Shown here: one piece after another, positions 1 to 64,000 of the stretch
Layout of the letters: every line of letters begins with the position of its first letter
Position numbering within the stretch: the first letter of the stretch is position 1
Origin: a virus
Virus record (IMG/VR): IMGVR_UViG_3300005841_000001
Coordinates: 37,658-101,657 of that record
Direction: 5' to 3' (one strand)
Length of the DNA: 64,000 nucleotides
Position numbers and translations under genes: made by a program
Notes under the pieces: generated by a model
What the model saw: only the letters and a program-made list of their open reading frames with translations
The model's database searches: none
Told to the model about the DNA's origin: nothing

Positions 1-583
1 CGACCTGCCCGACGACGAGTTCGGGCGCGCGCTGGTGGCGAAGTACCGCGGCCGGCTGCCCTACTACGGTTCGCCCGACGTGCGGCAGATTCAGTTCGCG
101 AACGGCTTCGCCGAGCTCGCCGCGGTCGCGTTCGCGCGGGCCGAGTTCTACGGCGCGTTGCTGGCCTCCCAGTTCGCCGACGACGGCATGAGGGGCATCG
201 TCGGGTACGAGATGGCCGCGACGATGGCCACGCGCGATTCGGACCCGGAGATCTTCAAGAAGCTCGAGCGCGTCCGCGCGCTGGTGGAGCTCGAGGCGGC
301 GGAGCGGGACCGGGCCGCGGCGATGACGGAGAAGGGCATCCGGCTCGGCATGGAGGCCTCGAAGGTCGACGCGCTGCGCTCCTACGGGCAGACGGTGGCC
401 CAGTTCGCCCGGGCGATGGCGGAGGAGTTCGGGATCAACTGGAGCGACCCGGCGACCCGCCGCGGTGTGCAGCGGGCGCTACTGGCAGCGCGTCAACGAC
501 TGGGGTTCGAGCTGCGCACACCGGCCGAGGCCGGCCCGGCGCTGACGGCCGAAGAGAAGGTGCGCGTACGCGATGACGGCTGA
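1..583 (+). CDS. Putative terminase small subunit (5'-truncated by window edge)
   Basis: Frame is open from position 2. Helical C-terminal segment ERVRALVELEAAERDRAAAMTEKGIRLG resembles actinophage small terminases as recalled; lies upstream of terL. Confidence 0.45.
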   Translation, partial: DLPDDEFGRALVAKYRGRLPYYGSPDVRQIQFANGFAELAAVAFARAEFYGALLASQFADDGMRGIVGYEMAATMATRDSDPEIFKKLERVRALVELEAAERDRAAAMTEKGIRLGMEASKVDALRSYGQTVAQFARAMAEEFGINWSDPATRRGVQRALLAARQRLGFELRTPAEAGPALTAEEKVRVRDDG

Positions 584-601
584 CGACGGAAAGGCCTCGC
601 G

Positions 602-997
602 ATGAGCTGGAAGTCAGGACTGTCTCGGCTGCTCGGGCAGGACATCGGGGCGGCGCTCGGCGAGTACGTCCCGCCGAAGACCCCGCTGGCCGAGCAGCCT
701 GTGCCTGGCACTCGTGCGGCGCCCTCGGTGCTCGCCGCCGCACGCGAGACGTTGGAGGAGGGCCGCGCGTTCGCCCCGCACTGCGACGCCCGGATTCTGC
801 ACCAGCCCGGCGAGTGCTGGTCGTGCGACCTGTACCCGGACTGGCAGGCCTTGCGGAAGTTGTGGGGCATCGCGTTCACCGGGCGCCAGCCGGCCGGCGA
901 CCAGCTGCCCTGCCCGGCCGATCACAGCCGGCCGCCCGGCTCGCCGTCCGATCACCGGCGGTGGGGGCCGAACACGGCGCAGGGCGACCTCACATGA
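602..997 (+). CDS. Hypothetical protein with His/Cys cluster
   Basis: HCDARILHQPGECWSCD motif; ATGA overlap with next gene. Confidence 0.65.
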   Translation: MSWKSGLSRLLGQDIGAALGEYVPPKTPLAEQPVPGTRAAPSVLAAARETLEEGRAFAPHCDARILHQPGECWSCDLYPDWQALRKLWGIAFTGRQPAGDQLPCPADHSRPPGSPSDHRRWGPNTAQGDLT

Positions 998-1440
998 GCG
1001 CGAGCGACTTCCCGTACCTGCCGGCCGCGAGCCCGGCCAGTCTTCCGCCCGTCGAGGACGAGCTGCACCGGACAATCACCGCCGAGCTGCTCGAGGGCTG
1101 GAACAAGCTCATGGCCGACGTCGAGCGCGAGCTGCTCGGCGACCTCGACCAGTTCCGGCCGCGCGGGATCCTCGCCGCCCTCGAGGCGCCCGGGTCGCTC
1201 GAGGTGGCCGAGCCGGCACCGCCGTTCACGCTCACGCGGCAGTTCGACGAGGCGCTGGAGCGGCTCTACGCGCCGATCGACCGGCGGGCGTGGGAGACGC
1301 GACCGGAGCCATGCGACCCGCGATCGGTTGAGCCGCCGGCGCTGCCCGTGGTGCACGTTGAGCGCTGGCACCTGCCGATCCCCGGGTCGTACGACCTGCC
1401 GCCGTCGCGGTGGTCGCGGCCGCTGTGGGCGTGGCCGTGA
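994..1440 (+). CDS. Hypothetical protein
   Basis: ATG at 994 overlaps previous stop (ATGA); GC3-biased frame. Confidence 0.6.
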   Translation: MSASDFPYLPAASPASLPPVEDELHRTITAELLEGWNKLMADVERELLGDLDQFRPRGILAALEAPGSLEVAEPAPPFTLTRQFDEALERLYAPIDRRAWETRPEPCDPRSVEPPALPVVHVERWHLPIPGSYDLPPSRWSRPLWAWP

Positions 1441-1616
1441 CGCTCTTCGAGCCGGAGCACCCGTGCCGCGTGATGGAGACCCGGCCGTGCCCGACCGACT
1501 ACGCGGGCACGTGCGGCGACCGGCCTTGCGCCCGGTTCGAGTCCGACGACCCGACGCCGTGGGCCGTCGACGTCGCGGCGTGGCGCGCCGAGTACGCCCG
1601 CGAACGGGCCGGCTGA
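1437..1616 (+). CDS. Small Cys-rich hypothetical protein
   Basis: GTGA overlap; four Cys; followed by terminator. Confidence 0.55.
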   Translation: MTLFEPEHPCRVMETRPCPTDYAGTCGDRPCARFESDDPTPWAVDVAAWRAEYARERAG

Positions 1617-1631
1617 CGTGACCACCAGCGC

Positions 1632-1673
1632 ACACGAAAGCCCCGCCCGGTGCGCCTGGGCGGGGCTTCGTGT
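1632..1673. terminator. Bidirectional intrinsic terminator between convergent genes
   Basis: ACACGAAAGCCCCGCCCGG-loop-CCTGGGCGGGGCTTCGTGT hairpin. Confidence 0.75.
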
Positions 1674-1683
1674 CTGGCCGGTC

Positions 1684-1989
1684 CTACTTGGTCATGACGC
1701 GGATCTTGCGCTTCGCGGGGTGAATGATCTTGCGCACGCCGTCGTTGTCGTAGCCGTGCAGCGAGCCGTCGGCCTGCGGCACGAAGCGGGTGCGGCAGAA
1801 CAGTCGCACGCCGTCGCGCATGCGGCCCGCGGACTCCCACAGGACGAGGATCTCGCCGACGGTGCCGGTGGCGGCCAGCTCGGCGGCGGTGAAGACGTCG
1901 TTGCGGGCGGTGTTGCTGCGCAGGGTGTGGCGGCCGGTGAAGGTGTCGGCGGCGATGAACGGGGCGGCGGGGGCGGTGGTCGTGGTCAT
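1684..1989 (-). CDS. Hypothetical protein (leaderless)
   Basis: ATG 6 nt after TAGTCT -10 box. Confidence 0.75.
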   Translation of the reverse strand: MTTTTAPAAPFIAADTFTGRHTLRSNTARNDVFTAAELAATGTVGEILVLWESAGRMRDGVRLFCRTRFVPQADGSLHGYDNDGVRKIIHPAKRKIRVMTK

Positions 1990-1995
1990 AAGAAG

Positions 1996-2024
1996 AGACT
2001 AGCCGAGCGAACTCGGCTAGTCAA
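1996..2024 (-). promoter_or_regulatory. Operator-promoter repeat
   Basis: TTGACT-AGCCGAGTTCGCTCGGC-TAGTCT. Confidence 0.85.
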
Positions 2025-2031
2025 GCCTCGG

Positions 2032-2703
2032 TCAGGCGCCGGCCTCGCGCGCCTGCGCCGCCTTGATCCGGTAGTCCAGTCGCTCGAGCCGGTTCGACAG
2101 CGCGGTGTAGCGCTCAAGGTCGCGGTCGAGCTGCTCGAAGCGTCGGCGGCCGGCGTTGCGCGCCGCGCGCGACCGCGCGTTCGGCGACAGGTTCACGATC
2201 GCCGGGTCGTCAGAGCCGGCGCCGGTGATCTTGTCCATCCGGGCCTGAACCTTGTCGCGTTCCTCGATCAGCGAGGCCGCCGAGCGGTACGTCTGGGGGC
2301 GGCGCTCACGCTTCGGGGTGGGCTTCTCCTCGGGCACGATCACGAAGTCCTCGTCGCCGGCCCGGATGAACCATTCCAGCAGCGGCGGCAGAGTGCGGTC
2401 GCCGCCGTTGCGGTGGATCCAGGCGGCCTGCCGGGCGAGCAGAACCGCGATGTAGGCGTCGCCGTCGATCGGCTCGGTCAGCGGGGCCGGCTCGGGCACC
2501 TCGACCGGCTCGATCTTCTCGGCGCCGTCCTCGACGAAGTCGCTCATGATCGAGGTGCGCACGACCAGGATCTTGCCCGGCTTGTCCCAGCCGCCGGCGC
2601 CCTCGATCACCTCGACCTCGTAGAAGCCCGCGTTGATCATCTTGATCACGTTGACGGTGGCGCGGAGGGTGGGGCCGCAAGTGACGGTGGCGGTGCCGAT
2701 CAT
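2032..2703 (-). CDS. Hypothetical protein, C-terminal coiled coil
   Basis: AAGGAG RBS and repeat promoter upstream. Confidence 0.75.
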   Translation of the reverse strand: MIGTATVTCGPTLRATVNVIKMINAGFYEVEVIEGAGGWDKPGKILVVRTSIMSDFVEDGAEKIEPVEVPEPAPLTEPIDGDAYIAVLLARQAAWIHRNGGDRTLPPLLEWFIRAGDEDFVIVPEEKPTPKRERRPQTYRSAASLIEERDKVQARMDKITGAGSDDPAIVNLSPNARSRAARNAGRRRFEQLDRDLERYTALSNRLERLDYRIKAAQAREAGA

Positions 2704-2733
2704 GGTGTGCTCCTTGTTCTCGGTGATGACACA

Positions 2734-2762
2734 AGACTAGCCGAGTTTGCTCGGCTAGTCAA
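2734..2762 (-). promoter_or_regulatory. Operator-promoter repeat
   Basis: TTGACT-AGCCGAGCAAACTCGGC-TAGTCT. Confidence 0.85.
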
Positions 2763-2769
2763 GCATCTT

Positions 2770-3018
2770 TCACCAGATCCGGTGCATCCGTCCCCGGGCC
2801 AGGCTCGCGGCCGTCGGCCCGTGCTTCCCGCAGTACGCACGCCCCGACCGGCCGCCCCAGAACGACCAGCCGAGCGGCTGCCCGATCGCGCGGATCAGGT
2901 CGCGCGGGTTGCGCACATCGTTCGGGTAGGTGGCCAGCGCGGCGGGCCGGATCTCGGCGCCGCACTCGCGCGCGCTGCACCGCGCGCCCATGACGACGAA
3001 GTTTTCGATCAAGCTCAT
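2770..3018 (-). CDS. Small Cys/His hypothetical protein
   Basis: CSAREC...CGKH; operonic with upstream gene. Confidence 0.65.
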   Translation of the reverse strand: MSLIENFVVMGARCSARECGAEIRPAALATYPNDVRNPRDLIRAIGQPLGWSFWGGRSGRAYCGKHGPTAASLARGRMHRIW

Positions 3019-3021
3019 GAA

Positions 3022-3624
3022 TCAGGCTCCTCCGGCCGCCGCGCGGGCGTCCTGCTGGTCGGCGAACTCGATGCGCAAGCGCTTCAAGAGGGCCGGGTTG
3101 GTGGCACTCAGGTGCGCCGTGAAGGTGTCGAGCAGCCGCGCGAAGGTGCGCGCGTACCGCATCGTGAACTCGTCGAGGTCGAGCACCTCGTTCTGCCCGG
3201 GGTCGAGCACCAGGGCGGAGGCCTGCCGGCCGAGCGCCTCGACGACGTCGGTGGCGTTCGGGAATCGGCGCGGCAGACCGAACTCGCGGAGCTTCGTGTA
3301 GGTGGCCGAGTCGAGGTCGTTGACCTCCGCCGGGTACAGCTCGGCGGTGCCGTCGTCGGTCAGCGCGACGTGCTTGTAGGCGAAGTGGATACCGACCGAG
3401 CGGTGCGACATGCCGGTCTTGATCAAGCCCTCGTTGAGCAGCTCGGCGAGGTAGGTCGCGCGCGGCTGGGGCACCGCCACGGCCTGTTCGCCGACCTTCT
3501 CGAAGAACTCGTAAGGGTCGGCGCCCGTGCCGACCTTGAGGATCACGTCGGTGACGTCGACGCTGCGCAGCGCGAACTCGCGGCCGGCGGCGACCTGGCT
3601 GGGGGTGAGCGGCTTCGTGGTCAT
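3022..3624 (-). CDS. Hypothetical protein (leaderless)
   Basis: ATG 6 nt after TAGACT. Confidence 0.75.
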   Translation of the reverse strand: MTTKPLTPSQVAAGREFALRSVDVTDVILKVGTGADPYEFFEKVGEQAVAVPQPRATYLAELLNEGLIKTGMSHRSVGIHFAYKHVALTDDGTAELYPAEVNDLDSATYTKLREFGLPRRFPNATDVVEALGRQASALVLDPGQNEVLDLDEFTMRYARTFARLLDTFTAHLSATNPALLKRLRIEFADQQDARAAAGGA

Positions 3625-3630
3625 ACTGCG

Positions 3631-3659
3631 AGTCTAGCCGAGCTTGCTCGGAGAGTCAA
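3631..3659 (-). promoter_or_regulatory. Operator-promoter repeat
   Basis: TTGACT-CTCCGAGCAAGCTCGGC-TAGACT. Confidence 0.85.
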
Positions 3660-4026
3660 GGGTGAAGACGTACACCCGCCGGTCTTCGGGCAAGGCTTCT
3701 TCGCACGCGACCATGGCGCGGAACTTCGCCACGGTGATCGGGCGCGAGGTGGTCTTCTGCGGGGTGTCGCTCGGCGCGTCCTCGACGCTCATGACGTTCA
3801 GGCTGTCGCCCGGCTTGCCCGACACCATGCAGGTTTCCGCCTCGACGTGGTTGATCCGGCCGTTCATCTCCCAGTACACCAGGCCGCCCTCGGTGAACAC
3901 GGGGTAGACGCCGGGCTCGACCAGCACCGTTTCGGCCGCGCCGAGCGTCGAGCCGGGCATCGGGAACACGCGGTTGCGCAGTACTTCGACGGTGCCAACC
4001 TGGACGCGGGTTTCGGTCTTGGGCAT
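3634..4026 (-). CDS. Hypothetical protein
   Basis: AAGGAG RBS; packed operon. Confidence 0.7.
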   Translation of the reverse strand: MPKTETRVQVGTVEVLRNRVFPMPGSTLGAAETVLVEPGVYPVFTEGGLVYWEMNGRINHVEAETCMVSGKPGDSLNVMSVEDAPSDTPQKTTSRPITVAKFRAMVACEEALPEDRRVYVFTLDSPSKLG

Positions 4027-4029
4027 CGG

Positions 4030-4566
4030 TTACTCCTTGGTAGGTTGACGCTGCCAGAGCGGCCGGCGAGCTTGCTCGTCTCGCCACGCGGCGAGTTCTT
4101 CATGGCCTTTGACGGTCGGGACGATGTACATCTCTTCGGTCACCACGAACCCGTTGCGCTGCAACCAGTTCGCGGCGTTCTGCGCAACCTCGCTGAACCG
4201 CGCGGTACCGTCGTCGCCGGAAATCCAGACGTCCTGTCCGGGGCCGGTTCCGGGGAACCACATCAGGATCTCCTGCTCGGCACACAGCAGCGTCTCGAGC
4301 AGCGGCGGCGTCAAGCGGGTGTCGATCACCAGCCCCGAGGCGACCGCGCATCGGAACGCGATTTTCGTTTGCCGCGCGCGAGGACCATGCTCGACGCTCA
4401 CGTAGTACTCGCCAGTGCGAAGGTCGCCGACGCACGGCCCGAGCAACGGCAGGCCGCCGTCTTCGGGCCGGTGGTGACAGAAGTGCGGTACGTGCGCCTT
4501 GTGGAAGCCGTAGTCCGCGCGCTCGGCGGGCGGCCCCCACGTGATGCCGCGCGGCAAGGTGCGCAT
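4030..4566 (-). CDS. Hypothetical protein
   Basis: Packed operon with 3-nt gaps. Confidence 0.65.
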   Translation of the reverse strand: MRTLPRGITWGPPAERADYGFHKAHVPHFCHHRPEDGGLPLLGPCVGDLRTGEYYVSVEHGPRARQTKIAFRCAVASGLVIDTRLTPPLLETLLCAEQEILMWFPGTGPGQDVWISGDDGTARFSEVAQNAANWLQRNGFVVTEEMYIVPTVKGHEELAAWRDEQARRPLWQRQPTKE

Positions 4567-4569
4567 CGG

Positions 4570-4794
4570 CTACAGCTTCGCGATCTCGACGCTGCGGAAC
4601 GAGCCGGCGACGGCGAAGTAGGTGACGTTCGAGTTGACCCGGTCGGTGGGGTCGAACTCGAGGCTCCCGCCTTCCCGGACCGCCCTTTCGGCGCGTGCGC
4701 GGGCGTAGTTGTGCAGATCGCCCCGGATCTTGATCTTGTCCTTCTGTCCGTTGTGGAATGTGACCGTGACCTCGATGATGTTGGTAGGAGTCAT
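4570..4794 (-). CDS. Hypothetical protein (leaderless)
   Basis: ATG 6 nt after TAGTCT. Confidence 0.7.
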   Translation of the reverse strand: MTPTNIIEVTVTFHNGQKDKIKIRGDLHNYARARAERAVREGGSLEFDPTDRVNSNVTYFAVAGSFRSVEIAKL

Positions 4795-4800
4795 TCCACA

Positions 4801-4829
4801 AGACTAGCCGACTTAACTCGGGGAGGCAA
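4801..4829 (-). promoter_or_regulatory. Operator-promoter repeat overlapping terL RBS
   Basis: TTGCCT-CCCCGAGTTAAGTCGGC-TAGTCT; plus strand holds GGGAGG before terL ATG. Confidence 0.75.
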
Positions 4830-4835
4830 GCTCCG

Positions 4836-6311
4836 ATGACGGACTCGCTCACCCGAGACATCGAACGCTGGTGGGGCGCCGAATCCGGCACCGACCTCAC
4901 CCGCGTCGACTTCGACGCCATCGGCTACGAAGTCGCCGGCATCCGGGTCTCGAATGCCGTCGCCGACCTCGACCCCCAGCTCTACGAAGCTCTCGCACTG
5001 CTCGAGCCGCCGGCCCCCCACCCCTGGCGGCGGACCGCGCTCCCGCACCAGGTCGAGGCCGCCGAGGCGACCGAGCCCTACGTCCTGATGTGCGCCGGCC
5101 GCGGCGCCGGCAAGACCTACACCGCGTCGCACACCCTCACCGAATGGATCGAGGAAGAGCCCGGCGACTACGCGATCATCGCGCCCACGTTCGGTGACGC
5201 CGTCAAGATCTGTGCCGAGGGCCCATCCGGGTTTCTCAAGGCCGCCGGCGACCGCGTCGAATCGTTCAACAAGAACGAGTTCATCGTCTACATGACGAAC
5301 GGTTCACGTGTCGTGCTCGCCTCCGCCGACGCCCCTGACCGCGTCCGCGGCTGGAACCTCACCGGCTTCTGGGCCGACGAACTCGCGTCCTGGAAAAAGG
5401 CTGAGATCTGGGACGAGGGCCTCGAGTTTGCGACCCGCATCGGGCGCACCCGCCGCATCATCACCACGACCCCGAAGCGCGGCTCGAAAGTCCTCAAAGA
5501 CCTGCTCAAGCGCGTCGATGCTGAAGACCCTGACGTCAAGCTGGTCCGCGCGTCCACCTCCGCCAACGCCGCCAACCTGTCCGAGACGTTCCTGCGCACG
5601 ATCCAGCAGCGCTACGCCGGCACCACCCTCGGCCGGCAGGAGCTCGACGGCATCCTGCTCGGCGACGTCGAGGGCGCCCTGGTCACCGGCGCCCAGATCG
5701 AGCGGGCTCGCGTCCGGCCCGCCGAGGTTCCGGAGCTGTGGCGGCTGGTCGTCGGCGTAGACCCCGCGGTCACGAACACCTCCGAGAGCGACGAGACCGG
5801 CATCATCGTCGCCGGCATCGGGCCGGCACCCGAGGGCTGGGAACCGCCCGTCGGCCAGCTCGTGCTCGCCGGCGCGCCGCACATCTACCTGCTCGAGGAC
5901 GTGTCCGGCCGGCGGTCGGTCAACGCGTGGGCTAAGCAAGCGCTCATCACCGCTGACGAGTGGGCCGCGGACGCGATCGTCGCGGAAAAGAACCAGGGCT
6001 ACGACCTGGTCGAATCGAACATCCGGCTCAACGCGCTGGTCGACCGGCTCGCCGTGCCGCACGTGCAGCTCGTGCACGCGGCCAAGGGCAAGTTCACCCG
6101 GGCCGAGCCGGTCGGCGCGCTGTTCGAGCAGGGCCGGTTGCACGTCGTCAACACGATGCCCAAGCTCGAGGACCAGTGGACGGAGTGGATCCCGGGCGAC
6201 GGCACCGTGTCCCCCGACCGGCTCGACGCCTCGGTGTGGGCGGTCGTCGGTTTGATGCCGGAGCTCGGGATTGGTGGCTCGGGTGCGGTCAAGATCCTGT
6301 CGGCCGGCTGA
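4836..6311 (+). CDS. terL: Terminase large subunit
   Basis: Q-motif PHQ, Walker A GRGAGKT, Walker B WADE, coupling motif TTTP, RNase H-like GVDPA..DETGI, C-terminal SPDRLDA. Confidence 0.95.
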   Translation: MTDSLTRDIERWWGAESGTDLTRVDFDAIGYEVAGIRVSNAVADLDPQLYEALALLEPPAPHPWRRTALPHQVEAAEATEPYVLMCAGRGAGKTYTASHTLTEWIEEEPGDYAIIAPTFGDAVKICAEGPSGFLKAAGDRVESFNKNEFIVYMTNGSRVVLASADAPDRVRGWNLTGFWADELASWKKAEIWDEGLEFATRIGRTRRIITTTPKRGSKVLKDLLKRVDAEDPDVKLVRASTSANAANLSETFLRTIQQRYAGTTLGRQELDGILLGDVEGALVTGAQIERARVRPAEVPELWRLVVGVDPAVTNTSESDETGIIVAGIGPAPEGWEPPVGQLVLAGAPHIYLLEDVSGRRSVNAWAKQALITADEWAADAIVAEKNQGYDLVESNIRLNALVDRLAVPHVQLVHAAKGKFTRAEPVGALFEQGRLHVVNTMPKLEDQWTEWIPGDGTVSPDRLDASVWAVVGLMPELGIGGSGAVKILSAG

Positions 6312-6430
6312 CCACCCGGGGCGCGGCGCACGACCGCCGTTGCAGCCGCCCCGGGTGGCCGTCTCCGGTCGCCCAGCACCTCGACGGTAGGCCGTCCACG
6401 GTCGTCCACGCCAGGTGGTTTGGACAGCGA

Positions 6431-6664
6431 TCAGCCGTCGAGCGCCTCTTTCCGCTGCGGATCGAACAGCTTGTACAGCCGGTACGGCCGGCCGCCGTTG
6501 AGCTGCGGGCTCGTCTCCCATGTCGGGCCACCGATCGTCTTACCCAGGGCTCGCGCGCAGTTGGCGGCATGTTGGCTCGCCTTGCTGCTGTCGCCGCCGA
6601 ACACGGCGACGTGGGTCGCCTCGCCGGGCTGCCCGTACATGTAGGTTGCGCTCGTGGTGGCCAT
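6431..6664 (-). CDS. Hypothetical protein
   Basis: ATG 6664 lies 6 nt after CACAAT -10-like box; start uncertain (ORF open to 6739). Confidence 0.5.
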   Translation of the reverse strand: MATTSATYMYGQPGEATHVAVFGGDSSKASQHAANCARALGKTIGGPTWETSPQLNGGRPYRLYKLFDPQRKEALDG

Positions 6665-7276
6665 CACGTGATTGTGCACGGATTGTCGCGGATCTGTCCG
6701 GAAGTGTTCGACTTTGTCCAGGCTGCTTGCGCACAACACAACCCTCCGGGTTAGCTGGAGGCACCTCCTTCTCGGAGTTGCTTCCTAGTTTGACGGCTGG
6801 AGCTGCACGACCCCTGTCCCCCGGGACGTTGAGCCATCGCGTTAGCGCGCGGGAACATCCCGGCAGGGCAGGGCTTTTGGTGACTGGTTTGGTTCACTCG
6901 CGGTACCTGTCCGACCGCCCGGCTCTGCACCCCGCGTGGGCGCGCGGAGAGCCCGGCCCACAGATAGGAGAACAGCCCCCGCGTCCGCGTGCACAGCGGA
7001 CCAACGGGGGCCGTTCTGTCGTCTGGGTCCTACCCCCCGGGACTGGCCACGACCAGTAGACGTATCCCCGGTTTCTGCCGCTTGCGCAGAGCGACCGTGC
7101 AACCGGTCCGCGGGCGTTGCTGCGCTCGCCGGCGGTCCGGCGCGGGCCCGCTGCCTTCTCCCCGCCTCAACGGGGCGGTATGCGGGTCCGCGTCGACCAT
7201 TGTACGTTCACGGCGGGCCGTATCCGGAGACGCGCACCGCCGTGCCGGGCACTCGAAGTCCCGGAGACGGGAGATC

Positions 7277-7627
7277 TTAGCCGTCGACGATCTCGCCCAG
7301 TTCCTTCTCGGCTCGCTGGACCAGCGGCAGCATCTCCGTGCACGCTGCGCGGTAGCCGGGCGCTTCGTCACTGTCGTCGCAGCCGTCGATGCCGTTCTCG
7401 GTGTAGTACACCAGCGACGACAGCGCGTCCCAGCCGAGCGCGGTCCGCGGGAACCGCAGCACGATCGAGCCGTCGGGTTTGCGCTCGGCCGCCTTGTAGA
7501 TCCGGCCCAGCTCGACCTCGTCGGGGTACCCTTTGTCCGGCTCGGTGGCCGGCTCCTCCTTGGCGAAGTAGGCGTCCCATCCGGCGGACAGGGTGACCTC
7601 GTAGGTGGGGTCTTCAGTAGTGGTCAT
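7277..7627 (-). CDS. Hypothetical acidic protein
   Basis: AAAGGA RBS; GC3 bias. Confidence 0.7.
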   Translation of the reverse strand: MTTTEDPTYEVTLSAGWDAYFAKEEPATEPDKGYPDEVELGRIYKAAERKPDGSIVLRFPRTALGWDALSSLVYYTENGIDGCDDSDEAPGYRAACTEMLPLVQRAEKELGEIVDG

Positions 7628-7640
7628 AGGACTGTCCTTT

Positions 7641-7805
7641 CTAGACGGTCGGGTCGAGCCGCCACGAGGCTGCGCCGGTGACGACGGCGCCGAGGCCGAC
7701 GAATACGGCGGTGGTGTGGCTTCCGTCGAACGCGATGAGGGCGAGCTCGATCACCACGCCCACGAGGGTGAGCAGGGCGCAGAACCGGCGGACGTGGCGA
7801 CGCAT
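7641..7805 (-). CDS. Small two-TM membrane protein (not in ORF track)
   Basis: MRRHVRRFCALLTLVGVVIELALIAF...; AAGGAG RBS; fills operon gap. Confidence 0.6.
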   Translation of the reverse strand: MRRHVRRFCALLTLVGVVIELALIAFDGSHTTAVFVGLGAVVTGAASWRLDPTV

Positions 7806-7807
7806 GG

Positions 7808-8374
7808 CTACTCCTTGAAAGGATTGGCTTCCAGGTTGTTCGTTTTCAGATGAGCTTCACGGGCGGTGTAGTACGCCGACAGCGGTGCCGCGGTGGCGTG
7901 CTCGACGGGTTCGCTCACGCTGCTGATGACGTCGGCCGCGGACGCGAGCCACACGCCGTGGTCACCGAGGTCGTGAACGATGAGCCGACACAGCCGGTTG
8001 CCGGCCAGCATGTAGATCGGCACCTCGTACTCGGTGAACACCTGGTCCAGCGACGGGCAGGTGTTCAGCTGCTTCAGCGCCTCGCGCCACGGGTTGCCCA
8101 CGTTGCCACGTGCCGGTCGGAGCTCGCCCGGACGATGCTGCGTGCGGCTCAGGCCTTCTGGCGGGGGTTCGCGGCGTTTGCCGTCGACGAAGCCGGTGAT
8201 CTTTGGGTCGAACGACGTCGCGTCCGCGCTGACCCCGTAGGCGTGCTGGTGCGGATACTTCTTGTTCCAGTTGCCCAGCACCACCTTCCACCACTCCTCG
8301 CGCTGTGCGAGTCGTTCGCGGATGGCGGCGGCGAGCTCAGGGCTGGTGCGCCATGCGAAGTTGATCTCGCTCAT
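7808..8374 (-). CDS. Hypothetical protein
   Basis: Start MSEINFAW with GGAGG RBS and ATGA overlap. Confidence 0.7.
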   Translation of the reverse strand: MSEINFAWRTSPELAAAIRERLAQREEWWKVVLGNWNKKYPHQHAYGVSADATSFDPKITGFVDGKRREPPPEGLSRTQHRPGELRPARGNVGNPWREALKQLNTCPSLDQVFTEYEVPIYMLAGNRLCRLIVHDLGDHGVWLASAADVISSVSEPVEHATAAPLSAYYTAREAHLKTNNLEANPFKE

Positions 8375-8685
8375 CCGCGCCGCACCTCCATGAAGTTGAG
8401 CGCCGCTGCGATCGCCGAGGCCGCGATCTTCTTGACCTCGTAGTCGACGTCTTCGTCCTGGTCGTAGTAGAGCACTGCGATTCGGGCGAAGAAGTCGCCG
8501 AAGTCGGACTCCACCAAGATCTCGCGGCGCACGTAAGGGATCGGGGTCGGCTCGACGCCGCCGGCGTACAGGGTCACCGTGGGCAGCATGCCCTCTTCGC
8601 GGGTGAACTGGTCGTGGCGCAGCTTCACAGTGCGGCCGTTCAGCTCGCCGCCGATGACGCGGTACTCCTTGACGTCGGCGGTCAT
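8371..8685 (-). CDS. Hypothetical protein
   Basis: ATGA overlaps both sides. Confidence 0.7.
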   Translation of the reverse strand: MTADVKEYRVIGGELNGRTVKLRHDQFTREEGMLPTVTLYAGGVEPTPIPYVRREILVESDFGDFFARIAVLYYDQDEDVDYEVKKIAASAIAAALNFMEVRRG

Positions 8686-9107
8686 TCCTTGCCCTCACGC
8701 TTCATGATCTCGCCGGTCACGCGCCGGGAAGCCAGGCGCAGTAACGCATCGAGCATGTACAGGCTGCGGTCGGACATATGTGGCTGCGGACCCTCGTCGC
8801 CGTGGTCCACATGGGACATGTTGCCGCCTTCGAAGAACACGAGCTGCGGTTCGGCCGTGGGGGTGAAGGTGTACGACCGCGGGTCCGGCCTGTCGGCGCT
8901 GAACTCGAGGCCGCTCGGACGGACTTTGCGCGGGTCGTTCGAGAGGGCGATCGGCCAGGTGGCCAGGGTGATCGGGTCGGCCGGCCCGCTGATGATCGTG
9001 CCGTCGCTGACGGTCACCCGGTGCCACTCCTTGATGTTCACGAATTTGACGACCAGCACGCCCCCGTTCGGGCTGACCCGGATCTCTTCGACTTCGTGGC
9101 ACGTCAT
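8682..9107 (-). CDS. Hypothetical protein
   Basis: ATGA overlaps. Confidence 0.7.
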   Translation of the reverse strand: MTCHEVEEIRVSPNGGVLVVKFVNIKEWHRVTVSDGTIISGPADPITLATWPIALSNDPRKVRPSGLEFSADRPDPRSYTFTPTAEPQLVFFEGGNMSHVDHGDEGPQPHMSDRSLYMLDALLRLASRRVTGEIMKREGKE

Positions 9108-9613
9108 GCCGGCACCTCACCATCGACGGTGACCAAGTGGACGATCTCGTGGGGGTCGAGGGGTCGCGTCACCGCGGTGCTGTCCGCGTGGCGATTCGCG
9201 CGGTGGACGTACTTGCCGTCCTCGAGGTGGTCGATGTCGTCCACGCGCATGATCAGCCGGCTGCCCGCCCCTTCGCGCGGGCACGGCTCGAACGCCTGGT
9301 GTTCGTTGCTCCAACGCACCCAGTACCGGGCGCCGGCGAAGACGGCGTTGACGGTTTCCTGGCCGAGGCGCGCGCGCTCGGCCCGGGCGGTAATGCTGTC
9401 CTGGTCGTCGAAGCGGACGACGGCGCGGCCGCCGAGCCGGCGCACCTCCCTGATCGCCTCGCGGGCGATCAGGTCGAGGTTCGGGCTGGCGGTGCGGCGT
9501 GGGCCGTGGCCGCGGTCCGGGCGATAGAGGTCCCAGCACGATCCGCCAGGCAGGCGCTGCACGAGGATCTCGGGCAGCACTGCGGGCGCGGTGGTGGGTT
9601 CGGTCGTGGTCAT
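9104..9613 (-). CDS. Hypothetical protein (leaderless)
   Basis: ATG 6 nt after TAGTCT. Confidence 0.7.
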   Translation of the reverse strand: MTTTEPTTAPAVLPEILVQRLPGGSCWDLYRPDRGHGPRRTASPNLDLIAREAIREVRRLGGRAVVRFDDQDSITARAERARLGQETVNAVFAGARYWVRWSNEHQAFEPCPREGAGSRLIMRVDDIDHLEDGKYVHRANRHADSTAVTRPLDPHEIVHLVTVDGEVPA

Positions 9614-9619
9614 GCGTCA

Positions 9620-9648
9620 AGACTAGCCGAGATCACCCGGCTACACAA
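9620..9648 (-). promoter_or_regulatory. Operator-promoter repeat
   Basis: TTGTGT-AGCCGGGTGATCTCGGC-TAGTCT. Confidence 0.75.
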
Positions 9649-10029
9649 GCCGACCATGAAGTGTCCATGAGCTGTCCAGGAAATGTCACCACACCAGCCC
9701 TACGGGCCGATATCGTGGACCTCGGCCAGTGGTTCGCATGACGAGTCCGCCCGCCCCGCAGCGTGTGCCGGGGCGGGCGTTCCTCGTTTCCGCACTGTCC
9801 AACAGGTGTCCAAGTCTTGGACCTGCGCCGATACGCCGGCTACCGTCGATCCCGTGGTGTTGCCGAGTTGCTGACGTCGCCCATGAAACCGCCCGCACGG
9901 GCCACCGGGGTTGCCGACCCGCCGTGTGGGCGGTTTCGCGTCACGTGGACTCCCCCTGGGCCCTCTCTCCTTCGCGCCGCGGAGGTACCCCTGGCCGCAC
10001 CATAACGGCAGGGGTCCGCGCACCACGAC

Positions 10030-10067
10030 GGAAGGCCCGCCCCGACACTTCCCGGGGCGGGCCTTCC
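10030..10067. terminator. Intrinsic terminator-like hairpin
   Basis: GGAAGGCCCGCCCCG...CGGGGCGGGCCTTCC just after 10077 stop. Confidence 0.65.
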
Positions 10068-10076
10068 TCGCTGAGC

Positions 10077-10205
10077 TCACTTGCGGTGCGGACAGGTGCC
10101 GCGGTGGTTCCCGAAGGTTCCGCCGCACGTCGAGCAGCTGATATCCCGGTTCTGGCCGTTGCTGTCGCGATTCGCGTCGTCCGGCGCCTGCATCCTCGGC
10201 TTCAT
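10077..10205 (-). CDS. 42-aa Cys/His micro-protein (not in ORF track)
   Basis: MKPRMQ...CSTCGGTFGNHRGTCPHRK; ATGA overlap with upstream gene. Confidence 0.55.
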   Translation of the reverse strand: MKPRMQAPDDANRDSNGQNRDISCSTCGGTFGNHRGTCPHRK

Positions 10206-10552
10206 GAGTTCACCCCCGCCCTGATCCCCTCGATTCGTGCCTGTACTCCGCGCAGTCGCGCGGCGTTCGCTGCGTCCTTCTTCGCGCGCATCTCGGCGGC
10301 CGTGGCGCGCCGCTCGAGCGAGTCATCCTGAAACGGCCGCGGGGGCACGTCGCCCGCGGTGATCTCCACTTCGCGGTCGTAGGTGACGACTTCGCCGTAC
10401 TCGCCGCGCATCGGCTCGAGCACGCCGACCATCGTCCCGTGCTCGCCGAAAACCGGGGGCGCGGCCACGAAGTACCAGCGGCTGTTCGTGAGGAAGTACT
10501 GCCCCTTGCACAGGTCCTCGACGGGGATCCGCAGGGTCCGAACTGTCGACAT
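10202..10552 (-). CDS. Hypothetical protein
   Basis: Start MSTVRTLRIP after GAAAGG RBS. Confidence 0.7.
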   Translation of the reverse strand: MSTVRTLRIPVEDLCKGQYFLTNSRWYFVAAPPVFGEHGTMVGVLEPMRGEYGEVVTYDREVEITAGDVPPRPFQDDSLERRATAAEMRAKKDAANAARLRGVQARIEGIRAGVNS

Positions 10553-10562
10553 GTCGACCCTT

Positions 10563-10796
10563 TCAGAAGATGGACGAGACCAGCTCGCCGAGCTCGCCGA
10601 GCAGGCCGGCGATCGTGTACAGGGCCGAGCCGATGGTGTCGACGAACAGCCACTGGAACCCGGCGTAGCACCCGATCCTCGCCGGCTCAAGCACGTCGTG
10701 GACGAGGTGGGCGCCGAGGGGGGTCACGATGAGCAGGCCGAGGACGATCAGCGTGGCAACCGCGGCGGCGGCGTTGCGGGTCTGTGTGGTGGTCAT
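10563..10796 (-). CDS. Small membrane protein (leaderless)
   Basis: Hydrophobic helices; ATG 6 nt after TAGACT. Confidence 0.7.
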   Translation of the reverse strand: MTTTQTRNAAAAVATLIVLGLLIVTPLGAHLVHDVLEPARIGCYAGFQWLFVDTIGSALYTIAGLLGELGELVSSIF

Positions 10797-10802
10797 GAGG
10801 CG

Positions 10803-10831
10803 AGTCTAGCCGAGCTAACTCGGAGCGTCAA
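10803..10831 (-). promoter_or_regulatory. Operator-promoter repeat
   Basis: TTGACG-CTCCGAGTTAGCTCGGC-TAGACT. Confidence 0.85.
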
Positions 10832-11182
10832 CTAGAACTTCTTGCCGCCCTCGCCGGCGCGGGCCTCGCGCTGGTGGTCCAGCCGGGCGGCGTTGTACTG
10901 CATCTTCTCGCGGTAGGCGCCCTCGAGGTCCAGCCTGAACGCACCCGCGTAGTCAAAGATCCGGATCAGCGCGTCGGCCAGTTCGACCTCCTCGGCTGAG
11001 CGGTGCGGCAGATGGTCGTCGGGCCGGCCTTTGCGCACACCCTCGAGCGCCTCGGACAGCTCGGAATGCATCAGGGCGATCAGCTCACCTCGATTGCGCT
11101 CGAGCCGGCGGCCCTGCTCGTCGTACCACCAGATGTGGTTCGCCGCGTGTGCTTCTTCCGCGTACTGGTTCAATCCGTCCAC
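10832..11182 (-). CDS. MazG-like all-alpha NTP pyrophosphohydrolase
   Basis: IALMHSELSEALEGVRK ... EEVELADALIRIFD acidic metal-binding motif; EKMQYN..R. Confidence 0.85.
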   Translation of the reverse strand: MDGLNQYAEEAHAANHIWWYDEQGRRLERNRGELIALMHSELSEALEGVRKGRPDDHLPHRSAEEVELADALIRIFDYAGAFRLDLEGAYREKMQYNAARLDHQREARAGEGGKKF

Positions 11183-11195
11183 TATGGACTCCGTT

Positions 11196-12191
11196 TCATC
11201 GGACGTTGTACACCCGCGCCTTTGTGACGACGGGAGTTCCTTCGGGCCCGCGGCTGTGCTCGCTGATCTTGCGGCGCACGCGCGTCCGCTCGCCGGTCTC
11301 CTTGTCCACCACCCAGTAGTGCCGATAGTGCTCGCGAACCGTCACCTGGTGATCCAACGGCTTGCCCGAGCCAGGGTTCTGCACCGGCTGCGATGGCCGT
11401 CGCATCTCGATCACCGAGACGTCGCCGGACAACCCGGCCCGTTGCGCTCGCTTGCGGGTGGTTCGCGGCACGTGCACCGGTTCGTCGTCCTCGGGTGGCC
11501 GGGACTCCGGCGTGTCCGCGTGCTTCCACACCGCCATCAGCAGGCGCGCGACGGATACTCGGCCGCCCTGGCTCGGGTCGAACCCGTTCGTGACGGCGTT
11601 CTTCCGTTCCGTTGGGGACAGCCGCGAGGACATCGGGCCGCACTGCTGGAAGTCCAGCATCACCAGCATGTTCGAGATGAAGAAGCCGCCCGTCATGCCC
11701 TGGATCGACTCGATCGTGGTGCTGCCTCCCGTGGCCAACGCACGTTGCTTGAGCATCGCGGTCGCCGTATCTTCGCCGCGGTTCGCGTCGCACCAGGTAG
11801 TGATCGTGTAGCCGTTCGTTTCCTCGCCTTTGGGTGTCGTAAGGAACGCGCGACCCCAGCTGATCATGTGGAAGTACTGCGAGTATCCGCCGACATGCAG
11901 TGAGTTCAAGGGGTCCTCGAACACCAGTAGGCCGTAATCCATGGGTGGCTTGACAGTGTCGACGCGGTCGGTGTCCGAAAAGGACCGAGCGATCCGGTAG
12001 ATTTCCTCGTTCGCCGTCGCGGCGACACGGATGGTTCCCGCCTGCTGGATCTGGTCGGCCACCTTGACGCCTACGTCGGGATCCGACAGCTGGGCACGTT
12101 TTGCCCACGATTGGATCCAGCGACACATCCGCATGTCGTCCAGTCGGACGGCGAGATCGGTGTGAATGTCGACGGCATCGGCGGGCCGCAT
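11196..12191 (-). CDS. Phage hypothetical protein with basic His-rich C-terminus
   Basis: Start MRPADAV after GGGAG; C-terminal HQVTVREHYRHYW...ISEHSRGP. Confidence 0.7.
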   Translation of the reverse strand: MRPADAVDIHTDLAVRLDDMRMCRWIQSWAKRAQLSDPDVGVKVADQIQQAGTIRVAATANEEIYRIARSFSDTDRVDTVKPPMDYGLLVFEDPLNSLHVGGYSQYFHMISWGRAFLTTPKGEETNGYTITTWCDANRGEDTATAMLKQRALATGGSTTIESIQGMTGGFFISNMLVMLDFQQCGPMSSRLSPTERKNAVTNGFDPSQGGRVSVARLLMAVWKHADTPESRPPEDDEPVHVPRTTRKRAQRAGLSGDVSVIEMRRPSQPVQNPGSGKPLDHQVTVREHYRHYWVVDKETGERTRVRRKISEHSRGPEGTPVVTKARVYNVR

Positions 12192-12246
12192 CGGCTCTCC
12201 CTCGGGACGGGACAGGGGCCGCCGTCCACGATGGACAGCGGCCCCT

Positions 12247-12275
12247 AGTCTAGCCGAGTTATCCCGGTGAGTCAA
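12247..12275 (-). promoter_or_regulatory. Operator-promoter repeat
   Basis: TTGACT-CACCGGGATAACTCGGC-TAGACT. Confidence 0.8.
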
Positions 12276-12559
12276 GCGGGCAGGTGTGACCCTTCCTCGT
12301 GGTCGACGACGGTCTTGAGCGTATGCGCCGGCAGGATCTTGTAATGCTCGGCCAGCGGGCGGGCGGCTCGCCGGTACTGCTGCACGTAGGCCACCAGCGC
12401 GCCGTCGTCGTTTTCAACGCGGTAGCGCTGCTGGCCTTCGCGCAGGATCCAGCCGCCGACGGACTCGAAGGTGCCGTCTTCGGAGGTGATCAAGATGCTG
12501 GCCTTGCCGCGCGAGACGACGTCGATGGACGCGGTCGCTCTCGGCTTCGGGTCGGTCAT
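12272..12559 (-). CDS. Hypothetical protein
   Basis: GAGAGG RBS; stop TGA lies inside the next promoter's -35. Confidence 0.7.
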   Translation of the reverse strand: MTDPKPRATASIDVVSRGKASILITSEDGTFESVGGWILREGQQRYRVENDDGALVAYVQQYRRAARPLAEHYKILPAHTLKTVVDHEEGSHLPA

Positions 12560-12594
12560 GGTTGCGCCTCTCGTGCCAGGGTCGTACCTTGGCT

Positions 12595-12623
12595 AATCTA
12601 GCCGACTCAACGCGGAGCGTCAA
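12595..12623 (-). promoter_or_regulatory. Operator-promoter repeat
   Basis: TTGACG-CTCCGCGTTGAGTCGGC-TAGATT. Confidence 0.75.
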
Positions 12624-12703
12624 AGACCCCGGCGCGCCGCGCCGGCACTGCTCGAGCGGGGTGGGATGCTGGCCGCGACAACCCGGACGACCAGGGAGAA
12701 CCG

Positions 12704-13165
12704 ATGTCCTACACCGACAGCAGCGGCGCCGCGCTCAGCAAGGCGCAGATCGTCGCGGCCGCGACCACGATCGCCGGCGAGACCGTCTACCAGATCGGCG
12801 CGGACGTCCACCAGCGCGTCACGCAGGACGGCGACGACTTCGAGGCCAACGTCCGGCTCGCCCTGGTGGCCGGCCAGAAGATCACGCAGACGCAGCTCGA
12901 TGCGATGTTCAAGCCGGCCACCATCGACACCGTCACCCCGGCGTCCGGCGCCGCGGCCGGCGGTACCGCGATCACGATCAAGGGCACGAACTTCGGGGGC
13001 GTCACCGCGGTCACCGTCGGCGGCGTCGCGGTGACGAGCCTCAAGGTGGTTTCCGAGACCACCATCACCGCCGTCACGGGTGCGCACGCGGCCGGCGCCG
13101 TGTCGGTTGTCGTGACCGACGACTCGGGTGCGGTCACCAAGACCACGGCCTACACCTACGTGTGA
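12704..13165 (+). CDS. IPT/TIG Ig-like domain protein (possible virion decoration)
   Basis: TIDTVTPASGAAAGGTAITIKGTNF..VTVGG..VVSETTITAVT..AYTY is a classic IPT/TIG pattern. Confidence 0.85.
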   Translation: MSYTDSSGAALSKAQIVAAATTIAGETVYQIGADVHQRVTQDGDDFEANVRLALVAGQKITQTQLDAMFKPATIDTVTPASGAAAGGTAITIKGTNFGGVTAVTVGGVAVTSLKVVSETTITAVTGAHAAGAVSVVVTDDSGAVTKTTAYTYV

Positions 13166-13200
13166 TCGGACTCCCGGCAGCGGCGGCCGGGGTACGAAGA

Positions 13201-13240
13201 AGGGCCCCCCTCGGCGACCTCCCCGAGGTGGGGCCCTTCC
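13201..13240. terminator. Bidirectional terminator-like hairpin
   Basis: AGGGCCCCCCTCGG...CCGAGGTGGGGCCCTTCC between convergent genes. Confidence 0.6.
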
Positions 13241-13261
13241 ATTTCGCAGCGCGGGAGGCTG

Positions 13262-13339
13262 CTAGCGGGTGATGCCGTCGAAGTAGTCCTCGAGGGCGTC
13301 GACGACGGCTTCGTTCTTGGGGTCGTAGGTGTCGGACAT
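13262..13339 (-). CDS. 25-aa acidic micro-peptide MSDTYDPKNEAVVDALEDYFDGITR
   Basis: Own repeat promoter (13444-13472), GGAAAG RBS, GC3-biased codons, downstream terminator. Confidence 0.55.
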   Translation of the reverse strand: MSDTYDPKNEAVVDALEDYFDGITR

Positions 13340-13443
13340 GGAGGCTCGCTTTCCGTTCGGTGATGGGGTGTCGGGCCGGGCGGGGAACCTGTCGGTGCCC
13401 GGGGGCGGAGGTAGGTAGCATCCCGCCCGGCCTGACACTTCCG

Positions 13444-13472
13444 AGACTAGCCGAACCTACTCGGCTTGTCTA
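13444..13472 (-). promoter_or_regulatory. Operator-promoter repeat
   Basis: TAGACA-AGCCGAGTAGGTTCGGC-TAGTCT. Confidence 0.8.
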
Positions 13473-14314
13473 GTCACGAACCGTCGCACCCGACGGAAGG
13501 CGGCCGCTACCGCCTCCGGCGCTCGGTAAATGACGAAATCGATCACTGCGTCGAGCACCTCGAGGATGACGAATCCATCATCACGGCACTGCTCCGCCCA
13601 CCGCTGACGTGCCGTCCTTTGTGGATAGATGATGTGGCTACGGTCGTCGAAATGGGGAATGTCGCCGAGCATGTGTGCCGGCAGTGCGAAGGCCTCGGCG
13701 ATCCACCGTGCCTGCTCCGTCATCTCGCGGCGTCGGCGCACGATGCCCTCGGAGTAACGGACCAAGTCCATCACGCGAGATGCGTCGTTGGCCGGCGGTC
13801 GGACAGACCAGACCGGGTCCACGCTCAGGAACGTCTCGATCCGGCCGTCCATGTGGATCCGAGCATGCGTCACCGTAGCGTGCGCCTGCCACCCGCCGCC
13901 GTGGCCGTTCAGGATGTATGCCTGGCCGGGGAGTGGTGCGATGCGCGGCATGACTCGGAACTCGTTCCCCATGAACAGGTTGTACGCCTCTCGCCGTCGC
14001 TCTTCCCCACGCTGATAGGCGGCCGCGAAGGCTTCGGGTGTCAGGAACTGCATCAGGCCGAACCCGCTCTCGAAATCCGGTTGCTCGGACCGATGCGTCG
14101 GCGTGGCCGGGTGATCCTCGGGCACGACGACTTCGCCGGCCGAGTACGAGTGGAACGGCGACGGCTCGAACTTGCCACCGATCTGCTCGGCCTGCCATGC
14201 CCGTTCGCACGTCTCGCGACAGAAGTCGTCCGACGGGCTCGACTCGGGGATCGTCTTCTTGCACCACTGGCACGGCCGTTCGATCACGGCGTCCAGATCT
14301 TCGAGGAATCCCAC
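13457..14314 (-). CDS. Hypothetical protein with N-terminal Zn finger
   Basis: CQWC...FCRETC; GGAGGG RBS. Confidence 0.7.
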   Translation of the reverse strand: MGFLEDLDAVIERPCQWCKKTIPESSPSDDFCRETCERAWQAEQIGGKFEPSPFHSYSAGEVVVPEDHPATPTHRSEQPDFESGFGLMQFLTPEAFAAAYQRGEERRREAYNLFMGNEFRVMPRIAPLPGQAYILNGHGGGWQAHATVTHARIHMDGRIETFLSVDPVWSVRPPANDASRVMDLVRYSEGIVRRRREMTEQARWIAEAFALPAHMLGDIPHFDDRSHIIYPQRTARQRWAEQCRDDGFVILEVLDAVIDFVIYRAPEAVAAAFRRVRRFVTRQAE

Positions 14315-15069
14315 GGCTCCCCACCCTCCAATTTGGTCAGTCCGATATCGGCCCGTCGGCCGGCTAGGTTTCCGTCGATGGCTCCGTAGTCGAACATCGT
14401 CGGTGGCTGGTAGTCGACCTTGTTGATGTCCGGGAACCGTTTGTTGTAGTAGTCCTCGGCGTCCTGGTCTCGGGTACGCAAGGCCAGCTCGGTTGATGGT
14501 CCCGCAGGCAGCACATGCTCCTCGTCGCGCTCTTGCTGCACCTCGGCCGCGGTGCGCTGCTCGATCTGGTCGAGCCGGATCCCGACTGCTTGGGAGTACG
14601 CGGCGTACCAGTTGCGGGCGTAGCGCTGGTAGAGCGTTTCGGTGATGAAGTCGCGGCCGGCGGCGTCGGTGGCGAGCCCATTCTGCGCCACGACCGACAG
14701 CGTTTCGAAGAGCATTTCGACGCGGTCGATGTCCACCGGTGCGCCCATCACGAGGGCACCCGAGGGCACACGGTTGCGTTTGTGGCGCAGGTGTACCGAG
14801 CGGCAGTGCACCGCGGCCGCGATGTGCGCGATCAAGACGATCTTCTCTTGCGCGAACGGCGCCTGGACAGTGATCACGCGTTCGGTGACGCCGTCGAGTC
14901 CGCGCGCGTCGTCGAGGTCTTGGGGCTGGATCGCGTGGCGCGCCATCACTTCTGCCGCATGGGACGCGTAGATCCGGGCCTCGGCTTCGGTGGCCGCCGG
15001 GTCGCGGGCCTTCGCGAGCAGACTGTTGATCGTCGCGATCCGCTTTTCGCGGGTCGGCTTCTTGGGCAT
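14284..15069 (-). CDS. DUF2786 domain protein
   Basis: KRIATINSLLAKARDPAATEAEARIYASHAAEVMARHAI matches the DUF2786 pattern; leaderless start at 15069. Confidence 0.8.
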   Translation of the reverse strand: MPKKPTREKRIATINSLLAKARDPAATEAEARIYASHAAEVMARHAIQPQDLDDARGLDGVTERVITVQAPFAQEKIVLIAHIAAAVHCRSVHLRHKRNRVPSGALVMGAPVDIDRVEMLFETLSVVAQNGLATDAAGRDFITETLYQRYARNWYAAYSQAVGIRLDQIEQRTAAEVQQERDEEHVLPAGPSTELALRTRDQDAEDYYNKRFPDINKVDYQPPTMFDYGAIDGNLAGRRADIGLTKLEGGEPWDSSKIWTP

Positions 15070-15076
15070 GAGGGCT

Positions 15077-15105
15077 ATGCTAGCCGACTTAACTCGGTTC
15101 GTAAA
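15077..15105 (-). promoter_or_regulatory. Operator-promoter repeat (leftward of divergent pair)
   Basis: TTTACG-AACCGAGTTAAGTCGGC-TAGCAT. Confidence 0.75.
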
Positions 15106-15120
15106 CGTCGGTGCGTCGTC

Positions 15121-15149
15121 GACCCGCTCCGAGTAAGCCCGGCTAGGAT
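15121..15149 (+). promoter_or_regulatory. Operator-promoter repeat (rightward of divergent pair, weak -35)
   Basis: GACCCG-CTCCGAGTAAGCCCGGC-TAGGAT. Confidence 0.6.
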
Positions 15150-15180
15150 GGCCACATCCCGACTCGAAAGGATCATCACC

Positions 15181-15672
15181 ATGAGCCAGTTCGCCGACGA
15201 GCTCGCCGAGCGCATGCAGACCAAACTCGCCAGGCACTTCGCTCGCATGCCCGGTGAGACAGCCATCTCCATTCCCACCAAGATGCTCGCGCGCGCAGTG
15301 GAAGAGATGCTCGCCGACGGCCGCGCCGTCCCCGAGGTCCCGCGCTACGACCCCGAGCTGGCCGAGAAGCTGAAGTGGTCCGGTCTGACGGCCGACCTCA
15401 CCACCTTCGTCCCGCCCACGATCGCCGCGGACGTCGACGGCCCCGGCGTGGTGCTCACCATCCAGCACGGCGTCGAGTACTCCGAGGACGAGGACGCGCC
15501 CGCCCCGCCGCCGATCGTGCTCGAGGCGATGCCGGACACGATGCGCGCGTTCGCGCTGCATCTGCTGTCGGTGTGCGAGCAGGCCGAGGGCGGCACCACG
15601 AAGCCCGAGCTGCACGGGCCGGCCGCCGATGTCGAGCTGGAGCAGCGCGAGATCCGGGTGCTCGGCGGATGA
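15181..15672 (+). CDS. Hypothetical protein
   Basis: GAAAGGA RBS; start MSQFADEL. Confidence 0.75.
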   Translation: MSQFADELAERMQTKLARHFARMPGETAISIPTKMLARAVEEMLADGRAVPEVPRYDPELAEKLKWSGLTADLTTFVPPTIAADVDGPGVVLTIQHGVEYSEDEDAPAPPPIVLEAMPDTMRAFALHLLSVCEQAEGGTTKPELHGPAADVELEQREIRVLGG

Positions 15673-15932
15673 GGGAAGTTCTGTTCGGCCTCGTCATGCC
15701 TTGGGTCAGCATGATCCCCTTCGTGCTGGTCGTCATCGCGGCCATCGAGATGGTCGTGGACTGGCTGCCCTCGCGGTTGCCCGTCGAGCCCGAGGAATCG
15801 TTCGAGCGCATCGTGATCGTGCCCGGCCACAACGGATTCGCCGCGCGGATCACCGATCCGCTGTTCTTCCAGGGGCCGCCGGTGGTGGATCCCACGGATT
15901 TCATCGGGACCACCGGCCTACTTGACCCCTGA
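15669..15932 (+). CDS. Small membrane protein
   Basis: ATGA overlap; N-terminal hydrophobic helix. Confidence 0.6.
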   Translation: MREVLFGLVMPWVSMIPFVLVVIAAIEMVVDWLPSRLPVEPEESFERIVIVPGHNGFAARITDPLFFQGPPVVDPTDFIGTTGLLDP

Positions 15933-15934
15933 GC

Positions 15935-15963
15935 TTGTCGAGCCGAGTAAACTCGGCTAGACT
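15935..15963 (+). promoter_or_regulatory. Operator-promoter repeat
   Basis: TTGTCG-AGCCGAGTAAACTCGGC-TAGACT. Confidence 0.85.
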
Positions 15964-15995
15964 TCCATCAAGACCGACCAGAAAGGAGGCCCCTC

Positions 15996-16655
15996 GTGGA
16001 GAGCAGGAACACCCGCGCTCAGTGGGCCGACGACGTTCCCGACCTGTACGGGGAGAGCCTCGCCAAGGCCGGCGATTACCTCACCATCGCGCAGGTCAGC
16101 AACCTGACGTCGCTGTCGCCGAACACGCTCAGGGACGCACTCAGCCGGCCCCCGGTGACGCGCAAGGACAACCCGATGTTCGCGCTGTCGCGCCCGGCCG
16201 CCCGCATCGCCAACCAGCCGCTCTACTCCCCCGAGCAGGTCGAGCAGGCGAAGAAGATCCAGAAGGACACCGGCCACCGCCACCTCGGCGGCGGCACCGA
16301 GGCTCTCGAGGTCGTCTCGCCCCAGGAAGCCGAACGGGCGGGGCTCGTCTCGATCGTCGAGTTCAAGGACTTCGCCGGCGTGCACGAGCAGACCGTGCGC
16401 CGGTGGGCCCGTGAGCAGGAGTCGTTCCCGCAGCCGGTCGCCCTGCGTTCGCGCTCGGGCGGCGAGCAGGACGGTGCCCGGGTGCACCCCGGCGTGCCGA
16501 TCGTGATGTACGAGTTCGACGCCGCGAAGAAGTGGCTGCGCAACTACATCGAGACCGGCACCGGCAAGCGCGTCGAGCGGATCGCGGAACACATGCGCGC
16601 CGCGCACGACTGGAAGATCCGGGCCGGTTCCCGAGCGGAAGCGATCAGCGCGTAA
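15996..16655 (+). CDS. DNA-binding protein with two MerR/AlpA-like HTH units
   Basis: YLTIAQVSNLTSLSPNTLRD...PLYSPEQV and LVSIVEFKDFAGVHEQTVRRW...FPQP; AAAGGAGG RBS. Confidence 0.7.
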   Translation: MESRNTRAQWADDVPDLYGESLAKAGDYLTIAQVSNLTSLSPNTLRDALSRPPVTRKDNPMFALSRPAARIANQPLYSPEQVEQAKKIQKDTGHRHLGGGTEALEVVSPQEAERAGLVSIVEFKDFAGVHEQTVRRWAREQESFPQPVALRSRSGGEQDGARVHPGVPIVMYEFDAAKKWLRNYIETGTGKRVERIAEHMRAAHDWKIRAGSRAEAISA

Positions 16656-16694
16656 ACTCCCCTCTCGAGCGGCTCGTTGCTCAGGGGAGCAAGG

Positions 16695-16733
16695 AGAAGA
16701 CCCCGTCGGCCGGTGATGGCGACGGGGTCTTCT
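16695..16733. terminator. Bidirectional terminator
   Basis: AGAAGACCCCGTCG...CGACGGGGTCTTCT between convergent genes. Confidence 0.7.
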
Positions 16734-17566
16734 TACGTCCACAATCGACTGACCATTCGCTCGAGGGCCTCGAGCAGCGGCAGCAGCGCACCGAACACCG
16801 CGAGCACTGCCACGCCGGCGCCGGCGATCGACAGCGGGAAAATCAGCCGTTTCTCTACCGCCTTGCCGGCCTTGAACCGCAGCGGCGTCGGCGAGCCGGC
16901 GGAGAACCAACGCTGCCCTTTGATCACCAGCGGGAAGAACAGCGGCGCCCCGTAGTCGGTGAGTGCGTCGCCAAGAGCGTGCACCCACGCGCCGAGGCCG
17001 ACGACCAGACCGATCATGATCGGCATCTGGTCGGCGTAGGTGCCGTGCAGCGCGAGGTACGCGGCACCGGTGAGGATGGTCGCGGTGCCGTAGTCGCGAC
17101 TCGCCTTGTGCTTGGGCGGCAACGCGCGCAGCGCCCACACCAAGAACAACCAGATCACCGCGAGGGTTGCCCAGGTACCTGGTGTCGTGCCCCAAATCCC
17201 GGCGACCGCGGGAATGCCGCCGAAGAGCAGGCCGAGGCCTGGCGGTCCGAACGGTGTATGCGTGATGCCGCGGTGCCCGTCGAGGTTCTTGCGATCACGG
17301 GCGGTCTTGGTGCGGGCGTACACGCTCGCGGACAGCGTCTGGATTGCCGCTGATCCGACAGCGGAGACGACACCGAGAGAGCGGGACGCGGTGGCGTTGG
17401 GGTGGTCGAGGTCGGGCGCGATCGCGGCGCCGGCGCACAGCATGCCGAGGGTGAGCGCGGTCGGGATGTTCATCGGCTGGTCGAGGACGGGGGCGAAGGT
17501 GCTCGCGGCAAGGCCGGCGGTCAGTCCGTGCAGGGCGTGCGTCGGTCCCATGACCATGATCGTCAT
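16733..17566 (-). CDS. Membrane-bound metal-dependent hydrolase (YdjM/DUF457-like)
   Basis: MGPTH, PDLDH, HRGITHT, HALGDALT motifs; multiple TM helices. Confidence 0.85.
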   Translation of the reverse strand: MTIMVMGPTHALHGLTAGLAASTFAPVLDQPMNIPTALTLGMLCAGAAIAPDLDHPNATASRSLGVVSAVGSAAIQTLSASVYARTKTARDRKNLDGHRGITHTPFGPPGLGLLFGGIPAVAGIWGTTPGTWATLAVIWLFLVWALRALPPKHKASRDYGTATILTGAAYLALHGTYADQMPIMIGLVVGLGAWVHALGDALTDYGAPLFFPLVIKGQRWFSAGSPTPLRFKAGKAVEKRLIFPLSIAGAGVAVLAVFGALLPLLEALERMVSRLWT

Positions 17567-17595
17567 CCTTTGCGGCGTGTCGAGGCGGAGTCCTC

Positions 17596-17628
17596 TTGTC
17601 AGGCTAGTCTAGCCGAGCTACCGTGGTG
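17596..17628. promoter_or_regulatory. Overlapping divergent promoters with operator half-sites
   Basis: Plus: TTGTCA-N17-TACCGT; minus: CTCGGC-TAGACT; contains GGCTAGTCTAGCC palindrome. Confidence 0.6.
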
Positions 17629-17667
17629 AGGTTCCGACCCGGCCATCACCCGGAAAGGGCAAGACTC

Positions 17668-17937
17668 ATGTACGGCTATCCCAGCGTTTACAAGGACCAA
17701 TTCGGCAAGAACTGGATCGCGGACTATTGCGGTGGCACCCGCGAGAACCCCAGTGGCCCGCTCGGGCGCGAGGGTTTCACCAACTTCGGGGCCGCGGTCG
17801 AGGCGGCGGACACTTACGCCCGCCGGGAGCGCGGCCTGTATCACGTGCGACTCCAGGAGACCTACGCCGCCGAGCGGGTCGAGGAGGTCCACAAACGGGC
17901 CGCCGACAACCGCGGTCGGCGTTTGGTTTCCGCGTGA
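17668..17937 (+). CDS. Hypothetical protein
   Basis: GAAAGGG RBS; start MYGYPS. Confidence 0.65.
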   Translation: MYGYPSVYKDQFGKNWIADYCGGTRENPSGPLGREGFTNFGAAVEAADTYARRERGLYHVRLQETYAAERVEEVHKRAADNRGRRLVSA

Positions 17938-18164
17938 GCAACCGGCGCACCCTCAAGCTCGAGGCGAAGCCGATCTTGGACTCGCGTGCGTTCATCGGGA
18001 TGGCCAGTCGGCACGGCCAGTTCGTCTGCACCTGTGGACACCCGGCCGGTCACCTGCACCCCGAGGACGCGATCACCTGCGTGGGCGTCATGGCGGCCGA
18101 GCTCACGGTGGACGTCCGCAAGGCCTTGACGCGCCTAGCTAACTCGGCTAGTCTCGCAGGATGA
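17934..18164 (+). CDS. Small Cys/His hypothetical protein
   Basis: GTGA overlap; CTCGHPAGHLH. Confidence 0.6.
   Translation: MSNRRTLKLEAKPILDSRAFIGMASRHGQFVCTCGHPAGHLHPEDAITCVGVMAAELTVDVRKALTRLANSASLAG
18126..18154 (+). promoter_or_regulatory. Operator-promoter repeat
   Basis: TTGACG-CGCCTAGCTAACTCGGC-TAGTCT. Confidence 0.8.
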
Positions 18165-18628
18165 CCACCATACCGCTCACCCCCGCCATGTACGCCATGT
18201 TGGCGCGCGCCGGCGCCCGGCCGGACGGCAGCATCGAGACCAGGAAGCAGACCGCCGACGCCTTGCGCGTACGCGGCCTGGCCGTGGTCACGCTGCTGTC
18301 GTCAGGCCGGGTCGGCGTCACCCTGACCGCCCTCGGTCGGCACCGGCTCAAGGAGGCCGAAGCCGAGGAGGCCGCCGCGCCGCGTCCGCTCGTTACGTGG
18401 ACATCCGGGCGCTACGGCACGCTCACCGGCACCGTGGGCACTGTCGACGTCTTCTCGATCGCCCGGAGCACCAGCACGAGCAACCCCGGCTTTTACCTCG
18501 ACAGCCGGCTGTTCGTCACCTCTCGCGAGCTCCACCGCGACGAGACCGCGGCGAAAGACACCGCCGAGGTCAACTTCCGGGCGTGGATCGCCGAACTCGG
18601 GCTCCAGCCCATCCCTGGCGGTGCGTGA
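18161..18628 (+). CDS. Hypothetical protein, possible N-terminal winged helix (leaderless)
   Basis: TADALRVRGLA...TLTALGR wHTH-like pattern. Confidence 0.7.
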   Translation: MTTIPLTPAMYAMLARAGARPDGSIETRKQTADALRVRGLAVVTLLSSGRVGVTLTALGRHRLKEAEAEEAAAPRPLVTWTSGRYGTLTGTVGTVDVFSIARSTSTSNPGFYLDSRLFVTSRELHRDETAAKDTAEVNFRAWIAELGLQPIPGGA

Positions 18629-18924
18629 TGCAGGCGATTCCGACACCCGAGGTGCCGGCGGAGCTCGACCCGGTGCTGAATCGGCCCGAGGTCGGCGAGC
18701 CCTGCTACGTGATCGGCAGGCCGTCCGTCGACGCGCGACTGGTCGAACTGGCCGGCCCGATGGGCGCCGAGTGGACGCATGGCACCGCGACGCTCACCTG
18801 GACCGTTCCGGGCGAGTCCGCGCCGCGTCTGCGATGCTTCCGCGCGAGCCTCGTCACGTCGTCGCTGAAGGTCGCTACGACGCCGGCGCTCGAGCTCCGG
18901 CGGTACGGCTGGAACCTCCCCTAA
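18628..18924 (+). CDS. Hypothetical protein
   Basis: TGATG overlap; start MQAIPTP. Confidence 0.6.
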   Translation: MQAIPTPEVPAELDPVLNRPEVGEPCYVIGRPSVDARLVELAGPMGAEWTHGTATLTWTVPGESAPRLRCFRASLVTSSLKVATTPALELRRYGWNLP

Positions 18925-18931
18925 ACAGCTG

Positions 18932-18960
18932 TTGACAAGCCGAGTAAACACGGCTAGTTT
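18932..18960 (+). promoter_or_regulatory. Operator-promoter repeat driving RNA cluster
   Basis: TTGACA-AGCCGAGTAAACACGGC-TAGTTT. Confidence 0.85.
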
Positions 18961-19008
18961 CGAAGACGTCGGGCCTCGGACCCTCCCCCCTCGCCGGGGC
19001 CCGCGTAC

Positions 19009-19080
19009 GGCGCACTGGTCCAGCGGAACGGACACCCGGTTCTCACCCGGGAGACTCGAGTTCGACTCTCGGGTGCGCTA
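19009..19080 (+). tRNA. tRNA-Glu(CTC)
   Basis: Acceptor GGCGCAC/GTGCGCT, D arm GTCC..GGAC, anticodon arm CCCGG-TTCTCAC-CCGGG, T arm TCGAG-TTCGACT-CTCGG; no encoded CCA. Confidence 0.9.
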
Positions 19081-19251
19081 CGCAAGTGATCCCCGGTCAA
19101 GCGTGTCGGACTGCAAACTTCGGGGCAGGCCGACTGCGGGATTGGATCACAGGACGGGAGAAATACCGGGCAGAGCTCCCGCCCTTACCCTGGTGCGGTC
19201 TGGACCACCGCCTCTAACGACCAGGGCTCGACAGTCAGCGGGAACGGTCCA

Positions 19252-19339
19252 GGCGAGAAGCCCGGGCGCTGGTGGGTGGACCCACCCCCCTAGTGCGACC
19301 GGCGGTTCAATTCCGCACGGCGCCCGGCTTCTCGCCCCA
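19252..19339 (+). ncRNA. tRNA-like RNA with extended acceptor stem, T-loop and 3' CCA
   Basis: GGCGAGAAGCC-C-GGGCGC pairs with GCGCCC-GGCTTCTCGCC; GCGG-TTCAATT-CCGC T arm; CCA follows stem. Confidence 0.5.
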
Positions 19340-19652
19340 CAATTTCGAGTTCCGAGGATGATCACCGCTGACCGGCCTCATCAACCGGAAAGTGCCGGGC
19401 GCAAGCCAGGGCAGGGACTCACGTAAACCCCCCGGCGCCCGGCCGGGTTGAGAACGAACCGGGCGCGCCGTGGTGATGAGCCCGGCGCAGGCTGGCAGCA
19501 TCCCAGGAAACGGGCGTGGTGCCGTCGGCCAGGAACTACATGACCCGGCGTGCGGCATGCACACCGACGCCTCCGACGCCCCGAGACGTCAGCCTCGGCC
19601 GCCAGGCCCCGGGTCCGGTTCCGTCCCGCATTGACACGAGGAGGAGATCACG

Positions 19653-19808
19653 ATGTCCGCACCCGACAAGGGGGCCGCCAAGGACGGCAGCTCGCTCGCC
19701 GAGACCGTCTCGAAGAACCTCGAGGCGAGGGGCGTGCACGGCGCCACCGGCAACACCCGGACCAACGCCACCGGCACGCGGAACACTGCCGGCAACCCCC
19801 GTCGGTAG
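19653..19808 (+). CDS. 51-aa hydrophilic micro-protein (not in ORF track)
   Basis: GAGGAGGAG RBS; MSAPDKGAAKDGSSLAETVSKNLEARG... Confidence 0.6.
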   Translation: MSAPDKGAAKDGSSLAETVSKNLEARGVHGATGNTRTNATGTRNTAGNPRR

Positions 19809-19914
19809 AACCCAGGACTCCCGGGCGCGGCTATCGGACGGAGCTGCCCCTGCGGCTCTGGCCGGCGTCCCGATCGCCGGCGGGTTGCGACCTTCCAGGG
19901 CGGCCCGGGAAACG

Positions 19915-19948
19915 AAAGCCCCCACGGCGAGCACCGTGGGGGCTTTCT
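19915..19948 (+). terminator. Intrinsic terminator
   Basis: GAAAGCCCCCACGG-CGAGCA-CCGTGGGGGCTTTC. Confidence 0.75.
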
Positions 19949-19980
19949 CATGCCGCTGAAATGTCAACGTTGTCGGGAGT

Positions 19981-20009
19981 GTTCGTTGCCGAGCCACGTC
20001 GGTTAGTCT
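19981..20009 (+). promoter_or_regulatory. Degenerate operator-promoter repeat
   Basis: GTTCGT-TGCCGAGCCACGTCGGT-TAGTCT then 6 nt to GTG. Confidence 0.6.
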
Positions 20010-20015
20010 CATCCG

Positions 20016-20285
20016 GTGAACCACTGGCTACCGTGGTTGCTCGCGATGGGCAACCTTTCGTCGATCTTTCTCACCGGCCGCGGCAAGCTCGCCGGCTTCG
20101 TTGTGTTGGTGCCTACGCAGCTCGTGTTCGCGGGCTACGCCGCCTACACAGATCAACTCGGGTTTGTGCTACAGGGAGTAGCAATGGCGTCCATGGCGGG
20201 CGTCGGTTGGTATAAATGGGTGAACGATGGCGTCCATCGGGATGGCCGCCAACCCCGTGAAAAAGTATCGCCGGCAACCGAGTAG
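20016..20285 (+). CDS. Small three-TM protein, PnuC-like
   Basis: Three hydrophobic helices ending GWYKW, as recalled for small phage PnuC-like proteins. Confidence 0.55.
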   Translation: MNHWLPWLLAMGNLSSIFLTGRGKLAGFVVLVPTQLVFAGYAAYTDQLGFVLQGVAMASMAGVGWYKWVNDGVHRDGRQPREKVSPATE

Positions 20286-20443
20286 TTCCGGCTTGACAAA
20301 CCCCTGGTCATACTGGAGCGGGGACCCCGGCTTGGTGATGGCAGGCCGGGGTTCCCTTATGCGCCGGCCGGGGGCTGGGGCGGTGCTCCAGCGTGATCGT
20401 ATCGGCGTACGGGTCGTTCAACGAGCAGGCTCACCGAAAGGTG

Positions 20444-20472
20444 TTGACGCTCCGAGCTAACTCGGCTAGTCT
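20444..20472 (+). promoter_or_regulatory. Operator-promoter repeat
   Basis: TTGACG-CTCCGAGCTAACTCGGC-TAGTCT. Confidence 0.85.
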
Positions 20473-20498
20473 AGGGTTATCCGAATGAGGAGGACCCC

Positions 20499-20732
20499 AT
20501 GGCCAGGATCAAGACTCCCGCCGGAAGTCGCCGGGGTAGCCCGCGAGTGGGCGACGTTGTGCTCATCGCTCATCTGGACGGTTCGGGTTACACCCGCACC
20601 CTGGTCACCCGCGTCGCCGTGCGACAGGTCAAGATCGGCGATTTCGTCAGCGAGCGCTACGCGATTGACACGGCCGCGTTCGGTTTCGACGGATACCGCT
20701 CCCGGGGTGACTTCTACCTCCTTGCGGCATGA
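20499..20732 (+). CDS. Hypothetical protein
   Basis: GAGGAGG RBS. Confidence 0.7.
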   Translation: MARIKTPAGSRRGSPRVGDVVLIAHLDGSGYTRTLVTRVAVRQVKIGDFVSERYAIDTAAFGFDGYRSRGDFYLLAA

Positions 20733-21022
20733 CCGATCTCCCCTTGCTTCCCACCACGATCACCCGGCTCCACGAAGCGATGGAGCCTGGGTTTGTCCGG
20801 GTGCCGGAAATCGCGCCCGGTTGGTTCGTGATCGGTCCGGAACGCGCGGTGGTCCCCGGTTACCCGTGCCGCGTCTACCGCTGGACCACGCACGACTACG
20901 TCACGGTCGAACTGGACCGGCTCGTGGCCGCGCGGGTCGTCGAGCACAAACCAGGCAGTCGGTACGGGACCGGTCGGCAACGCTACGTACTCGCCTCGAT
21001 CAAGATCAGCAAGAAAAGCTGA
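20729..21022 (+). CDS. Hypothetical protein
   Basis: ATGA overlap. Confidence 0.65.
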   Translation: MTDLPLLPTTITRLHEAMEPGFVRVPEIAPGWFVIGPERAVVPGYPCRVYRWTTHDYVTVELDRLVAARVVEHKPGSRYGTGRQRYVLASIKISKKS

Positions 21023-21035
21023 GAGGAAGATCATC

Positions 21036-21458
21036 ATGGGTTACGACACCAAGATCTACGGCGAGATCACGATCACGCCGCCGCTGCCCTACGGCAAGAT
21101 CAAAAACTCGCCGTTCCGCTCGATCAGCCGCGAGGACACAACGCTCATGTTCGACGAGGACTCGCATGTCGAGGACACCGAAGAGGGCACGCTGAGCAAG
21201 ACCAGCGCGGTCGGGATCAAGATCCGTTACGACGAGACCGGCCGGCACTACGGGATCGACACCGAACTGACCAAGATCGTCGACGCCTTCCCGGACCACG
21301 AGTTCGAGGGCAGTTTCGTCTCCGTGGGCGCGGACCCCGGCGACATCCGTCGCGTGCGCGTCGAGCGGGTCGCCGGCCCTGGCCGCGGGATGAGCCGCCG
21401 CGTGGTCGAGGAGAAGGCAGAGCTGCACTGGCCGGACGGCACCAAGGTCGAGTTCTAG
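21036..21458 (+). CDS. Hypothetical protein
   Basis: GAGGAAG RBS; MGYDTKIYGEITITPPL. Confidence 0.75.
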   Translation: MGYDTKIYGEITITPPLPYGKIKNSPFRSISREDTTLMFDEDSHVEDTEEGTLSKTSAVGIKIRYDETGRHYGIDTELTKIVDAFPDHEFEGSFVSVGADPGDIRRVRVERVAGPGRGMSRRVVEEKAELHWPDGTKVEF

Positions 21459-21559
21459 GTCCGTCGTCGACGTTCTAGGCCCCCATGACGTCGCACCCCC
21501 CACGGTTGTTCGGGCTACCAGCCAGTATTCACCCGTTTGGGGGGGTGTGGGATTCAGGC

Positions 21560-21588
21560 TAGACAAGCCGAGTTAACTCGGCTAGACT
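21560..21588 (+). promoter_or_regulatory. Operator-promoter repeat (perfect palindrome)
   Basis: TAGACA-AGCCGAGTTAACTCGGC-TAGACT. Confidence 0.85.
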
Positions 21589-21594
21589 AGGTTC

Positions 21595-22314
21595 ATGACC
21601 GAGACGCAGAAGCCCCTCGCCCAGCAGACGCCCCGCGAGATCGACGAGCAGCTGGCCACCTTGGACGGCGCCTACCTCGCGATGTCCGACAAGCGCAAGG
21701 CCAAGATCGAGTTCGCCCACAGCCTCAACGGCGAGCGCGCCCGCTACGTCGGCCGCCGCCGCAAGGAGTGGCCGACCACCACCGACGAGGTGCTAGAGCA
21801 GCTGGCCCTCAAGCTGGCCGACGAGAAGATTCCGGCCTACGACGTCGCCAAGGTCACCGAGCTGATCGAGACCGTCGACGGTCTGGCTCGCGAGATGCGC
21901 GCCAACCGCGAGGCCTGCGAACCGCTGGACGCCGAGTACGACCGCCGCCACTGGGCCCGGTTCTTCCAGGTCGAGGACGGACACATCCACTCCGGGATGC
22001 GTTGCCAGGGCGGTTCGATCCGGGTCACCACTCGCGTGGGGTGGCGGCCCGAGCTGTCCGACAAGGACGTGACCGAGGCCGTCGCCGCCCTTGGGCCGAC
22101 GCTGTGCACGAAGTGCTTCCCCTCGGCGCCGGTCGAGTACACCCGGGGCCCGGAGAAGAAGCTGACGCCGGGCTACTGCGGCGGCCAGGGCAAGCTGGGC
22201 GTCGAGCTCCAGATGCGGTACGCGAGCCCGCGCGGGAAGTGCCCGGACTGCGGGCAGCGCGTCGGCGTGACGAGCCTCGGGAAGGTGCGCCGGCACAAGC
22301 TGCCCACCGCGTGA
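21595..22314 (+). CDS. Hypothetical Zn-binding protein (leaderless)
   Basis: GHIHSGMRC, LCTKCFPSAP, CPDC motifs. Confidence 0.75.
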   Translation: MTETQKPLAQQTPREIDEQLATLDGAYLAMSDKRKAKIEFAHSLNGERARYVGRRRKEWPTTTDEVLEQLALKLADEKIPAYDVAKVTELIETVDGLAREMRANREACEPLDAEYDRRHWARFFQVEDGHIHSGMRCQGGSIRVTTRVGWRPELSDKDVTEAVAALGPTLCTKCFPSAPVEYTRGPEKKLTPGYCGGQGKLGVELQMRYASPRGKCPDCGQRVGVTSLGKVRRHKLPTA

Positions 22315-22321
22315 CCGACCG

Positions 22322-22353
22322 CTCAGGATCCCCTCAAATGAGGGGATTCTGAG
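22322..22353 (+). terminator. Terminator-like hairpin
   Basis: CTCAGGATCCCCTCA-AA-TGAGGGGATTCTGAG. Confidence 0.6.
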
Positions 22354-22354
22354 C

Positions 22355-22383
22355 TTGCGTAGCCGAGCTAACTCGGCTAGACT
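22355..22383 (+). promoter_or_regulatory. Operator-promoter repeat
   Basis: TTGCGT-AGCCGAGCTAACTCGGC-TAGACT. Confidence 0.85.
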
Positions 22384-22389
22384 CGACTC

Positions 22390-22599
22390 ATGGTCCAGAT
22401 CAGTGAGTACGGCGAGCACCCGGTCTTCAGCACGAAGTGCATCCCCTGCGGGCGCTCGATCGGGCTGTGTCGGAACGAGGACGGCGAACCGGTGTACGTG
22501 GACGACCTCGGTCGCACGCTTTGCCCGGACCCGGAGCAGGACGGCGAACTGTTCATCCACGAGCCGACCAACCACGTGTTCCCCCGCGACTTGGTCTAG
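22390..22599 (+). CDS. Small Cys/His protein (leaderless)
   Basis: CIPCG...C...HEP. Confidence 0.7.
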   Translation: MVQISEYGEHPVFSTKCIPCGRSIGLCRNEDGEPVYVDDLGRTLCPDPEQDGELFIHEPTNHVFPRDLV

Positions 22600-22684
22600 A
22601 CCATGCCTGTTCGAATCCACTGCGCGACCTGCGGGGGCGACCCTCACGCAGGCCCGTGCCGACGCACCGGAGGAGGTGCCCACG

Positions 22685-22927
22685 ATGAAGATCGATTTCG
22701 ATTGGCTGGAGTTCGCGCTGTGCCGGGGCGCCGACCCGGGGCTGTTCGACGCGCTCGACGGCACGCGCGACCAGGCCCGCGCCCTCGGCATCTGTGCCGA
22801 GTGCCCGGTCCGTTCCGAGTGCCTCGGCGCCGCGCTGCTCGAGGGCGACGACACGACCGTGCGTGGCGGCCTCACCCCGGAGCAGCGGCGCATAATCCGC
22901 CGGCGCGCCCATGTGCGTGCGGCTTGA
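22685..22927 (+). CDS. WhiB-family Fe-S transcription factor
   Basis: W..ALCRGADPGLF...ICAECPVRSECL...TVRGGLTPEQRR; four Cys; GGAGG RBS. Confidence 0.9.
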   Translation: MKIDFDWLEFALCRGADPGLFDALDGTRDQARALGICAECPVRSECLGAALLEGDDTTVRGGLTPEQRRIIRRRAHVRAA

Positions 22928-22988
22928 CCTCGAGCCGGCCGGCCCCGCACCTGGCCGGCTCGAGCTGCTCCCCCCGAGAGAAGGCTTC

Positions 22989-23270
22989 ATGATCAACGTC
23001 CGGAGGTTGTTGTTGCGTCCCCGTCTGCCCGAGCCCGAGATCCCTGGTGCGCACTCCGCCACCCCCGACCGACCGGCCGGCTTCCGCTGGCTCGCCGGCA
23101 TCGCCCTGAAGGGCCAGGATGTCGCCTCGTTCTTCGTGCCTTTCTCGTGGCTGCTGCACCGCTCTGACAACGTGCTGCTTCGCCGGCAGGAGCAGCTTCA
23201 CCGCGCCACCGCCTACGGCGTTGTGCCGGCGGAGCTCGCTGCTTCGGTGGTCTCTGCTCCGATCGAGTGA
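22989..23270 (+). CDS. Hypothetical protein
   Basis: GAAGG RBS; start MINVRR. Confidence 0.55.
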   Translation: MINVRRLLLRPRLPEPEIPGAHSATPDRPAGFRWLAGIALKGQDVASFFVPFSWLLHRSDNVLLRRQEQLHRATAYGVVPAELAASVVSAPIE

Positions 23271-23275
23271 CAAGC

Positions 23276-23304
23276 TAGACAAGCCGAGACAGTTCGGCTA
23301 GTCT
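23276..23304 (+). promoter_or_regulatory. Operator-promoter repeat
   Basis: TAGACA-AGCCGAGACAGTTCGGC-TAGTCT. Confidence 0.8.
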
Positions 23305-23333
23305 AGCTTTATCACCGAGACGAGGAGCCCGAG

Positions 23334-23786
23334 ATGATCACCGCGACCTACACCACTCCCGAGATCAAGTTCGCCGACTTCGCCGACTACAACCCCGGCC
23401 ACGGCACCGAGACCGTACGGGAGACCGTCCTCGGTCTGCGGGACGAGTACGCCGCGACCAAGATCAAGACGGTCACTACGCCGGTCGGGCACCAGTTCAT
23501 CGTCACCGGCCCGATCGTCGACATCGCCCGGCTGGCCGCGCTGTACAACCAGCGCATCGACGGCAGCACGCTCCCCACCGCCGAGCACTACGAGCACATG
23601 CGCACCGTCGAGGCCCGGCAGCTCGGCTGCTGGCTCGACGAGGGCATGTACGCCCGGGGCAGTGCGCTGCACGTCGCCGCTATGGACGAGCTGCACCTGC
23701 GCGCCCTGGACGAGGACGTCGAGCGTTGCCACGGCTGGGCGCTGGAGGACTACACCGTCGGCAAGAGCGTCTTCCCGGTCCGCTGA
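23334..23786 (+). CDS. Hypothetical protein
   Basis: GAGGAG RBS; own promoter; hairpin terminator at 23801-23830. Confidence 0.75.
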   Translation: MITATYTTPEIKFADFADYNPGHGTETVRETVLGLRDEYAATKIKTVTTPVGHQFIVTGPIVDIARLAALYNQRIDGSTLPTAEHYEHMRTVEARQLGCWLDEGMYARGSALHVAAMDELHLRALDEDVERCHGWALEDYTVGKSVFPVR

Positions 23787-23861
23787 CCTGGGCAAACGCC
23801 AGCCCCGCCCCACCTCCCCGGGGCGGGGCTTGCTCCGTTCGAGTGAAGCCGCCGTGGGGGC

Positions 23862-23890
23862 TTGTCTAGCCGAGCCTGCTCGGCTAGTCT
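23862..23890 (+). promoter_or_regulatory. Operator-promoter repeat
   Basis: TTGTCT-AGCCGAGCCTGCTCGGC-TAGTCT. Confidence 0.85.
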
Positions 23891-23933
23891 AGGTACATCA
23901 CCACGGAGCACCACCCGAGACCCGGAGGCCAGG

Positions 23934-24215
23934 ATGACCACCACGACCACCGCCCAGCACCGTTCCGCCGGCGCCCTCGCCACCGGCCAGATCGCCGACG
24001 ACATGATCCTGATCCACCACGCGGCCGTCACCTACGGCTACGACGACATGGCGCAGGACTACCTCAACCGGTACGACGACGCGATCGCCTACCTGCACAC
24101 GGACGCCACCCTCGACGCCCAGATCGCCGGGATCAAGCTCACCCTCGCCGGCCCCGCCGCGGGCCGCTGCCCGAGCCACGGCTACTACCCGCAGGGCCGC
24201 TGCGGGATCTGCTGA
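23934..24215 (+). CDS. Hypothetical protein with C-terminal CPSH..CGIC
   Basis: GGAGG RBS; hairpin at 24222-24250 downstream. Confidence 0.7.
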   Translation: MTTTTTAQHRSAGALATGQIADDMILIHHAAVTYGYDDMAQDYLNRYDDAIAYLHTDATLDAQIAGIKLTLAGPAAGRCPSHGYYPQGRCGIC

Positions 24216-24272
24216 CCACCTCGAGGCCCCGCCCACCGGGCGGGGCCTCGGCCGCTCTTCGAGGAGGACACC

Positions 24273-24494
24273 GTGAACCTGCGCAAGTGGATCAAGGAAT
24301 TCCGCGAGGACTGGGCCGCCGCCGGTGAGGCCCTCGACCGGGCGGAGCGCGCCCGTGCGCGGCGTCGCGCGGCCGCGCCCCGGCCGCCCCAGGACGCCAC
24401 CGCGGCCGCCGCTGGGGGTCTCGCCGCGGCCGCCGGGGCGCAGGCTGCGCAGGCCGCCGCTTGCCCGCCGGACGCGGGTTGCACTGGGGCTTGA
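24273..24494 (+). CDS. Hypothetical Ala-rich protein
   Basis: GAGGAGG RBS; stop TGA is inside next -35 TTGACG. Confidence 0.6.
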   Translation: MNLRKWIKEFREDWAAAGEALDRAERARARRRAAAPRPPQDATAAAAGGLAAAAGAQAAQAAACPPDAGCTGA

Positions 24495-24519
24495 CGCTCC
24501 GAGCTAACTCGGCTAGACT
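24491..24519 (+). promoter_or_regulatory. Operator-promoter repeat
   Basis: TTGACG-CTCCGAGCTAACTCGGC-TAGACT. Confidence 0.85.
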
Positions 24520-24548
24520 AGGTCTCACACCGAGCAGGGAGGCACCCC

Positions 24549-24902
24549 GTGGACATCACCGCCGCGATCACCGAGTTCCGCAAGCACAACGCCGCCCTCC
24601 GGCGGATCGAGCAGCGCACCGGCACCCGCGTCGCCGCCGGGAACTGGACCGTCAGCCCGCGCACCCGCGCCGCCGTCGCCCGCCACCGCGACGCCATCGA
24701 CGACGTCCGGACCGCGCTCGACCTCGCCGGGCACCGCTACCTCGTGGCCACGCTGGTGATCGAGGCGCAGGAGCGCAGCAACCTCGCGTGGGCACGCCGC
24801 GAGCGCCTCGCGTACGAGGTGGCCCGCCTGACCCCGGCGATCGCGGCCGAGGGCAAGCGCGTCCGGGCCTACGTCCAGAACCACACCCCCGCCGCGGCTT
24901 GA
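24549..24902 (+). CDS. Hypothetical protein
   Basis: GGGAGG RBS; stop inside next -35. Confidence 0.7.
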   Translation: MDITAAITEFRKHNAALRRIEQRTGTRVAAGNWTVSPRTRAAVARHRDAIDDVRTALDLAGHRYLVATLVIEAQERSNLAWARRERLAYEVARLTPAIAAEGKRVRAYVQNHTPAAA

Positions 24903-24927
24903 CGCTCCGAGCTAACTCGGCTAGACT
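24899..24927 (+). promoter_or_regulatory. Operator-promoter repeat (identical to 24491-24519)
   Basis: TTGACG-CTCCGAGCTAACTCGGC-TAGACT. Confidence 0.85.
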
Positions 24928-24957
24928 CACCTTACCAGCCGGAACGAGGAGGGCACC

Positions 24958-25239
24958 GTGACCGAGACCACCGCCACCGCGAAGGTCGTCCACAACTGCA
25001 ACCCCCGACAGCCGGGCAAGCCGCTCCCCTTCGGGAAGCGCGACCCCAGGGGCGAGTGCCCGCGGTGCGCGGAGCTCGACGCCGGCGCCGAACCGCGCAC
25101 GCTCGGATGGGTCGAGGCCAAGAGCCGGCAGGCCGAGTTCGACGCGGACCGCTCCCGCGGCATCGAGGCCCACTTCGCTCCCGGCGGCCCGCACGCGCGC
25201 GGCGAGTGCGGCCCCGTCTGCACCGCCTACGACTGGTGA
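24958..25239 (+). CDS. Small Cys/His hypothetical protein
   Basis: HNC...CPRC...CGPVCTAYDW; GAGGAGG RBS. Confidence 0.75.
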   Translation: MTETTATAKVVHNCNPRQPGKPLPFGKRDPRGECPRCAELDAGAEPRTLGWVEAKSRQAEFDADRSRGIEAHFAPGGPHARGECGPVCTAYDW

Positions 25240-25307
25240 TCTTCCGGCCGGACCCTCTCCCGCGGGGCCCGGCCGGTTCCCTGCCCACCCCCTACCAGGA
25301 GACCAAC

Positions 25308-25817
25308 ATGCCTCACGTGATCGAACCCCTCGCGCTGCCCGCCATGCGGCAGCACACCGGGCTGTACCTCGGCCCGCGCCACGCCAAGCCGGTCACCGAC
25401 GACGTGATTTTGCAGGTCGCGCAGCGCACCACCGGCGGCGGCGCGTCCATCCTGCTCGACGTCGCCGACGTCTCCCGCGCCGTCTGCTGGCTCGTCGCCG
25501 CCACCGGACAGGACCCGAAGGTCGAGGGCTACGGCAGCCGTCGCCAGGCGCCGGGGCCGGTGCTGAACCCGTTCGTCGCCGTCGCCCGCTACGGCGACTA
25601 CGCGGACGTGCTGACCCTGTACGTCGCCGACGGCGAGGTGGTTGCCAGCGTGCAGCACTTCGCGACCGACTTCGGCAACGCGGGCCCGCAGGGCACCACC
25701 CGGCTCACCATCGTGCAGTCCGGGCAGCTGCGCGACTGGCTCGCCGCGTGGCACCTGCACGGCTGGCCGGGTGTCCCCCGCGCCGGCGCCGGCGAGCCGG
25801 CGGCGGTGACCCGGTGA
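25308..25817 (+). CDS. Hypothetical protein
   Basis: AGGAG RBS; start MPHVIEP. Confidence 0.7.
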   Translation: MPHVIEPLALPAMRQHTGLYLGPRHAKPVTDDVILQVAQRTTGGGASILLDVADVSRAVCWLVAATGQDPKVEGYGSRRQAPGPVLNPFVAVARYGDYADVLTLYVADGEVVASVQHFATDFGNAGPQGTTRLTIVQSGQLRDWLAAWHLHGWPGVPRAGAGEPAAVTR

Positions 25818-26221
25818 GCGCCGGCGGTAAGGCCGAGGCGATGTCACGCTTGGTGACGGCCTACGACCGTGTCGGCGGGTACACGGTGTGGGTGGCGAGT
25901 GAGCTCACGCCGCCGGCGCGCCCGGTGTTCGGACCGTGGCCGGCGTGGGTCGGCGCGGCCGCCGAGCTCGCCGAGACGGCGATGCGTCTCGCCGCGACGC
26001 GCATCGAGATGAGCGAGACGGACCCGGTTCCTACCGAGACGCTCGCGCCCGTCGTGGTGCTTCTCGACGAGACGGCGCCGTGGGGTCGCGTCTCGCTGGT
26101 GCGAGACGCGATGGCCCGCGTCGACGTGAACCTGATCATGGTGAACCGAGACGGTACGGTCAGCACGGGCCCGAGTCGCTTCGCGCCGGCCCGAGACGAA
26201 AACGAGACGGAGGAGCCGTGA
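25814..26221 (+). CDS. Hypothetical protein carrying CGAGACG repeats
   Basis: GTGA overlap (alternative ATG 25841). Confidence 0.55.
   Translation: MSAGGKAEAMSRLVTAYDRVGGYTVWVASELTPPARPVFGPWPAWVGAAAELAETAMRLAATRIEMSETDPVPTETLAPVVVLLDETAPWGRVSLVRDAMARVDVNLIMVNRDGTVSTGPSRFAPARDENETEEP
25972..26209 (+). repeat. Cluster of CGAGACG heptamers
   Basis: Forward copies at 25972, 26014, 26035, 26068, 26102, 26147, 26192, 26203; reverse copies at 25985, 26089. Confidence 0.75.
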
Positions 26222-26481
26222 CGCTGCCCGCCCGGAGGGACATCCGCCGTGACCTCGCGGCCGCCGTAACGATCTTGATCGGCCTCACCTTCGCTGTCTG
26301 GTCATGCGCCTGGGGCGGCCCGCCGATGATCTTCATGTGGGGCGCGTGGATCATGTTCGCGTGCGCCGCCAAGCTCGGCTTGCACGAACCGACGCCGCCC
26401 GCGCGCGACCCCGGGCTGGCCGACCCCGAGGACCCGAACGCGATGCATGTCGAGTCCGTGCGCGGGCCTGACACGACGTAG
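26218..26481 (+). CDS. Small two-TM membrane protein
   Basis: GGAGGAG RBS, GTGA overlap; hydrophobic helices. Confidence 0.65.
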   Translation: MTLPARRDIRRDLAAAVTILIGLTFAVWSCAWGGPPMIFMWGAWIMFACAAKLGLHEPTPPARDPGLADPEDPNAMHVESVRGPDTT

Positions 26482-26517
26482 CGCGCACGCGCCTACTCGC
26501 GCGTAGGTACGCGCACG

Positions 26518-26551
26518 AACGCCCCCGCACTCGTGAGTGCGGGGGCGTTTT
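26518..26551 (+). terminator. Intrinsic terminator
   Basis: AACGCCCCCGCACTC-GT-GAGTGCGGGGGCGTTTT. Confidence 0.75.
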
Positions 26552-26672
26552 CCGTGCGGAAAGGGTTGGGAAAGGATCTACAGGTGGGGGCCCATTTTCC
26601 GCCGTTCCGCGGGCCTATGGAAGGCGACGGAACAGGCCCGCGGAACGGCGCGGAAAGCTCGTGGAACGGCGG
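26548..26672. repeat. Candidate clt (cis-acting locus of transfer): GGAA-rich direct and inverted repeats
   Basis: IR GCCGTTCCGCGGGCCT/AGGCCCGCGGAACGGC, repeated GGAACGGCG, about ten GGAA/TTCC cores, immediately 3' of traB-like gene. Confidence 0.5.
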
Positions 26673-28700
26673 TCAGTTCGAGCTGGCCAGCACCTCGGTG
26701 AGCGCCCACGTCCCCTTGCTCGTGCGCCTCACCCGGCCGGCCTCCTCGTGCTCGGACAGCCGCTCGTATACCCACGACTTCTTGCGCGTGGCGGCCTCGC
26801 CCAGCTGTTCGTAGTCGAGCCCGGGCGCGCCCGCTTCGCGCAGCGCGGACAGCAGTGCGGCGCGCGCGTCTTCGTCGCTCAACCGCTCCGGCTCGGCCTT
26901 CAACGCGGCCGCGGTGGCGGCTCGACGCGCGTCGTCCTCGGCGAGCTCTTCGGGCGACATGTGCGCCCGGGCGGCCGCCTGGATGTCCTCGATCGTCGCG
27001 CTACCGTCCTCGACGAACGGCGGGATCGTCTCGGGTCCCGTCTCGCTCGTCTCGCCGTCGGTGACCTGCGCGTCTCCCTCGGCGTCTCGCCCATCTCGTT
27101 CGTCGTCTCGCATCTCGGTGACCTCCTGTCGGTTGGCGTATGCCTCGAGCTTCTCGATCCCGTCTCGGATCGAGTCGGCGTCCATCTCGGGTGTCTCGCC
27201 GCGCATCACGTCGGCGATTTGCTTCACGGTGTTGCGCGTGCCGTTCGAGCCATCGCCCACGAACACGATCCGCATCGGGATCCGGTCGAGCTTGTCGCCG
27301 TCCTGGTGGTAGCACGTACCCGGCCGCTCCGAGTCGATTTCCTCGGCGTGAACGTCACCCACGGTGATGACGAAGCTCTCGCCAGAGCTGCTCTGCATGC
27401 GGAAGCAGAACGCCTGGTCCAGCTGCTCACGGATCTGGCTCGACCCGATCGCGTCGAGGGTGGCGTACTGCGTGGCGATGATCAGCGACACTCCGACGGC
27501 GCGACCCTTGCGGGCGATCTCTTCGACCCGGAAAAGGGCCTTCGAGTCCATCTTCCCGAGCAGCGACGCAGCTTCGTCGATCGAGATCGCGAGCCACGGG
27601 TGCTCAGGTGAGCCCTCCCAGGACTTCCACCCGTACTTCTTCAGCAGCTGTCCGCGGCGCTCCACGATCTGTTCCGCGGCCTCGATCATCCGCATGGCGG
27701 ACGCGTAGTCGTTGACGATCCAGTCGAATACGCCCTCCCACGGGCCGAGCTCGGCGCCACCCTTGAGGTCGATGCCCCACTGCACGACGTCGTCGCACAG
27801 CGACAGCGTGGTCCAGATCAGGTTCAGCAGGCCGGACTTTCCCGACCCCTTGGTGCCGGCGATCAGCAGGTTGCGCGCGCCCCACCCTGCCTTGAAGATC
27901 CGCAGGAACTTCTCGGTGCCGTCGGCCCGGATTCCGACCTTGATCGGGTCGCCGCCGTGCAACGTGCGCAGTCGCGGGCCGTCCTCGGTCGGCTCGATCG
28001 GCGGCGCCCACATGATCCCCTTGGCGTGGGGGTCGTTGAGGGTGACTTGCAAGATCACCGAGTGGTTCGAGCGGCCGTCGCGTTCGATCTTGAGCGAGTT
28101 GTGCGGCAGGTCCAGTGCACCCTCGATCTCGTGCTCGATCTTCTCGACCTTCTTGATCGAGTGCATGCCCGGCTGCCACGACAGCTTGCCGACCCAGCCC
28201 ACCGCGGTGTGCGTGATTCCGACCAGGCGGGTGTCGCCGAGGCCGATCCGCGCGCCACGTACCGGCCAGTGTCGAATCAGGCCCTCGAGGTTCACGCGGG
28301 TGCGCTTGACCTGGTCCATCCAGTGTGGAATTGCCAGCACGATCGTGCCGGAAGCGAGTAGGCCCAGCGCCCACAGCCAGCCCTTGCCGGTGGAGAGTGT
28401 TGCGGCCCAGATGATCCAGCCGTTGATCGAGGTCATGATGGCGAGCCAGTGCAGCCGGCGCCATCCCTCGGGCACCCGGGTGACCACCCAGGCGGTCACT
28501 CCGAGGGTCCACGAGACCATGCAGATGGCCAGCAGCAACGTCTCGATGGTGATGTTGGCGAGGATGCCCATGATCAGCACGGGCACCGCGAGGTACACCG
28601 GCGCGAGGCCGATGCGGTGCATCCGCAGCCACTCGACGAGGCCGTACGATTCGACCTCCTCGACGGCCGGGGCAGAGGTCTTGCGCTTGCCCATGCTCAT
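26673..28700 (-). CDS. traB: TraB-like FtsK/SpoIIIE conjugal DNA translocase
   Basis: N-terminal TM helices, Walker A GTKGSGKS, IDLKGG, Walker B ISIDE, ARKGRAVGVSLIIATQ, acidic linker, C-terminal winged helix (YEQLGEAATRKKSWVYERL..GRV..GTW); start may be 28694. Confidence 0.85.
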   Translation of the reverse strand: MSMGKRKTSAPAVEEVESYGLVEWLRMHRIGLAPVYLAVPVLIMGILANITIETLLLAICMVSWTLGVTAWVVTRVPEGWRRLHWLAIMTSINGWIIWAATLSTGKGWLWALGLLASGTIVLAIPHWMDQVKRTRVNLEGLIRHWPVRGARIGLGDTRLVGITHTAVGWVGKLSWQPGMHSIKKVEKIEHEIEGALDLPHNSLKIERDGRSNHSVILQVTLNDPHAKGIMWAPPIEPTEDGPRLRTLHGGDPIKVGIRADGTEKFLRIFKAGWGARNLLIAGTKGSGKSGLLNLIWTTLSLCDDVVQWGIDLKGGAELGPWEGVFDWIVNDYASAMRMIEAAEQIVERRGQLLKKYGWKSWEGSPEHPWLAISIDEAASLLGKMDSKALFRVEEIARKGRAVGVSLIIATQYATLDAIGSSQIREQLDQAFCFRMQSSSGESFVITVGDVHAEEIDSERPGTCYHQDGDKLDRIPMRIVFVGDGSNGTRNTVKQIADVMRGETPEMDADSIRDGIEKLEAYANRQEVTEMRDDERDGRDAEGDAQVTDGETSETGPETIPPFVEDGSATIEDIQAAARAHMSPEELAEDDARRAATAAALKAEPERLSDEDARAALLSALREAGAPGLDYEQLGEAATRKKSWVYERLSEHEEAGRVRRTSKGTWALTEVLASSN
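27027..27198 (-). repeat. Second CGAGACG cluster inside traB linker (opposite orientation)
   Basis: Plus-strand CGTCTCG at 27027, 27039, 27048, 27083, 27104, 27161 plus one-mismatch copies at 27071, 27092, 27111, 27183, 27192. Confidence 0.7.
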
Positions 28701-28761
28701 CTCCTTTACGGGCAGGGCCCGGCCGAGGAGTCCCCGGCCGGGCGCGTCGTGTTTTTCCTGG

Positions 28762-29991
28762 TCAGCTGCGTGCCGGCGCGATCGCCGGCGCGGTGAGCAT
28801 GCCGCGCAGGTACGGCCAGTAGTACGTTTCGAAGTCCGCGATCACGGTGGTCAGACCGCGCGCGGTCTGCGCCATGCCTTCGCGAGCCATCCGCATCCCG
28901 GGTCGCGTGATCGACATGTCGATGTTGCAACCGCGCTGCGGACCACCCGGTCGATTCAGGGTGCGCTCTGCCGTGTCGAGCGCCTCGGCGCCGACGACGA
29001 ACGCGCGCTCGAGTCCGACGATCCAGGCGCGGAGTTCGTCGAGGGTCCACGGCTTGTCCGCTCGAGGCTTGAGCTCACCCCACGCGAGCAGCGCCTGTTG
29101 CACATTGCGTGCCTCACCGCAGTCGGTCATCGCCTTTTCTCCAATCCTGACGAGCTGGTCACTGTGGGCCTTGATGTAGTCCTCGGCCTTGAACCGGCGC
29201 CGGCGGTGGCCGGGGCGGTGTCGCCCGGCCGGCGTGCGCCGGCGGCCGCGGCGTCCGTGCGCCGGCGGCAGGACGCGTACGGTGCCTGCCGTCGCCTTCG
29301 TCGTGCCGGGGGCGAGCAGGGCCTGCTCGCCCGAGCCGGTCGCCAGTGACGCCTCGCCTTCGTGCTCGGCGAGCCAATGCGCGTTCAGCGCCTCGGCGTT
29401 GGCGTAGGTCTTGTCGCAGCACTGGAACTTCGAGCCCCACCCTGCTGGGCGTCGCTTGCGCGGCGAGGTCGCTGCCTGGGCCGCACGCCGGGCGCGGGCC
29501 CGCTTCGCAGCTTTGGCCGCTTTCGTGGCAATGCGCACTGAGCCGGCGGTCGTCGCCCCTGCGCCGACCGCCACCCACGCCACAGCGCGGGTGATCTTCA
29601 TCTTCTTGGGGATCCGGTGCACGAACTTCTTGCGCGCCTTCCACCGGTCCTTGGTGGTCTTCTGCTTCTTGGTCTTGGGCGTCTTGCCCGGCTTCAACGA
29701 CGCCGGCAGCTTCGCCGGCTTGGCGCCCACGGTGCCGGTTGCCGTCGCGGCCGCGACCTCCGCCGCCCGGCGTTGGGCCCGGGTCTGCTTGACCTCTCCG
29801 GTCTGGGCGAGCATGCGCAGGGCCTCGCGCGCCTGCTCTTCGCGACCAACCTCATGGCGCAAGCTTCGCTTGGCGCCGGTACCCAGATCAGCGTCGGCGG
29901 GCCTGTTGGTGTCAGCGTTTCGTCGACGTTGCCGCGCGGTTCGCTCGTCCCTGCGCAGGGTCCCGTCCCCGAGTCGCTCAGGCTGGCTCAC
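28762..29991 (-). CDS. Basic protein with one TM-like segment and C2H2-like finger; probable transfer/spread accessory
   Basis: FQCCDKTYANAEALNAHWLAEH; GTG overlaps DUF2637 stop; co-oriented with traB. Confidence 0.65.
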   Translation of the reverse strand: MSQPERLGDGTLRRDERTARQRRRNADTNRPADADLGTGAKRSLRHEVGREEQAREALRMLAQTGEVKQTRAQRRAAEVAAATATGTVGAKPAKLPASLKPGKTPKTKKQKTTKDRWKARKKFVHRIPKKMKITRAVAWVAVGAGATTAGSVRIATKAAKAAKRARARRAAQAATSPRKRRPAGWGSKFQCCDKTYANAEALNAHWLAEHEGEASLATGSGEQALLAPGTTKATAGTVRVLPPAHGRRGRRRTPAGRHRPGHRRRRFKAEDYIKAHSDQLVRIGEKAMTDCGEARNVQQALLAWGELKPRADKPWTLDELRAWIVGLERAFVVGAEALDTAERTLNRPGGPQRGCNIDMSITRPGMRMAREGMAQTARGLTTVIADFETYYWPYLRGMLTAPAIAPARS

Positions 29992-30767
29992 TGTGCGATC
30001 GCCTCCTTGGTCTCCTGCTGCTGCGCGAGCCACGTCGCGCGCACCTTCCGGCCGAGCGTCGGCCGGGTGCCGAGGTACTGCGCACCGAACCGGTCCAGTT
30101 CGGCGCCGGTGGTGTCTCCGTGCTCGTCGAGGTAGCGCAGCATCGCGTCACGGGGGCGGCTACGCAGGTCGTCGGTGAGCCATGCCGGCGCGCCGGCGAC
30201 AGGCAAGGCCTCGCCTTCGCCGGAGAGGACTCGCAGCGACGTCCCCGTAGCGGGCGCCGCGTCCGGCTCGACCGCTACCGGGGGGGCGGGGACGTCGCTG
30301 CTGGGAACCCCCGACGCTGCTGGTGACGGCACAGCAGCGGCGGGGGCGGCCTTGCGAGCGCGCTTGATGCGCGGCTTCACGTCGAGGCGGACCAGCTTCA
30401 GGATCAGTTCGTACGCGAACGCGAACGCGGCGGCCGGCCACATGTTGATCACCTGTCCGGCGGCGTCCGCCGCGGGTGCGGAGAAGTTCGCTACCAGGGA
30501 AATCGCGAGCGCGACCACGATCGCTACAACGGCGAGCGCGGGGACCTTTTCGCCGTTGCGGCGGGCCTGCACGACCACGATCGAGGCAACCACCATGAGT
30601 GCGTCGACGGACAGCGGAGTGAGCCACGAGAGCCACTCGGTTCCGGTGGCCGCGTGGTGGGCAGCGAGCTCCCGCATGTGCACGTAGCTGGCCGTGGCTG
30701 CCACGCCGGCGACCAGGCCACCGAAGCCAAGACCGGCGTTCCGGACGCTTGCGCTGGTGCTCGACAT
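29988..30767 (-). CDS. DUF2637 / Spd-like membrane protein
   Basis: AATASYVHMRELAA..WLTPLSVDALMVVAS..SLVAN..WPAAAF..ELI four-TM pattern, Pro/Ala linker, C-terminal HTH-like region. Confidence 0.8.
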   Translation of the reverse strand: MSSTSASVRNAGLGFGGLVAGVAATASYVHMRELAAHHAATGTEWLSWLTPLSVDALMVVASIVVVQARRNGEKVPALAVVAIVVALAISLVANFSAPAADAAGQVINMWPAAAFAFAYELILKLVRLDVKPRIKRARKAAPAAAVPSPAASGVPSSDVPAPPVAVEPDAAPATGTSLRVLSGEGEALPVAGAPAWLTDDLRSRPRDAMLRYLDEHGDTTGAELDRFGAQYLGTRPTLGRKVRATWLAQQQETKEAIAQ

Positions 30768-30818
30768 GCCCACTCTTCCTGTCGATTTGTCGACTGGTCA
30801 GTAGCTACGGTTTGTACG

Positions 30819-30857
30819 TACCACTATGCAACTGGTGCACCCAGTTGTAAAGTGGTA
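30819..30857. promoter_or_regulatory. Inverted-repeat operator between divergent tra operon and GntR gene
   Basis: TACCACTATGCAACTGG-N5-CCAGTTGTAAAGTGGTA (15/17 match) in a lower-GC intergenic region. Confidence 0.7.
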
Positions 30858-30887
30858 GCCACCAGTGGATCGGAAGGGAATACGAAC

Positions 30888-31631
30888 TTGACCAAGAAAC
30901 AGGACGTAGCGGACGCCCTTCTCGAGGCGATCACCGCTGGTCAGCTGCGTCCTGGCCATAGGTTGCCCTCGGAGCGAGAGCTGGCCGACAAGCACAGCGC
31001 CAGTCGCGAGGCCGTGCGCGGCGCGCTGCACCTGCTCGCCGAGACCGGCCACGTCTACGCCGAACACGGATCCGGCTGGTATGTCCGCGACCTCGAGCCG
31101 CTGCGTTACCCGCTGCACACCATCGACGCCGGCCGAGCCAGCGCCACCGCCGACGTCTGGGACAAGTTCGTGCTCGGACTGGGGCGCACCGCAGGCAGTG
31201 AGCTCATCGTCAACCCGAGCGTCATCCCGCCCGAACGCATCCGCGCGAAGCTGGGACTCGAGTACGGCGAACCCGCGGTCGAGCGGCGCCGCGTCCGGCT
31301 CGTCGACCGCGAGCCGTGGATGATCTCGACCGGGTGGTGGCCGCGGTGGATCGCCAAGGGCACGGACATCGAGAAGCCGCACCAATGCTCCCCGCTGAAG
31401 ATCGCCGGACAGCTGGGCCATGGGCAGTTCAAGAGCGAAAACGAGATCGCTTCACGGATGCCGTTCGGCTCCGAAGTCGAGGTGCTCAAGACCGGGCGCG
31501 GCGTCCCGGTGATGGACATGCTCACCACCGGATGGGACGAGGGCGGCCGCGCAATCCGCTGCACGTCCGATGTCTTCCCTGCCCACCGGTTCCTGCTGGT
31601 TTTCCAACACGACTGGAGCGACGGAAGATGA
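30888..31631 (+). CDS. GntR/HutC-family repressor (KorA/TraR/KorSA-like) with UTRA domain
   Basis: IxAGQLRPGHRLPSERELADKHSASREAVRGALHLL..G..GSGWYV; UTRA ERRRVRLVDREP; TTG start. Confidence 0.9.
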   Translation: MTKKQDVADALLEAITAGQLRPGHRLPSERELADKHSASREAVRGALHLLAETGHVYAEHGSGWYVRDLEPLRYPLHTIDAGRASATADVWDKFVLGLGRTAGSELIVNPSVIPPERIRAKLGLEYGEPAVERRRVRLVDREPWMISTGWWPRWIAKGTDIEKPHQCSPLKIAGQLGHGQFKSENEIASRMPFGSEVEVLKTGRGVPVMDMLTTGWDEGGRAIRCTSDVFPAHRFLLVFQHDWSDGR

Positions 31632-32185
31632 CCGCCACCATGACCAACCCGGCCGCCGAGAAGAGCCTGCATGTCGAGGCTGTCGACAGCGAGATGATCG
31701 AATACGCGCTGGGCCCGCTCGACGCCGCTGCGCGCTGGCTCGCCGACTGCGGGATCGAACAGTGGCCCATGTCGTTCACCGAGTCGCCCAAGCGCACCGA
31801 CTGGCTCAAGGAACAGGCCGACCTCGGCAACGTCCTCGTGTGGTTCGCGCTCGGCACCAATCCGGTCGCCACCCTCACGCTGACCCCGTGGCAGGACCCC
31901 GACTTCGCCGCTGGCTGGCCGCAACGGGACGCGTTCGCGCAGTATGTTGCCCGGTTCGCCGTCGCGTCGCTCGGCCGGCGGTTGCTGCCCGGTCTCGGCG
32001 CGCGCATGCTCGATCACGCCGCCACGATCGCTGCGCAGCGTGGCGCCCGGGTCTTGCGTCTGGACTGCGCGAAGCGCAACGACCGGCTCCAGCGCTACTA
32101 CCTGGACCACGGGTTCGAGCACGTCGGCACTGTGGAAGTCCCGGGCCGCAAGTCCGGCGCGCTGTTCGAAAGGGTCATCCCATGA
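31628..32185 (+). CDS. GNAT-family N-acetyltransferase
   Basis: WL..GIEQW, YVARFAV..PGLGARML, LRLDC..NDRLQRYY..GF. Confidence 0.85.
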   Translation: MTATMTNPAAEKSLHVEAVDSEMIEYALGPLDAAARWLADCGIEQWPMSFTESPKRTDWLKEQADLGNVLVWFALGTNPVATLTLTPWQDPDFAAGWPQRDAFAQYVARFAVASLGRRLLPGLGARMLDHAATIAAQRGARVLRLDCAKRNDRLQRYYLDHGFEHVGTVEVPGRKSGALFERVIP

Positions 32186-32349
32186 ACATCAACTGGAAGT
32201 TCTGGATCGGCCTCGCTATCACGGCGCTGATCCTGTACGCGGTGATCAAGTACCCCGAGACATCCGCCGCCAACGTGCACACCGGACTGAACAAGGCCGG
32301 TGACGGCGCTGACCACATCGGCACCTTCCTCGGCGGCCTGTTCAAATAG
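32182..32349 (+). CDS. Small membrane protein
   Basis: ATGA overlap; KFWIGLAITALILYAVIK; hairpin 32361-32398 follows. Confidence 0.65.
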   Translation: MNINWKFWIGLAITALILYAVIKYPETSAANVHTGLNKAGDGADHIGTFLGGLFK

Positions 32350-32448
32350 CCCGCTCCACCCGAACGCCGAGGTCCCCCGCGTGGTGACCTCGGCGTTCTG
32401 TCGTTCCCGGCTACCCTCGGCACGTGATCGTGACGGAGGTGGCGAAGC

Positions 32449-34044
32449 GTGGCCAAGCGTGAGTTCCTGCCCGCATTGCGCGGCCTCGCCGCCGCCGTGT
32501 GGGGCAGTGGCGCCGTGGAGTCCAAGGACCTCGCGCAGCGGGTGCGCGCATCCTCGGCCGGCTACCAAACCCCTGGTCAGCCCTACGTCGATAACTGGAA
32601 CGTCCGCCGCGCCACGAAGGAAGCCTACGAGGGAAACCCGCTGGTCTACCGGGCCATCGAGGTCATCTGCCAGCAGGCGATCGCCCAGCGGATCATTATC
32701 CGCCGCGGTGACCCGGAGGAAGGCCCGATCGTCCGCCCCGGCAACGACCCAAGTCGCCTGCTCTACGTGCTCAACCGCCGGGCGAACCCGTGGGAAACCG
32801 CGCTGATCTTCCGGCATCGGCTGGTCGCGCAGTTCCTGCTCTCTTCGCGCGGCGTCTTCATCGAGGTCATCCGCACGCGCTCGGGCAAGATCGGCATCCT
32901 CAACCTCCTCGACCCGGACCTGTGCGCGAACATCCCGGTCGAAAAGCGCGATCCCGTCACCAACGAGGTCCTCGAGTCCGACCCGATTGGCGTGGTGGAA
33001 GTCCAGGTCCCCGGAGGCGGGTACGACTACCTGCCCCGGTTCAACCCGCACGCCACCGCTGAGAACCAGCCGGCTTCCGTCCTGTGGATCCGCTCACCGC
33101 ACCCGCTCGTGCTCTGGCGGGGCATGTCCCCCGTTCAGGCGGCTGGCCTGCCGATCGACCTCGACCGTTACGCCCGGATTTACAACCGCCGGTTCCTCCA
33201 GAACGACGGCCGGCCCGGCGGGCTGATCTCGATCAAAGGCACCGTCGACAAGGGCACGATGGAGCGGATCCAAGCCCAGTTCAACGGCGGCCCCGAGTCG
33301 GCCGGCCGGACCACCGTCGTCGAGGGTGACTCGGTCAGCTACGCCGACACCTCCGGCAGCCCCCGGGACATGCTGTGGGGTGAGCTGTCGAACGCCACCC
33401 GCAAGGACATTGCGATGACCTTCGGTACGCCCGAGTCGGTGCTGGGAGACGCGTCCGGGCGCACGTTCGACAACGCGGATGCCGAGTGGGAGATCTTTTG
33501 GGAGGGGCGAATGAAGCCCCTGCTGGGCACGTTGGACGATCAACTCGACGTGCTTACTGGCGGGTACGACGACGACTTCTACCTGCGTCACGACCTGTCC
33601 AAAGTGTACGTTTTGGGTCGTCACCAGCGCGCCGAAGAAGATCGCGCCGTTGCCGACTACGACAAGGGCATCCGCACCATCGACGAAGTTCGGGACGTCA
33701 AGAGGCTGAGGACGTACGACATCCCCGCTACCCGTGTGCTCTGGCTCGCCGGCGGCAAAATCCCCGTCGGGCAGGACGAGGCCGACACCGAAGCGGCCGC
33801 CGCGCTCCAGACTGCCGGCATCGGACAACCGGCCAACGCCGGCGCCGAAGCGCAGGCCGGCGCCGCGGTTGGGTCGGCGCTCGGCGCTCGGATCTCTGCC
33901 AACGACAACGACGCCCGCGTCCTGCGCGTGCAGTCTTCGCGCGCGGACCTCGAGCCGGCCCTGGGCACCAAGGCGCTGCCCGCGGAGGATCCGGAGGGTG
34001 AGCAGAGCCGCGCGCGAGCCGTACGCACCCCTGAGTGGCGATGA
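32449..34044 (+). CDS. Portal protein (HK97 type)
   Basis: VYRAIEVI, LLYVLNRRANPW, GMSPVQAA, NDGRPGGLI, IAMTFGTPESVLG, TFDNA, TIDEVR. Confidence 0.92.
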   Translation: MAKREFLPALRGLAAAVWGSGAVESKDLAQRVRASSAGYQTPGQPYVDNWNVRRATKEAYEGNPLVYRAIEVICQQAIAQRIIIRRGDPEEGPIVRPGNDPSRLLYVLNRRANPWETALIFRHRLVAQFLLSSRGVFIEVIRTRSGKIGILNLLDPDLCANIPVEKRDPVTNEVLESDPIGVVEVQVPGGGYDYLPRFNPHATAENQPASVLWIRSPHPLVLWRGMSPVQAAGLPIDLDRYARIYNRRFLQNDGRPGGLISIKGTVDKGTMERIQAQFNGGPESAGRTTVVEGDSVSYADTSGSPRDMLWGELSNATRKDIAMTFGTPESVLGDASGRTFDNADAEWEIFWEGRMKPLLGTLDDQLDVLTGGYDDDFYLRHDLSKVYVLGRHQRAEEDRAVADYDKGIRTIDEVRDVKRLRTYDIPATRVLWLAGGKIPVGQDEADTEAAAALQTAGIGQPANAGAEAQAGAAVGSALGARISANDNDARVLRVQSSRADLEPALGTKALPAEDPEGEQSRARAVRTPEWR

Positions 34045-35353
34045 CCTGCCGGTCTACGACCCGGCCAATGTCACCATTCGGGAGGCCGCGCCGACGCCGG
34101 CGCCCGGTCCGAGGCGCGACGTCCTTGTGGCCATGTCCGAGCAGCAGGCCCAGCGCGCCGAGGACCAGATGCTCGGCGTGCTCAACGACTGGCTCGAGCG
34201 CTTCCAGGCGAAGGTCACTGCGACCTTGAACGGTCCACGCGCCCGCAGGGGCACGAAATGGTGGGCACCCTCCGGTGCGATCGAACACAAGCTCATGCCG
34301 GTGCACGTCGAGACGAAGACGCGCGCGCTGGACGCGCCCTACATCGTGCCCGAAAAGTTGGTGGACGAAGCCGCCACCGCGGTCCGCCCGGTTGCCCTGC
34401 GAATCGCCCTCGACGCCGGCGCGGACACCGCCGGCCGGCTCGGCATCCTGCCCGAGGACCGTCGCGGCGACGGCATGTTCGCCGTTGATCAGCTCGCCCT
34501 CGAGGATGCAGTGGACCAGGCCGTGAGCCGCATCCTGAGCACCATCGAGGCGCACGTGATCGAGGTTCGCAAGGAGATCCTCAAGGCCGATTCCTCTGCC
34601 GAATCGCTGGACGAAGTGCTCGACCTGATCGAGGCCGCGCACCAGCGCGGCGGAAACTGGATCCGCATGACCGGTCGAACACTGTCCAACGCCTTGCGCA
34701 ACGAGGCCGCCTTGCGCACCGCGCAGGCCCTCGGCGTCACGCACATGCAATGGCTGTCCCGGCGGGACGGCCGCGTCCGGTTGACCCACGTCCGGGCCGA
34801 TGGCCAGGTGCGCCGGATCGACGACGAGTTCGACGTGGGCGCCTGGCGGCTGCGTTTCCCCGGCGACCCGAAAGACCTCCCGGCCAGCTGGGCGGAGGTG
34901 GCGGGGTGCCGCTGCTCGCCGCTGTTCCGGGCCCCGGACGCCAAGGTGACCGAGGCCGTGCGGCTGCTCAACGACCAGGCGGCCGGCGGCGATCCCAAGG
35001 CTGTTCGCCGGCTGCTCGCGGCGGCTGCCTCTGCGCCCGAAGTGCCGGTGCCGGCCGACGCACCGCCGGCGCCGTGGGCCTCGCAGGTCGTGCTCGCTGA
35101 GCCGATCGTGGCCTACCGGGCGCTCGAATCTGTCATCGACGCCGTGCCCGGGCAGTGGCTCGCGTTCGCCGGTGCGCTGTCGCTCGGCCTGGCCGCGCCG
35201 GCGGCGTTCAGCGCCGCATCCCCGATGCTGGCCGTTGCGCTGCCCGCGGGCGCGATCGTGGTCGTGGTCGGTGGATCGGTGGTGCTTCCCGAGGGGACAG
35301 CGATCGAGGTGGTCGGCACGACGCCGGAGGCGACCCTGACCCGGTTGGCCTGA
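33998..35353 (+). CDS. MuF-like minor head protein with degenerate ADP-ribosyltransferase-like C-terminus
   Basis: WLSRRDGRVRLTH..ADGQ..F.VG..LRFPGDP..EVAGCRC MuF motif; GTG start after GGAGG. Confidence 0.85.
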   Translation: MSRAAREPYAPLSGDDLPVYDPANVTIREAAPTPAPGPRRDVLVAMSEQQAQRAEDQMLGVLNDWLERFQAKVTATLNGPRARRGTKWWAPSGAIEHKLMPVHVETKTRALDAPYIVPEKLVDEAATAVRPVALRIALDAGADTAGRLGILPEDRRGDGMFAVDQLALEDAVDQAVSRILSTIEAHVIEVRKEILKADSSAESLDEVLDLIEAAHQRGGNWIRMTGRTLSNALRNEAALRTAQALGVTHMQWLSRRDGRVRLTHVRADGQVRRIDDEFDVGAWRLRFPGDPKDLPASWAEVAGCRCSPLFRAPDAKVTEAVRLLNDQAAGGDPKAVRRLLAAAASAPEVPVPADAPPAPWASQVVLAEPIVAYRALESVIDAVPGQWLAFAGALSLGLAAPAAFSAASPMLAVALPAGAIVVVVGGSVVLPEGTAIEVVGTTPEATLTRLA

Positions 35354-35510
35354 AACGCCGACCGGCCCCGTCCATCTCGGGGGAGTGGACAGGGCCGGTC
35401 AGGCGTCAGTACAAAATCGAACGGCTGGACGCTACCGCAGCGCCCCCCATGGTCACAATCCCTCGCGCGCCTCCCCGGCCGCGGCGTTCCCGCCTGCGAC
35501 GATGTCGCCC

Positions 35511-36953
35511 ATGGCAGAAGAGCAGACCGGCGGCATGATCGCCCTCATCCCGCGCGCGCAGGATGCCGCCGCGCTGGTCGTTCCGGGCGGGGAAACCGCT
35601 GACGAGATGCACCTGACGTTGACCTTCCTCGGGGATGACATCAGCGGGTGGGACGCCGGCCAGATCGCGGCAGCCGCCGGCGCCGCCGGCTCGGCCGCGG
35701 CGCAGCTTGCCGCCATCACCGCACGCGTCATGGGGCATGCGGTGTTCAACCCCGACGGTCACGCCGATCGCGAGCCGTGTGCGGTGTACCTGGTCGGGGA
35801 CTCGAACGTTCTCGCGCCGCTGCGCAACGCGCTGGTGCCCTACGCCGACCACGAGCAGCATGAGCCGTACCTGCCGCACATCACCGCCGGCTTCGGCGTG
35901 CCGGTCGGCAAGCTGACCTTCACCGGCCCTGTCGTGTTCGATCGCGTGCGGGTGGCGATCGGTCCGCAGGTCCTGGACTTCCCACTCGGCGACGCGGAGG
36001 AGATCAAGCGGATCATGGCCGAATTCGAGACCGAGACCAAGGGCAATATGCCACCCCAGTTCGCGGCCAACGCGGCGAAGAAGAAGGGCGCCGGGAAGTC
36101 CGACGACAAGGGCGGTACCGACGATAAGGGCATCAACAACATCGGTGACCTCGCAGCCGCGGTGAAGCGATACAAGGCAGCCAAGCCCGAGGCGCAGGCC
36201 GAGCTGTGGCCGAAGCTGAGCGCGGCTGCGAAGAAGCTCAAGGCCACCAAGATGATCGCCGGTCTCGCGCCCAAGGGCGGCGCCGGGAAGTCCGACAACA
36301 GCGACGAAAAAGCCTTGTTCGAGGCTGTCGCGCTCGAGTTCAAAGTCACCAGCGAAGACCCTCGCGCGATCAAGATGCGCCGGTGGTGGGCGATGTCGGC
36401 CAAGGCGCGCGCGATGTGGAAGCCCGGCGTTCCGGGCGACTTCAAGCGTCTGGTGCGGGCGCTCAAGGAGCACACGAGCATGCCTACTCGGATGATCAAG
36501 GGCTTCGCCGCGAACGTGCATCACCTCGCTCTCGGCGCATGGCCAGGACGCGAAGGACGCAAGGAGGCTTTCGACTGGCTCGACATGATCGAAACCAAGG
36601 CCGCGCACGAAGGGGAAATGGTGGACGGTCGCGCATTGCTGGAGCAGTACAAGGCGATTCGGTCCCAGCTGGACGCGGCCATCGATGATGACGAGGACGG
36701 CGACACCGAGGCATCCGGTGACATCGCCGATGTGGGGGCGGGCGATGACGGAGTTTCGCCCGAAGAGGTCTATGACGAGGCGATGGACCTGGACATCGAC
36801 TGGGCGCTGGAGGGCGATGGCAGCTTGTCGGGCGGCCCGGACGAGGAGCTTGACTCTCCGAGTGAACCCGGAGAGAATAGCGAGGCCGACGAGGATGACG
36901 ACGCCGAGCTGGAGGAGCTCGAAAGCCTCTTCAACGCCGGCGCGTCCAGGTAG
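35511..36953 (+). CDS. 2H-phosphoesterase (LigT/Acb1-like) head-associated protein
   Basis: Two HxT motifs HLTL and HITA; later W.PGVPGDFKR..GFAANVH..GAWPG segment; acidic tail; start 35502 or 35511. Confidence 0.8.
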   Translation: MAEEQTGGMIALIPRAQDAAALVVPGGETADEMHLTLTFLGDDISGWDAGQIAAAAGAAGSAAAQLAAITARVMGHAVFNPDGHADREPCAVYLVGDSNVLAPLRNALVPYADHEQHEPYLPHITAGFGVPVGKLTFTGPVVFDRVRVAIGPQVLDFPLGDAEEIKRIMAEFETETKGNMPPQFAANAAKKKGAGKSDDKGGTDDKGINNIGDLAAAVKRYKAAKPEAQAELWPKLSAAAKKLKATKMIAGLAPKGGAGKSDNSDEKALFEAVALEFKVTSEDPRAIKMRRWWAMSAKARAMWKPGVPGDFKRLVRALKEHTSMPTRMIKGFAANVHHLALGAWPGREGRKEAFDWLDMIETKAAHEGEMVDGRALLEQYKAIRSQLDAAIDDDEDGDTEASGDIADVGAGDDGVSPEEVYDEAMDLDIDWALEGDGSLSGGPDEELDSPSEPGENSEADEDDDAELEELESLFNAGASR

Positions 36954-37012
36954 CGCCACCTTCGTTCGACCATACGATCAACGCCGCCAGGCAGCAGAGA
37001 GGGACGCCCGTC

Positions 37013-40000
37013 ATGACCGTGCCCGCAGGGCTGGAGTACAAGACCGCCGGCACGCTCACGCCGGAGATCCCGCCGGCGCTCGCGGGGCCGAAGCACGAGG
37101 GCATCGTCACCGCCATCGTCGCGGTTACCGGCGTCAAGGACGATGTCGACGACGTCATCATTCCCGGCGCGTTCAAGCGGACTCTTGCCGAGCGACGACC
37201 CAAGGTCTGCCTCGGACATGACTGGAATCGTCCCATCGGCAAGACCCTGGACATCAAGGAGCTGATGCCGGGCGACCCTGACCTGCCGAAGACCACGGGG
37301 GAGGGGCAGCCGTGGCCGGTCGAGGCCGGTGCCGTCATCGCGCGTTCGCAGTACAACATGGACACCGAGGACGGCCGGAAAGCCTTCCAGGATGCCATGT
37401 TCTACGGCGAGCAGGAGTGCTATCAGTCCATCGGGTACCGTGTCCCGCCGGAAGGTAAGAAGTTCAAGGGCGGCGTGCGCTATATCCATGACCTCGACCT
37501 CTTCGAGTACGGGCCTGTACTGCACCCGGCGAACCGGCTCGCCACGATCCAGTCCACGAAGGACGACGGCGGAGCTCGCGAGGACAACGCCGTCAAGCCA
37601 GCCGAGATCAAGGCGCGAAAGTACGTCAAGGATTCCGCGTACTGGGGCTTGCCCGTCGGAACTTTGATCACGCCCGGCATGAAGCCGCGCGGTCGGACTG
37701 CGCTCGCCGAACGACGAGCAGGCAAGACTCCCGACCGCAACGCCGGTGTTGCTACCGAGCCGCTCAAGCCTTCGCCCGCGACCGGGAAGCCGCGGTCGGT
37801 GCCGCACAAGCCCGAGAAGGCGAAGGAAGAGCGCGACTCGGCCGGCCTCTTCCCCGAGCCGGACGCGCCCGAGGGTGCACGGGTCAAGCCGTCCGACCCG
37901 CAGGGCCTCGACGCCGAGCACGTGCAGGATCTCGTCGAGAACGAAGCCGGCGAGCAGGACCACGTCGCGCGCGATCACGCGTTCAACGGCCTGATCGATG
38001 AGGGCATCACCCCGGCCGAGCTCGAAGAGGACTTGCGCGCCTCCGAGCACTGGCCTGACGAGATGCCCGAAGAGGACCGGCAGGCCCGGATCGACGACGT
38101 CGTCAACGACTATCGCCGGCAGTACCGCCGTGAAGCTGCGCGCCAGGCCAGCAACCCCGAACCGCGCGAGCAGCACCCCGATGACGACAACCTCGCCGTC
38201 GAGAAGGAAGAGGCCGAAGGAACCGCGAAGCCCGAACTCGAGCCGGATGCCAAGCGCGACATCACTACGCTGACGCCCGAGGAGCTCGACAAATACATGG
38301 AGGTGGCCCGAAAGGGTTCGCTGTCCAACGTCGGGGACAAGCAGCGTCGGTACCAGGACGTGTACGCCAAGGCGCAAGCGGAAAAGCTGCGCCGCGCTGA
38401 CGTCGAGCGCCGGTCCGTGCCTGCGCATCCGCTTGACCCCAAGGCGTACGCCGAAGCCACCCGCGCCGTCGAGGCGCGACGCGGCCGCGTCGCCGACGTG
38501 CAGCGACGCAACCAGGAAATCAGCAAGACCAACGCGCAGATTGACGCGTCCGAAGAGGTTGCGACGAACGCGCCCGAGACGATGAAGAAGCTTCCGGCTG
38601 GTGCCGGGAAGAAGGTGTCGAAGGCAGGCAACGGCCGAGTCGCTTTCCGTGGGAAGGGCACAGCGAACTGGGCCATCGTGTCCGCCGATGGCCGAGCCAT
38701 CGTGTCGCCGCTGAACTTCGAGAGTGAGGGACGCGGGAACGTCAAGCTGTCCGGCCCGCAGCTGGATGAACTTGCCGATCGGATCGTCGGCATCACCAAC
38801 TCGAAGGGCGACCGCGCACCGTTCACTGACCCCGACTCTGAGAAGTGGGTGCCCGGCTTCCGCGACTCCGATGGGCGCAGCCTCGAGCAAGCAGTGTCCA
38901 AAGTGGTCGCCGACTACGCGAACGAGCGCGGCCTGAAGTCGGGCACGCGCACGCGCATCGGTGCGGACTCCGTCCCATGGGGCCACAAACAGGGTGAACA
39001 CGGCGTGGTCAACGCCGAAGGGTTCCACCCGCAGGAGCGGATTCAAGACGTCGGTATCGGCGACCAGGTGAAGCTCCGCAACGGTGATGTCAAGACGATC
39101 GCGAAGAAGGAGGAAGCCACCGGCTCGCAGCGGGACCGCTACGGTGTCGACGTTTTCACGCTCACGTTCGACGACGGTACGACCGAGAAGTTCAGCACCG
39201 GCCAACGGTTCGACACCAAGTACAGCGACGAGAACAACCCCGACGCCGAAGGCCGACTCAACGACCCGGGCATGGGGTACACCAGCGACTCGAACCTGGG
39301 CAGCAAGCGGGACAAGCTGCGTCCGACGTTCAAGGGCGACGGCGACGTGCCCGCGGGGACCCGGTTCATCTACACCCCGGATCGCGCCGACGGCGACAAC
39401 CGCCCCCGTGTCGGCACCGTCACCGACCGCGTGATGAACGCCAACGGGCACGAATTTCAGGTCGTCGAGTACGACGATGGAACTTTCGATGGCGTCAACG
39501 TCTCGAAGCTCGCGGCCGACGGCAAGATCAAACTCAAGCCGACGCCCGAAGACGAGGCCGATGCCCGAGCGCAGTGGGGTGTCGGTGACGGTGCAACAGA
39601 AACCGGTTCCGACTTGGGAGAAGGCGAGTCGGACACCGAGGATGTTGGAGCGTCCGAGGGCGACGGCACGCCACCCGAGGGTGAGCCGGCCGACGACACC
39701 GCGCCCGAGGGCGATCAGCCACCCGCGGCCGATGACGACGAAGCCGCCCGGGTCGCCAAGCTCGGCGCCGAAGACAATCCTGACCGCACCCCGATCGCCG
39801 GCCTGGCGAACCAACTCACCGGCCAGGCGAAGCCGGACGTCTCCGACGTCAGCACCGAGGACCTGAACGCGCTGGACCAGGAGTTCGCCCGGCGCGCCGA
39901 CCTGCTCGGCAAGCCCGGCGCCGTCACCCGTGCACACCAGGCGGTCAAGGACGAACTGACCACTCGGACCGACACCGGTGCCGAACCGGCCCCAGAGCCG

Positions 40001-43000
40001 GACGGTGGGCTCGGCGCCGACGAAGCGGTGATCAGCCGCGCTGAAGTCGATGACGCCCAGCGCATCGCCGACGAAATCCTGGGTGTCACCGAGGGGCCCG
40101 ACGGCGAGCTGGAAGCCGACCCCGACGTAGCCGACCGGCAGGATCGCGTGGAAGCCCTGCTCGATCAGGCCGAATCCGGCGCACTCGACCTCGAGTCCGC
40201 CAGTGACGATGTCGTGACCGGACAGCGGCGGGACCTGGTCGAGGAGCTGCGGTTCCAGAACGCTGTCGCTCGGCGTGACAGCCGACAGCGGCAGATCACC
40301 CGGGCCGATGAAGGCGGCCGACAGCCCCGCGCCGAAGGCGACACTGAGCCGGATGCCGGCACGGAGGCGGAGGGCACCGGACCCGCGCCTGAGTCGAAGG
40401 CGCGTCCGGGCGTCGCCGGCGCGGCCGAGGACCTCGCCGATGCGCTCGATGACAACGACCAGCAGGCCGCCGCCGCCGCGGTCGCTCGGCTCGAGTCCTC
40501 GGTGCGTCGTTCCCGTTCCGATTCCGAGCACCTCGCTCCCCTGCGCGAAGCTCTCGCCGGCGACGGCGGGATCCAGGCCGCGCTCGACGCCGGCACGATC
40601 ACTCCCGCAACGCTGCGCGACTTCGCGAAGAACCTGCGCGACGAACGCCGGCAACAGGCCAACACTCGAGCCCGCGCCCGACGCACGGTCAAGCGGCTCG
40701 AGCGTGAGCGGTTGCGCGGCCTGATCGGCGCCTACGACACCGAGCTGCGCCGGCGCAACCTCGAGCCCGAGAACTTCGGCGGCCTGGTGCCTGCCATCGA
40801 CGAGGGCGCCGGCCGGCCCGAGGTGACCGGGGATGCCGACCTGCCGGAGGGCACTGAAGCCGGCGAGCTGGATGTCAGCAATGCTGAGACCGGCCCGAGC
40901 GGCGAGCGAGCCTCCCGGCTGGTCGCCGAGCCGTGGCGGGTCGTCAACTCGGACGATGCCGCGATGAACGGCGGCGACGCCACCTCGGCGGCCACCCGGA
41001 AGGCCGCCGCCGCCGCGTTCGCCGAGGTGGCCGACAAGTATGCGCCGGTCCTGCGAGAGGCCACGCCCGAGCAGCTCGCCGCCGCCGAGGCGAAGCTGGA
41101 CAAGCGGGGCGCCGACGTCCGCAGTGAAGCGATGGTGATCGCCCTGCTGCTGCCCCGCGGGACGCAGCGAGACGCCTTCATGGCCGACATGCGTACCGCA
41201 ATGGGCAACTACCAGACCAATCTCGCAGCCCTACAGGCTCGCGCCGACCGCGGCGAAGTCAGCCTCGACCCGGCGCCCGAGCTGGGTTCGATCGCGCCCG
41301 GGCGCGTCGGGTGGGGCGGCCGGCTCAATGCGCTGGCACCTCGCCAGCGAGCAGACCGGCCGGCCGGTACGCCGCCGTTCAGCACGGTCTCGCAGGTCAA
41401 GAGCAACCTCAAGTCGCTGACCGCGCCCGCCGGATCGAGCGACTTCGAGCAGAAGACGTTCACCGAGGGCCGTGACCAGTTGATTCGCGAGATCGACGCC
41501 GCCGGCAACGACGTCTTCCTCTCCCCTGGTGGTGGGCTGCTCGCTTTCCGGGCCACCACCCGCGACGGCAAGCGCTGGTTCTTGATCCATACCCAGAGCG
41601 GGCAGTCCATCCCGTCGCTGTTCAACTTCGACGGTCGACAGACCGCCCTCACTCCGGCCACCGGACGCGGTGTGGAAGCTCAACGCTACGACCTCGACGG
41701 GCCGGCCATGCGTCGACTGATGACCGCGTTCGAGACCATGCAGGATCCGCGCGGCCGGCAAGTCGACTTCACCGAGTCGGATCCGGATCGGTTCGCGCAG
41801 AACTTGGTCGGGTGGCGAGACTTCTCCGCTGACGGAACCGTGCGCCCGGCCTTTGTGGATGGACGCCCTCGCTACAACGATTCGATGGAAGGGGCCGCCA
41901 TTCTCGAGGCGGTCCGCGATGACATGCGCCGCTACGGCACCACCTCCGCAGTGCACCGTGCGACACAGATGGTGGCAGGCGGCACCGAGTACACCGGCGT
42001 CAACGGACGCAGCCCGCAGCAGTACCGGCAACTGATGAACGAGCAGTTTCCGTTCGCGTTGCAGGACTTTAACTACGGGCGCAAGCGAGTGCGCGGCATC
42101 GGCCCATCCGAAGACCGCACGCCGGGGGAGCTGAAGAGCGACAAGGACACCGCCGCCGCGATCGATCAGGCACGCGCACTGATCCAGACCGGTAACCCCG
42201 TCGAGGCAGTGTCGGTGTTACGTGCCCGCGCGGCTGAGCTCAAGGACACCGACGGCGAGCGCGGTGGTCGGTTCGGCTCGCAGCGGCTCGAGGGCCTGGC
42301 CAACCAGACCGCCGACCTGTTCTCGCCGGCGCAGTCCGATATGGACCGTCTGATCGGCGCGCAACAGAATGACGTCATCGCGGTGGCCAGCACCGACGAC
42401 GAGCCTCCGATGTTGTTCCGGCTCACCGTCGAACCGCGGCTCGTGCTCACCCGCAATGACGGCACCCGGCTTTACCAGGCCAGCGTCACCAGCGACCGCA
42501 TGGGTGACCAGGACGTCACCATCGACACCGCCGATCAGTACGGCGTGCGCATTGGCGATCGGTCCGCCACCCGCGAGCAGACCAACCTCGGTCAGTCCGG
42601 AATCAACCAGTGGGCGGTGTACCGCGCCGAGGAAGGGCAGGGCGCGCCGGTGGACAACACGCAGATCTTGCGCGATTCGAAGCGCACCCTGCGCGAGTTC
42701 GACCGGTCGGCCGGGTTCGGCGACGGTGAAGACGAGGGCGATCAGGGTGGTGGCGGGGGAGGGCCAGACCAGGGGCCCGACGGCGGCCCCGATGAGACCG
42801 GCGGTGAACGACCGGTGGCCGCCGAGGGAAAAGCGATCACCGTCGACCAGGCCAAGATCGGCGACCTGGTCGCCATCCCGTCCGGACAGGATGAGCCGCC
42901 GTTCGTCGGGCACGTCATGGGCAAGAACGTCCTCGAGGACACCCGGGCGCTGCTCGTGCTGGGCCCGCAGGGCGATGTCCGCACCTACCCGCTGGACGCC

Positions 43001-45886
43001 AGCGGGGTCATTCACCGGATCGAGCTCACCGACCAGGACGTCCTCGACCGGTTGCCCGACTTCGAGAACTCGCCACGCATCACCGTCGGGGAGGCCTACC
43101 AGGTTTTCCCTTCGCTGGCCGATGGCACTCCGGTGCGCATCACGACCGGCATCGGAGAGGACTACCGCGCGCTGGCCGCGGGGGTGATCACTATCGGACC
43201 CGACGGCCCGATGTTGCGCACCGGCGACGGCCGGCTGCTCTCGGCGAACGCCCTGATCGACGATGCCAAGGTGCACGCCGCACGTGTCGAGATGGTCGCC
43301 GATCCAGGCGACTTCACCGGTGAAGAAGACCGCTACATCAACGGCGAAAAGTCCGTGCAGGTAGCGGCCGGCGATCGAGTTCAGGCGTTCATCGAGATGG
43401 AGGACCCCAGCGCCGACGGGGGCGTGCGCACCCGGTGGGCCAACGGATGGGTCGAGCAGGTGGATCAGAGCGGCAGCGGGGAGACTCTCGGCGCGCTGGT
43501 GCGCCTGCCCTCGGGTGCGGCGGTTCGAGTGCAGTTCACTGACGGCAAAACCAGTCGTCTACGTCGCAAGGGCGGCCCGACGAAGCGGACCCTGGCCGCG
43601 GTCAATGCGGCCAGTCCGACCGCGCGGGGGATCCAGAAGCCCGACCCGCAGCTGAGCGGTGGCGTGCAAGCGGTGTCGATGTCCACGATGCTGCTCGGAT
43701 TGAACGCTTTGGACGGCACTGATCACCTGTTGGACAACGAGGCCGCACCATCGGAACGGCTGCGTGAACTCGCCGACCTTCTCGAGCACGATCAGCCTGA
43801 TCTCTCGCCGAACGGCGGGGCGACGCTCTATCACAACGAGGTCCCCGTCTCGCCGCGCCTGATCCGGTTCTTCGCCGGCCGGCCGCCGACTTCCGGGGAC
43901 GAGGAATTGCCTCCCGAGGCACGCGACGCCGCGGTGGCGTTCTCGCGCGCGTTCGCCGTTCGGTCGTTGCGCGCGGCCGCCGACTCGATTGCCCAGTTCG
44001 AGCAGATCGAGGAGCCGGACCCGGAGCGTCGGAAGGAACGGCTCGAGAACGTCCTGCGCACGACAATGACCAGTCGTTCACTGGCCAACCGTGCCGTCAC
44101 CGAGATCAACGCCGCCTACGGAGAAGCGATCGCCAAGGCCGGCGAAACGAACGCCGTCGACGACAACGCGCCTGCCGAGGGCCTGCGCCGGCGCGTCACC
44201 GACGGCGCCGCGCGCGCCGCGCAGACGACGTTCGACAACACCGTTTTGGCCATGGTCAACTCCGGACAGACGGACCTGAGTCCGGTTCAGATTCGCGCCG
44301 TGGTCGAGCGGACGATGGACGACCCCAAGGTGGGCGGTCACCTGGCCGGATTCAACGACGCGACCGCCGGCGACACCGAGGCCTCGAGCAAACTGCGTTC
44401 GACGATCGCCGAGGCCGTCGCAAAGGACGTCCTCGAGGCGCAGCAGGGTGGCAAGCTCAAGAGCGAGTGGGACGCGATCATCCAAGAGCGCTCCACCGGC
44501 GACGTCGCACCGGCCCCGCAGGCTCACGCCGCGGTGGCGAGCGTCGTCGCGGCCGAGCTCGAGCGGGCCGACGTGCTTTCGAAGGTCGATCCGAGCCAGC
44601 CCTACACCGAGCGGATCGCCGCACTACGAGCTCAGTTGCCCGCCAAGGGGCAGGTCGGGAAGCGGGGCTCGACGGTCTACCGGCTCACTGGCGACGTGCT
44701 CGACGGCAAGCTGGAGCTCGTTGCCGAGCAGGCCTACCTCGACGACATTGCGCCCGACGGGGGGCCCGGTCGCGAAGCAATGCGACACCTGGCCGTCCTG
44801 CGGGCCCTCGGCCAGGAAATCCAGGCCGAGTCCCGCCGGCGACTCGACGAGAAGATCGCCGGCGACTCGGACACGCAATTCCGGCGCAGGCGGCTCGAGG
44901 AGATCCGGACGGAGCTGGCCGGCATGCCCACCGAAGCGGAGCTCAAGGCCCGCATCGACGCGGCGCTACAGGCCGAAGCGAGCCAGGAAGACGGCTCGCT
45001 CACCGCAAGCCAGATCGGGGCGATGCGTGTCGCCCTCATCCGCGGGTTCGGTGCGGTGGAGAAGTTCGCCGGCGACCGTAGCTACGGCCGCGCCGGCGCG
45101 AAGATGACGGCGGTGGCCCAGCGGGTCCAGGAGAAACTCGGCTCGGACATCGCGGCCGCTCGCAAGGTCCGTGACCAGCGGGAAGAGCTGCTCGATTCTC
45201 GGCGCCGGATCAAGGCCGCGCAGGACAAGTTCGAGGCGCCGCTACTGGCTCAGACTCGCCGTGAAGCCCTCGCCGGTGTGCGCGATCTGGGCAAGCCGGG
45301 CGACGCGCGGTTCGAGCTCGGCGAGACCGGCACGATGACGGCGGAAAAGACGAAGGGGTACATGGACTGGGTGGCCCAGCACTACCCGGCCGAGTGGCTC
45401 CCCCACGCCGGCGAGGTCACGATCACGCAGCAGACTGGCCGCGGGTTCTACAGTGACTTCAACGATCGCATCGAAGTGTCGAACGTCTACGACCAGCCTC
45501 GGTTCGCCAACGCCGTCGGCGGGCCGTACGGCCAGGTGTTCATCCACGAGTACGGGCACCGGATGGAGAAGAAGATCCCCGGTCTACTGCACGCCGAGTG
45601 GCTGTTCCACTGGGACCGGACCAGCACCGGCGCGGTCGGCTCGCGCGAACGCGAAGGCACCCAATGGGTGGGCGACCTCGTGCCCGGCGGTGGGTACGGC
45701 CAGGATGAGTTCACGATGCCGGACGACTTCGTCCACGCCTACTCGGGGAAGGTGTACGGCAATGCCGACCTGAATACCCCTGCGTGGGAGGTCTTCACGA
45801 TGGGGATGGAGTCGCTGTTCGCCGGCTCGACACACCTGGACAATGACTACGAAAACTGGATGCTGGGCGTCCTGGCGGGAGTTTGA
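37013..45886 (+). CDS. Giant (2957 aa) fusion: HK97-type prohead protease + unknown domains + C-terminal zincin metallopeptidase
   Basis: N-term D.VDDVIIPGAFKRTL, GHDWNRPIG, SIGY, DLDLFEYGPV..PAN; C-term FIHEYGHRME..YSGKVY..WEVFTMGMESLF. Confidence 0.85.
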   Translation: MTVPAGLEYKTAGTLTPEIPPALAGPKHEGIVTAIVAVTGVKDDVDDVIIPGAFKRTLAERRPKVCLGHDWNRPIGKTLDIKELMPGDPDLPKTTGEGQPWPVEAGAVIARSQYNMDTEDGRKAFQDAMFYGEQECYQSIGYRVPPEGKKFKGGVRYIHDLDLFEYGPVLHPANRLATIQSTKDDGGAREDNAVKPAEIKARKYVKDSAYWGLPVGTLITPGMKPRGRTALAERRAGKTPDRNAGVATEPLKPSPATGKPRSVPHKPEKAKEERDSAGLFPEPDAPEGARVKPSDPQGLDAEHVQDLVENEAGEQDHVARDHAFNGLIDEGITPAELEEDLRASEHWPDEMPEEDRQARIDDVVNDYRRQYRREAARQASNPEPREQHPDDDNLAVEKEEAEGTAKPELEPDAKRDITTLTPEELDKYMEVARKGSLSNVGDKQRRYQDVYAKAQAEKLRRADVERRSVPAHPLDPKAYAEATRAVEARRGRVADVQRRNQEISKTNAQIDASEEVATNAPETMKKLPAGAGKKVSKAGNGRVAFRGKGTANWAIVSADGRAIVSPLNFESEGRGNVKLSGPQLDELADRIVGITNSKGDRAPFTDPDSEKWVPGFRDSDGRSLEQAVSKVVADYANERGLKSGTRTRIGADSVPWGHKQGEHGVVNAEGFHPQERIQDVGIGDQVKLRNGDVKTIAKKEEATGSQRDRYGVDVFTLTFDDGTTEKFSTGQRFDTKYSDENNPDAEGRLNDPGMGYTSDSNLGSKRDKLRPTFKGDGDVPAGTRFIYTPDRADGDNRPRVGTVTDRVMNANGHEFQVVEYDDGTFDGVNVSKLAADGKIKLKPTPEDEADARAQWGVGDGATETGSDLGEGESDTEDVGASEGDGTPPEGEPADDTAPEGDQPPAADDDEAARVAKLGAEDNPDRTPIAGLANQLTGQAKPDVSDVSTEDLNALDQEFARRADLLGKPGAVTRAHQAVKDELTTRTDTGAEPAPEPDGGLGADEAVISRAEVDDAQRIADEILGVTEGPDGELEADPDVADRQDRVEALLDQAESGALDLESASDDVVTGQRRDLVEELRFQNAVARRDSRQRQITRADEGGRQPRAEGDTEPDAGTEAEGTGPAPESKARPGVAGAAEDLADALDDNDQQAAAAAVARLESSVRRSRSDSEHLAPLREALAGDGGIQAALDAGTITPATLRDFAKNLRDERRQQANTRARARRTVKRLERERLRGLIGAYDTELRRRNLEPENFGGLVPAIDEGAGRPEVTGDADLPEGTEAGELDVSNAETGPSGERASRLVAEPWRVVNSDDAAMNGGDATSAATRKAAAAAFAEVADKYAPVLREATPEQLAAAEAKLDKRGADVRSEAMVIALLLPRGTQRDAFMADMRTAMGNYQTNLAALQARADRGEVSLDPAPELGSIAPGRVGWGGRLNALAPRQRADRPAGTPPFSTVSQVKSNLKSLTAPAGSSDFEQKTFTEGRDQLIREIDAAGNDVFLSPGGGLLAFRATTRDGKRWFLIHTQSGQSIPSLFNFDGRQTALTPATGRGVEAQRYDLDGPAMRRLMTAFETMQDPRGRQVDFTESDPDRFAQNLVGWRDFSADGTVRPAFVDGRPRYNDSMEGAAILEAVRDDMRRYGTTSAVHRATQMVAGGTEYTGVNGRSPQQYRQLMNEQFPFALQDFNYGRKRVRGIGPSEDRTPGELKSDKDTAAAIDQARALIQTGNPVEAVSVLRARAAELKDTDGERGGRFGSQRLEGLANQTADLFSPAQSDMDRLIGAQQNDVIAVASTDDEPPMLFRLTVEPRLVLTRNDGTRLYQASVTSDRMGDQDVTIDTADQYGVRIGDRSATREQTNLGQSGINQWAVYRAEEGQGAPVDNTQILRDSKRTLREFDRSAGFGDGEDEGDQGGGGGGPDQGPDGGPDETGGERPVAAEGKAITVDQAKIGDLVAIPSGQDEPPFVGHVMGKNVLEDTRALLVLGPQGDVRTYPLDASGVIHRIELTDQDVLDRLPDFENSPRITVGEAYQVFPSLADGTPVRITTGIGEDYRALAAGVITIGPDGPMLRTGDGRLLSANALIDDAKVHAARVEMVADPGDFTGEEDRYINGEKSVQVAAGDRVQAFIEMEDPSADGGVRTRWANGWVEQVDQSGSGETLGALVRLPSGAAVRVQFTDGKTSRLRRKGGPTKRTLAAVNAASPTARGIQKPDPQLSGGVQAVSMSTMLLGLNALDGTDHLLDNEAAPSERLRELADLLEHDQPDLSPNGGATLYHNEVPVSPRLIRFFAGRPPTSGDEELPPEARDAAVAFSRAFAVRSLRAAADSIAQFEQIEEPDPERRKERLENVLRTTMTSRSLANRAVTEINAAYGEAIAKAGETNAVDDNAPAEGLRRRVTDGAARAAQTTFDNTVLAMVNSGQTDLSPVQIRAVVERTMDDPKVGGHLAGFNDATAGDTEASSKLRSTIAEAVAKDVLEAQQGGKLKSEWDAIIQERSTGDVAPAPQAHAAVASVVAAELERADVLSKVDPSQPYTERIAALRAQLPAKGQVGKRGSTVYRLTGDVLDGKLELVAEQAYLDDIAPDGGPGREAMRHLAVLRALGQEIQAESRRRLDEKIAGDSDTQFRRRRLEEIRTELAGMPTEAELKARIDAALQAEASQEDGSLTASQIGAMRVALIRGFGAVEKFAGDRSYGRAGAKMTAVAQRVQEKLGSDIAAARKVRDQREELLDSRRRIKAAQDKFEAPLLAQTRREALAGVRDLGKPGDARFELGETGTMTAEKTKGYMDWVAQHYPAEWLPHAGEVTITQQTGRGFYSDFNDRIEVSNVYDQPRFANAVGGPYGQVFIHEYGHRMEKKIPGLLHAEWLFHWDRTSTGAVGSREREGTQWVGDLVPGGGYGQDEFTMPDDFVHAYSGKVYGNADLNTPAWEVFTMGMESLFAGSTHLDNDYENWMLGVLAGV

Positions 45887-46254
45887 TCATGATCTGGGTC
45901 ATGGGCACCGACAGCGATGGCGTCGCTTACGAAGTGGCCATCGGTCGCGACGGCGGGGGCACCCTGGTCGACAACATCACCGGCGAGCACCTGCCGGCGG
46001 ACATGTACCCCGCGGTCTACGGCGGGGGCGTGGCAGGAACAGAGATCATCTGCTCGGACCTGACGGCCGCCGACGGGGAGGCGGTGCTGCTCACCCCCAC
46101 CGGCCCCACGGTTCCGCTGTCGGCTGACGACCCTCGTTCGGTGGTGCTGTGGCTCATGGCGAACACGACCGTGAGCACGATCGCCGGCGACCTGAGTCCG
46201 ATCCAGGTGACGCCGGAAGTGGTCGGCGACCGGACACCGGACGCCGTGTTCTGA
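45883..46254 (+). CDS. Hypothetical acidic protein coupled to metallopeptidase end
   Basis: TTGA overlap or ATG at 45889; GGGAG RBS. Confidence 0.7.
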   Translation: MIMIWVMGTDSDGVAYEVAIGRDGGGTLVDNITGEHLPADMYPAVYGGGVAGTEIICSDLTAADGEAVLLTPTGPTVPLSADDPRSVVLWLMANTTVSTIAGDLSPIQVTPEVVGDRTPDAVF

Positions 46255-46315
46255 TCCTCTTCGGCGCGTCGCCACGGCGACAAGTCGACAAATCATTAGC
46301 CTCTCGCGTGAGAGA

Positions 46316-46365
46316 CGCTTGGTACTGACCGGCGCCCCTCGTGCGCGCTTGGTGCTGACCGGCGC
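46316..46365 (+). repeat. 20-bp direct repeat in capsid-gene leader
   Basis: CGCTTGGTACTGACCGGCGC / CGCTTGGTGCTGACCGGCGC, 30-bp period. Confidence 0.75.
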
Positions 46366-46409
46366 GAAGTAGTCAGCCCGTGATCAAGCACGCACAGAGG
46401 AGAGGGCCA

Positions 46410-47786
46410 ATGCCCGGTATCGCTACCCGGATCGAAGAGCTTCAGAAGGAAGGCGCCGCGCTCAAGACCAAGATGGACGAGGTCTTCGAGAACGGTTACA
46501 AGTCGACCGACGACGGCGCGGTCCTCGACCCGAAGATGGTCAAGGAGTTCCGCGCGATGAACGAGCGCGCGACCGCCATCGTCAAGGAGATCAACGAGTA
46601 CAAGGGCGGGTACAACGCCCTGGCCGCGCTCGCCGGCAAGAACGCCGGTGACGGTGACGACGAACTCGCCGCCCTCCCGCTGGCCGCCCGCGGTCTGCTG
46701 CTGCCCCCGGGTGCCGGCCAGTTCAAGAGCGTGGGCACGCGCTTCCTCGAGTCCAAGGAGTTCAAGAACCGCCAGCCGAACGGCAACACCGCGAGCTTCG
46801 AGCTCGAGCACGACATCGTCGGCGGCGGCGTCGAGCGCAAGGATCTCTACAGCGCGACCGGCGGCACCCTGACGCACCTGGCGTTCGGCCACGTCGACCG
46901 CGAGCCGCTGGTGCAGCGGCCCTACCGCAGCGGTCGTGTGCGCGACCTGTTCCCGGTGGCCAACACCACCGCGAACCTGATCGAGTATCTGCGGGTCCTG
47001 GGCTACCTCAACGGTGCGAACAACGCCGGCATGGTGCCGGAGCGGACCAGCGACAACTCGAACTTCGGCCTCAAGCCCCACACCGAGCTCCAGTTCCAGC
47101 CGGCGCAGGCACCGATCCGCACGATCGCCCACTGGGAAGTCGCGCACCGCAACACCCTCGACGACGAACCCCAGCTCCAGTCCATCATCGACACCGAGCT
47201 GCTCTACGGCCTCCGGCTGATGGAAGACGCGCAGCTGCTCAACGGTGACGGCAACGGCGAGAACATCCTGGGCATCCTGCGCACCCCCGGCATCCAGGAG
47301 TACCCGGGCGCCGGCCTGGGCTACGGCCAGACCGGTACGCCGGTGCAGGCGAAGGACACCCGGATCGACGCGGTGCGTCGCGCTGCGACCCGGATCATGC
47401 TCGCCTACTACGAGCCGACCGGTGTCGTCTGCCACCCGTTCGACTGGGAAGCGATGGAGCTGACCAAGGACGCGAACGGCAACTACATCGTCACGTCCAA
47501 CGTCCAGATCGGCGCCGAGCAGCGGATCTGGCGGATGCCCGTCGTCGCCACCCCGGCGATCGACGAGGGTACGGCGCTGACCGGCGCGTTCGGTCTCGGC
47601 GCGAAGGTCTACGACCGGCAGCGCTCGAACATCCGGATCGCCGAGCAGCACGGCGACCTGTTCGTTCGCAACGCCGTGGTCGTGCTGGCCGAAGAGCGCG
47701 TCGGCCTCACCGTGAGCCGGCCGGAGTCCTTCATCAAGATCGACTTCGACTCGGCTGTGGCGACCCCGGCGGCCCCGGCGGTCTGA
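46410..47786 (+). CDS. Major capsid protein (HK97 fold, N-terminal delta domain)
   Basis: VRDLF, IRTIAHW...LDDEPQLQSIIDTELLYGL..EDAQLLNGDG, FVRNAVVVLAEERVGLTVSRPESF. Confidence 0.95.
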   Translation: MPGIATRIEELQKEGAALKTKMDEVFENGYKSTDDGAVLDPKMVKEFRAMNERATAIVKEINEYKGGYNALAALAGKNAGDGDDELAALPLAARGLLLPPGAGQFKSVGTRFLESKEFKNRQPNGNTASFELEHDIVGGGVERKDLYSATGGTLTHLAFGHVDREPLVQRPYRSGRVRDLFPVANTTANLIEYLRVLGYLNGANNAGMVPERTSDNSNFGLKPHTELQFQPAQAPIRTIAHWEVAHRNTLDDEPQLQSIIDTELLYGLRLMEDAQLLNGDGNGENILGILRTPGIQEYPGAGLGYGQTGTPVQAKDTRIDAVRRAATRIMLAYYEPTGVVCHPFDWEAMELTKDANGNYIVTSNVQIGAEQRIWRMPVVATPAIDEGTALTGAFGLGAKVYDRQRSNIRIAEQHGDLFVRNAVVVLAEERVGLTVSRPESFIKIDFDSAVATPAAPAV

Positions 47787-47878
47787 TCGGAGAACCCGCG
47801 TACGGGCCCCGTGGCGCTTGCCACGGGGCCCCCGCGTGGCTCCCCGGCCCCCTGACCGGGCGGACTTAGGGTGATCGC

Positions 47879-48286
47879 ATGACCGAGACCACCGAGGGCG
47901 ACGGCGTCGCCCACCTCAAGAACCGACGCAAGAATCCGCCGCCCGCGCAACGCCGGCGACCGGCCGTACTGGTCGCCGCCGGCAAGGCCACCTCGACCGG
48001 CTCGCCGATCGCCGACGCGATGTCCCGGCGCGAGACGCTGCTGTTCGACCCGGGCGAGATTCAGCCCGTCGTGCCCGGCTCGGTGCTGGGCACCGGCGCC
48101 AAGCTGGACGACCTCTACGACGTCGCCGAGTGCGACTTCACCGAGCTGATCGTGCCCGACGGTTGCCGCACCGCGACGGCGATCAAGCGCTGGAACAAGA
48201 GCGACTTGGTACGCAAAGACATCTACGCCGCGTGGCGGAAGGCCTACGGATCCGAGGCCGGAGACGGGAAGACCGGGACGGAATGA
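47879..48286 (+). CDS. Hypothetical head/neck region protein
   Basis: ATG 6 nt after TAGGGT; position after MCP. Confidence 0.7.
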   Translation: MTETTEGDGVAHLKNRRKNPPPAQRRRPAVLVAAGKATSTGSPIADAMSRRETLLFDPGEIQPVVPGSVLGTGAKLDDLYDVAECDFTELIVPDGCRTATAIKRWNKSDLVRKDIYAAWRKAYGSEAGDGKTGTE

Positions 48287-48918
48287 CGGAACCGGGCTGG
48301 GACGACGAAGAAGAGATCAACAGCATCGTCACACCGGCGAGGCTGAACCGCTTCATGTCCAGCCCGCGGTGGACGGACGAGCAGTGGCTGGCCAGCGTCG
48401 ACGTGCTCGAGGGCCTCGAAAGCCAGCTGGCCGGCAAGCTCAACACCTACATCAAGCCCGTGCCCTACGCCGAGACGGTGACCATCCTCGGCTCCGGCCA
48501 GCTGAACACCTCCCATCCGGTCGCCGAGGCGACGAAGATCGACACCACGGTGGTGGTCGGCGGCGTGCTTCCGAGCGGATGGACGCTGCGCGAACACCGG
48601 CTCTACAGCCCGCCGCCGTCTCCGCTGCTCGGCCAGCCGTTCAGCCTCTCGCAGTGGAGCACCGGCTACGGCGAGACGGCTCGAGTCGCGGGCGTCGGCA
48701 CAGCCACCGTCGAGTACCTGGCCGGGTGGGGCAACGTGCCCGCCCTGCGCCTGGCGCTGCTGAAGAAAGCTCGGATCGTCTTCCGCAACCAGCACGACGA
48801 CAGCGTGCGCGTGTCCGATCTGGACGCCGAGAACCTGCCGGAACCCGGCGAGGAGGAGTGGACCGAGGCCGAACTGAAGGACCTCGAGCGCTTCCGCAAC
48901 CTCGTCGCGTGGCGGTGA
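48283..48918 (+). CDS. Putative head-tail connector/adaptor
   Basis: ATGA overlap; TVEYLAGW..PALRLA motif; synteny. Confidence 0.7.
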   Translation: MTEPGWDDEEEINSIVTPARLNRFMSSPRWTDEQWLASVDVLEGLESQLAGKLNTYIKPVPYAETVTILGSGQLNTSHPVAEATKIDTTVVVGGVLPSGWTLREHRLYSPPPSPLLGQPFSLSQWSTGYGETARVAGVGTATVEYLAGWGNVPALRLALLKKARIVFRNQHDDSVRVSDLDAENLPEPGEEEWTEAELKDLERFRNLVAWR

Positions 48919-48921
48919 GCC

Positions 48922-49413
48922 ATGAAGGTCACTTTCACCGCGCGCGGGTTCGACAAGGCTCGCCACGATCTGCATGCGATGCGGGAACGGGTGCAGGATG
49001 TCCGGCCGGCCTGGGATGTGGTGCTGACCTGGTGGGCCGAGCGAAACGTGACGAATTTTCGTAACGCCGGGAAGCGGTGGCGTGCAGCGTGGAAACCGCT
49101 CGCGCCGGCCACGCTGGGGGAGAAGCTCCGGCTCGGTTACCCGCCGGACATCCTGGTGCGCTCCGGCGACCTGCGCAAAAGCCTCACGATCCGTCCGCTG
49201 GGCGTCGAGATGCTGCGTCCGCACGACGTCGAGGCCGGCACGGATGTCGACTACGCCGGCTTTCACCAGCGCGGGACGAAACGGATGCCACGGCGTCTGC
49301 TGGTCAACGCCCGGGCAGTCCAGCAGGAAGGCGTGGTCACCGCCGCTTTGATCAACTGGATCGTCTCCGGCAAGCAGAGCACCCGCAGTCGCAAGATCGA
49401 GAGGGTGAACTGA
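48922..49413 (+). CDS. Virion morphogenesis / tail completion protein (Mu gpG-like)
   Basis: WKPLAPAT...ILVRSGDLRKSL...GTDVDYAGFHQRGTKRMPRR. Confidence 0.85.
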   Translation: MKVTFTARGFDKARHDLHAMRERVQDVRPAWDVVLTWWAERNVTNFRNAGKRWRAAWKPLAPATLGEKLRLGYPPDILVRSGDLRKSLTIRPLGVEMLRPHDVEAGTDVDYAGFHQRGTKRMPRRLLVNARAVQQEGVVTAALINWIVSGKQSTRSRKIERVN

Positions 49414-49415
49414 CC

Positions 49416-50051
49416 GTGAAAGGTGCCGACGGCGTCCGCGACCAGATCGCCGCGCTGCTCCAGTTCGAAGTCGCCCGGAAGGTCCCGCTGCTGCGCACCG
49501 CGTGGGACCTGACCGCTACCTCGATGCCCGAGATCGAACAGCTCGTGTCCGGTGAGCCACCGGACAGCGTGCTCGATTCCAGCGGCAATACGTGGGTCAA
49601 CGTGATCAACCCGCGCTTCCTGAAGACGCAGCGGGTCGATATCCAGCGCGGACTCCCGGTCTACCTCACCCGTTACTCGTGCCGCATCTACGTCTGGGCC
49701 AAGGCCGACAGCTGGGCCGACGTCCGTGCTGCGCGCGACCATCTCGCCGCGGCCTGCCGGCTCGCGCTCTTCGAATATCCGAACCTCACCCCGGGCGCCC
49801 GCGGGGACACCGGGTACCGACTGCACGAGAACACCTACACCGAGGAGTTCGGCGAGCCGTTCCGGGTGCGCAACTCGAAGGGCAACCGGGCGTGGGCCGG
49901 CGCGGTGCTCGCCATCGACGCCGATGTGCAGGAAACCCTCGAGGACGGATCGACCCGGCCACCGATCGGGGAGCTGGAGAACCCGCAGAACACGATCACC
50001 GTGACCGCCGCGGCCGCCGGCCCCGGCCAACCACTGCCAGGAGAGGACTGA
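49416..50051 (+). CDS. Putative tail terminator
   Basis: Synteny between neck and sheath; GTG start. Confidence 0.6.
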   Translation: MKGADGVRDQIAALLQFEVARKVPLLRTAWDLTATSMPEIEQLVSGEPPDSVLDSSGNTWVNVINPRFLKTQRVDIQRGLPVYLTRYSCRIYVWAKADSWADVRAARDHLAAACRLALFEYPNLTPGARGDTGYRLHENTYTEEFGEPFRVRNSKGNRAWAGAVLAIDADVQETLEDGSTRPPIGELENPQNTITVTAAAAGPGQPLPGED

Positions 50052-50057
50052 TTGATC

Positions 50058-50327
50058 ATGCCCGGAACCCAGCGCAAGAAGACCGACACCGTCGCCCCCG
50101 AGCCGGACCCGGAGGAAAGCAGCTCGGCCCCGCAGGTCAAGCCGGAGGCCGACACCGCCTCGAAGTCGGACGAATCGGCCAAGCACACCCTCCTCAACCC
50201 GGGTAACACGACGATCACCTACACCGAGGATGGCCAGCAGCTCGACCCGGGCAAGACCGTCAACGTCGACGAACTCGACGACGTCGCCAAGGCCGCGATC
50301 GAGCGCGGCTACCTGATCGAGAAGTAG
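50058..50327 (+). CDS. Small hypothetical protein preceding sheath
   Basis: GAGAGG RBS; synteny. Confidence 0.65.
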   Translation: MPGTQRKKTDTVAPEPDPEESSSAPQVKPEADTASKSDESAKHTLLNPGNTTITYTEDGQQLDPGKTVNVDELDDVAKAAIERGYLIEK

Positions 50328-50427
50328 GCCGATCCCGGCGCGCCGACCCGGTCGGACGCGGGCTCGGTGACATCATTCGCACTGGTAGCGCGCGGCGCGC
50401 GACACCCGATGAGGAGAGGACCAGCAC

Positions 50428-51897
50428 ATGCCCGGAGTGTCCGTCACCACCGGCACGATCTCGGGCCCGAGCGCGCCAGCTCGTGCCCCGTCCAGCACAT
50501 ACTTCGCGGCCGGCCTCACCGAGCGGGGGCCCATCACCCCGCCGACCGTGCGCAACGCCATCTACAGCTTCAACCAGTTCGTCGCCACCTACGGCGCCCG
50601 GCCCTCCTTCGGCACCGCGTGGGACGACATCAAGACGTTCTTCGAGGAGGGCGGCACCCGGCTGTACTTCCAGCGGATCGTCGGCCCCGCGGCCGCCGCC
50701 GGAACTCTCGGCTCGGCGCTCGCCGACCGGGCCACCACTCCGGACGACACGCTGACCGTGGCCGCGGCAAGCCCTGGGGCCTGGTCCTCGCGCGTCAGCT
50801 TGAACGTGGTCGACGGTCCGACGGCCGCGACCTACCGGATCCAGGTGATGCTCGACGGGGCGGTGGTCGAGGACTTCACGAACCTCTCCAGCCCGCAGAA
50901 CGGCATCTCGAAGATCAACGCGACATCGCAGTTCATCCGGCTGGCCGACGCCGGCTCGACCACCGCGGCGCCGAACAACAACCCGAAGGCCACCACGACG
51001 CCGGTCACGATCGCCGCCGGCACCGACGACCGGGCCTCGATCAACACCGCGAGCTACATCGCCGCGCTGGACAAGTTCAGCGACGGCCTCGGCGACGGAA
51101 TCGTGGCACTGCCCGGCATCGGCCCCTCCGTGCACACCGCGCTGATCGCTCACGCTGACGCCCACAACCGAGTCGCCGCGCTGGCCGGTGCCCGGGGTGA
51201 CGACAAGGCGACGATGGCCAGTTACGCGGCCTCGATCGACGCCAAGCGGGCCGGCTACTTCGCGCCGTGGGTGCAGATCCAGGACGGGTTCGGCGGTGTG
51301 CGGGCCATCTCGCCCGAGGGCTTCGTGGCTGCCTGCCGAGCTCGAGCGCACGAACGGGTCGGCCCCTGGAAGGCCGCCGCCGGCGAGACCGGCAAGGCCC
51401 GGTTCCTGGTCGGCCCCGATCAGGTGTTCACCCCGGCGGAGGCGAACGACCTCGACGGCTCGAAGGTCAACATCATCCGGATCCTCGCCGGAGCGACCCG
51501 GCTCTACGGGTGGCGATCGCTCGCGGCCGACGTCGACAACTGGGGCATGCTCACCGGCGCGGACGTGATCAACCGGATCGTCGTCGAGGCGGCCGCGCAG
51601 ATGGAGCCGTACGTGTTCGACGTGATCGACTCTTCCGGGCACCTGCTCGCCTCGGTCACCGGCACGTTGACCGGCATCGTGCAGCCCATGGCCTCCGCCG
51701 GCGGGCTGTTCGCCGGCCGCGACCCCGCCGGGGACATCGTGGACCCCGGCTACAAGGTCACCGCCGACGACACGAACAACCCCGTGCAGTCGTTGGCGCT
51801 CAACCAGATTCTCGGTGCGGTCGGCGTGCGTGTCTCGCCGACCGCGGCGATGGTGTTCATCCAGGTGTCCAAGGCCGGCGTCACGGCCTCGCTGTAA
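50428..51897 (+). CDS. Contractile tail sheath protein
   Basis: MPGV, GLTERGP, FFEEGG, YFAPWV, GPWKAAAG, RLYGWRSL, VGVRVSPTA. Confidence 0.92.
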   Translation: MPGVSVTTGTISGPSAPARAPSSTYFAAGLTERGPITPPTVRNAIYSFNQFVATYGARPSFGTAWDDIKTFFEEGGTRLYFQRIVGPAAAAGTLGSALADRATTPDDTLTVAAASPGAWSSRVSLNVVDGPTAATYRIQVMLDGAVVEDFTNLSSPQNGISKINATSQFIRLADAGSTTAAPNNNPKATTTPVTIAAGTDDRASINTASYIAALDKFSDGLGDGIVALPGIGPSVHTALIAHADAHNRVAALAGARGDDKATMASYAASIDAKRAGYFAPWVQIQDGFGGVRAISPEGFVAACRARAHERVGPWKAAAGETGKARFLVGPDQVFTPAEANDLDGSKVNIIRILAGATRLYGWRSLAADVDNWGMLTGADVINRIVVEAAAQMEPYVFDVIDSSGHLLASVTGTLTGIVQPMASAGGLFAGRDPAGDIVDPGYKVTADDTNNPVQSLALNQILGAVGVRVSPTAAMVFIQVSKAGVTASL

Positions 51898-51916
51898 GAA
51901 AGGAGGTGCGCACCAA

Positions 51917-52321
51917 ATGACCGTTTCCGCACAGCGGCAGGCGTTGATCAAGGTCGACGGCATCGACGGGTTCTTCGCGCAGAAGACCGGCGGTGAGGTC
52001 GGATCCGACACGAACAAGGCCTGGAACGGCGGCGAACGCAAGCCGCAGGTCGTGGCCGCGCCACCGGAGACCGGCGACGTCGTGGTCACCCGGCCCTACG
52101 ACGCCGAGCTGCACCAGGACCTGATCGAGCGGCTCGCGAAGATGGTGGGCATGTGGGAGACCACACTGTCGATCACCCCGACGCACACCGACCTGACGGC
52201 GGTGAAGGCGACCCCGACGGTGCACCCGAACGCGCTGCTGACCAACCTCCGTCGGCCGGAGTGGGACGCGTCCTCGGGCGACGTCTCCGACTGGGAGCTG
52301 ACGTTCGCCGTCCCTGAATAG
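51917..52321 (+). CDS. Tail tube protein
   Basis: Directly after sheath; AAGGAGG RBS; FAQKTGG..GDVVVTR..DASS..ELTF. Confidence 0.8.
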   Translation: MTVSAQRQALIKVDGIDGFFAQKTGGEVGSDTNKAWNGGERKPQVVAAPPETGDVVVTRPYDAELHQDLIERLAKMVGMWETTLSITPTHTDLTAVKATPTVHPNALLTNLRRPEWDASSGDVSDWELTFAVPE

Positions 52322-52431
52322 ACCCCTGCCGGGCGCGGCGGAGCGGTCATGGAGCTTCCCTCCCACGGGTGTGCTCCGTGGCCGCCCCGCCGCGCCCGGC
52401 CCGTACAACACCCGTGGGAAGGAACACCCTC

Positions 52432-53058
52432 ATGACCGAATTCGATGGGTCCACCGCCGGCGCAGGCACGCTGCCCGGCTACCCAACCGGGACGCCCCCG
52501 TACGTGTCGACCGGCCCGCAGCACGAGCTCGAGGAGGAACCGGCCGCGCCGGTGTCCTCGTTGGACATGCTCGTCAAGGCCGTCGCCGAGCGGGACGCGG
52601 CACAGGACACCGGCCACGTGCGCATCCCCATTCCGGGGCTGGACGGTGTGCGCATGGTGTGCCGCATCGACTTCCCGTATCCGGAGTGGGAGAAGTGGCA
52701 GACGCTCGCCATTCCGAAGGAGAAGCGGCGCAAGCCCGAACCGATGGACATGCGGCAGAACGTCCTCATGACATTGGCGCTGAACAACACCTGCGAGTAC
52801 CTCGAGTTCAAAACCGGGGAGACATGGGCGCCCATCACCGGGTCGAACGGCGCGCCGATGGAGTACGCCGGCGATGAGATGCTGCGCAAGTTCAACGTGA
52901 TGGACAAGGTGTCGCTCCTGCGGGCGCTGTTCGGTGGCAAGGACGGGCACATCCTGCGGGCCGGCCGGCGAGTCGTCGCGGCGGCCGGCTACAGCGACGA
53001 GGCCGAGGAACGCGAGGCGCTCGCCGAGGACGAGGCCGAGTCGGACCCTTTGGGCTGA
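52432..53058 (+). CDS. Tail assembly chaperone (G)
   Basis: Between tube and TMP; ends D-P-L at slippery C CCT TTG. Confidence 0.75.
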   Translation: MTEFDGSTAGAGTLPGYPTGTPPYVSTGPQHELEEEPAAPVSSLDMLVKAVAERDAAQDTGHVRIPIPGLDGVRMVCRIDFPYPEWEKWQTLAIPKEKRRKPEPMDMRQNVLMTLALNNTCEYLEFKTGETWAPITGSNGAPMEYAGDEMLRKFNVMDKVSLLRALFGGKDGHILRAGRRVVAAAGYSDEAEEREALAEDEAESDPLG

Positions 53059-53309
53059 ACGCGCTCTCCGGCGCTCCACCGCGGTCGACGCGGGCCGAGC
53101 GGTTCGCCGAGCGGATCGAGTGGCTCTCGCACCACCGCACGGTGGTGACGATCGCCCGGGTGGCGAAGATGTTCGGGATGGACCCGGTGGCCGTGCTGCA
53201 AGACGGCGGCGACGAGACCATCCTGCACATCAGGCTCGCGGCCTACGCGGTTGCGGCTCGAGATGAGGAAGAGCAAGCCCGGAAGATGAAGTCGAAAGGG
53301 AAGTCGTGA
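53046..53309 (+). CDS. Tail assembly chaperone -1 frameshift extension (GT)
   Basis: CCCTTTG at 53046-53052; -1 frame open to TGA 53309 with GC3-biased codons. Confidence 0.7.
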   Translation, partial: PFGLNALSGAPPRSTRAERFAERIEWLSHHRTVVTIARVAKMFGMDPVAVLQDGGDETILHIRLAAYAVAARDEEEQARKMKSKGKS

Positions 53310-53476
53310 GCGCTATCGAATGGTGCTTTGCCATCGCGCTGGGCCTGGTGATCGTTTACTGCATCACGCCATGGGACAAGTACGGCGCCTTGCGGATCAC
53401 GCTCGCCGTCCTGGCTGCGGTCGCGCTGCTGATCGGAGTGCTGATCGGCACCGGGGTCATCCCGACGGCGAGGTAA
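53306..53476 (+). CDS. 56-aa two-TM membrane protein (not in ORF track)
   Basis: GTGA overlap; WCFAIALGLVIVYCI and ITLAVLAAVALLIGVLIG. Confidence 0.6.
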   Translation: MSAIEWCFAIALGLVIVYCITPWDKYGALRITLAVLAAVALLIGVLIGTGVIPTAR

Positions 53477-53509
53477 GCTGTCGGCAATGGCTCGCCAGGG
53501 TCCATGATC

Positions 53510-53548
53510 ACAACGAAGCCCCCAGGTCTCCCCTGGGGGCTTCGTTGT
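53510..53548. terminator. Bidirectional terminator inside tail region
   Basis: ACAACGAAGCCCCCAGG-TCTCC-CCTGGGGGCTTCGTTGT perfect 17-bp stem. Confidence 0.75.
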
Positions 53549-53592
53549 ATCACCGATGGAACCTTCCCCGCGTCCCGCAGGACGACAGTACG

Positions 53593-53621
53593 AGCATAGC
53601 CGACGTGAGCCGGCTTGTCTA
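53593..53621 (-). promoter_or_regulatory. Outlier operator-promoter repeat, antisense to tail operon
   Basis: TAGACA-AGCCGGCTCACGTCGGC-TATGCT plus adjacent CTAGCCGAGCTA half-site. Confidence 0.65.
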
Positions 53622-53726
53622 GCCGAGCTATCGACAAGTCGACCCGGCCGCCCGCGCGCCTCCCGGCCGGCCGCACACCAGCCCGCGATGATCGCTGTGA
53701 CCTGCGTACCCATGAGGAGGTGAGCG

Positions 53727-56700
53727 GTGCCCGACGGCAGCGAGGAAGCGCGGATCAAGGCCTCCGTCGACGACGATATGTCGGCGGCTCTGGCCCGGAT
53801 CGAACAGCGCATCCGCAGTGTCGAGGACGCCGTGGACGACCTCGGGCACGCCGGCGAGAAGGCCGGCGCCGAGGGTGGCGCCGGGTTTGACCAGCTCGGC
53901 GACAAGGTCGCCGGCGCCGGCCGGAAAGCGACCAAAGCCAAGAGGCCGATCGGCGAAGCCGGTGACGAGGCCGTCAAATCCGGGCTCAAGGCCGAGGTCG
54001 CCTCGAAGCAGTTCGACGACCTCGGCAAGAAGTTCCGGAAGGTCGGGAAGGAGGGCGGCGGCCTCTCCACGATCTTCAAGGTGTTCAAGCTCGCCGGCAT
54101 CATCACCGGGGCATTCGCCCTCGCCGGCGGCCTGTCGGCCATCGGCGCCGGCGGAGCGATCGCCGTCGGCGGGCTCGCGCCGGTCGTGGGTGTCGTCGCC
54201 GGTGCGCTTCCGATCTTCGCCGCGGCGAAGCTATCGATGCTGCTGTTCAAGCTCGCAGCCGACCAGCTCGAGCCATCGCTGACCCGGATCAAGAACCAGT
54301 TCACCGAGCTGGGCCCGGTCATCGCCCGCGGCGGCCTACAGTCCGGGCTGGACTACTTCGCGAACTCGCTGGAGAAGCTCGCCAAAGTCACCGGGCGCGG
54401 GCTCGCCGGCCTCGGCGGGGAACTCGGCCTGGCCGCCCGCAATGCCGGTGACATCGCGAAGTCCTCGCCGTTCCTGGCTCAGGTGTCGCGGATCTTCGAG
54501 GGCCTGCGCCCCATCCTGCGGTTCGTGCTCGCCGGCCTGCTCTCGATCGCACAGGCGGTGCTCAACGTCACCGAGGCAGCGATACCGGCCGCGCAGGACA
54601 TGGCGAAGATGTTCGCCAACATCGCCGAGGACCTGCGCAAGTGGACCGCCGAGCAACTCGCCAACGGCAAGATGACGCAGTTCATCACGAACGCGTGGAC
54701 GCTGTTCGTGCGGATCATCGGTGTGGTCGTTGACGTCGTGGTCGGGCTCTACAACATCTTCCGCGTCGCGGCCGGCTTCTCCGGCGAGTTCGGCCAGTCC
54801 ATCCATGATCTTGCGTGGGAGTTCCGCCTGTGGACCGCGTCAGCAGAGGGACAAGCGCGGATTACGAAGTACTTCCAGGACTCGCTCCCCGCGCTGCGCG
54901 AGATGGGCAAGCTGATCGGCTTCGTTGTCGGAGGACTCGCCGGCCTGGGGGCCAACCAGAACGTCGCACCGCTGCTGGCACAGATCAACTCCGAGTTGTT
55001 GCCCGCCTTGGCTTTGCTGGTGAACAAGCTCGCCGGCGCGGGTGGCCTCGGCCCGACACTGATCGATGTAGCCACGCAGCTTGCGACCCTCTTCGCCGGA
55101 CTGGACTTCTCCGGGCTCGGCGCGTTCGTGATGGCCATCAACGGGCTCCTGCACGCCCTGGTGTGGCTTCAGCAGAACGTGCCCGGCGCCAACTTCGTGA
55201 TCTCCTCGCTGCTGTTCACCATGCTGGGGTTCAAGCTGATGGGCCCGGTGTTCGACACGATCGGCCGGGGGGCGCAGGCGTTCGGCTGGATGAAGGCTGC
55301 GCTCACCGCGACCGAGGGCCTGTCGGTCGGGCAGAAGATTTTCGGTGGCGCACTGAAGTGGGTGGGCGGGCTACTCTCCAGCCTCGGCAGCGTCGTGATG
55401 AACGTCGTGGTGCCCGCCCTGCGCATGATCGCTATCGCCGGCGTCGGGGCCCTGCGCACGCTCTCAACGGCGCTGTTCACCACCCCCGTCGGCTGGATCA
55501 TCTTGGCGATCATCGCCATCGTCGCGGCCATCTATCTACTGTGGACCAAGTGCGCGTGGTTCCGCGATGCCGTGAAGGCCGTGTGGGAAGCGATCAAGAC
55601 GGCGGCGATGGCGGTATGGAACGCGATCAAGATCGCCATCACAGCCGTGGTCGACGCCGTCGTGGCAGCGTGGAACTGGGCCGGCAACCTCGTGATGACA
55701 GTGTGGAATGCACTGAAAACCGCGTGGCAGGCGACCGTCGATTTCGTCGTCATGGTAGCAATGTGGATCTGGGATCACGGCCTTAAGCAAGTGCTTAGCG
55801 TCATCGCTACCGGCTTCAATATCGCATTCTCGATCGTCAAGTTCATCGTGCAGACGGTGATCTTCTTCATTGCATTGCAGATCAAGCTCATCGCAACGGC
55901 CGCGGAATTTGTCTGGAGCATCATCGTCGCCGTGTTCAAGTGGGGCGTCGGAATTGCCATGACGGTGTTTCAGGCAATGACAGACGCCCTCGCGGCTGCC
56001 TGGAACTGGCTATGGACAACGATCATCAAGCCGGTGATCGACCTTTTCGTGACCGCCTGGAACAACACGGTCACGACGCTGACGCAGGCCTGGAATTTGC
56101 TCACCGGCATCATTGCAGCCGGTTGGAATTGGCTCTGGACGACGATCATCAAGCCGGTCATCGACTTCTTCGTGTGGGCTTGGAATACCGCGGTCACCGG
56201 AATTCAGACCGCGGCTAGTTGGTTGTGGGATGGGATCACCGCGCGCGTCCAGGCATTCTGGAATTGGATTTCTCCATTCTTCACTTGGATCGGAAATGTC
56301 GGCTCGGCCGCGTGGCGGATAATTTCGGACACCGCGTCGACGATCTGGGATGCCGTCAGCGGCGTGTGGAACAAGGTAACCGGCTTCCTTGGCGGCGTGT
56401 TCGACAGACTCAAGAGCGCCGGCACCGGCGTGTGGGACGCGATCAAGAGCGCTGCGAGCGCCGTCGGTGATGCGATCCAAGGCGTCTGGAACGGCATCGT
56501 CAGCACCGTCAAGGGCGTCTGGAACTTCATCGCCCGCGGCTGGAACTCGATACCCGGCGTGACGATCCCCGACTGGGTCCCGATGATCGGCGGCAAAACT
56601 TTCTCACTTCCGAAGCTGCCCATGCTGTGGCGTGGTGGTGACGTCGCCGGCGGTGGGCCGGCGATCGTCGGCGAGCACGGACCCGAACCGCTGGTGGTCA

Positions 56701-57062
56701 ACGGTCGCTACGCCGGCATGGTCGGCCAGGGTGGACCCGAGGTGGCCAACATCCCCAAGGGTGGGTACGTCGTGCCCAACCTGAGTACCCTGTCCGCGCT
56801 GCCCGGCTTGGCCAAGACCATTCCATCCGGCGTCGCCCGTGCGGTGGCGGCCAGTGTGCCCGGCTACGCTGCCCCCTCCGGCGGTGGCGCTTCCACTGCC
56901 GCGCTCGCTCGCGAGGTACGTCACCTTGCCGCCGCCATCGCCGAACGCACCCCGCCCATCGTGGCGAACAGCTCCGACACCGCGGCCGAGGTCCTCGCCG
57001 CACTCAAGCAACGTGACCGCGAGAAGGAACTCAGCGGCAAGTACCACTATGGGAGTAACTGA
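53727..57062 (+). CDS. Tape measure protein
   Basis: 1111 aa, Ala/Gly helical, ~11-residue W/F periodic repeats, [29 protein letters not shown]. Confidence 0.92.
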
Positions 57063-57766
57063 TGGCCAGCTACGGGAGTCTCGGCGTCATCCGGGACCGC
57101 GTGTCCGGCCTGAACTTCGGCGGCCGTGTCGGCGAACGCATGTACCTGGTCACCGAAGACGGCAGGGTCAGCTACTCGTTTCACCTTGCTCCGCGCGAGA
57201 TCGACTACGGCGGGTTCAATCAGGACTGGGTCGAGACCGACCGGTCCGGGAACACGCCGCTGCTGCTGCGCAAGGGCGACAACCTCGACACCATGGCGTT
57301 CACGTTCATGATGGTCGAGACGCGCAACCGCGACTTCGTCGAGATGACCGAGTCGATCCTTGCGCTCAAAGCTGTAGCGAAGTCCAGGCTTCGCGTGCTG
57401 GTGTCGTATTCCCGGCTCGAGGCCGGCCTGTGGCGCATCACCGACGCCTCGGCATCGTCGGTTCTGCGTCATCCCGATCCGGAGAACAACGAGCCGATCC
57501 AGGCCACCGCAACGGTCAAGTTGACCCGCGCTTCCGATCCGGCAGTGGCGATCGGCCCGGTGTCAGGTGGGACACAGCCGGCGCCCTCCGCTCCGAAGCC
57601 GGCGCCCCCGCGCACCTACACCGTCCGCAAGGGCGATTGCCTGTGGAACATTGCGCAGCGGTACTACGGGAAGGGCACTTTGTGGCCGCGGATCTTCGAT
57701 GCGAATCGCTCGAAGATCAAGGATCCACATTGGATTTACCCGGGGCAGGTGTTCGTCATCCCATGA
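57062..57766 (+). CDS. LysM-domain tail tube initiator
   Basis: [45 protein letters not shown]. Confidence 0.88.
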
Positions 57767-58089
57767 GCGACAACGAAAACCCGACCGAAGACCGCCGAGT
57801 GGACCTCGGTCACGGCGTCTTCTACTCGAAGTGCATGTGGCACGGCTCGTGGGTGGCCATCCACGAGTGGCACAGGTGCGCCTCCCGCGTCGTGCCTGGA
57901 ATCTACGGTGATGGCACGACGGCCGGCTGGATCCCGTTCAACATCGCCGCCGCTGACGAGGTCACGACCGGGATCGGACCGCGCTGGGAGGTCGTTCAGT
58001 TCGAGCCGCTCACCCTGTCGCCGTCGCTGCAATGCCGGCTGTGCCCGCATCACGGGTTCATCCGGGAAGACCGCTGGGTTCCGGCATGA
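57763..58089 (+). CDS. Small Zn-binding hypothetical protein (DUF6527-like)
   Basis: [24 protein letters not shown]. Confidence 0.6.
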
Positions 58090-59927
58090 CGACACTGTCC
58101 GCCGCGCAGGTTGCTGCCCTCGTCAAACAGGCCGGATTCCCGCAGAACGTGTGGGTGACCATGGTGGCCGTCTGCCGCCAGGAGTCCGGGTTCGTTGTCG
58201 AGGCGAAGAACCCGTCCTCGGCCTCCGGGCTGTTCCAGATTCTCTGGTCCGTGCACAAGCAGTACGACCAACGCAAGCTGCTCTCGGACGCCGCCTACAA
58301 CACCAAGGCTGCGTATGACATCTACAAGTCTCAGGGGCTCAACGCGTGGGTCGCCTACAGCTCCGGGGCGTACAAGAAGTACCTCAACTTGGCCGAGCAG
58401 GGCGTGGCACAAGCCGCAAGCGTCAACGGAAACGCCAGCGTACCCACCGCCGACAGCTCCAGTGGCTCGGGTAGCACGAGTCAGCCGGCGATCACCTACG
58501 GGCCGAACGGCCCGCAGATCACCGCGGCCGGTACAGGCGTGGCCCAACGGTCCGACGAAGACATCTCCGGGCCACTGCGAAATTTCTGGATCAGAGGAAC
58601 GCAGGTACAGGGCGACTTTGCGGATACGATCATCGGCGAGCCGTCGTTCGAGGCCGGAATGGACACCGCGCCGCATGTCGTGTTTACCATCGCCGATCCC
58701 GAGGGAAACCTGCTCTATACCCTCGACCAACAGGGCTGGTTCTGGACTCGCGGTGGCCGCGTCCAGTACGAAGACCTGAACCTACGGATGGATGAGATCA
58801 AGTTCGAGCCTGGCTCGCACATGACCGGACAGCTGACCGTGACCGCTGTCGATGACATCGTGTTCGGCCTGATGAGCCTGCAAGGGCCGCGCGCGGCTTC
58901 GAACATCTCGGCCACCGAATGGATTGCCCAGGAGCTCGCCTTGGCCGGCTTCGATCCAGACAGAGTGTTCCTCGGCGAGTCGGTGCCGAGCCAGTCCACG
59001 ATCGCCCGCGATGAGGAGGACCAGTCCGGCAATAACACCTCGGGCGACGTTCCCTCGGCCTGGACAACCGTTGTGCGCCTGGCAAAAGAGCTGGGTAAGC
59101 GAGTATTCATCTCCGGCGGCCGACTGGTGTTCGGGTCGGCGGCGTTCGCGATGCAGTGGGCAGCGGCCGGCACGATGCGCTTGTCCTACCACGGCTACGA
59201 GGAGGGGGAGCGATTCCTATCCCTGCCGGCCGCCACGCGGGTGTCGGTTGGCTCGAAGAGCGGCGTCTTGCAAATCGTGGGCAAGATTCCGCTTAACCGA
59301 GCCAAGTTCTTCCGCCCCGGGGTCCGGGTATCCATCATCGCCATCCCGAGCGTGGTCGGCTCGAATGAGAAGATGATGATGGTCTCGCATGTGGCGCACT
59401 CGATCGGCACCGACACCGACGGAGCCGAGGTTACCCTGCTCGAGCCGATCGACCCGCCCGCGCAGCCGCCGACGTCGCCGACATCCGGCGGAGCGAACAA
59501 CTCGTCGACCGCGGCCGGCAGCATTTCGGGCAGCGGTGGCGATGGTCAGATCGACCGCTTCGTCTCCCTCGCCCTCCAGCAGGCCGGCAAGACCTACCGG
59601 TTCGGCGCTGAAGCCTCACCGAGCGATCCGAACCCCAGGGCGTTCGACTGCTCCGAGTTGGTCGAGTGGTGCGCCGCGCGCGTCGGCATCTCGCCCAAGG
59701 TGCCCGACGGCTCGGCCGCGCAGAAAGCCCATTGCAAACCGATCAGTGTGCAGCAAGCCATCAACACGAAGGGGGCCCTGCTGTTCCTGCCCGGACACGT
59801 GGCGATCAGCCTGGGCAACGGAAAGACCATCGAAGCGATGAACCCGACCAACGGTGTACGACAGGGGAACGCGGCCGGTCGCTTCAGCTCGGCGGGCCTC
59901 ATCCCCGGAGCGCAGGGGTACCGCTGA
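58086..59927 (+). CDS. Baseplate hub with N-terminal lytic transglycosylase and C-terminal NlpC/P60 domain
   Basis: RQESG..NP..ASGLFQI..AW; YRFGAE..FDCSELV..GHVAISLG..TIEA. Confidence 0.85.
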   Translation: MTTLSAAQVAALVKQAGFPQNVWVTMVAVCRQESGFVVEAKNPSSASGLFQILWSVHKQYDQRKLLSDAAYNTKAAYDIYKSQGLNAWVAYSSGAYKKYLNLAEQGVAQAASVNGNASVPTADSSSGSGSTSQPAITYGPNGPQITAAGTGVAQRSDEDISGPLRNFWIRGTQVQGDFADTIIGEPSFEAGMDTAPHVVFTIADPEGNLLYTLDQQGWFWTRGGRVQYEDLNLRMDEIKFEPGSHMTGQLTVTAVDDIVFGLMSLQGPRAASNISATEWIAQELALAGFDPDRVFLGESVPSQSTIARDEEDQSGNNTSGDVPSAWTTVVRLAKELGKRVFISGGRLVFGSAAFAMQWAAAGTMRLSYHGYEEGERFLSLPAATRVSVGSKSGVLQIVGKIPLNRAKFFRPGVRVSIIAIPSVVGSNEKMMMVSHVAHSIGTDTDGAEVTLLEPIDPPAQPPTSPTSGGANNSSTAAGSISGSGGDGQIDRFVSLALQQAGKTYRFGAEASPSDPNPRAFDCSELVEWCAARVGISPKVPDGSAAQKAHCKPISVQQAINTKGALLFLPGHVAISLGNGKTIEAMNPTNGVRQGNAAGRFSSAGLIPGAQGYR

Positions 59928-61273
59928 TGCCCGACTACGGCTATCTACACCTGGGGAAGGTGGTCAGTCAGGACCCCATCACCGGGGCCTACTACCTCGA
60001 GTCGGTGAGCTTGGCCCGTACCCAGAAGTGGGGACCCACGGCATCGTGCGTACCGAACCTGGTCAAGGGGGATCGGGTGATCCTTGGGGCGACTGGCACC
60101 AGCCGGGATACCTTGACGATCATCGGGAAGGTGGGAGCCGGGCCGGTCACCATCGACCAGGTTCCGGGACTTCTCGCTGCGCTGCATGACAAAGCCAGCG
60201 CGGCCGCGGTCGAGGACCTGGCCGCGCAAGTCGTGGCTCTCGGTTCCGCTGATGACACGTTGACCGGTCGGCTCGATGCCGTCGAGGACCGAGCAACCGC
60301 GCTGGAGGGTCGTGTCTCCGTGCTGGAAGACGTGGCCGTATCCGGCGGTGCTTGGTACATCGGCCCGGACGACTACGAGTGCCCGGGCACCGCCTTGCAG
60401 GAGTGCGACCGGATGCCCTTCCCCAACCAGCTGTGGAAGGTCGGGAACGACCTCACGCTGGGGTCGGACAGCAAGCACTGGATCTTCAACCGTACCGGGA
60501 TCTGGCGGCCCAGCTTCCAGCCGCGCTGGACTATCCCGACCCCGGCCGGGGTTGCCGGCGAGGGCACTGATCGGTCGTTCCACATCGGAGTGACCAGCCG
60601 GGAGTTCGGGCCGAGTAACTGCGCCTTCGAGACCGGAGTGGCCAACTGGACCCTTTCGCCTGCCGAGGGCGCGATCGCCCCGTCGGCAACGCAGAAACAC
60701 AGCGGTGCGCAGTCGATGCGGGTCACCCCGACCGGAACTTCGGCCACCGTGGGACCGGTCTCGGACAAGATCGCGGTGGTACCCGGCGAGAAGGTCACCG
60801 CCACCACTTGGGTATGGGTCACCGCCGCTGTGACGGGGGACTACTCCTCGGCGGTGAATTGGTACAACGCAAGTGGCACCTACCTGAGCACCAGTTCCAC
60901 TGCGGTGTCGGTGCCGGCGACCACGTGGACGCCAGTGCTTCAGACCTACGTCGCGCCCGCCGGCGCGGCCTTCGCTGCCCTCGTGCCGCTGCTCAGCGGA
61001 ACGCCGGCGGCCTCCCAGGTCTTCTACGTCGACGACGTCTCGATCGGCCCGAGCATCCTCGACAGCGCGATGTTCCTGTTCGAGGAGTCCTGGAACGAGG
61101 CCAATGCCGGCAACCAGCACAACCAGACGAAGAAGCTCGGCTCCGATCTGCTGCTCGCCGCGGGGGACAGGATGTGCCTTTACCCGTACTGGGGCGGAGC
61201 GGGCACCGACCGGCTCGTGTTCCCGGCCAGCTCGAACCGCATGTCGATAACCTACGTCGGCCCACTCCCCTGA
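59927..61273 (+). CDS. Putative baseplate spike protein with coiled coil and CBM4/9-like domain
   Basis: N-terminal GKV..KGDRVIL OB-like part, heptad region, N..FETG..W..HSGAQS..FYVDDV. Confidence 0.65.
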   Translation: MPDYGYLHLGKVVSQDPITGAYYLESVSLARTQKWGPTASCVPNLVKGDRVILGATGTSRDTLTIIGKVGAGPVTIDQVPGLLAALHDKASAAAVEDLAAQVVALGSADDTLTGRLDAVEDRATALEGRVSVLEDVAVSGGAWYIGPDDYECPGTALQECDRMPFPNQLWKVGNDLTLGSDSKHWIFNRTGIWRPSFQPRWTIPTPAGVAGEGTDRSFHIGVTSREFGPSNCAFETGVANWTLSPAEGAIAPSATQKHSGAQSMRVTPTGTSATVGPVSDKIAVVPGEKVTATTWVWVTAAVTGDYSSAVNWYNASGTYLSTSSTAVSVPATTWTPVLQTYVAPAGAAFAALVPLLSGTPAASQVFYVDDVSIGPSILDSAMFLFEESWNEANAGNQHNQTKKLGSDLLLAAGDRMCLYPYWGGAGTDRLVFPASSNRMSITYVGPLP

Positions 61274-61321
61274 TCCGCGCGCCTGCCCAGGTGAGAGGCC
61301 CTGTCATGACACCATGCCCCC

Positions 61322-61648
61322 ATGCCCCGACTGATCAGCTTCCCGTTCGCGATCGACGCCACCGGCGCGGTCGCCACGGTCGAGCAGAACAGCGACGCCG
61401 AGGTGGAACAGCAGCTCGCCGTCGCCATGCTGACCCGCCCGGGCGAGCGCATCGTGGTGCCGAGCTTCGGGGTGGCCGACCCCGCTTTCGACGGCTTCCT
61501 GGTCGGCGCGCTCCAGCGACACTGCCTCGACTTCGGGCCGGCTGTTTCGGTGCGCTCGGTCAGCACGGAGGTGCTCGACGACGTCCGACAACGCGACATC
61601 ATCCAATGGTCTCGAAACGATGACACGGTGGGGGCGAACGGCCAGTGA
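61322..61648 (+). CDS. gp25/GPW-like baseplate wedge protein
   Basis: ISFPF..LTRPGERIVVPSFG. Confidence 0.85.
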   Translation: MPRLISFPFAIDATGAVATVEQNSDAEVEQQLAVAMLTRPGERIVVPSFGVADPAFDGFLVGALQRHCLDFGPAVSVRSVSTEVLDDVRQRDIIQWSRNDDTVGANGQ

Positions 61649-62802
61649 CCAGCCCGAGCATCCAGCCCTCCCCGGACCTGTCCGGGTACGTCGACCTGCG
61701 AGTTTTCGACCTGAGTGATCAGGACATCGTCGCCGGCGCCATCGCCGCGCTCCAGCTGAACATGCCCGGCTGGATCCCGCGGGAAGGCAACACCGAGATT
61801 CTGATCTTGGAATCTCTCGCGCTGGAGATCGCCGAAGGAATCGTGGCGATCAACCGCCTGCCCGGCGCCGTCGTGCAAGCGTTGCTTCTGCTGGCCGGGG
61901 TCGACAAGGACTTCGGCGCGGCGCCGGTCGCGTCGGCGACGTTCACCCTCGGCGACGCCAACGGCTACACCATCCCGGCCGGAACCCGGCTTTACTTGCC
62001 GCTCGAAGACGGCTCGACGGTGGCGTTCCTGGTGCAGGTCCCTGGCCTCGAGATCCCCGCCGGTGACGTCACCGGCACATGCGCGATCATCGCCGACACC
62101 TTCACCGGCCGCGCCAATGGGACGCCGATCGGCAGTCCGTTGATCATGGCGAGCCCCGTTCCGTTCGTCGAGTCCGTCCAGCTCGCGACCGCGATCGCCG
62201 ACGGTGCCGACCCCGAAACCGATGACCAGTGGCGCGACCGCGGCGTGGCCCGGTTGTCTCGGCTGTCCGACGCCCTCGTGGTGCCCCGTCACTTCGAGGC
62301 CGCCGCGCTCGAGCTGCCCGAGGTCACGCGCGCCGTCGGCATCGACCTGTGGGACCCGCTCGGTGGCGGTGTGCCGGGTGACGACCCCGGGCATATGACG
62401 GTGGCCGTCCTCGGCGAGAACGGCGCCGCGCTGTCCACTGAAGCCAAGGACGCCATCGAGCAGAGCATGGAGGCTCGCGCGGTCGCGGTGCTCGACGTGC
62501 ACGTCATTGACGTCTCGATCACCACCGTGGCGCTCACCGCCAGCGTGACCGTGCTCGACGGCTACGACGTCGCGACCACCCTCACCGCGGTGCACGACGC
62601 GCTCGTGACCTACGTCGACCCGCTCACCTGGGCCTGGGGCGGCGTCATCCGTCGCAACGAGGTCATCTCGCTGGTCGACCGGGTGCCCGGCGTCGACTAC
62701 GTCGTGGACATCTCGATCGCCGGCGCGCCCGGGGACTACACGATCGTCGGCCCCGCGGCGCTGCCCAAGGCCGGCGCCGTGACCGTCACGGAGGGGCCGT
62801 GA
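61645..62802 (+). CDS. Baseplate J-like protein
   Basis: TIPAGT, GADPETDDQWRDR, VPGVDYV. Confidence 0.9.
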   Translation: MTSPSIQPSPDLSGYVDLRVFDLSDQDIVAGAIAALQLNMPGWIPREGNTEILILESLALEIAEGIVAINRLPGAVVQALLLLAGVDKDFGAAPVASATFTLGDANGYTIPAGTRLYLPLEDGSTVAFLVQVPGLEIPAGDVTGTCAIIADTFTGRANGTPIGSPLIMASPVPFVESVQLATAIADGADPETDDQWRDRGVARLSRLSDALVVPRHFEAAALELPEVTRAVGIDLWDPLGGGVPGDDPGHMTVAVLGENGAALSTEAKDAIEQSMEARAVAVLDVHVIDVSITTVALTASVTVLDGYDVATTLTAVHDALVTYVDPLTWAWGGVIRRNEVISLVDRVPGVDYVVDISIAGAPGDYTIVGPAALPKAGAVTVTEGP

Positions 62803-64000
62803 CGGATCCCCTCACCTCCGAGCCGATGCCCGGTGACGGCCAGGTGCCGTACCTGACGTTGTTGGTGCAGCGGCTGTGGGGCCGCCTGCCCGAGACCTAC
62901 CGCACTTTCGACGCGGTGAACCGGACCTGGCCGTTCAAGCGCTACCTCGGCGCGGCCATGGAGCAGGCCGGCGTCATCGACGACACCGTCACCGCGATCG
63001 CCGGCGAGAACCCGGTGGGACCGGCGACGCCCGAGCCGTGGTCGCTCGACGGTGACCAGCTCGAGCAGTGGCGGGCGGCCCGGCGCTTTCGGCCCTCGGC
63101 CCTCGGTGACCCGGACCAAGCCGATGCGAAGTGGCTGACGTGGCTGGCTCAGCTGGTCGGTGCTCGACTGGACCCGGCGGCGACGGAAGCGGAGAAGCGG
63201 AACACGATCAAGTTCGCGACGTCAGGATGGCGGGCCGGCACCCGGCAGGCGATCGCCGACGCCGCGAGGACGGCGCTCACCGGCTCGAAATACGCCGTGG
63301 TGATGCCGCACAAGATCCCCGCGGTCGGCGGGGGCGTGACCGACGGGACGATCTGGGACGTCACGATCGTGACGCAGACCGCGGAGACGCCGGACTCGGC
63401 CGCGGTGCTCGCCGCGGTGCTGCGCGCCGGGGTGAAGCCGGCCGGCGTGGTGCTGCACGTGGCCGACTACGGCTCGACGTGGGACTTGATCGAGGCCTAC
63501 TACCCGACGTGGGACGACCTCGAGCTGGCTACCTGGGACGAGATCGAGCAGATCGGACGGGAGTACGCGACCGTGCCCGGCAACATCCTGGTCAACCCCA
63601 GCTTCGAGGCCGATCTGACGCACTGGAGCGCCCAGGGCGGGAACTCGACAATCGGGCGGATCGCCGGCGGCCTCGACGGCGTCGCGATGTGCCGGGTCAC
63701 CACGACCGGGGCCGGCACCGGCGGTATCCAGCACGACGGCGCCGTGTCCTCGGCCGTCACGCCGGGGCCCTACCTGTTCGTGCTGTCGGTGCGCCCGGAT
63801 CTCGCCCGCAACGCGCAGGTGGTGGCGAACTACTTCGCCGGCGCGACGCCGCTGGGCACGCAGACAGTGGGCCCCTACGCGCTGGTCGCCGACGAGTGGA
63901 ACCGGGTTGGCGGTTCGTTCACCGCGCCGGCCACCTGTAACAAGATCGTCTTCTACGTGCAGGTCCTCGGCATGGGGTCGGGCGAGCTGTTCGACGTCGA
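62799..64000 (+). CDS. P2 gpI-like baseplate/tail protein with CBM-like domain (3'-truncated)
   Basis: GTGA overlap; LPETYR, WLTWLAQLVG, GTRQAI, KPAGV, NILVNPSFE; frame open to window end. Confidence 0.8.
   Translation, partial: MTDPLTSEPMPGDGQVPYLTLLVQRLWGRLPETYRTFDAVNRTWPFKRYLGAAMEQAGVIDDTVTAIAGENPVGPATPEPWSLDGDQLEQWRAARRFRPSALGDPDQADAKWLTWLAQLVGARLDPAATEAEKRNTIKFATSGWRAGTRQAIADAARTALTGSKYAVVMPHKIPAVGGGVTDGTIWDVTIVTQTAETPDSAAVLAAVLRAGVKPAGVVLHVADYGSTWDLIEAYYPTWDDLELATWDEIEQIGREYATVPGNILVNPSFEADLTHWSAQGGNSTIGRIAGGLDGVAMCRVTTTGAGTGGIQHDGAVSSAVTPGPYLFVLSVRPDLARNAQVVANYFAGATPLGTQTVGPYALVADEWNRVGGSFTAPATCNKIVFYVQVLGMGSGELFDV

Follow-up and report, generated by a model that had tools for sequence, protein, structure and literature searches.

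Near-identical predicted host-type promoters with a dyad in the spacer, a putative operator, in an uncultured actinobacterial phage

The repeated element and its surroundings

The window, a stretch of 64,000 nucleotides from the 101.6-kb genome of an uncultured phage, carries many copies of a 29-bp element in which a TTGAC -35 box and a TAG(A/T)CT -10 box enclose a spacer with a dyad. About 23 copies had been reported in the first-pass annotation, and all 23 coordinates were found to contain what was described. In the list below, mismatches are relative to the consensus, a "copy" is a predicted promoter with its putative operator, leaderless starts are predictions, and SD denotes a Shine-Dalgarno sequence.

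1996 to 2024, minus strand: copy, 0 mismatches; leaderless ATG 7 nt past the -10 box; identical 29-mer at the orthologous place in relative L179
2734 to 2762, minus strand: copy, 0 mismatches; 30-nt leader with SD
3631 to 3659, minus strand: copy, 0 mismatches; leaderless ATG
4801 to 4829, minus strand: copy, 2 mismatches; leaderless ATG; back to back with the start of terL
9620 to 9648, minus strand: copy, 3 mismatches; leaderless ATG
10803 to 10831, minus strand: copy, 0 mismatches; leaderless ATG; orthologue in L102
12247 to 12275, minus strand: copy, 1 mismatch; ORF start 55 nt downstream; predicted transcript opens with a perfect 15-bp hairpin
12595 to 12623, minus strand: copy, 3 mismatches; 35-nt SD leader; orthologue in L148
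13444 to 13472, minus strand: copy, 1 mismatch; -35 box TAGAC; structured leader of about 100 nt
15077 to 15105, minus strand: weaker copy, 4 mismatches; boxes TTTACG and TAGCAT; ATG of a DUF2786 gene 8 nt past the -10 box
15121 to 15149, plus strand: degenerate copy, 6 mismatches; no -35 box; dyad with 1 mismatch; -10 box TAGGAT; points away from the 15077 site
15935 to 15963, plus strand: copy, 1 mismatch; perfect 7-bp arms; 32-nt SD leader, then the candidate regulator gene
15996 to 16655, plus strand: gene of the candidate operator-binding protein (P0001, 219 aa), two winged HTH domains
17596 to 17624, strand unassigned: scrambled element, 11 mismatches; plus strand reads TTGTCA-17-TACCGT; minus strand carries the right arm and TAGACT, 39 nt before a YdjM-like gene
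18126 to 18154, plus strand: copy, 1 mismatch; leaderless ATG
18932 to 18960, plus strand: copy, 2 mismatches; predicted to drive tRNA-Glu and some 600 nt that are mostly non-coding
19009 to 19080: canonical tRNA-Glu, downstream of the 18932 site
19264 to 19325: sub-threshold tRNA-like element
19981 to 20009, plus strand: degenerate copy, 6 mismatches; no -35 box; dyad with 1 mismatch; -10 box TAGTCT; GTG 7 nt past the -10 box
20444 to 20472, plus strand: copy, 0 mismatches; 26-nt SD leader
21560 to 21588, plus strand: copy, 0 mismatches; leaderless ATG; orthologue in L104
22355 to 22383, plus strand: copy, 2 mismatches; leaderless ATG; WhiB-like gene (22676-22927) downstream
23276 to 23304, plus strand: copy, 1 mismatch; 29-nt SD leader
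23862 to 23890, plus strand: copy, 1 mismatch; leader of about 43 nt
24491 to 24519, plus strand: copy, 0 mismatches; 29-nt SD leader
24899 to 24927, plus strand: copy, 0 mismatches; 30-nt SD leader

The window was scanned with the consensus, allowing up to three mismatches over the 21 specified positions of the element. This returned 25 matches at 19 distinct sites (some also match reversed), compared with a mean of 0.00 in dinucleotide-preserving shuffles of the window (n = 100). These 19 sites had zero to three mismatches and the 15077 site had four, while the degenerate status given to 15121, 17596 and 19981 was borne out. The 17596 element is better read as two divergent copies, overlapping and scrambled, since the minus strand there carries the right arm and TAGACT. 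The listed sites stand, but the array does not end with the window: scanning the full genome, as had been proposed, added six strong leftward copies and a weak one at genome positions 12.7-35.9 kb, and the entire genome holds 26 strong copies. The spacer was invariably 17 nt, as claimed, and all strong copies genome-wide had the orientation of the downstream gene, which agrees with the earlier statement that the two always match.

About 42 genes of the window lie downstream of a strong site, in line with the 45 or so first estimated, and about 82 non-structural genes do so genome-wide, replication genes included. The structural genes, terL and a conjugation-type (TraB) module are without these promoters. 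The 29-mers at 20444, 24491 and 24899 are identical or nearly so, and the sequences flanking identical copies are unrelated. Longer hairpins, separate from the dyad, were seen upstream of several copies. The "RNA cluster" of the first-pass annotation was reduced to one canonical tRNA-Glu, the remainder being the sub-threshold tRNA-like element and non-coding sequence; ARAGORN at a lowered threshold made three more low-confidence tRNA calls in 18900-20050.

Promoter features of the elements

Judged from their sequence, the 29-bp elements are almost certainly principal-sigma promoters. Exact matches to TTGACN-N16-18-TANNNT numbered 16 in the genome (1.1 expected); all 16 belonged to the element set, and every one had the 17-nt spacer and the dyad. 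Transcription start maps of Streptomyces give TANNNT as the -10 and NTGACC as the -35 motif, with 21% of mRNAs leaderless and AUG preferred (PMC4895711). An ATG lay at one and the same distance (6-7 nt) past the -10 hexamer in 11 of the 26 strong sites, and one nt further in one more; the chance of at least 11 such placements is about 3e-11. This fixed spacing indicates that these 11 copies probably give rise to leaderless mRNAs. Another 10 of the 26 had leaders of 26-35 nt with a GGAGG-type ribosome-binding site, and the base 7 nt past the -10 box was A in 20 of the 26. Searches of the phage turned up no sigma-factor domain. Together with the free TANNNT variation of the -10 box in relatives, these observations strongly support the original assignment to the actinobacterial principal-sigma class.

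The elements would thus be early or middle promoters read by the host principal sigma (SigA/HrdB type). Transcription would start at the A 7 nt beyond TAG(A/T)CT, so that about half of the strong copies would yield leaderless mRNAs beginning at the ATG. Most of the non-structural genes of this actinobacterial phage are predicted to run from these roughly 26 near-identical host-type promoters, which would together head the transcription units of the genes counted above. No principal-sigma consensus promoter without the dyad was seen in the genome, and the dyad could therefore be needed for promoter activity instead of opposing it.

The spacer dyad and its putative binder

The dyad had been described as the palindrome AGCCGAG-N4-CTCGGCT. 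A dyad is present, but its conserved core is only CCGAG-N4-CTCGG (5+4+5), at about -27 to -14; the left 7-bp arm occurs in only 10 of the 26 sites, and no more than 12 have perfect 5-bp arms on both sides. Conservation at the arm positions equals that of the two boxes, while positions 6-8, 14-17 and 27 vary. Of the two arms, the right one, adjoining the -10 box, is clearly the better conserved (T19-G26 invariant). This could instead reflect contact with RNA polymerase itself, which would speak against an operator. Changes confined to one arm are tolerated, and compensated double changes were found in none of the seven arm pairs (26 own and 20 relative sites).

Relatives from soil metagenomes kept the full element where the flanking proteins were only 45-65% identical or unrelated; in L179, 10 of the 11 genes between conserved promoters are unrelated to those of this phage. 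At 40-70% protein identity, three phage fragments from IMG/VR retained TTGAC-N3-CCGAG-N4-CTCGG at the same spacing, with -10 boxes varying as TANNNT and interiors differing from site to site. The palindrome runs into the -10 box, as stated, but only in this lineage; in relatives the dyad is combined with different -10 boxes. Phages at a greater distance share the layout but have another conserved spacer sequence. On this evidence the dyad is under selection of its own.

The best candidate for a binder, on circumstantial grounds, is the conserved 219-aa protein encoded at 15996-16655, just past the 15935 promoter. It matches a PHROG DNA-binding family and gave sub-threshold MerR/HTH_17 matches at two places. 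In its AlphaFold model (pLDDT 87.6), residues 27-95 aligned to MerR-family DNA-binding domains (Z 5-6.2, rmsd 2.1-2.8 Å, 57-60 residues) and residues 116-186 to Xis/BldC-type domains (Z about 5); these Z-scores are middling. The N-terminal domain is accordingly of MerR type and the second of Xis/BldC type. The second recognition helix was invariant in 55 homologues besides the phage's own copy (33-84% identity). The protein was not found in the IMG/VR search, nor in any of the three fragments that carry the dyad, whose completeness is only 16-49%.

On balance, the spacer dyad probably serves these promoters as the operator of one DNA-binding protein, most likely phage-encoded, that competes with polymerase. 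Its conservation apart from the -10 box, the lack of compensatory changes and its position over -27 to -14 favour the putative operator first proposed.

The same data might instead mean that the dyad is needed for firing, by way of a factor, from phage or host, that brings in or remodels polymerase in the manner of MerR, or because polymerase itself reads it in part, as an extended -10 or spacer contact. The presence of a dyad in every consensus promoter and the strong conservation next to the -10 box would fit, as would the MerR-type domain of the candidate, since MerR-family operators sit in promoter spacers. Such a role is nevertheless rather unlikely. Because boxes and spacing already match the host consensus, a helper should be superfluous; MerR-type activation uses over-long spacers of 19-20 nt, and the spacer is 17 nt at all sites, relatives included. 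In addition, polymerase is not known to touch the left arm (-27 to -23), and the more distant phages pair the same boxes with a different spacer sequence. That last point also counts against binding by a host protein, in which case the early genes would answer to a regulator of the host, such as one reporting growth state or stress. The identity of the dyad across phages with such diverged proteins, and the failure to find a clear classical repressor in the phage, are what a host binder would predict. However, the phage encodes conserved HTH proteins under these promoters. A host-genome scan, also proposed originally, covered 185,579 species representatives; in none did the dyad plus -10 sequence exceed the single copies expected by chance, although this pattern is stricter than a host operator needs. 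A host binder is unlikely.

It is quite improbable that the spacer in itself does nothing, the copies being alike only because one promoter cassette recently spread, whether through duplication, gene conversion or recombination at gene borders. The three matching 29-mers, and the swapping of genes between conserved promoters among relatives, which fits recombination at the elements, would agree with such a spread. Variation is, however, position-specific (copies differ in N3, in the central N4 and at position 27 but not in the arms), the arms are kept in phages with diverged -10 interiors and genes, and the flanks of identical copies share nothing. Highly improbable is a hairpin in RNA or single-stranded DNA, acting as a terminator or insulator against read-through or as a processing site. 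A G+C-rich stem of 5-7 bp with a 4-nt loop could form at gene boundaries, but this role is doubtful because the arms never change in a compensating way across the 46 sites and single-arm changes are tolerated. A U-tract is also missing, the predicted start lies downstream of the element, and the longer hairpins preceding several copies are separate.

A repressor operator is thus the best reading of the dyad, plausible though putative. The bound protein would compete with RNA polymerase, and because one protein would do so at every spacer dyad, the whole promoter class could be turned down together. The candidate, itself transcribed from such a promoter, would also limit its own synthesis. Gene content gives no support to the lysogen framing of the first-pass annotation. 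No tyrosine or serine integrase was found, no HTH_3-type (CI/Cro-type) repressor was detected in the phage, and no partition protein was present among the proteins scanned. For this reason, lysogeny and a timed shut-off of the early genes are equally likely. More tentatively, we infer that the switch may be a timed shut-off during a lytic cycle or may keep genes silent in a carrier state.

Comparison with known systems

The proposed arrangement would be a familiar type of global switch, here highly uniform and common to a family of soil phages. The dyad lies within the promoter, much as in the lambdoid and 434 operators at PR and PL, which are dyads overlapping the -35/-10 region and whose repressor is in competition with polymerase. 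In those phages a few operators occupy one immunity region, whereas here each of some 26 promoters has a putative one and proteins of CI/Cro type were not detected. The Streptomyces phage phiC31, with conserved inverted repeats and conserved early promoters, is likewise an actinomycete phage whose many early promoters are nearly identical and in which an inverted-repeat operator, putative in the present phage, recurs between genes. Its early promoters are not known to match the principal-sigma consensus, and its repeats serve as binding sites of the c repressor, the phage being temperate and integrating. The operators of SoxR, CueR and TipAL share the dyad centred in the spacer, and the candidate has a MerR-type winged HTH; unlike in that family, the spacer is 17 nt rather than 19-20, and the candidate joins two different winged HTH domains in one chain with no recognisable effector domain.

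Stoperators are asymmetric 13-14-bp repressor sites, mostly away from promoters, that block elongation. The present site is symmetric and inside the promoter, but as in the Cluster A phages L5 and Bxb1, dozens of sites are spread genome-wide in an actinobacteriophage and oriented with transcription (PMC4351075). Cluster O mycobacteriophages, also without integrase, have more than 30 copies of a 17-bp dyad repeat presumed to bind a dimeric protein; according to the authors most are not associated with promoters (PMC4351075), whereas here the dyads lie inside them. Gordonia phage Vardy has a repeated intergenic promoter motif (50 bp, with a -10 box) and apparent leaderless starts at the start codon, but in only five copies and with no spacer dyad described (PMC9671010). 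The C1 repressor of phage P1 has 22 operators spread over the genome (PMC8546580). These are 17-bp, asymmetric and not built into one uniform promoter, in contrast to a dyad at a fixed spacer place in near-identical promoters, and relatives of C1, Coi and Lxc were not seen in this phage. As in P1, which does not integrate, there is no integrase, and one regulator site recurs about 20-30 times over a genome of about 100 kb, serving many separate transcription units (lytic in P1).

The probable promoter array and the genes behind it

The virus record, obtained from IMG/VR, comprises 101,657 bp at 68% G+C with direct terminal repeats and was rated complete by CheckV; the window forms its final 64 kb. 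Judging by its portal, capsid, protease and terminase genes, it is a tailed phage. No close cultured relative was found at the nucleotide level in a phage collection, replication-gene queries returned no relatives from IMG/VR, and nearly all genes between 8 and 64 kb of the genome lacked a match in protein family scans. Contigs related through the capsid (L080-L083) contained structural regions only, in which the motif was absent. Window positions 37013-45886 form a single ORF of 2957 aa with a prohead-protease-like domain at its start (the first ~180 aa are 46% identical to capsid maturation proteases of actinophages) and a strong AT skew along the stretch.

The repeated element is almost certainly a 29-bp promoter (TTGAC as -35 box, a 17-nt spacer and TAG(A/T)CT as -10 box), with the dyad CCGAG-N4-CTCGG inside the spacer; each copy is named here by its window start. 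The consensus proposed in the first-pass annotation recurred at 19 distinct window sites at three or fewer mismatches, compared with 0.00 in shuffled sequences, and the contents described were found at all 23 positions that had been listed. Nineteen of these sites were strong, and site 15077 had four mismatches. Copies 15121 and 19981, previously called degenerate, retained the dyad and the -10 box and lacked the -35 box. Site 17596, likewise called degenerate, holds a scrambled element for which the opposite strand gives an equally good or better reading. Every copy has the orientation of the next gene, as had been claimed. With a genome-wide position-weight scan the strong copies came to 26, and the spacer was fixed at 17 nt in all of them. 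The array extends beyond the limits first assigned to it (1996-24927), as six more strong leftward copies and one weak copy are present outside the window, at genome 12.7-35.9 kb.

Two further sites resemble the element. A decayed copy (53593-53621, minus strand) is located in the tail-gene region just upstream of a 1112-aa gene (53727-57062), and an intact copy with an ATG 7 nt past the -10 box occupies the matching place in contig L115 (3741-3769). As this copy runs against the tail genes, it could serve a small inserted gene or be an antisense promoter. Immediately outside the left edge of the window, a site that resembles the operator and has no -35 box (L087:18549-18577, genome 37549-37577) shows one mismatch in the left arm and a perfect right arm followed by TAGCCA, ~30 nt before the ATG of a 217-aa gene. 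The 217-aa protein bordering the 1-kb non-coding island is helical and conserved in relatives, with no HTH evident.

Start-site mapping in Streptomyces coelicolor found TANNNT and NTGACC boxes and 21% leaderless mRNAs with a preference for AUG (PMC4895711). The actinobacterial principal-sigma (SigA/HrdB, group 1) consensus applied here was a -35 box of TTGACN/NTGACC and a -10 box of TANNNT with 16-18 nt between them (PMC4895711), and the array conformed to it in both boxes and spacing. Exact matches to TTGACN-N16-18-TANNNT numbered 16 in the genome against 1.1 expected from shuffles, and all belonged to the array and had the 17-nt spacer. Start codons fell into two distance classes relative to the -10 box. 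In the first, 11 strong copies had an ATG exactly 6 nt past the -10 hexamer, so that its A is the 7th nt (the chance of at least 11 such copies being ~3e-11), and one more had it at 7 nt. The second comprises ten copies followed by a 26-35-nt leader bearing a GGAGG-type ribosome-binding site. Promoters of this class would start at a purine 6-8 nt past the -10 box; the 7th base after that box was A in 20 of 26 copies. The boxes, the start-codon spacing and the A at the 7th base constitute the pattern of actinobacterial principal-sigma promoters with leaderless mRNAs. Neither Sigma70_r2 nor r4_2 domains had a match in six frames of the phage, and no RNA polymerase was present among the phage proteins scanned, many genes having no recognisable family; no phage sigma factor or polymerase was thus found as a reader of the motif. 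The earlier proposal that these would be actinobacterial principal-sigma promoters is supported by the consensus boxes, the fixed spacer, the leaderless ATG spacing and the free TANNNT interior in relatives.

Some 42 window genes are downstream of a strong copy, in keeping with the ~45 first estimated, and ~82 in the whole genome. They include a primase-polymerase, helicases, exonucleases and a WhiB-like gene. Copies are absent from the structural arm, from the FtsK/TraB-type module and from the small islands of plus-strand genes that interrupt the leftward arm, namely terL, a gene with an Ig-like TIG domain and an island of four genes. This distribution indicates that the motif marks a single class of expression, for which early/middle is the simplest assignment. 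The array would provide a regulon map of an uncultured 101-kb phage whose early genes are almost all orphans, giving unit starts, leaderless mRNAs and early-class membership. RNA features observed behind or near the copies are as follows.

12214-12246, minus strand: perfect 15-bp stem with a 3-nt loop, starting at the predicted +1 of promoter 12247, with an ORF 55 nt on; it may be a 5' stabiliser or attenuator
13262-13443, minus strand: promoter 13444, then a ~100-nt strongly structured leader (-67 kcal/mol over 182 nt), then a 25-aa ORF
14535-14626: 92-nt tRNA-Gln called by ARAGORN within a well-supported minus-strand gene, unconfirmed by Rfam and probably a false call
18961-19660: ~700 nt of low coding potential behind promoter 18932, including a canonical tRNA-Glu (19009-19080), which this copy would drive
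~19264-19335: tRNA-like element with a good T-arm, below Rfam thresholds (mascRNA and tRNA-Sec models)

Role of the dyad in the spacer

Positions 9-10 and 19-26 of the element were invariant and positions 6-8, 14-17 and 27 variable, and the constraint on the arm positions equalled that on the two promoter boxes. The palindrome originally described as AGCCGAG-N4-CTCGGCT stands in its symmetric core, CCGAG-N4-CTCGG, but not at full length, the 7-bp left arm being present in only 10 of 26 copies. Both 5-bp arms were perfect in 12 of 26, and the right arm was better kept than the left. All copies have the dyad between about -27 and -14, with arm centres 9 bp apart, which is where a bound protein would clash with the polymerase.

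As this site lies within promoters that fit the host consensus already, the dyad is best read as an operator, whose bound protein would exclude the polymerase. A positive role, or one in contacting the polymerase, carries some weight, since the genome has no consensus promoter without the dyad and conservation is highest in the arm nearest the -10 box. Activation of the MerR type operates on an over-long spacer of 19-20 nt, which is untwisted by the regulator, and is unlikely here because every site, in this phage and in its relatives, has a 17-nt spacer. A role as a hairpin or intrinsic terminator was rejected, as none of seven possible arm pairs in 46 sites (26 own and 20 from relatives) had a compensated double change and no T-run follows the element. 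The lack of compensated changes points to selection on the sequence of each arm, not on base pairing, which is what readout by a protein would produce. Should the dyad prove to be an operator, ~80 genes would be switched by one protein-DNA pair, and this pair together with the promoter set would be useful as orthogonal parts for high-GC actinomycetes. With regard to a host regulon, the dyad plus -10 pattern gave chance-level single matches only in 596 Gb of genomes. The right-arm sequence occurred in literature text only in unrelated primers.

The element in related phages

The close relatives are ~16 soil-metagenome contigs with the full element (dyad plus -10 pattern), in which TTGAC is correctly spaced and ATG starts are present; having been found by searching for the arms, this set is biased. 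Where alignable, they were 67-81% identical in DNA and 45-65% in flanking proteins, and some flanks were unrelated. For one orthologous pair of copies the 29-mer was identical, though the flanks were only ~65% identical. The syntenic contig L179 conserves terL and a 223-aa gene and has four promoter copies, and 10 of the 11 genes behind its copies have no counterpart in this phage. Between terL and the 223-aa gene (L179:1133-4200, compared with window 2770-4794), the promoter copies are kept and the small genes are unrelated. Copies kept while small genes are swapped make the element look like a joint for cassette exchange, and this would be a clear case for regulatory sequences as joints of phage mosaicism. 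In the relatives L220 (7453) and L230 (6799), a promoter-operator copy is directly upstream of a CGAGACG repeat array; this phage has that repeat as well, around the 3' end of traB.

The strict pattern gave one unrelated match in IMG/VR, and relatives were obtained there only with a relaxed pattern consisting of the -35 box and the dyad, with nothing demanded downstream. This recovered three phage fragments (G001, G002 and G003) with 8, at least 5 and 2 copies, respectively; in portal, TraB-type, helicase and other proteins their identity to this phage is only 40-70%. In these fragments TTGAC-N3-CCGAG-N4-CTCGG-N1 is retained and leads into a -10 box with three inner bases that vary among sites. 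Such variation is characteristic of a genuine TANNNT box, and it shows conservation of the dyad in its own right, not as an extension of the -10 box. A distantly related phage group (IMG/VR contigs L239-L244, G+C 0.70-0.71) has a repeated promoter of the same layout, with TTGACAC, a TAANGT -10 box and, between them, another conserved spacer sequence; some copies have leaderless ATG starts. The spacer difference would fit lineage-specific operators; the kinship is thin, as all that these contigs share with this phage is a homologue, at 26-35% identity, of a single neighbouring protein.

Candidate binding protein and comparison with known systems

The best candidate for the operator-binding protein is the 219-aa product of 15996-16655 (plus strand), directly behind copy 15935. 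At two places it has MerR, MerR_1 and HTH_17 Pfam matches below the curated cut-offs, and it matches a PHROG DNA-binding family. Besides its own copy it has 55 metagenomic homologues (33-84% identity), among which the second recognition helix is invariant. Its AlphaFold model (pLDDT 87.6) has two winged HTH domains, the first resembling MerR-family DNA-binding domains (BrlR, MtaN, TipAL, BmrR, CarH and SoxR; Z 5-6.2 over 57-60 residues) and the second Xis/BldC-type domains (Z ~5). MerR-family proteins are known to bind dyads in promoter spacers, and the MerR-type domain may tie this protein to the spacer dyad, which we take as a lead. The family was absent from IMG/VR and from the other loci examined, including G001-G003, dyad-bearing fragments that are only 16-49% complete. 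For three HTH candidates, comparison with the sequences of PDB chains returned no useful match.

One protein of the scanned batch matched the GntR/UTRA family, most likely the product of the 246-aa gene 30888-31628. The divergent intergenic region between this gene and a DUF2637 gene (30774-30887) contains dyads of the ACTGGT...ACCAGT type. With these different dyads just upstream of its likely gene, the GntR/UTRA regulator is unlikely to bind the spacer dyad; they would form a separate plasmid-style circuit for the TraB-type module.

The most far-reaching interpretation, which we consider rather improbable, is that a family of large soil actinophages runs almost all of its non-structural genes (~80 in ~26 units) by one single-chain protein of two unlike winged HTH domains, MerR-type and Xis/BldC-type, sitting as a pseudo-dimer in the 17-nt spacer of host promoters that otherwise conform to consensus, and that the element doubles as a recombination joint for cassettes. 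If true, one compact unit would serve regulation as well as mosaic evolution in integrase-less phages with plasmid-type transfer genes.

The regulation had first been framed in terms of lysogeny. No sign of lysogeny was found: the phage yielded neither a tyrosine or serine integrase nor an HTH_3 (CI/Cro-type) repressor, and the protein scans yielded no partition gene. A self-limiting lytic shut-off of the early class and prophage silencing are equally likely. In principle none of this is new, as many-operator phage regulons and spacer operators are textbook matter: operators repeated across a phage genome are known from P1 C1 and the Cluster A stoperators, and operators between -35 and -10 boxes from lambdoid phages and the MerR family. 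Cluster A stoperators are asymmetric, 13-14 bp long, mostly off promoters and block elongation, whereas the site in this phage is symmetric and always inside a promoter, and so does not belong with them. The nearest precedent for prophage silencing is P1, which is non-integrating and has 22 dispersed C1 operators (PMC8546580). A repeated leaderless promoter motif in an actinophage is already known from Vardy (PMC9671010). The dyad repeats of Cluster O are mostly without promoter linkage (PMC4351075), whereas the dyad of this phage is inside each array promoter. What is particular to this phage is the complete uniformity, with one dyad in each of ~26 consensus promoters and none without it, together with its conservation in an uncultured phage family that has diverged, the apparent cassette exchange behind the element and, possibly, a single-chain double winged-HTH binder.

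Follow-up and report, generated by a model that had tools for sequence, protein, structure and literature searches.

The window analysed here, a stretch of 64,000 nucleotides, forms the final 64 kb of IMGVR_UViG_3300005841_000001, the complete 101.7-kb genome of an uncultured phage, which maps as a circle with ends overlapping by 120 bp and is uniform in GC content. Genes for portal, MuF, capsid, sheath, tube, tape measure and baseplate J were found, and the phage is a contractile-tailed, myovirus-type phage of a high-GC actinomycete. Plasmids of Streptomyces push double-stranded DNA (dsDNA) between hyphae with a regulator, a membrane partner, a DNA pump and docking repeats. The original prediction, made from the letters of the window, was that a contractile-tailed phage here carries a TraB-type conjugation module, and, along with the sheath, tube and baseplate genes, all of the parts that it described are present in their place (Table 1).

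Table 1. Positions of genes, repeats and candidate sites in the window
Feature	Position	Strand	Details
Distal array, 8x CGAGACG	25972-26210	+	within the 3' part of the convergent coding gene 25748-26221
Terminator between convergent genes	26518-26549	.	GC-rich perfect 15-nt hairpin, then T run
Conserved core, ~30 bp	26558-26590	-	traB strand: CCACCTGTAGATCCTTTCCCAACCCTTTCC; relatives: CTGACCTGTAR..ACTCCCCCAGCCCCCTC
clt-like repeats abutting the traB stop codon	26596-26672	.	CGCCGTTCC x3, direct and inverted; 17-nt repeat; GGAA/TTCC cores
TraB-like dsDNA translocase, 675 aa	26673-28700	-	FtsK/SpoIIIE ATPase, Pfam PF01580, E 1e-10
Motor motifs of the TraB-like ATPase			Walker A GTKGSGKS, Walker B DE
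Second distal array, 6x CGTCTCG on + strand (CGAGACG on traB strand)	27027-27167	-	
Basic middle protein, 409 aa, pI 11.3	28762-29991	-	C2H2-type finger and C-terminal helical bundle
DUF2637 multi-pass membrane protein, 259 aa	29988-30767	-	PF10935, 56 bits
17-nt inverted repeat, candidate operator	30819-30857	.	TACCACTATGCAACTGG / CCAGTTGTAAAGTGGTA, in divergent promoter region
GntR/HutC-type regulator (wHTH + UTRA)	30888-31631	+	PF00392, PF07702; TraR/KorA position

The predicted operon of a DUF2637 gene, a C2H2-finger gene and an FtsK-type gene is there with all three members. The DUF2637 protein also contains a Pro/Ala linker and, at its C-terminus, a small HTH-like domain, and its common Pfam membership suggests that it belongs to the SpdB2 family, as PF10935 also matches the SpdB2-like protein of pWTY27 (25 bits); compared directly by hhalign, the DUF2637 protein and SpdB2 give a weak match (E 0.002, probability 13%). 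The start of the middle gene shares bases with the stop codon of the DUF2637 gene (GTGA), an overlap that suggests translational coupling, and the product of the middle gene, kept at the same position in relatives, found no family match in profile searches. The finger named C2H2 in the original prediction reads C-C-x12-H-x4-H in the window, with the cysteines adjacent; two residues separate them in 9 of 11 relatives, 6 of these 9 having the full C-x2-C-x12-H-x4-H. A beta-beta-alpha fold is predicted for the finger, the C-terminal helical bundle is predicted confidently, and hhalign gives a weak hint of likeness between this C-terminus and plasmid TraA (E 1e-3, probability 22%).

Divergent from the operon lies the GntR-UTRA gene, separated from it, as had been proposed, by an intergenic region that holds an inverted repeat. 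The longest open reading frame of the regulator begins at 30654 (30654-31631), and its true start is probably the TTG at 30888, which is preceded by a ribosome-binding site, GGAAGGGA, and leaves a divergent intergenic region of about 120 bp. The inverted repeat is a candidate operator of the regulator. A different palindrome occupies the same position in the relative L004, and the GntR gene is missing or different in several relatives.

The TraB-like ATPase

The membrane segments and the winged helix that had been read from the sequence of the ATPase both appear in its AlphaFold2 model (pLDDT 81), in which four N-terminal helices (residues 33–128) and a beta domain are followed by a motor of the FtsK type, an acidic, disordered linker (528–564) and a C-terminal winged helix (609–667). 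The hydrophobic helices in the sequence agree with an N-terminal membrane anchor, and the top Foldseek matches of the model are TcpA and FtsK motors (E 1e-16 to 1e-18). GxxGxGKS, DE and 56 columns are invariant across 24 proteins with identities down to 33%.

By far the best profile for the ATPase is NCBIfam NF041214, plasmid_TraB (137.9 bits, E 4e-40), to which it aligns end to end (residues 59–669 on positions 40–634 of 639), at a score far below the curated equivalog cut-off of 800 bits. On the same profile the plasmid proteins reach 952 bits (pWTY27) and 784.5 bits (pJV1, itself slightly below the cut-off), members of the phage clade 103–153 bits and one AICE Tra protein 140 bits, while chromosomal FtsK gives a partial match only (72 bits); among other phages, Gilgamesh gp10 scores 54 bits, a BE-cluster FtsK-like protein 24 and the tra protein of pZL12 20. 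The possibility that the gene encodes a chromosomal type of FtsK/SpoIIIE was rejected: PF01580 alone matched, with no match to the FtsK alpha, 4TM and gamma domains (PF17854, PF13491 and PF09397), and the FtsK profile PRK10263, on which a true FtsK reaches 409 bits, gives E 0.05. The phylogeny agrees with the placement originally expected, among plasmid and AICE Tra proteins. In this tree, a quick search with two FtsK outgroup rows, the phage, plasmid and AICE Tra proteins are all split from chromosomal FtsK with a support of 100; the 19 phage-clade ATPases form one group (SH-aLRT 99), which joins plasmid TraB weakly (82) beside the AICE clade (98).

Cis site and conservation of the module

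The repeat-rich locus that had been noticed after the ATPase gene bears out on closer analysis. Of the 9 copies of CGCCGTTCC in the genome, 3 fall within 72 bp at the clt-like site, which also holds a perfect 17-nt inverted repeat (26600-26616 / 26634-26650). Further out, CGTCTC/GAGACG occurs 17 times in 1.8 kb versus 43 times in the remaining 62 kb (Poisson 5e-14). These short repeats lie partly in coding sequence: in the first distal array the motif is carried by scattered codons for ET and RD dipeptides in an otherwise ordinary sequence, and the second array, inverted relative to the first, sits in the codons of the acidic linker of TraB. The conserved core, identified by aligning 14 intergenic regions, is a single copy in the genome, and no Rfam family was found for it; the terminator hairpin beside it is kept at the same relative position in relatives.

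A layout of two arrays, made of other 6-mers, recurs in the relatives L004-L008, L010, L012 and L016, and the enrichment of flanking arrays among relatives goes up to a Poisson value of 1e-64. Lineage-specific repeats start at the traB stop codon in 13 relatives. The clt sites of pJV1 and pWTY27 have likewise been located from the tra stop codon onward (PMC3583192), the same position and layout as the phage repeats. The motif and the winged helix both track phylogeny, so that more than one of these repeats may be the one that the helix reads.

The three-gene operon is found in at least 13 divergent metagenomic relatives, which are 47–56% identical to this phage in the portal and 28–41% in the ATPase, and the order of portal, regulator (where present) and DUF2637-middle-TraB is kept in L004, L007, L009-L012 and L014, so that the module and its portal-side location recur as the original prediction had asked of related phages. 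Phage genes flank the module in all relatives examined, and all of the close homologues are metagenomic. The module belongs to the phage backbone, in which it is old and conserved.

Comparison with known systems

The closest parallels in layout are the TraR-Spd-TraB-clt regions of pSVH1, pWTY27, pJV1 and pIJ101. Like the phage locus, these have a GntR repressor divergent from an operon that includes an SpdB2/DUF2637 membrane protein and closes with an FtsK-like motor, which is anchored in the membrane and bears a C-terminal wHTH. They also have repeat-rich cis sites from the tra stop codon onward, and the TraB profile covers their motor end to end. The GntR gene is divergent from DUF2637...TraB in pWTY27 and in the NBC_01414 plasmid and from traA-traB in pJV1, and in pSVH1 TraR controls spdB3...traB (PMC4447253). 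In contrast to these plasmids, the phage ATPase is about 25–29% identical to theirs (138 bits against the cut-off of 800), the phage has no recognised homologue of TraA, in whose place the basic zinc-finger protein stands, and the carrier is a 101-kb myovirus-type phage without a recognised partition gene. A plasmid clt has 4–9 repeats, whereas the cis site of the phage clade has the 30-bp core and two arrays of 6–50 short repeats.

The nearest cellular homologues are the Tra proteins of AICEs of the pSAM2/SLP1 type, which are 27–35% identical to the ATPase, often over nearly the full length, and score alike on the TraB profile, but form a separate clade. Their genes are found in islands of the AICE layout, NUDIX-HTH-Tra-integrase, and phage genes are absent for 10 kb around.

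Among phages, the described Streptomyces plasmid-phage pZL12/phiZL12 (GQ919031), cited with its transfer locus in PMC3583192 and PMC4487206 (Zhong et al. 2010), provides experimental precedent for conjugation as an additional means of transfer by a phage. It likewise combines in one replicon virion genes and a GntR-controlled operon with an FtsK-like transfer ATPase beside head genes. Unlike the present phage, it has ParA, ParB and an integrase and no DUF2637, sheath and baseplate genes are not annotated in its record (a statement about the annotation only), and its tra protein is 22% identical to the phage ATPase over 246 residues. Among isolated phages of Streptomyces, Gilgamesh (gp10) and BE-cluster phages such as Tomas (gp114) also have an FtsK/SpoIIIE motor, annotated as an FtsK-like DNA translocase, and Gilgamesh shares the overall genome plan, in which terminase and portal lie far apart, the portal is fused to MuF and a giant protein is encoded; their TraB profile match covers the motor alone, the DUF2637 gene of Gilgamesh lies about 67 kb from its FtsK gene, and neither Gilgamesh nor the BE-cluster phages have a GntR-DUF2637-TraB operon. 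For phiC31 and VWB, Thoma et al. (2015) suggested that SpdB2 homologues assist the spreading of phage DNA (PMC4447253). As cited there, SpdB2 homologues alone were noted, whereas here a putative SpdB2-family protein is accompanied by a TraB-type motor, a regulator and a cis site. The idea pursued below is thus, given pZL12 and this proposal, not new in kind.

Possible functions of the module

Given its homology and domain architecture, the order of its genes, the arrangement of its cis repeats and the way it is conserved in the phage clade, we consider it somewhat probable that the locus is a working, vertically inherited TraB-type dsDNA translocation module of the phage itself, most likely one that carries phage dsDNA through septa or from hypha to hypha. 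The GntR/UTRA repressor, in the position of TraR/KorA, would control the divergent operon, whose products would be the putative SpdB2-family membrane protein, the basic protein with the zinc finger and a hexameric FtsK-like motor anchored in the membrane. The motor would dock with its C-terminal winged helix on the short repeats around the 3' end of its own gene and pump unprocessed phage dsDNA through membrane and septal wall into the next compartment of the hypha or into another hypha in contact with it, a virion-free spread of the genome. DNA binding, pumping, the phage genome as substrate and the stage of the life cycle are what we infer here.

That the module stems from an AICE insertion, whether recent or decaying, or from a chimeric assembly is very improbable, the plasmid-like gene order being all that speaks for it. 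At least 13 divergent relatives have this operon in the corresponding location, with phage genes around it and a recurring cis site, and the phage ATPases form their own clade; on this synteny and the tree, insertion and chimera were rejected. All of the catalytic motifs are retained, GC content does not change and neither integrase nor att was found, in line with the earlier reading that this is not a whole inserted AICE. The original prediction went further, to a dual-mode phage-plasmid, in which a plasmid prophage would transfer from lysogen to recipient by TraB, as in pZL12, besides infecting by virions. An intact TraB-type set native to the phage stands from that proposal, and the circular map fits it, as do pZL12, whose GntR gene is divergent from an operon ending in the FtsK-like tra gene and whose transfer requires that gene and two neighbours (PMC3583192), and the Gilgamesh-like elements, which are 125–145-kb plasmids in 7 Streptomyces and 1 Thermobispora strains. 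Against it stand the searches for partition, integrase and repressor genes. Three complete clade genomes gave no match to ParA (CbiA), tyrosine integrase or CI-type (HTH_3) repressor; PF01656 was not found in the complete genomes G000 and G006 and is present in pZL12, Gilgamesh and the Gilgamesh-like plasmid CP108533, positive controls in which the same searches find ParA and integrase. In the present genome, the only one checked for them, ParB and AAA_31-type ParA (PF02195 and PF13614) and, over all 101.7 kb, serine recombinase (PF00239) are absent, and tyrosine recombinase (PF00589) is missing from the 101.7 kb too; the original prediction had already noted no Int beside the module. No clade member was found in PLSDB, whose best portal matches (35–37% identical) belong to the Gilgamesh group. 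A search of 185,579 species genomes gave 305 loci, and the best 80 of them include no clade member or lysogen; these loci have only the ATPase in common with the phage (27–35% identity). With close homologues exclusively metagenomic and the pZL12 tra protein so distant, a conjugative phage-plasmid seems unlikely.

FtsK/SpoIIIE relatives clear DNA from septa, and the pump with its centromere-like arrays could instead be a segregation device that keeps copies of a low-copy phage replicon at either side of closing septa or loads them into spores. Such a device would suit the lack of ParAB, and two arrays of short repeats around a central site are indeed reminiscent of plasmid centromeres and of how FtsK works with KOPS and dif, but the ATPase is TraB-like rather than FtsK-like over its whole length, its partner is a putative pore-type protein of the SpdB2 family, the gene order is that of transfer operons and there is no sign of a carrier state; we hold this, too, to be unlikely, as we do the corollary that the system stands in for the missing ParAB and does not move DNA between cells. 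A host-directed or defensive pump, acting on host or competitor DNA in takeover, superinfection exclusion or mobilisation of host DNA, would fit the label 'moron/host takeover' of the PHROG families that match the ATPase and publications on phage FtsK-like genes that point to host development (PMC13587820). Nearly every relative has a private, lineage-specific cis site where its own ATPase gene ends, which argues instead that the phage genome is the substrate and makes this role quite improbable.

Returning to translocation of the phage's own DNA, nothing in the gene content points to stable lysogeny, so the module is no less likely to act while an infection is productive than to transfer DNA from a lysogen. 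It is tentatively possible, though we would not call it probable, that the clade is virulent and uses the TraB/SpdB2-type machine as a 'movement system' that pumps replicated genomes through hyphal cross-walls in productive infection, perhaps into touching hyphae too; the converging repeat arrays would in this case bring the pump onto the phage genome and give it its orientation. If so, a single adsorption would be enough to convert many compartments of the multicellular host, and receptor-based and development-based resistance would be bypassed; the machine would be to bacteria what movement proteins are to plant viruses. Against a role in translocating phage DNA, FtsK-like genes occur widely in actinophages, where they have been interpreted as developmental or replication genes (PMC13587820, PMC11536984). 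Should the module work in the way that its parts indicate, a second, particle-free route of spread would be open to tailed phages of filamentous actinomycetes, with a changed reading of plaque size, containment by mycelial development and receptor-based resistance in Streptomyces-like hosts, and the boundary between phage and conjugative element would be blurred from the phage side. In contrast to pZL12, the module here is old backbone in a clade without visible lysogeny or plasmid genes, and its cis site, with stop-proximal repeats, a conserved core and two arrays partly in coding sequence, offers a handle on binding and mobilisation.

Gene content and affinities of the module

The source record is 101,657 bp long, with an end overlap of 120 bp and a CheckV completeness of 100%, and GC content is even across the module (64–75%). 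In addition to the large terminase and portal, genes were found for a MuF-like protein, HK97-type capsid, tail sheath, tube, tape measure, LysM/NlpC-P60 proteins and baseplate J, a set that implies a contractile tail. The components of a conjugation module put forward in the original prediction were all found in the places it had assigned to them, namely a DUF2637 protein, a basic protein and an FtsK/SpoIIIE ATPase, a divergent GntR regulator with a UTRA domain, and repeats. The promoter region between regulator and operon (~120 bp) contains a 17-nt inverted repeat.

Features of the phage genome (window positions)
Feature	Position	Strand	Remarks
Large terminase	4836-6311		
tRNA-Gln	14535-14626		between terminase and portal
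YdjM-family gene	16733-17566		between terminase and portal
tRNA-Glu	19009-19081		between terminase and portal
First array	25972-26210		CGAGACG x8
Small ORF	26215-26481	plus	two hydrophobic helices
~30-bp core	26558-26590		ACCTGTAR...CTCCCCCAGCCCCCTC in relatives; between clt-like repeat clusters
FtsK/SpoIIIE ATPase	26673-28700	minus	675 aa
Second array	27027-27167		complement of CGAGACG x6; within codons of TraB acidic linker
Basic (middle) protein	28762-29991	minus	409 aa; start overlaps DUF2637 stop codon
DUF2637 protein	29988-30767	minus	
GntR+UTRA regulator	probable start 30888		divergent from the three-gene operon
Portal	32449-34044		
Head-module protein	35385-36953	plus	522 aa
Giant protein	37013-45886	plus	2957 aa

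Judged from sequence, the module is arranged like the transfer region of a plasmid. Plasmid pWTY27 and a 14-kb S. anulatus plasmid carry a GntR gene divergent from an operon with a DUF2637 protein, TraA and TraB, and in pJV1 the GntR gene is divergent from traA-traB. In pSVH1, TraR, a GntR regulator, was shown to bind DNA upstream of spdB3 and is the probable regulator of spdB3-spd79-spdB2-orf108-traB; the SpdB2 of this plasmid, a pore-forming membrane protein, is required for spreading (Thoma et al., PMC4447253). One pWTY27 ORF was termed SpdB2-like by its authors (PMC3583192) and, by its position, is probably the DUF2637 protein of that plasmid. The pWTY27 and window DUF2637 proteins both match PF10935, and their direct profile comparison is weak; the window protein is detectable by profiles only, as tblastn against phages and plasmids returned no matches. 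The middle protein has no match to a Pfam, NCBIfam or PHROG family or in a PDB fold comparison, a search for Atlas neighbours gave nothing usable, and there is a weak hint of a relationship to plasmid TraA. Its finger, C-C-x12-H-x4-H in the window, is predicted by modelling to fold as beta-beta-alpha; two residues separate the cysteines in 9 of 11 relatives, six of these nine having the full C-x2-C-x12-H-x4-H. The authors of the pWTY27 study also pointed out a phage major capsid gene on that small conjugative plasmid (PMC3583192), which lies at 10642-12102, just downstream of traB and clt.

In the structural model of the ATPase, membrane helices at the N-terminus precede an FtsK/TcpA-like motor, and a disordered acidic linker leads to a winged helix at the C-terminus. 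Its match to the NCBI plasmid_TraB profile runs from end to end and scores 138 bits, against E 0.05 with the FtsK profile. The score is below the equivalog cut-off of 800 bits, so that the protein is not classed as a TraB equivalog. The same profile scores 784 bits for pJV1 Tra, 140 for an AICE Tra, 54 for Gilgamesh gp10, 24 for a BE-cluster phage protein and only 20 for the pZL12 transfer protein, and is therefore a narrow model. In a tree from a quick search, rooted on chromosomal FtsK with few outgroups, the proteins of the window's clade (n = 19) form one group (support 99) that falls with plasmid/AICE-type Tra proteins, as the original prediction required, joining plasmid TraB weakly (82) and lying next to the clade that chromosomal homologues form (98). 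By profile and tree, then, the ATPase is TraB-like rather than FtsK-like. The chromosomal homologues come from Actinoplanes, Asanoa, Actinoallomurus and Streptomyces, among others. They are part of NUDIX-HTH-Tra-integrase islands, which is an AICE layout, and no phage gene was seen within 10 kb at the loci examined.

Conservation and the cis site

Full-length homologues of the ATPase form ~46 clusters (32–89% identity), all metagenomic. A scan of viral contigs with a single-protein query gave no matches; an alignment-based query retrieved loci. The three-gene operon recurs among 17 IMG/VR loci, two of them in further complete genomes (101.2 and 94.5 kb), and in most it stands back to back with the portal, MuF, 2H-protein and giant-protein genes. 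This recurrence of operon and placement refutes a recent AICE insertion or an assembly chimera, in keeping with the earlier view that the module does not look like a whole inserted AICE, and leaves such an insertion next to no probability. On comparative grounds, the module is an old part of the phage backbone.

The repeat-rich locus predicted after the ATPase gene is present, and the cis site proved larger than first described. Starting at the stop codon, the window and 13 relatives have short, lineage-specific repeats in direct and inverted copies, which in the window and 9 of the 13 flank a ~30-bp core, followed in most by a terminator hairpin. The core occurs once in the genome and is conserved across phages despite the differing repeats around it. 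In pJV1 and pWTY27, clt is placed in the same way at the tra gene and likewise consists of two clusters (PMC3583192). Scanned against Rfam, the cis locus, core included, gave sub-threshold noise only. Core-like matches to a degenerate pattern in two proviruses, which have no TraB homologue there, were taken as chance.

On either side of the cis site, at a distance of ~250–750 bp, there is an array of a short motif. The two-array layout is found in 9 of 14 genomes, with up to 53 copies per 1.8 kb and with other motifs in other IMG/VR loci: CCGGGAC(A) in L005-L008, CGGGAA in L010 and L012, and CGGGGA in L016. Array polarity is strictly converging in the window, L004, L007 and L010, and orientations are mixed in L005 and L006. 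In the first (distal) array of the window, the motif is written in the codons of scattered ET and RD dipeptides of otherwise ordinary coding sequence, which points to selection at the DNA level. If the recognition motif of pSVH1 is GACCCGGA, it would resemble the CCGGGAC arrays of L005-L008. Covariation between the recognition helix of the winged helix and the repeat motifs is inseparable from shared ancestry. Between the distal array and the terminator, convergent on traB, lies a small ORF that matches no family.

Possible roles of the module

TraB-clt-Spd systems of plasmids and AICEs are already known, as are FtsK-like genes of actinophages. The latter have been interpreted in Streptomyces phages as developmental or replication genes (PMC13587820, PMC11536984), and a possible part in spreading phage DNA has been suggested for the SpdB2 homologues of phiC31 and VWB (PMC4447253). 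Our literature search found no paper on the full TraR-SpdB2-TraB-clt set as a conserved phage backbone. What is new is that a myovirus clade lacking lysogeny and plasmid genes has the whole set; the calibration of the TraB profile, the conserved core and the arrays to either side are also new.

We hypothesize, with somewhat better than even confidence, that the module would move the phage's own dsDNA through membranes and septal walls, the DNA being loaded onto the pump via the cis repeats. Because of the gene content, transfer during productive infection is favored over a carrier state. The original prediction had proposed a phage spreading both by virions and by conjugation, possibly as a phage-plasmid; the module and its phage setting stand, and the stable plasmid or prophage state that the model needs is weakly disfavored. 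Plasmid-phage pZL12, with its transfer locus, provides a known precedent, as cited in PMC3583192. Profile searches of the window's whole genome found no tyrosine or serine recombinase, ParA (AAA_31 or CbiA), ParB or HTH_3 repressor. In pZL12, in Gilgamesh and in a plasmid like Gilgamesh, the same searches did detect ParA and integrase. Of two other complete genomes of the clade, G006 has no match to a tyrosine recombinase, CbiA-type ParA or HTH_3, and G001 has no tyrosine recombinase and only a sub-threshold HTH_3 match. Clade members were absent from PLSDB and from the best 80 of 305 loci drawn from one genome each of 185,579 species. These missing matches speak weakly against a stable plasmid or integrated prophage, and a conjugative phage-plasmid like pZL12 seems unlikely to us. 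We consider it equally unlikely that the module is a segregation device, with the cis repeats as a centromere-like site, and a host-directed role is less probable still.

Related phages and plasmids

The nearest isolate is the 129 kb Streptomyces phage Gilgamesh (portal identity to the window 35%). Its genome is organised in the same unusual way as that of the window's phage: terminase and portal are far apart, there is a portal-MuF gene, and a giant protein is encoded downstream. In the window, 26 kb separate the terminase from the portal downstream of it, a split also seen in Gilgamesh, and minus-strand early genes fill the interval along with the tRNA and YdjM-family genes. The 522-aa head-module protein, which adjoins MuF in a placement conserved among relatives, matches 2'-5' RNA ligase/2H phosphoesterase families and a PHROG labelled head maturation protease. 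The giant protein, 3' of portal, MuF and this 2H-phosphoesterase-like gene, keeps its N-terminus in relatives (38–53% identity), and a ~4600-aa gene occupies the equivalent position in Gilgamesh.

Gilgamesh-type portals, 35–37% identical to that of the window, were also seen on eight plasmids of 125–145 kb, seven from Streptomyces and one from Thermobispora (CP108533.1, NZ_CP108441.1, NZ_CP122459.1, NZ_CP107934.1, NZ_CP107821.1, CP109288.1, NZ_CP070374.1 and NZ_CP039125.1). FtsK-like genes are listed for four of the eight, and CP108533 was confirmed to carry ParA, a tyrosine recombinase and DUF2637. This makes phage Gilgamesh a probable member of a phage-plasmid group. The 86 kb S. albidoflavus plasmid NZ_CP109240.1 has a GntR gene and, divergent from it, a long operon that ends in an FtsK-like gene beside a terminase gene, which suggests, by analogy with the layout of pZL12, a further plasmid-phage.
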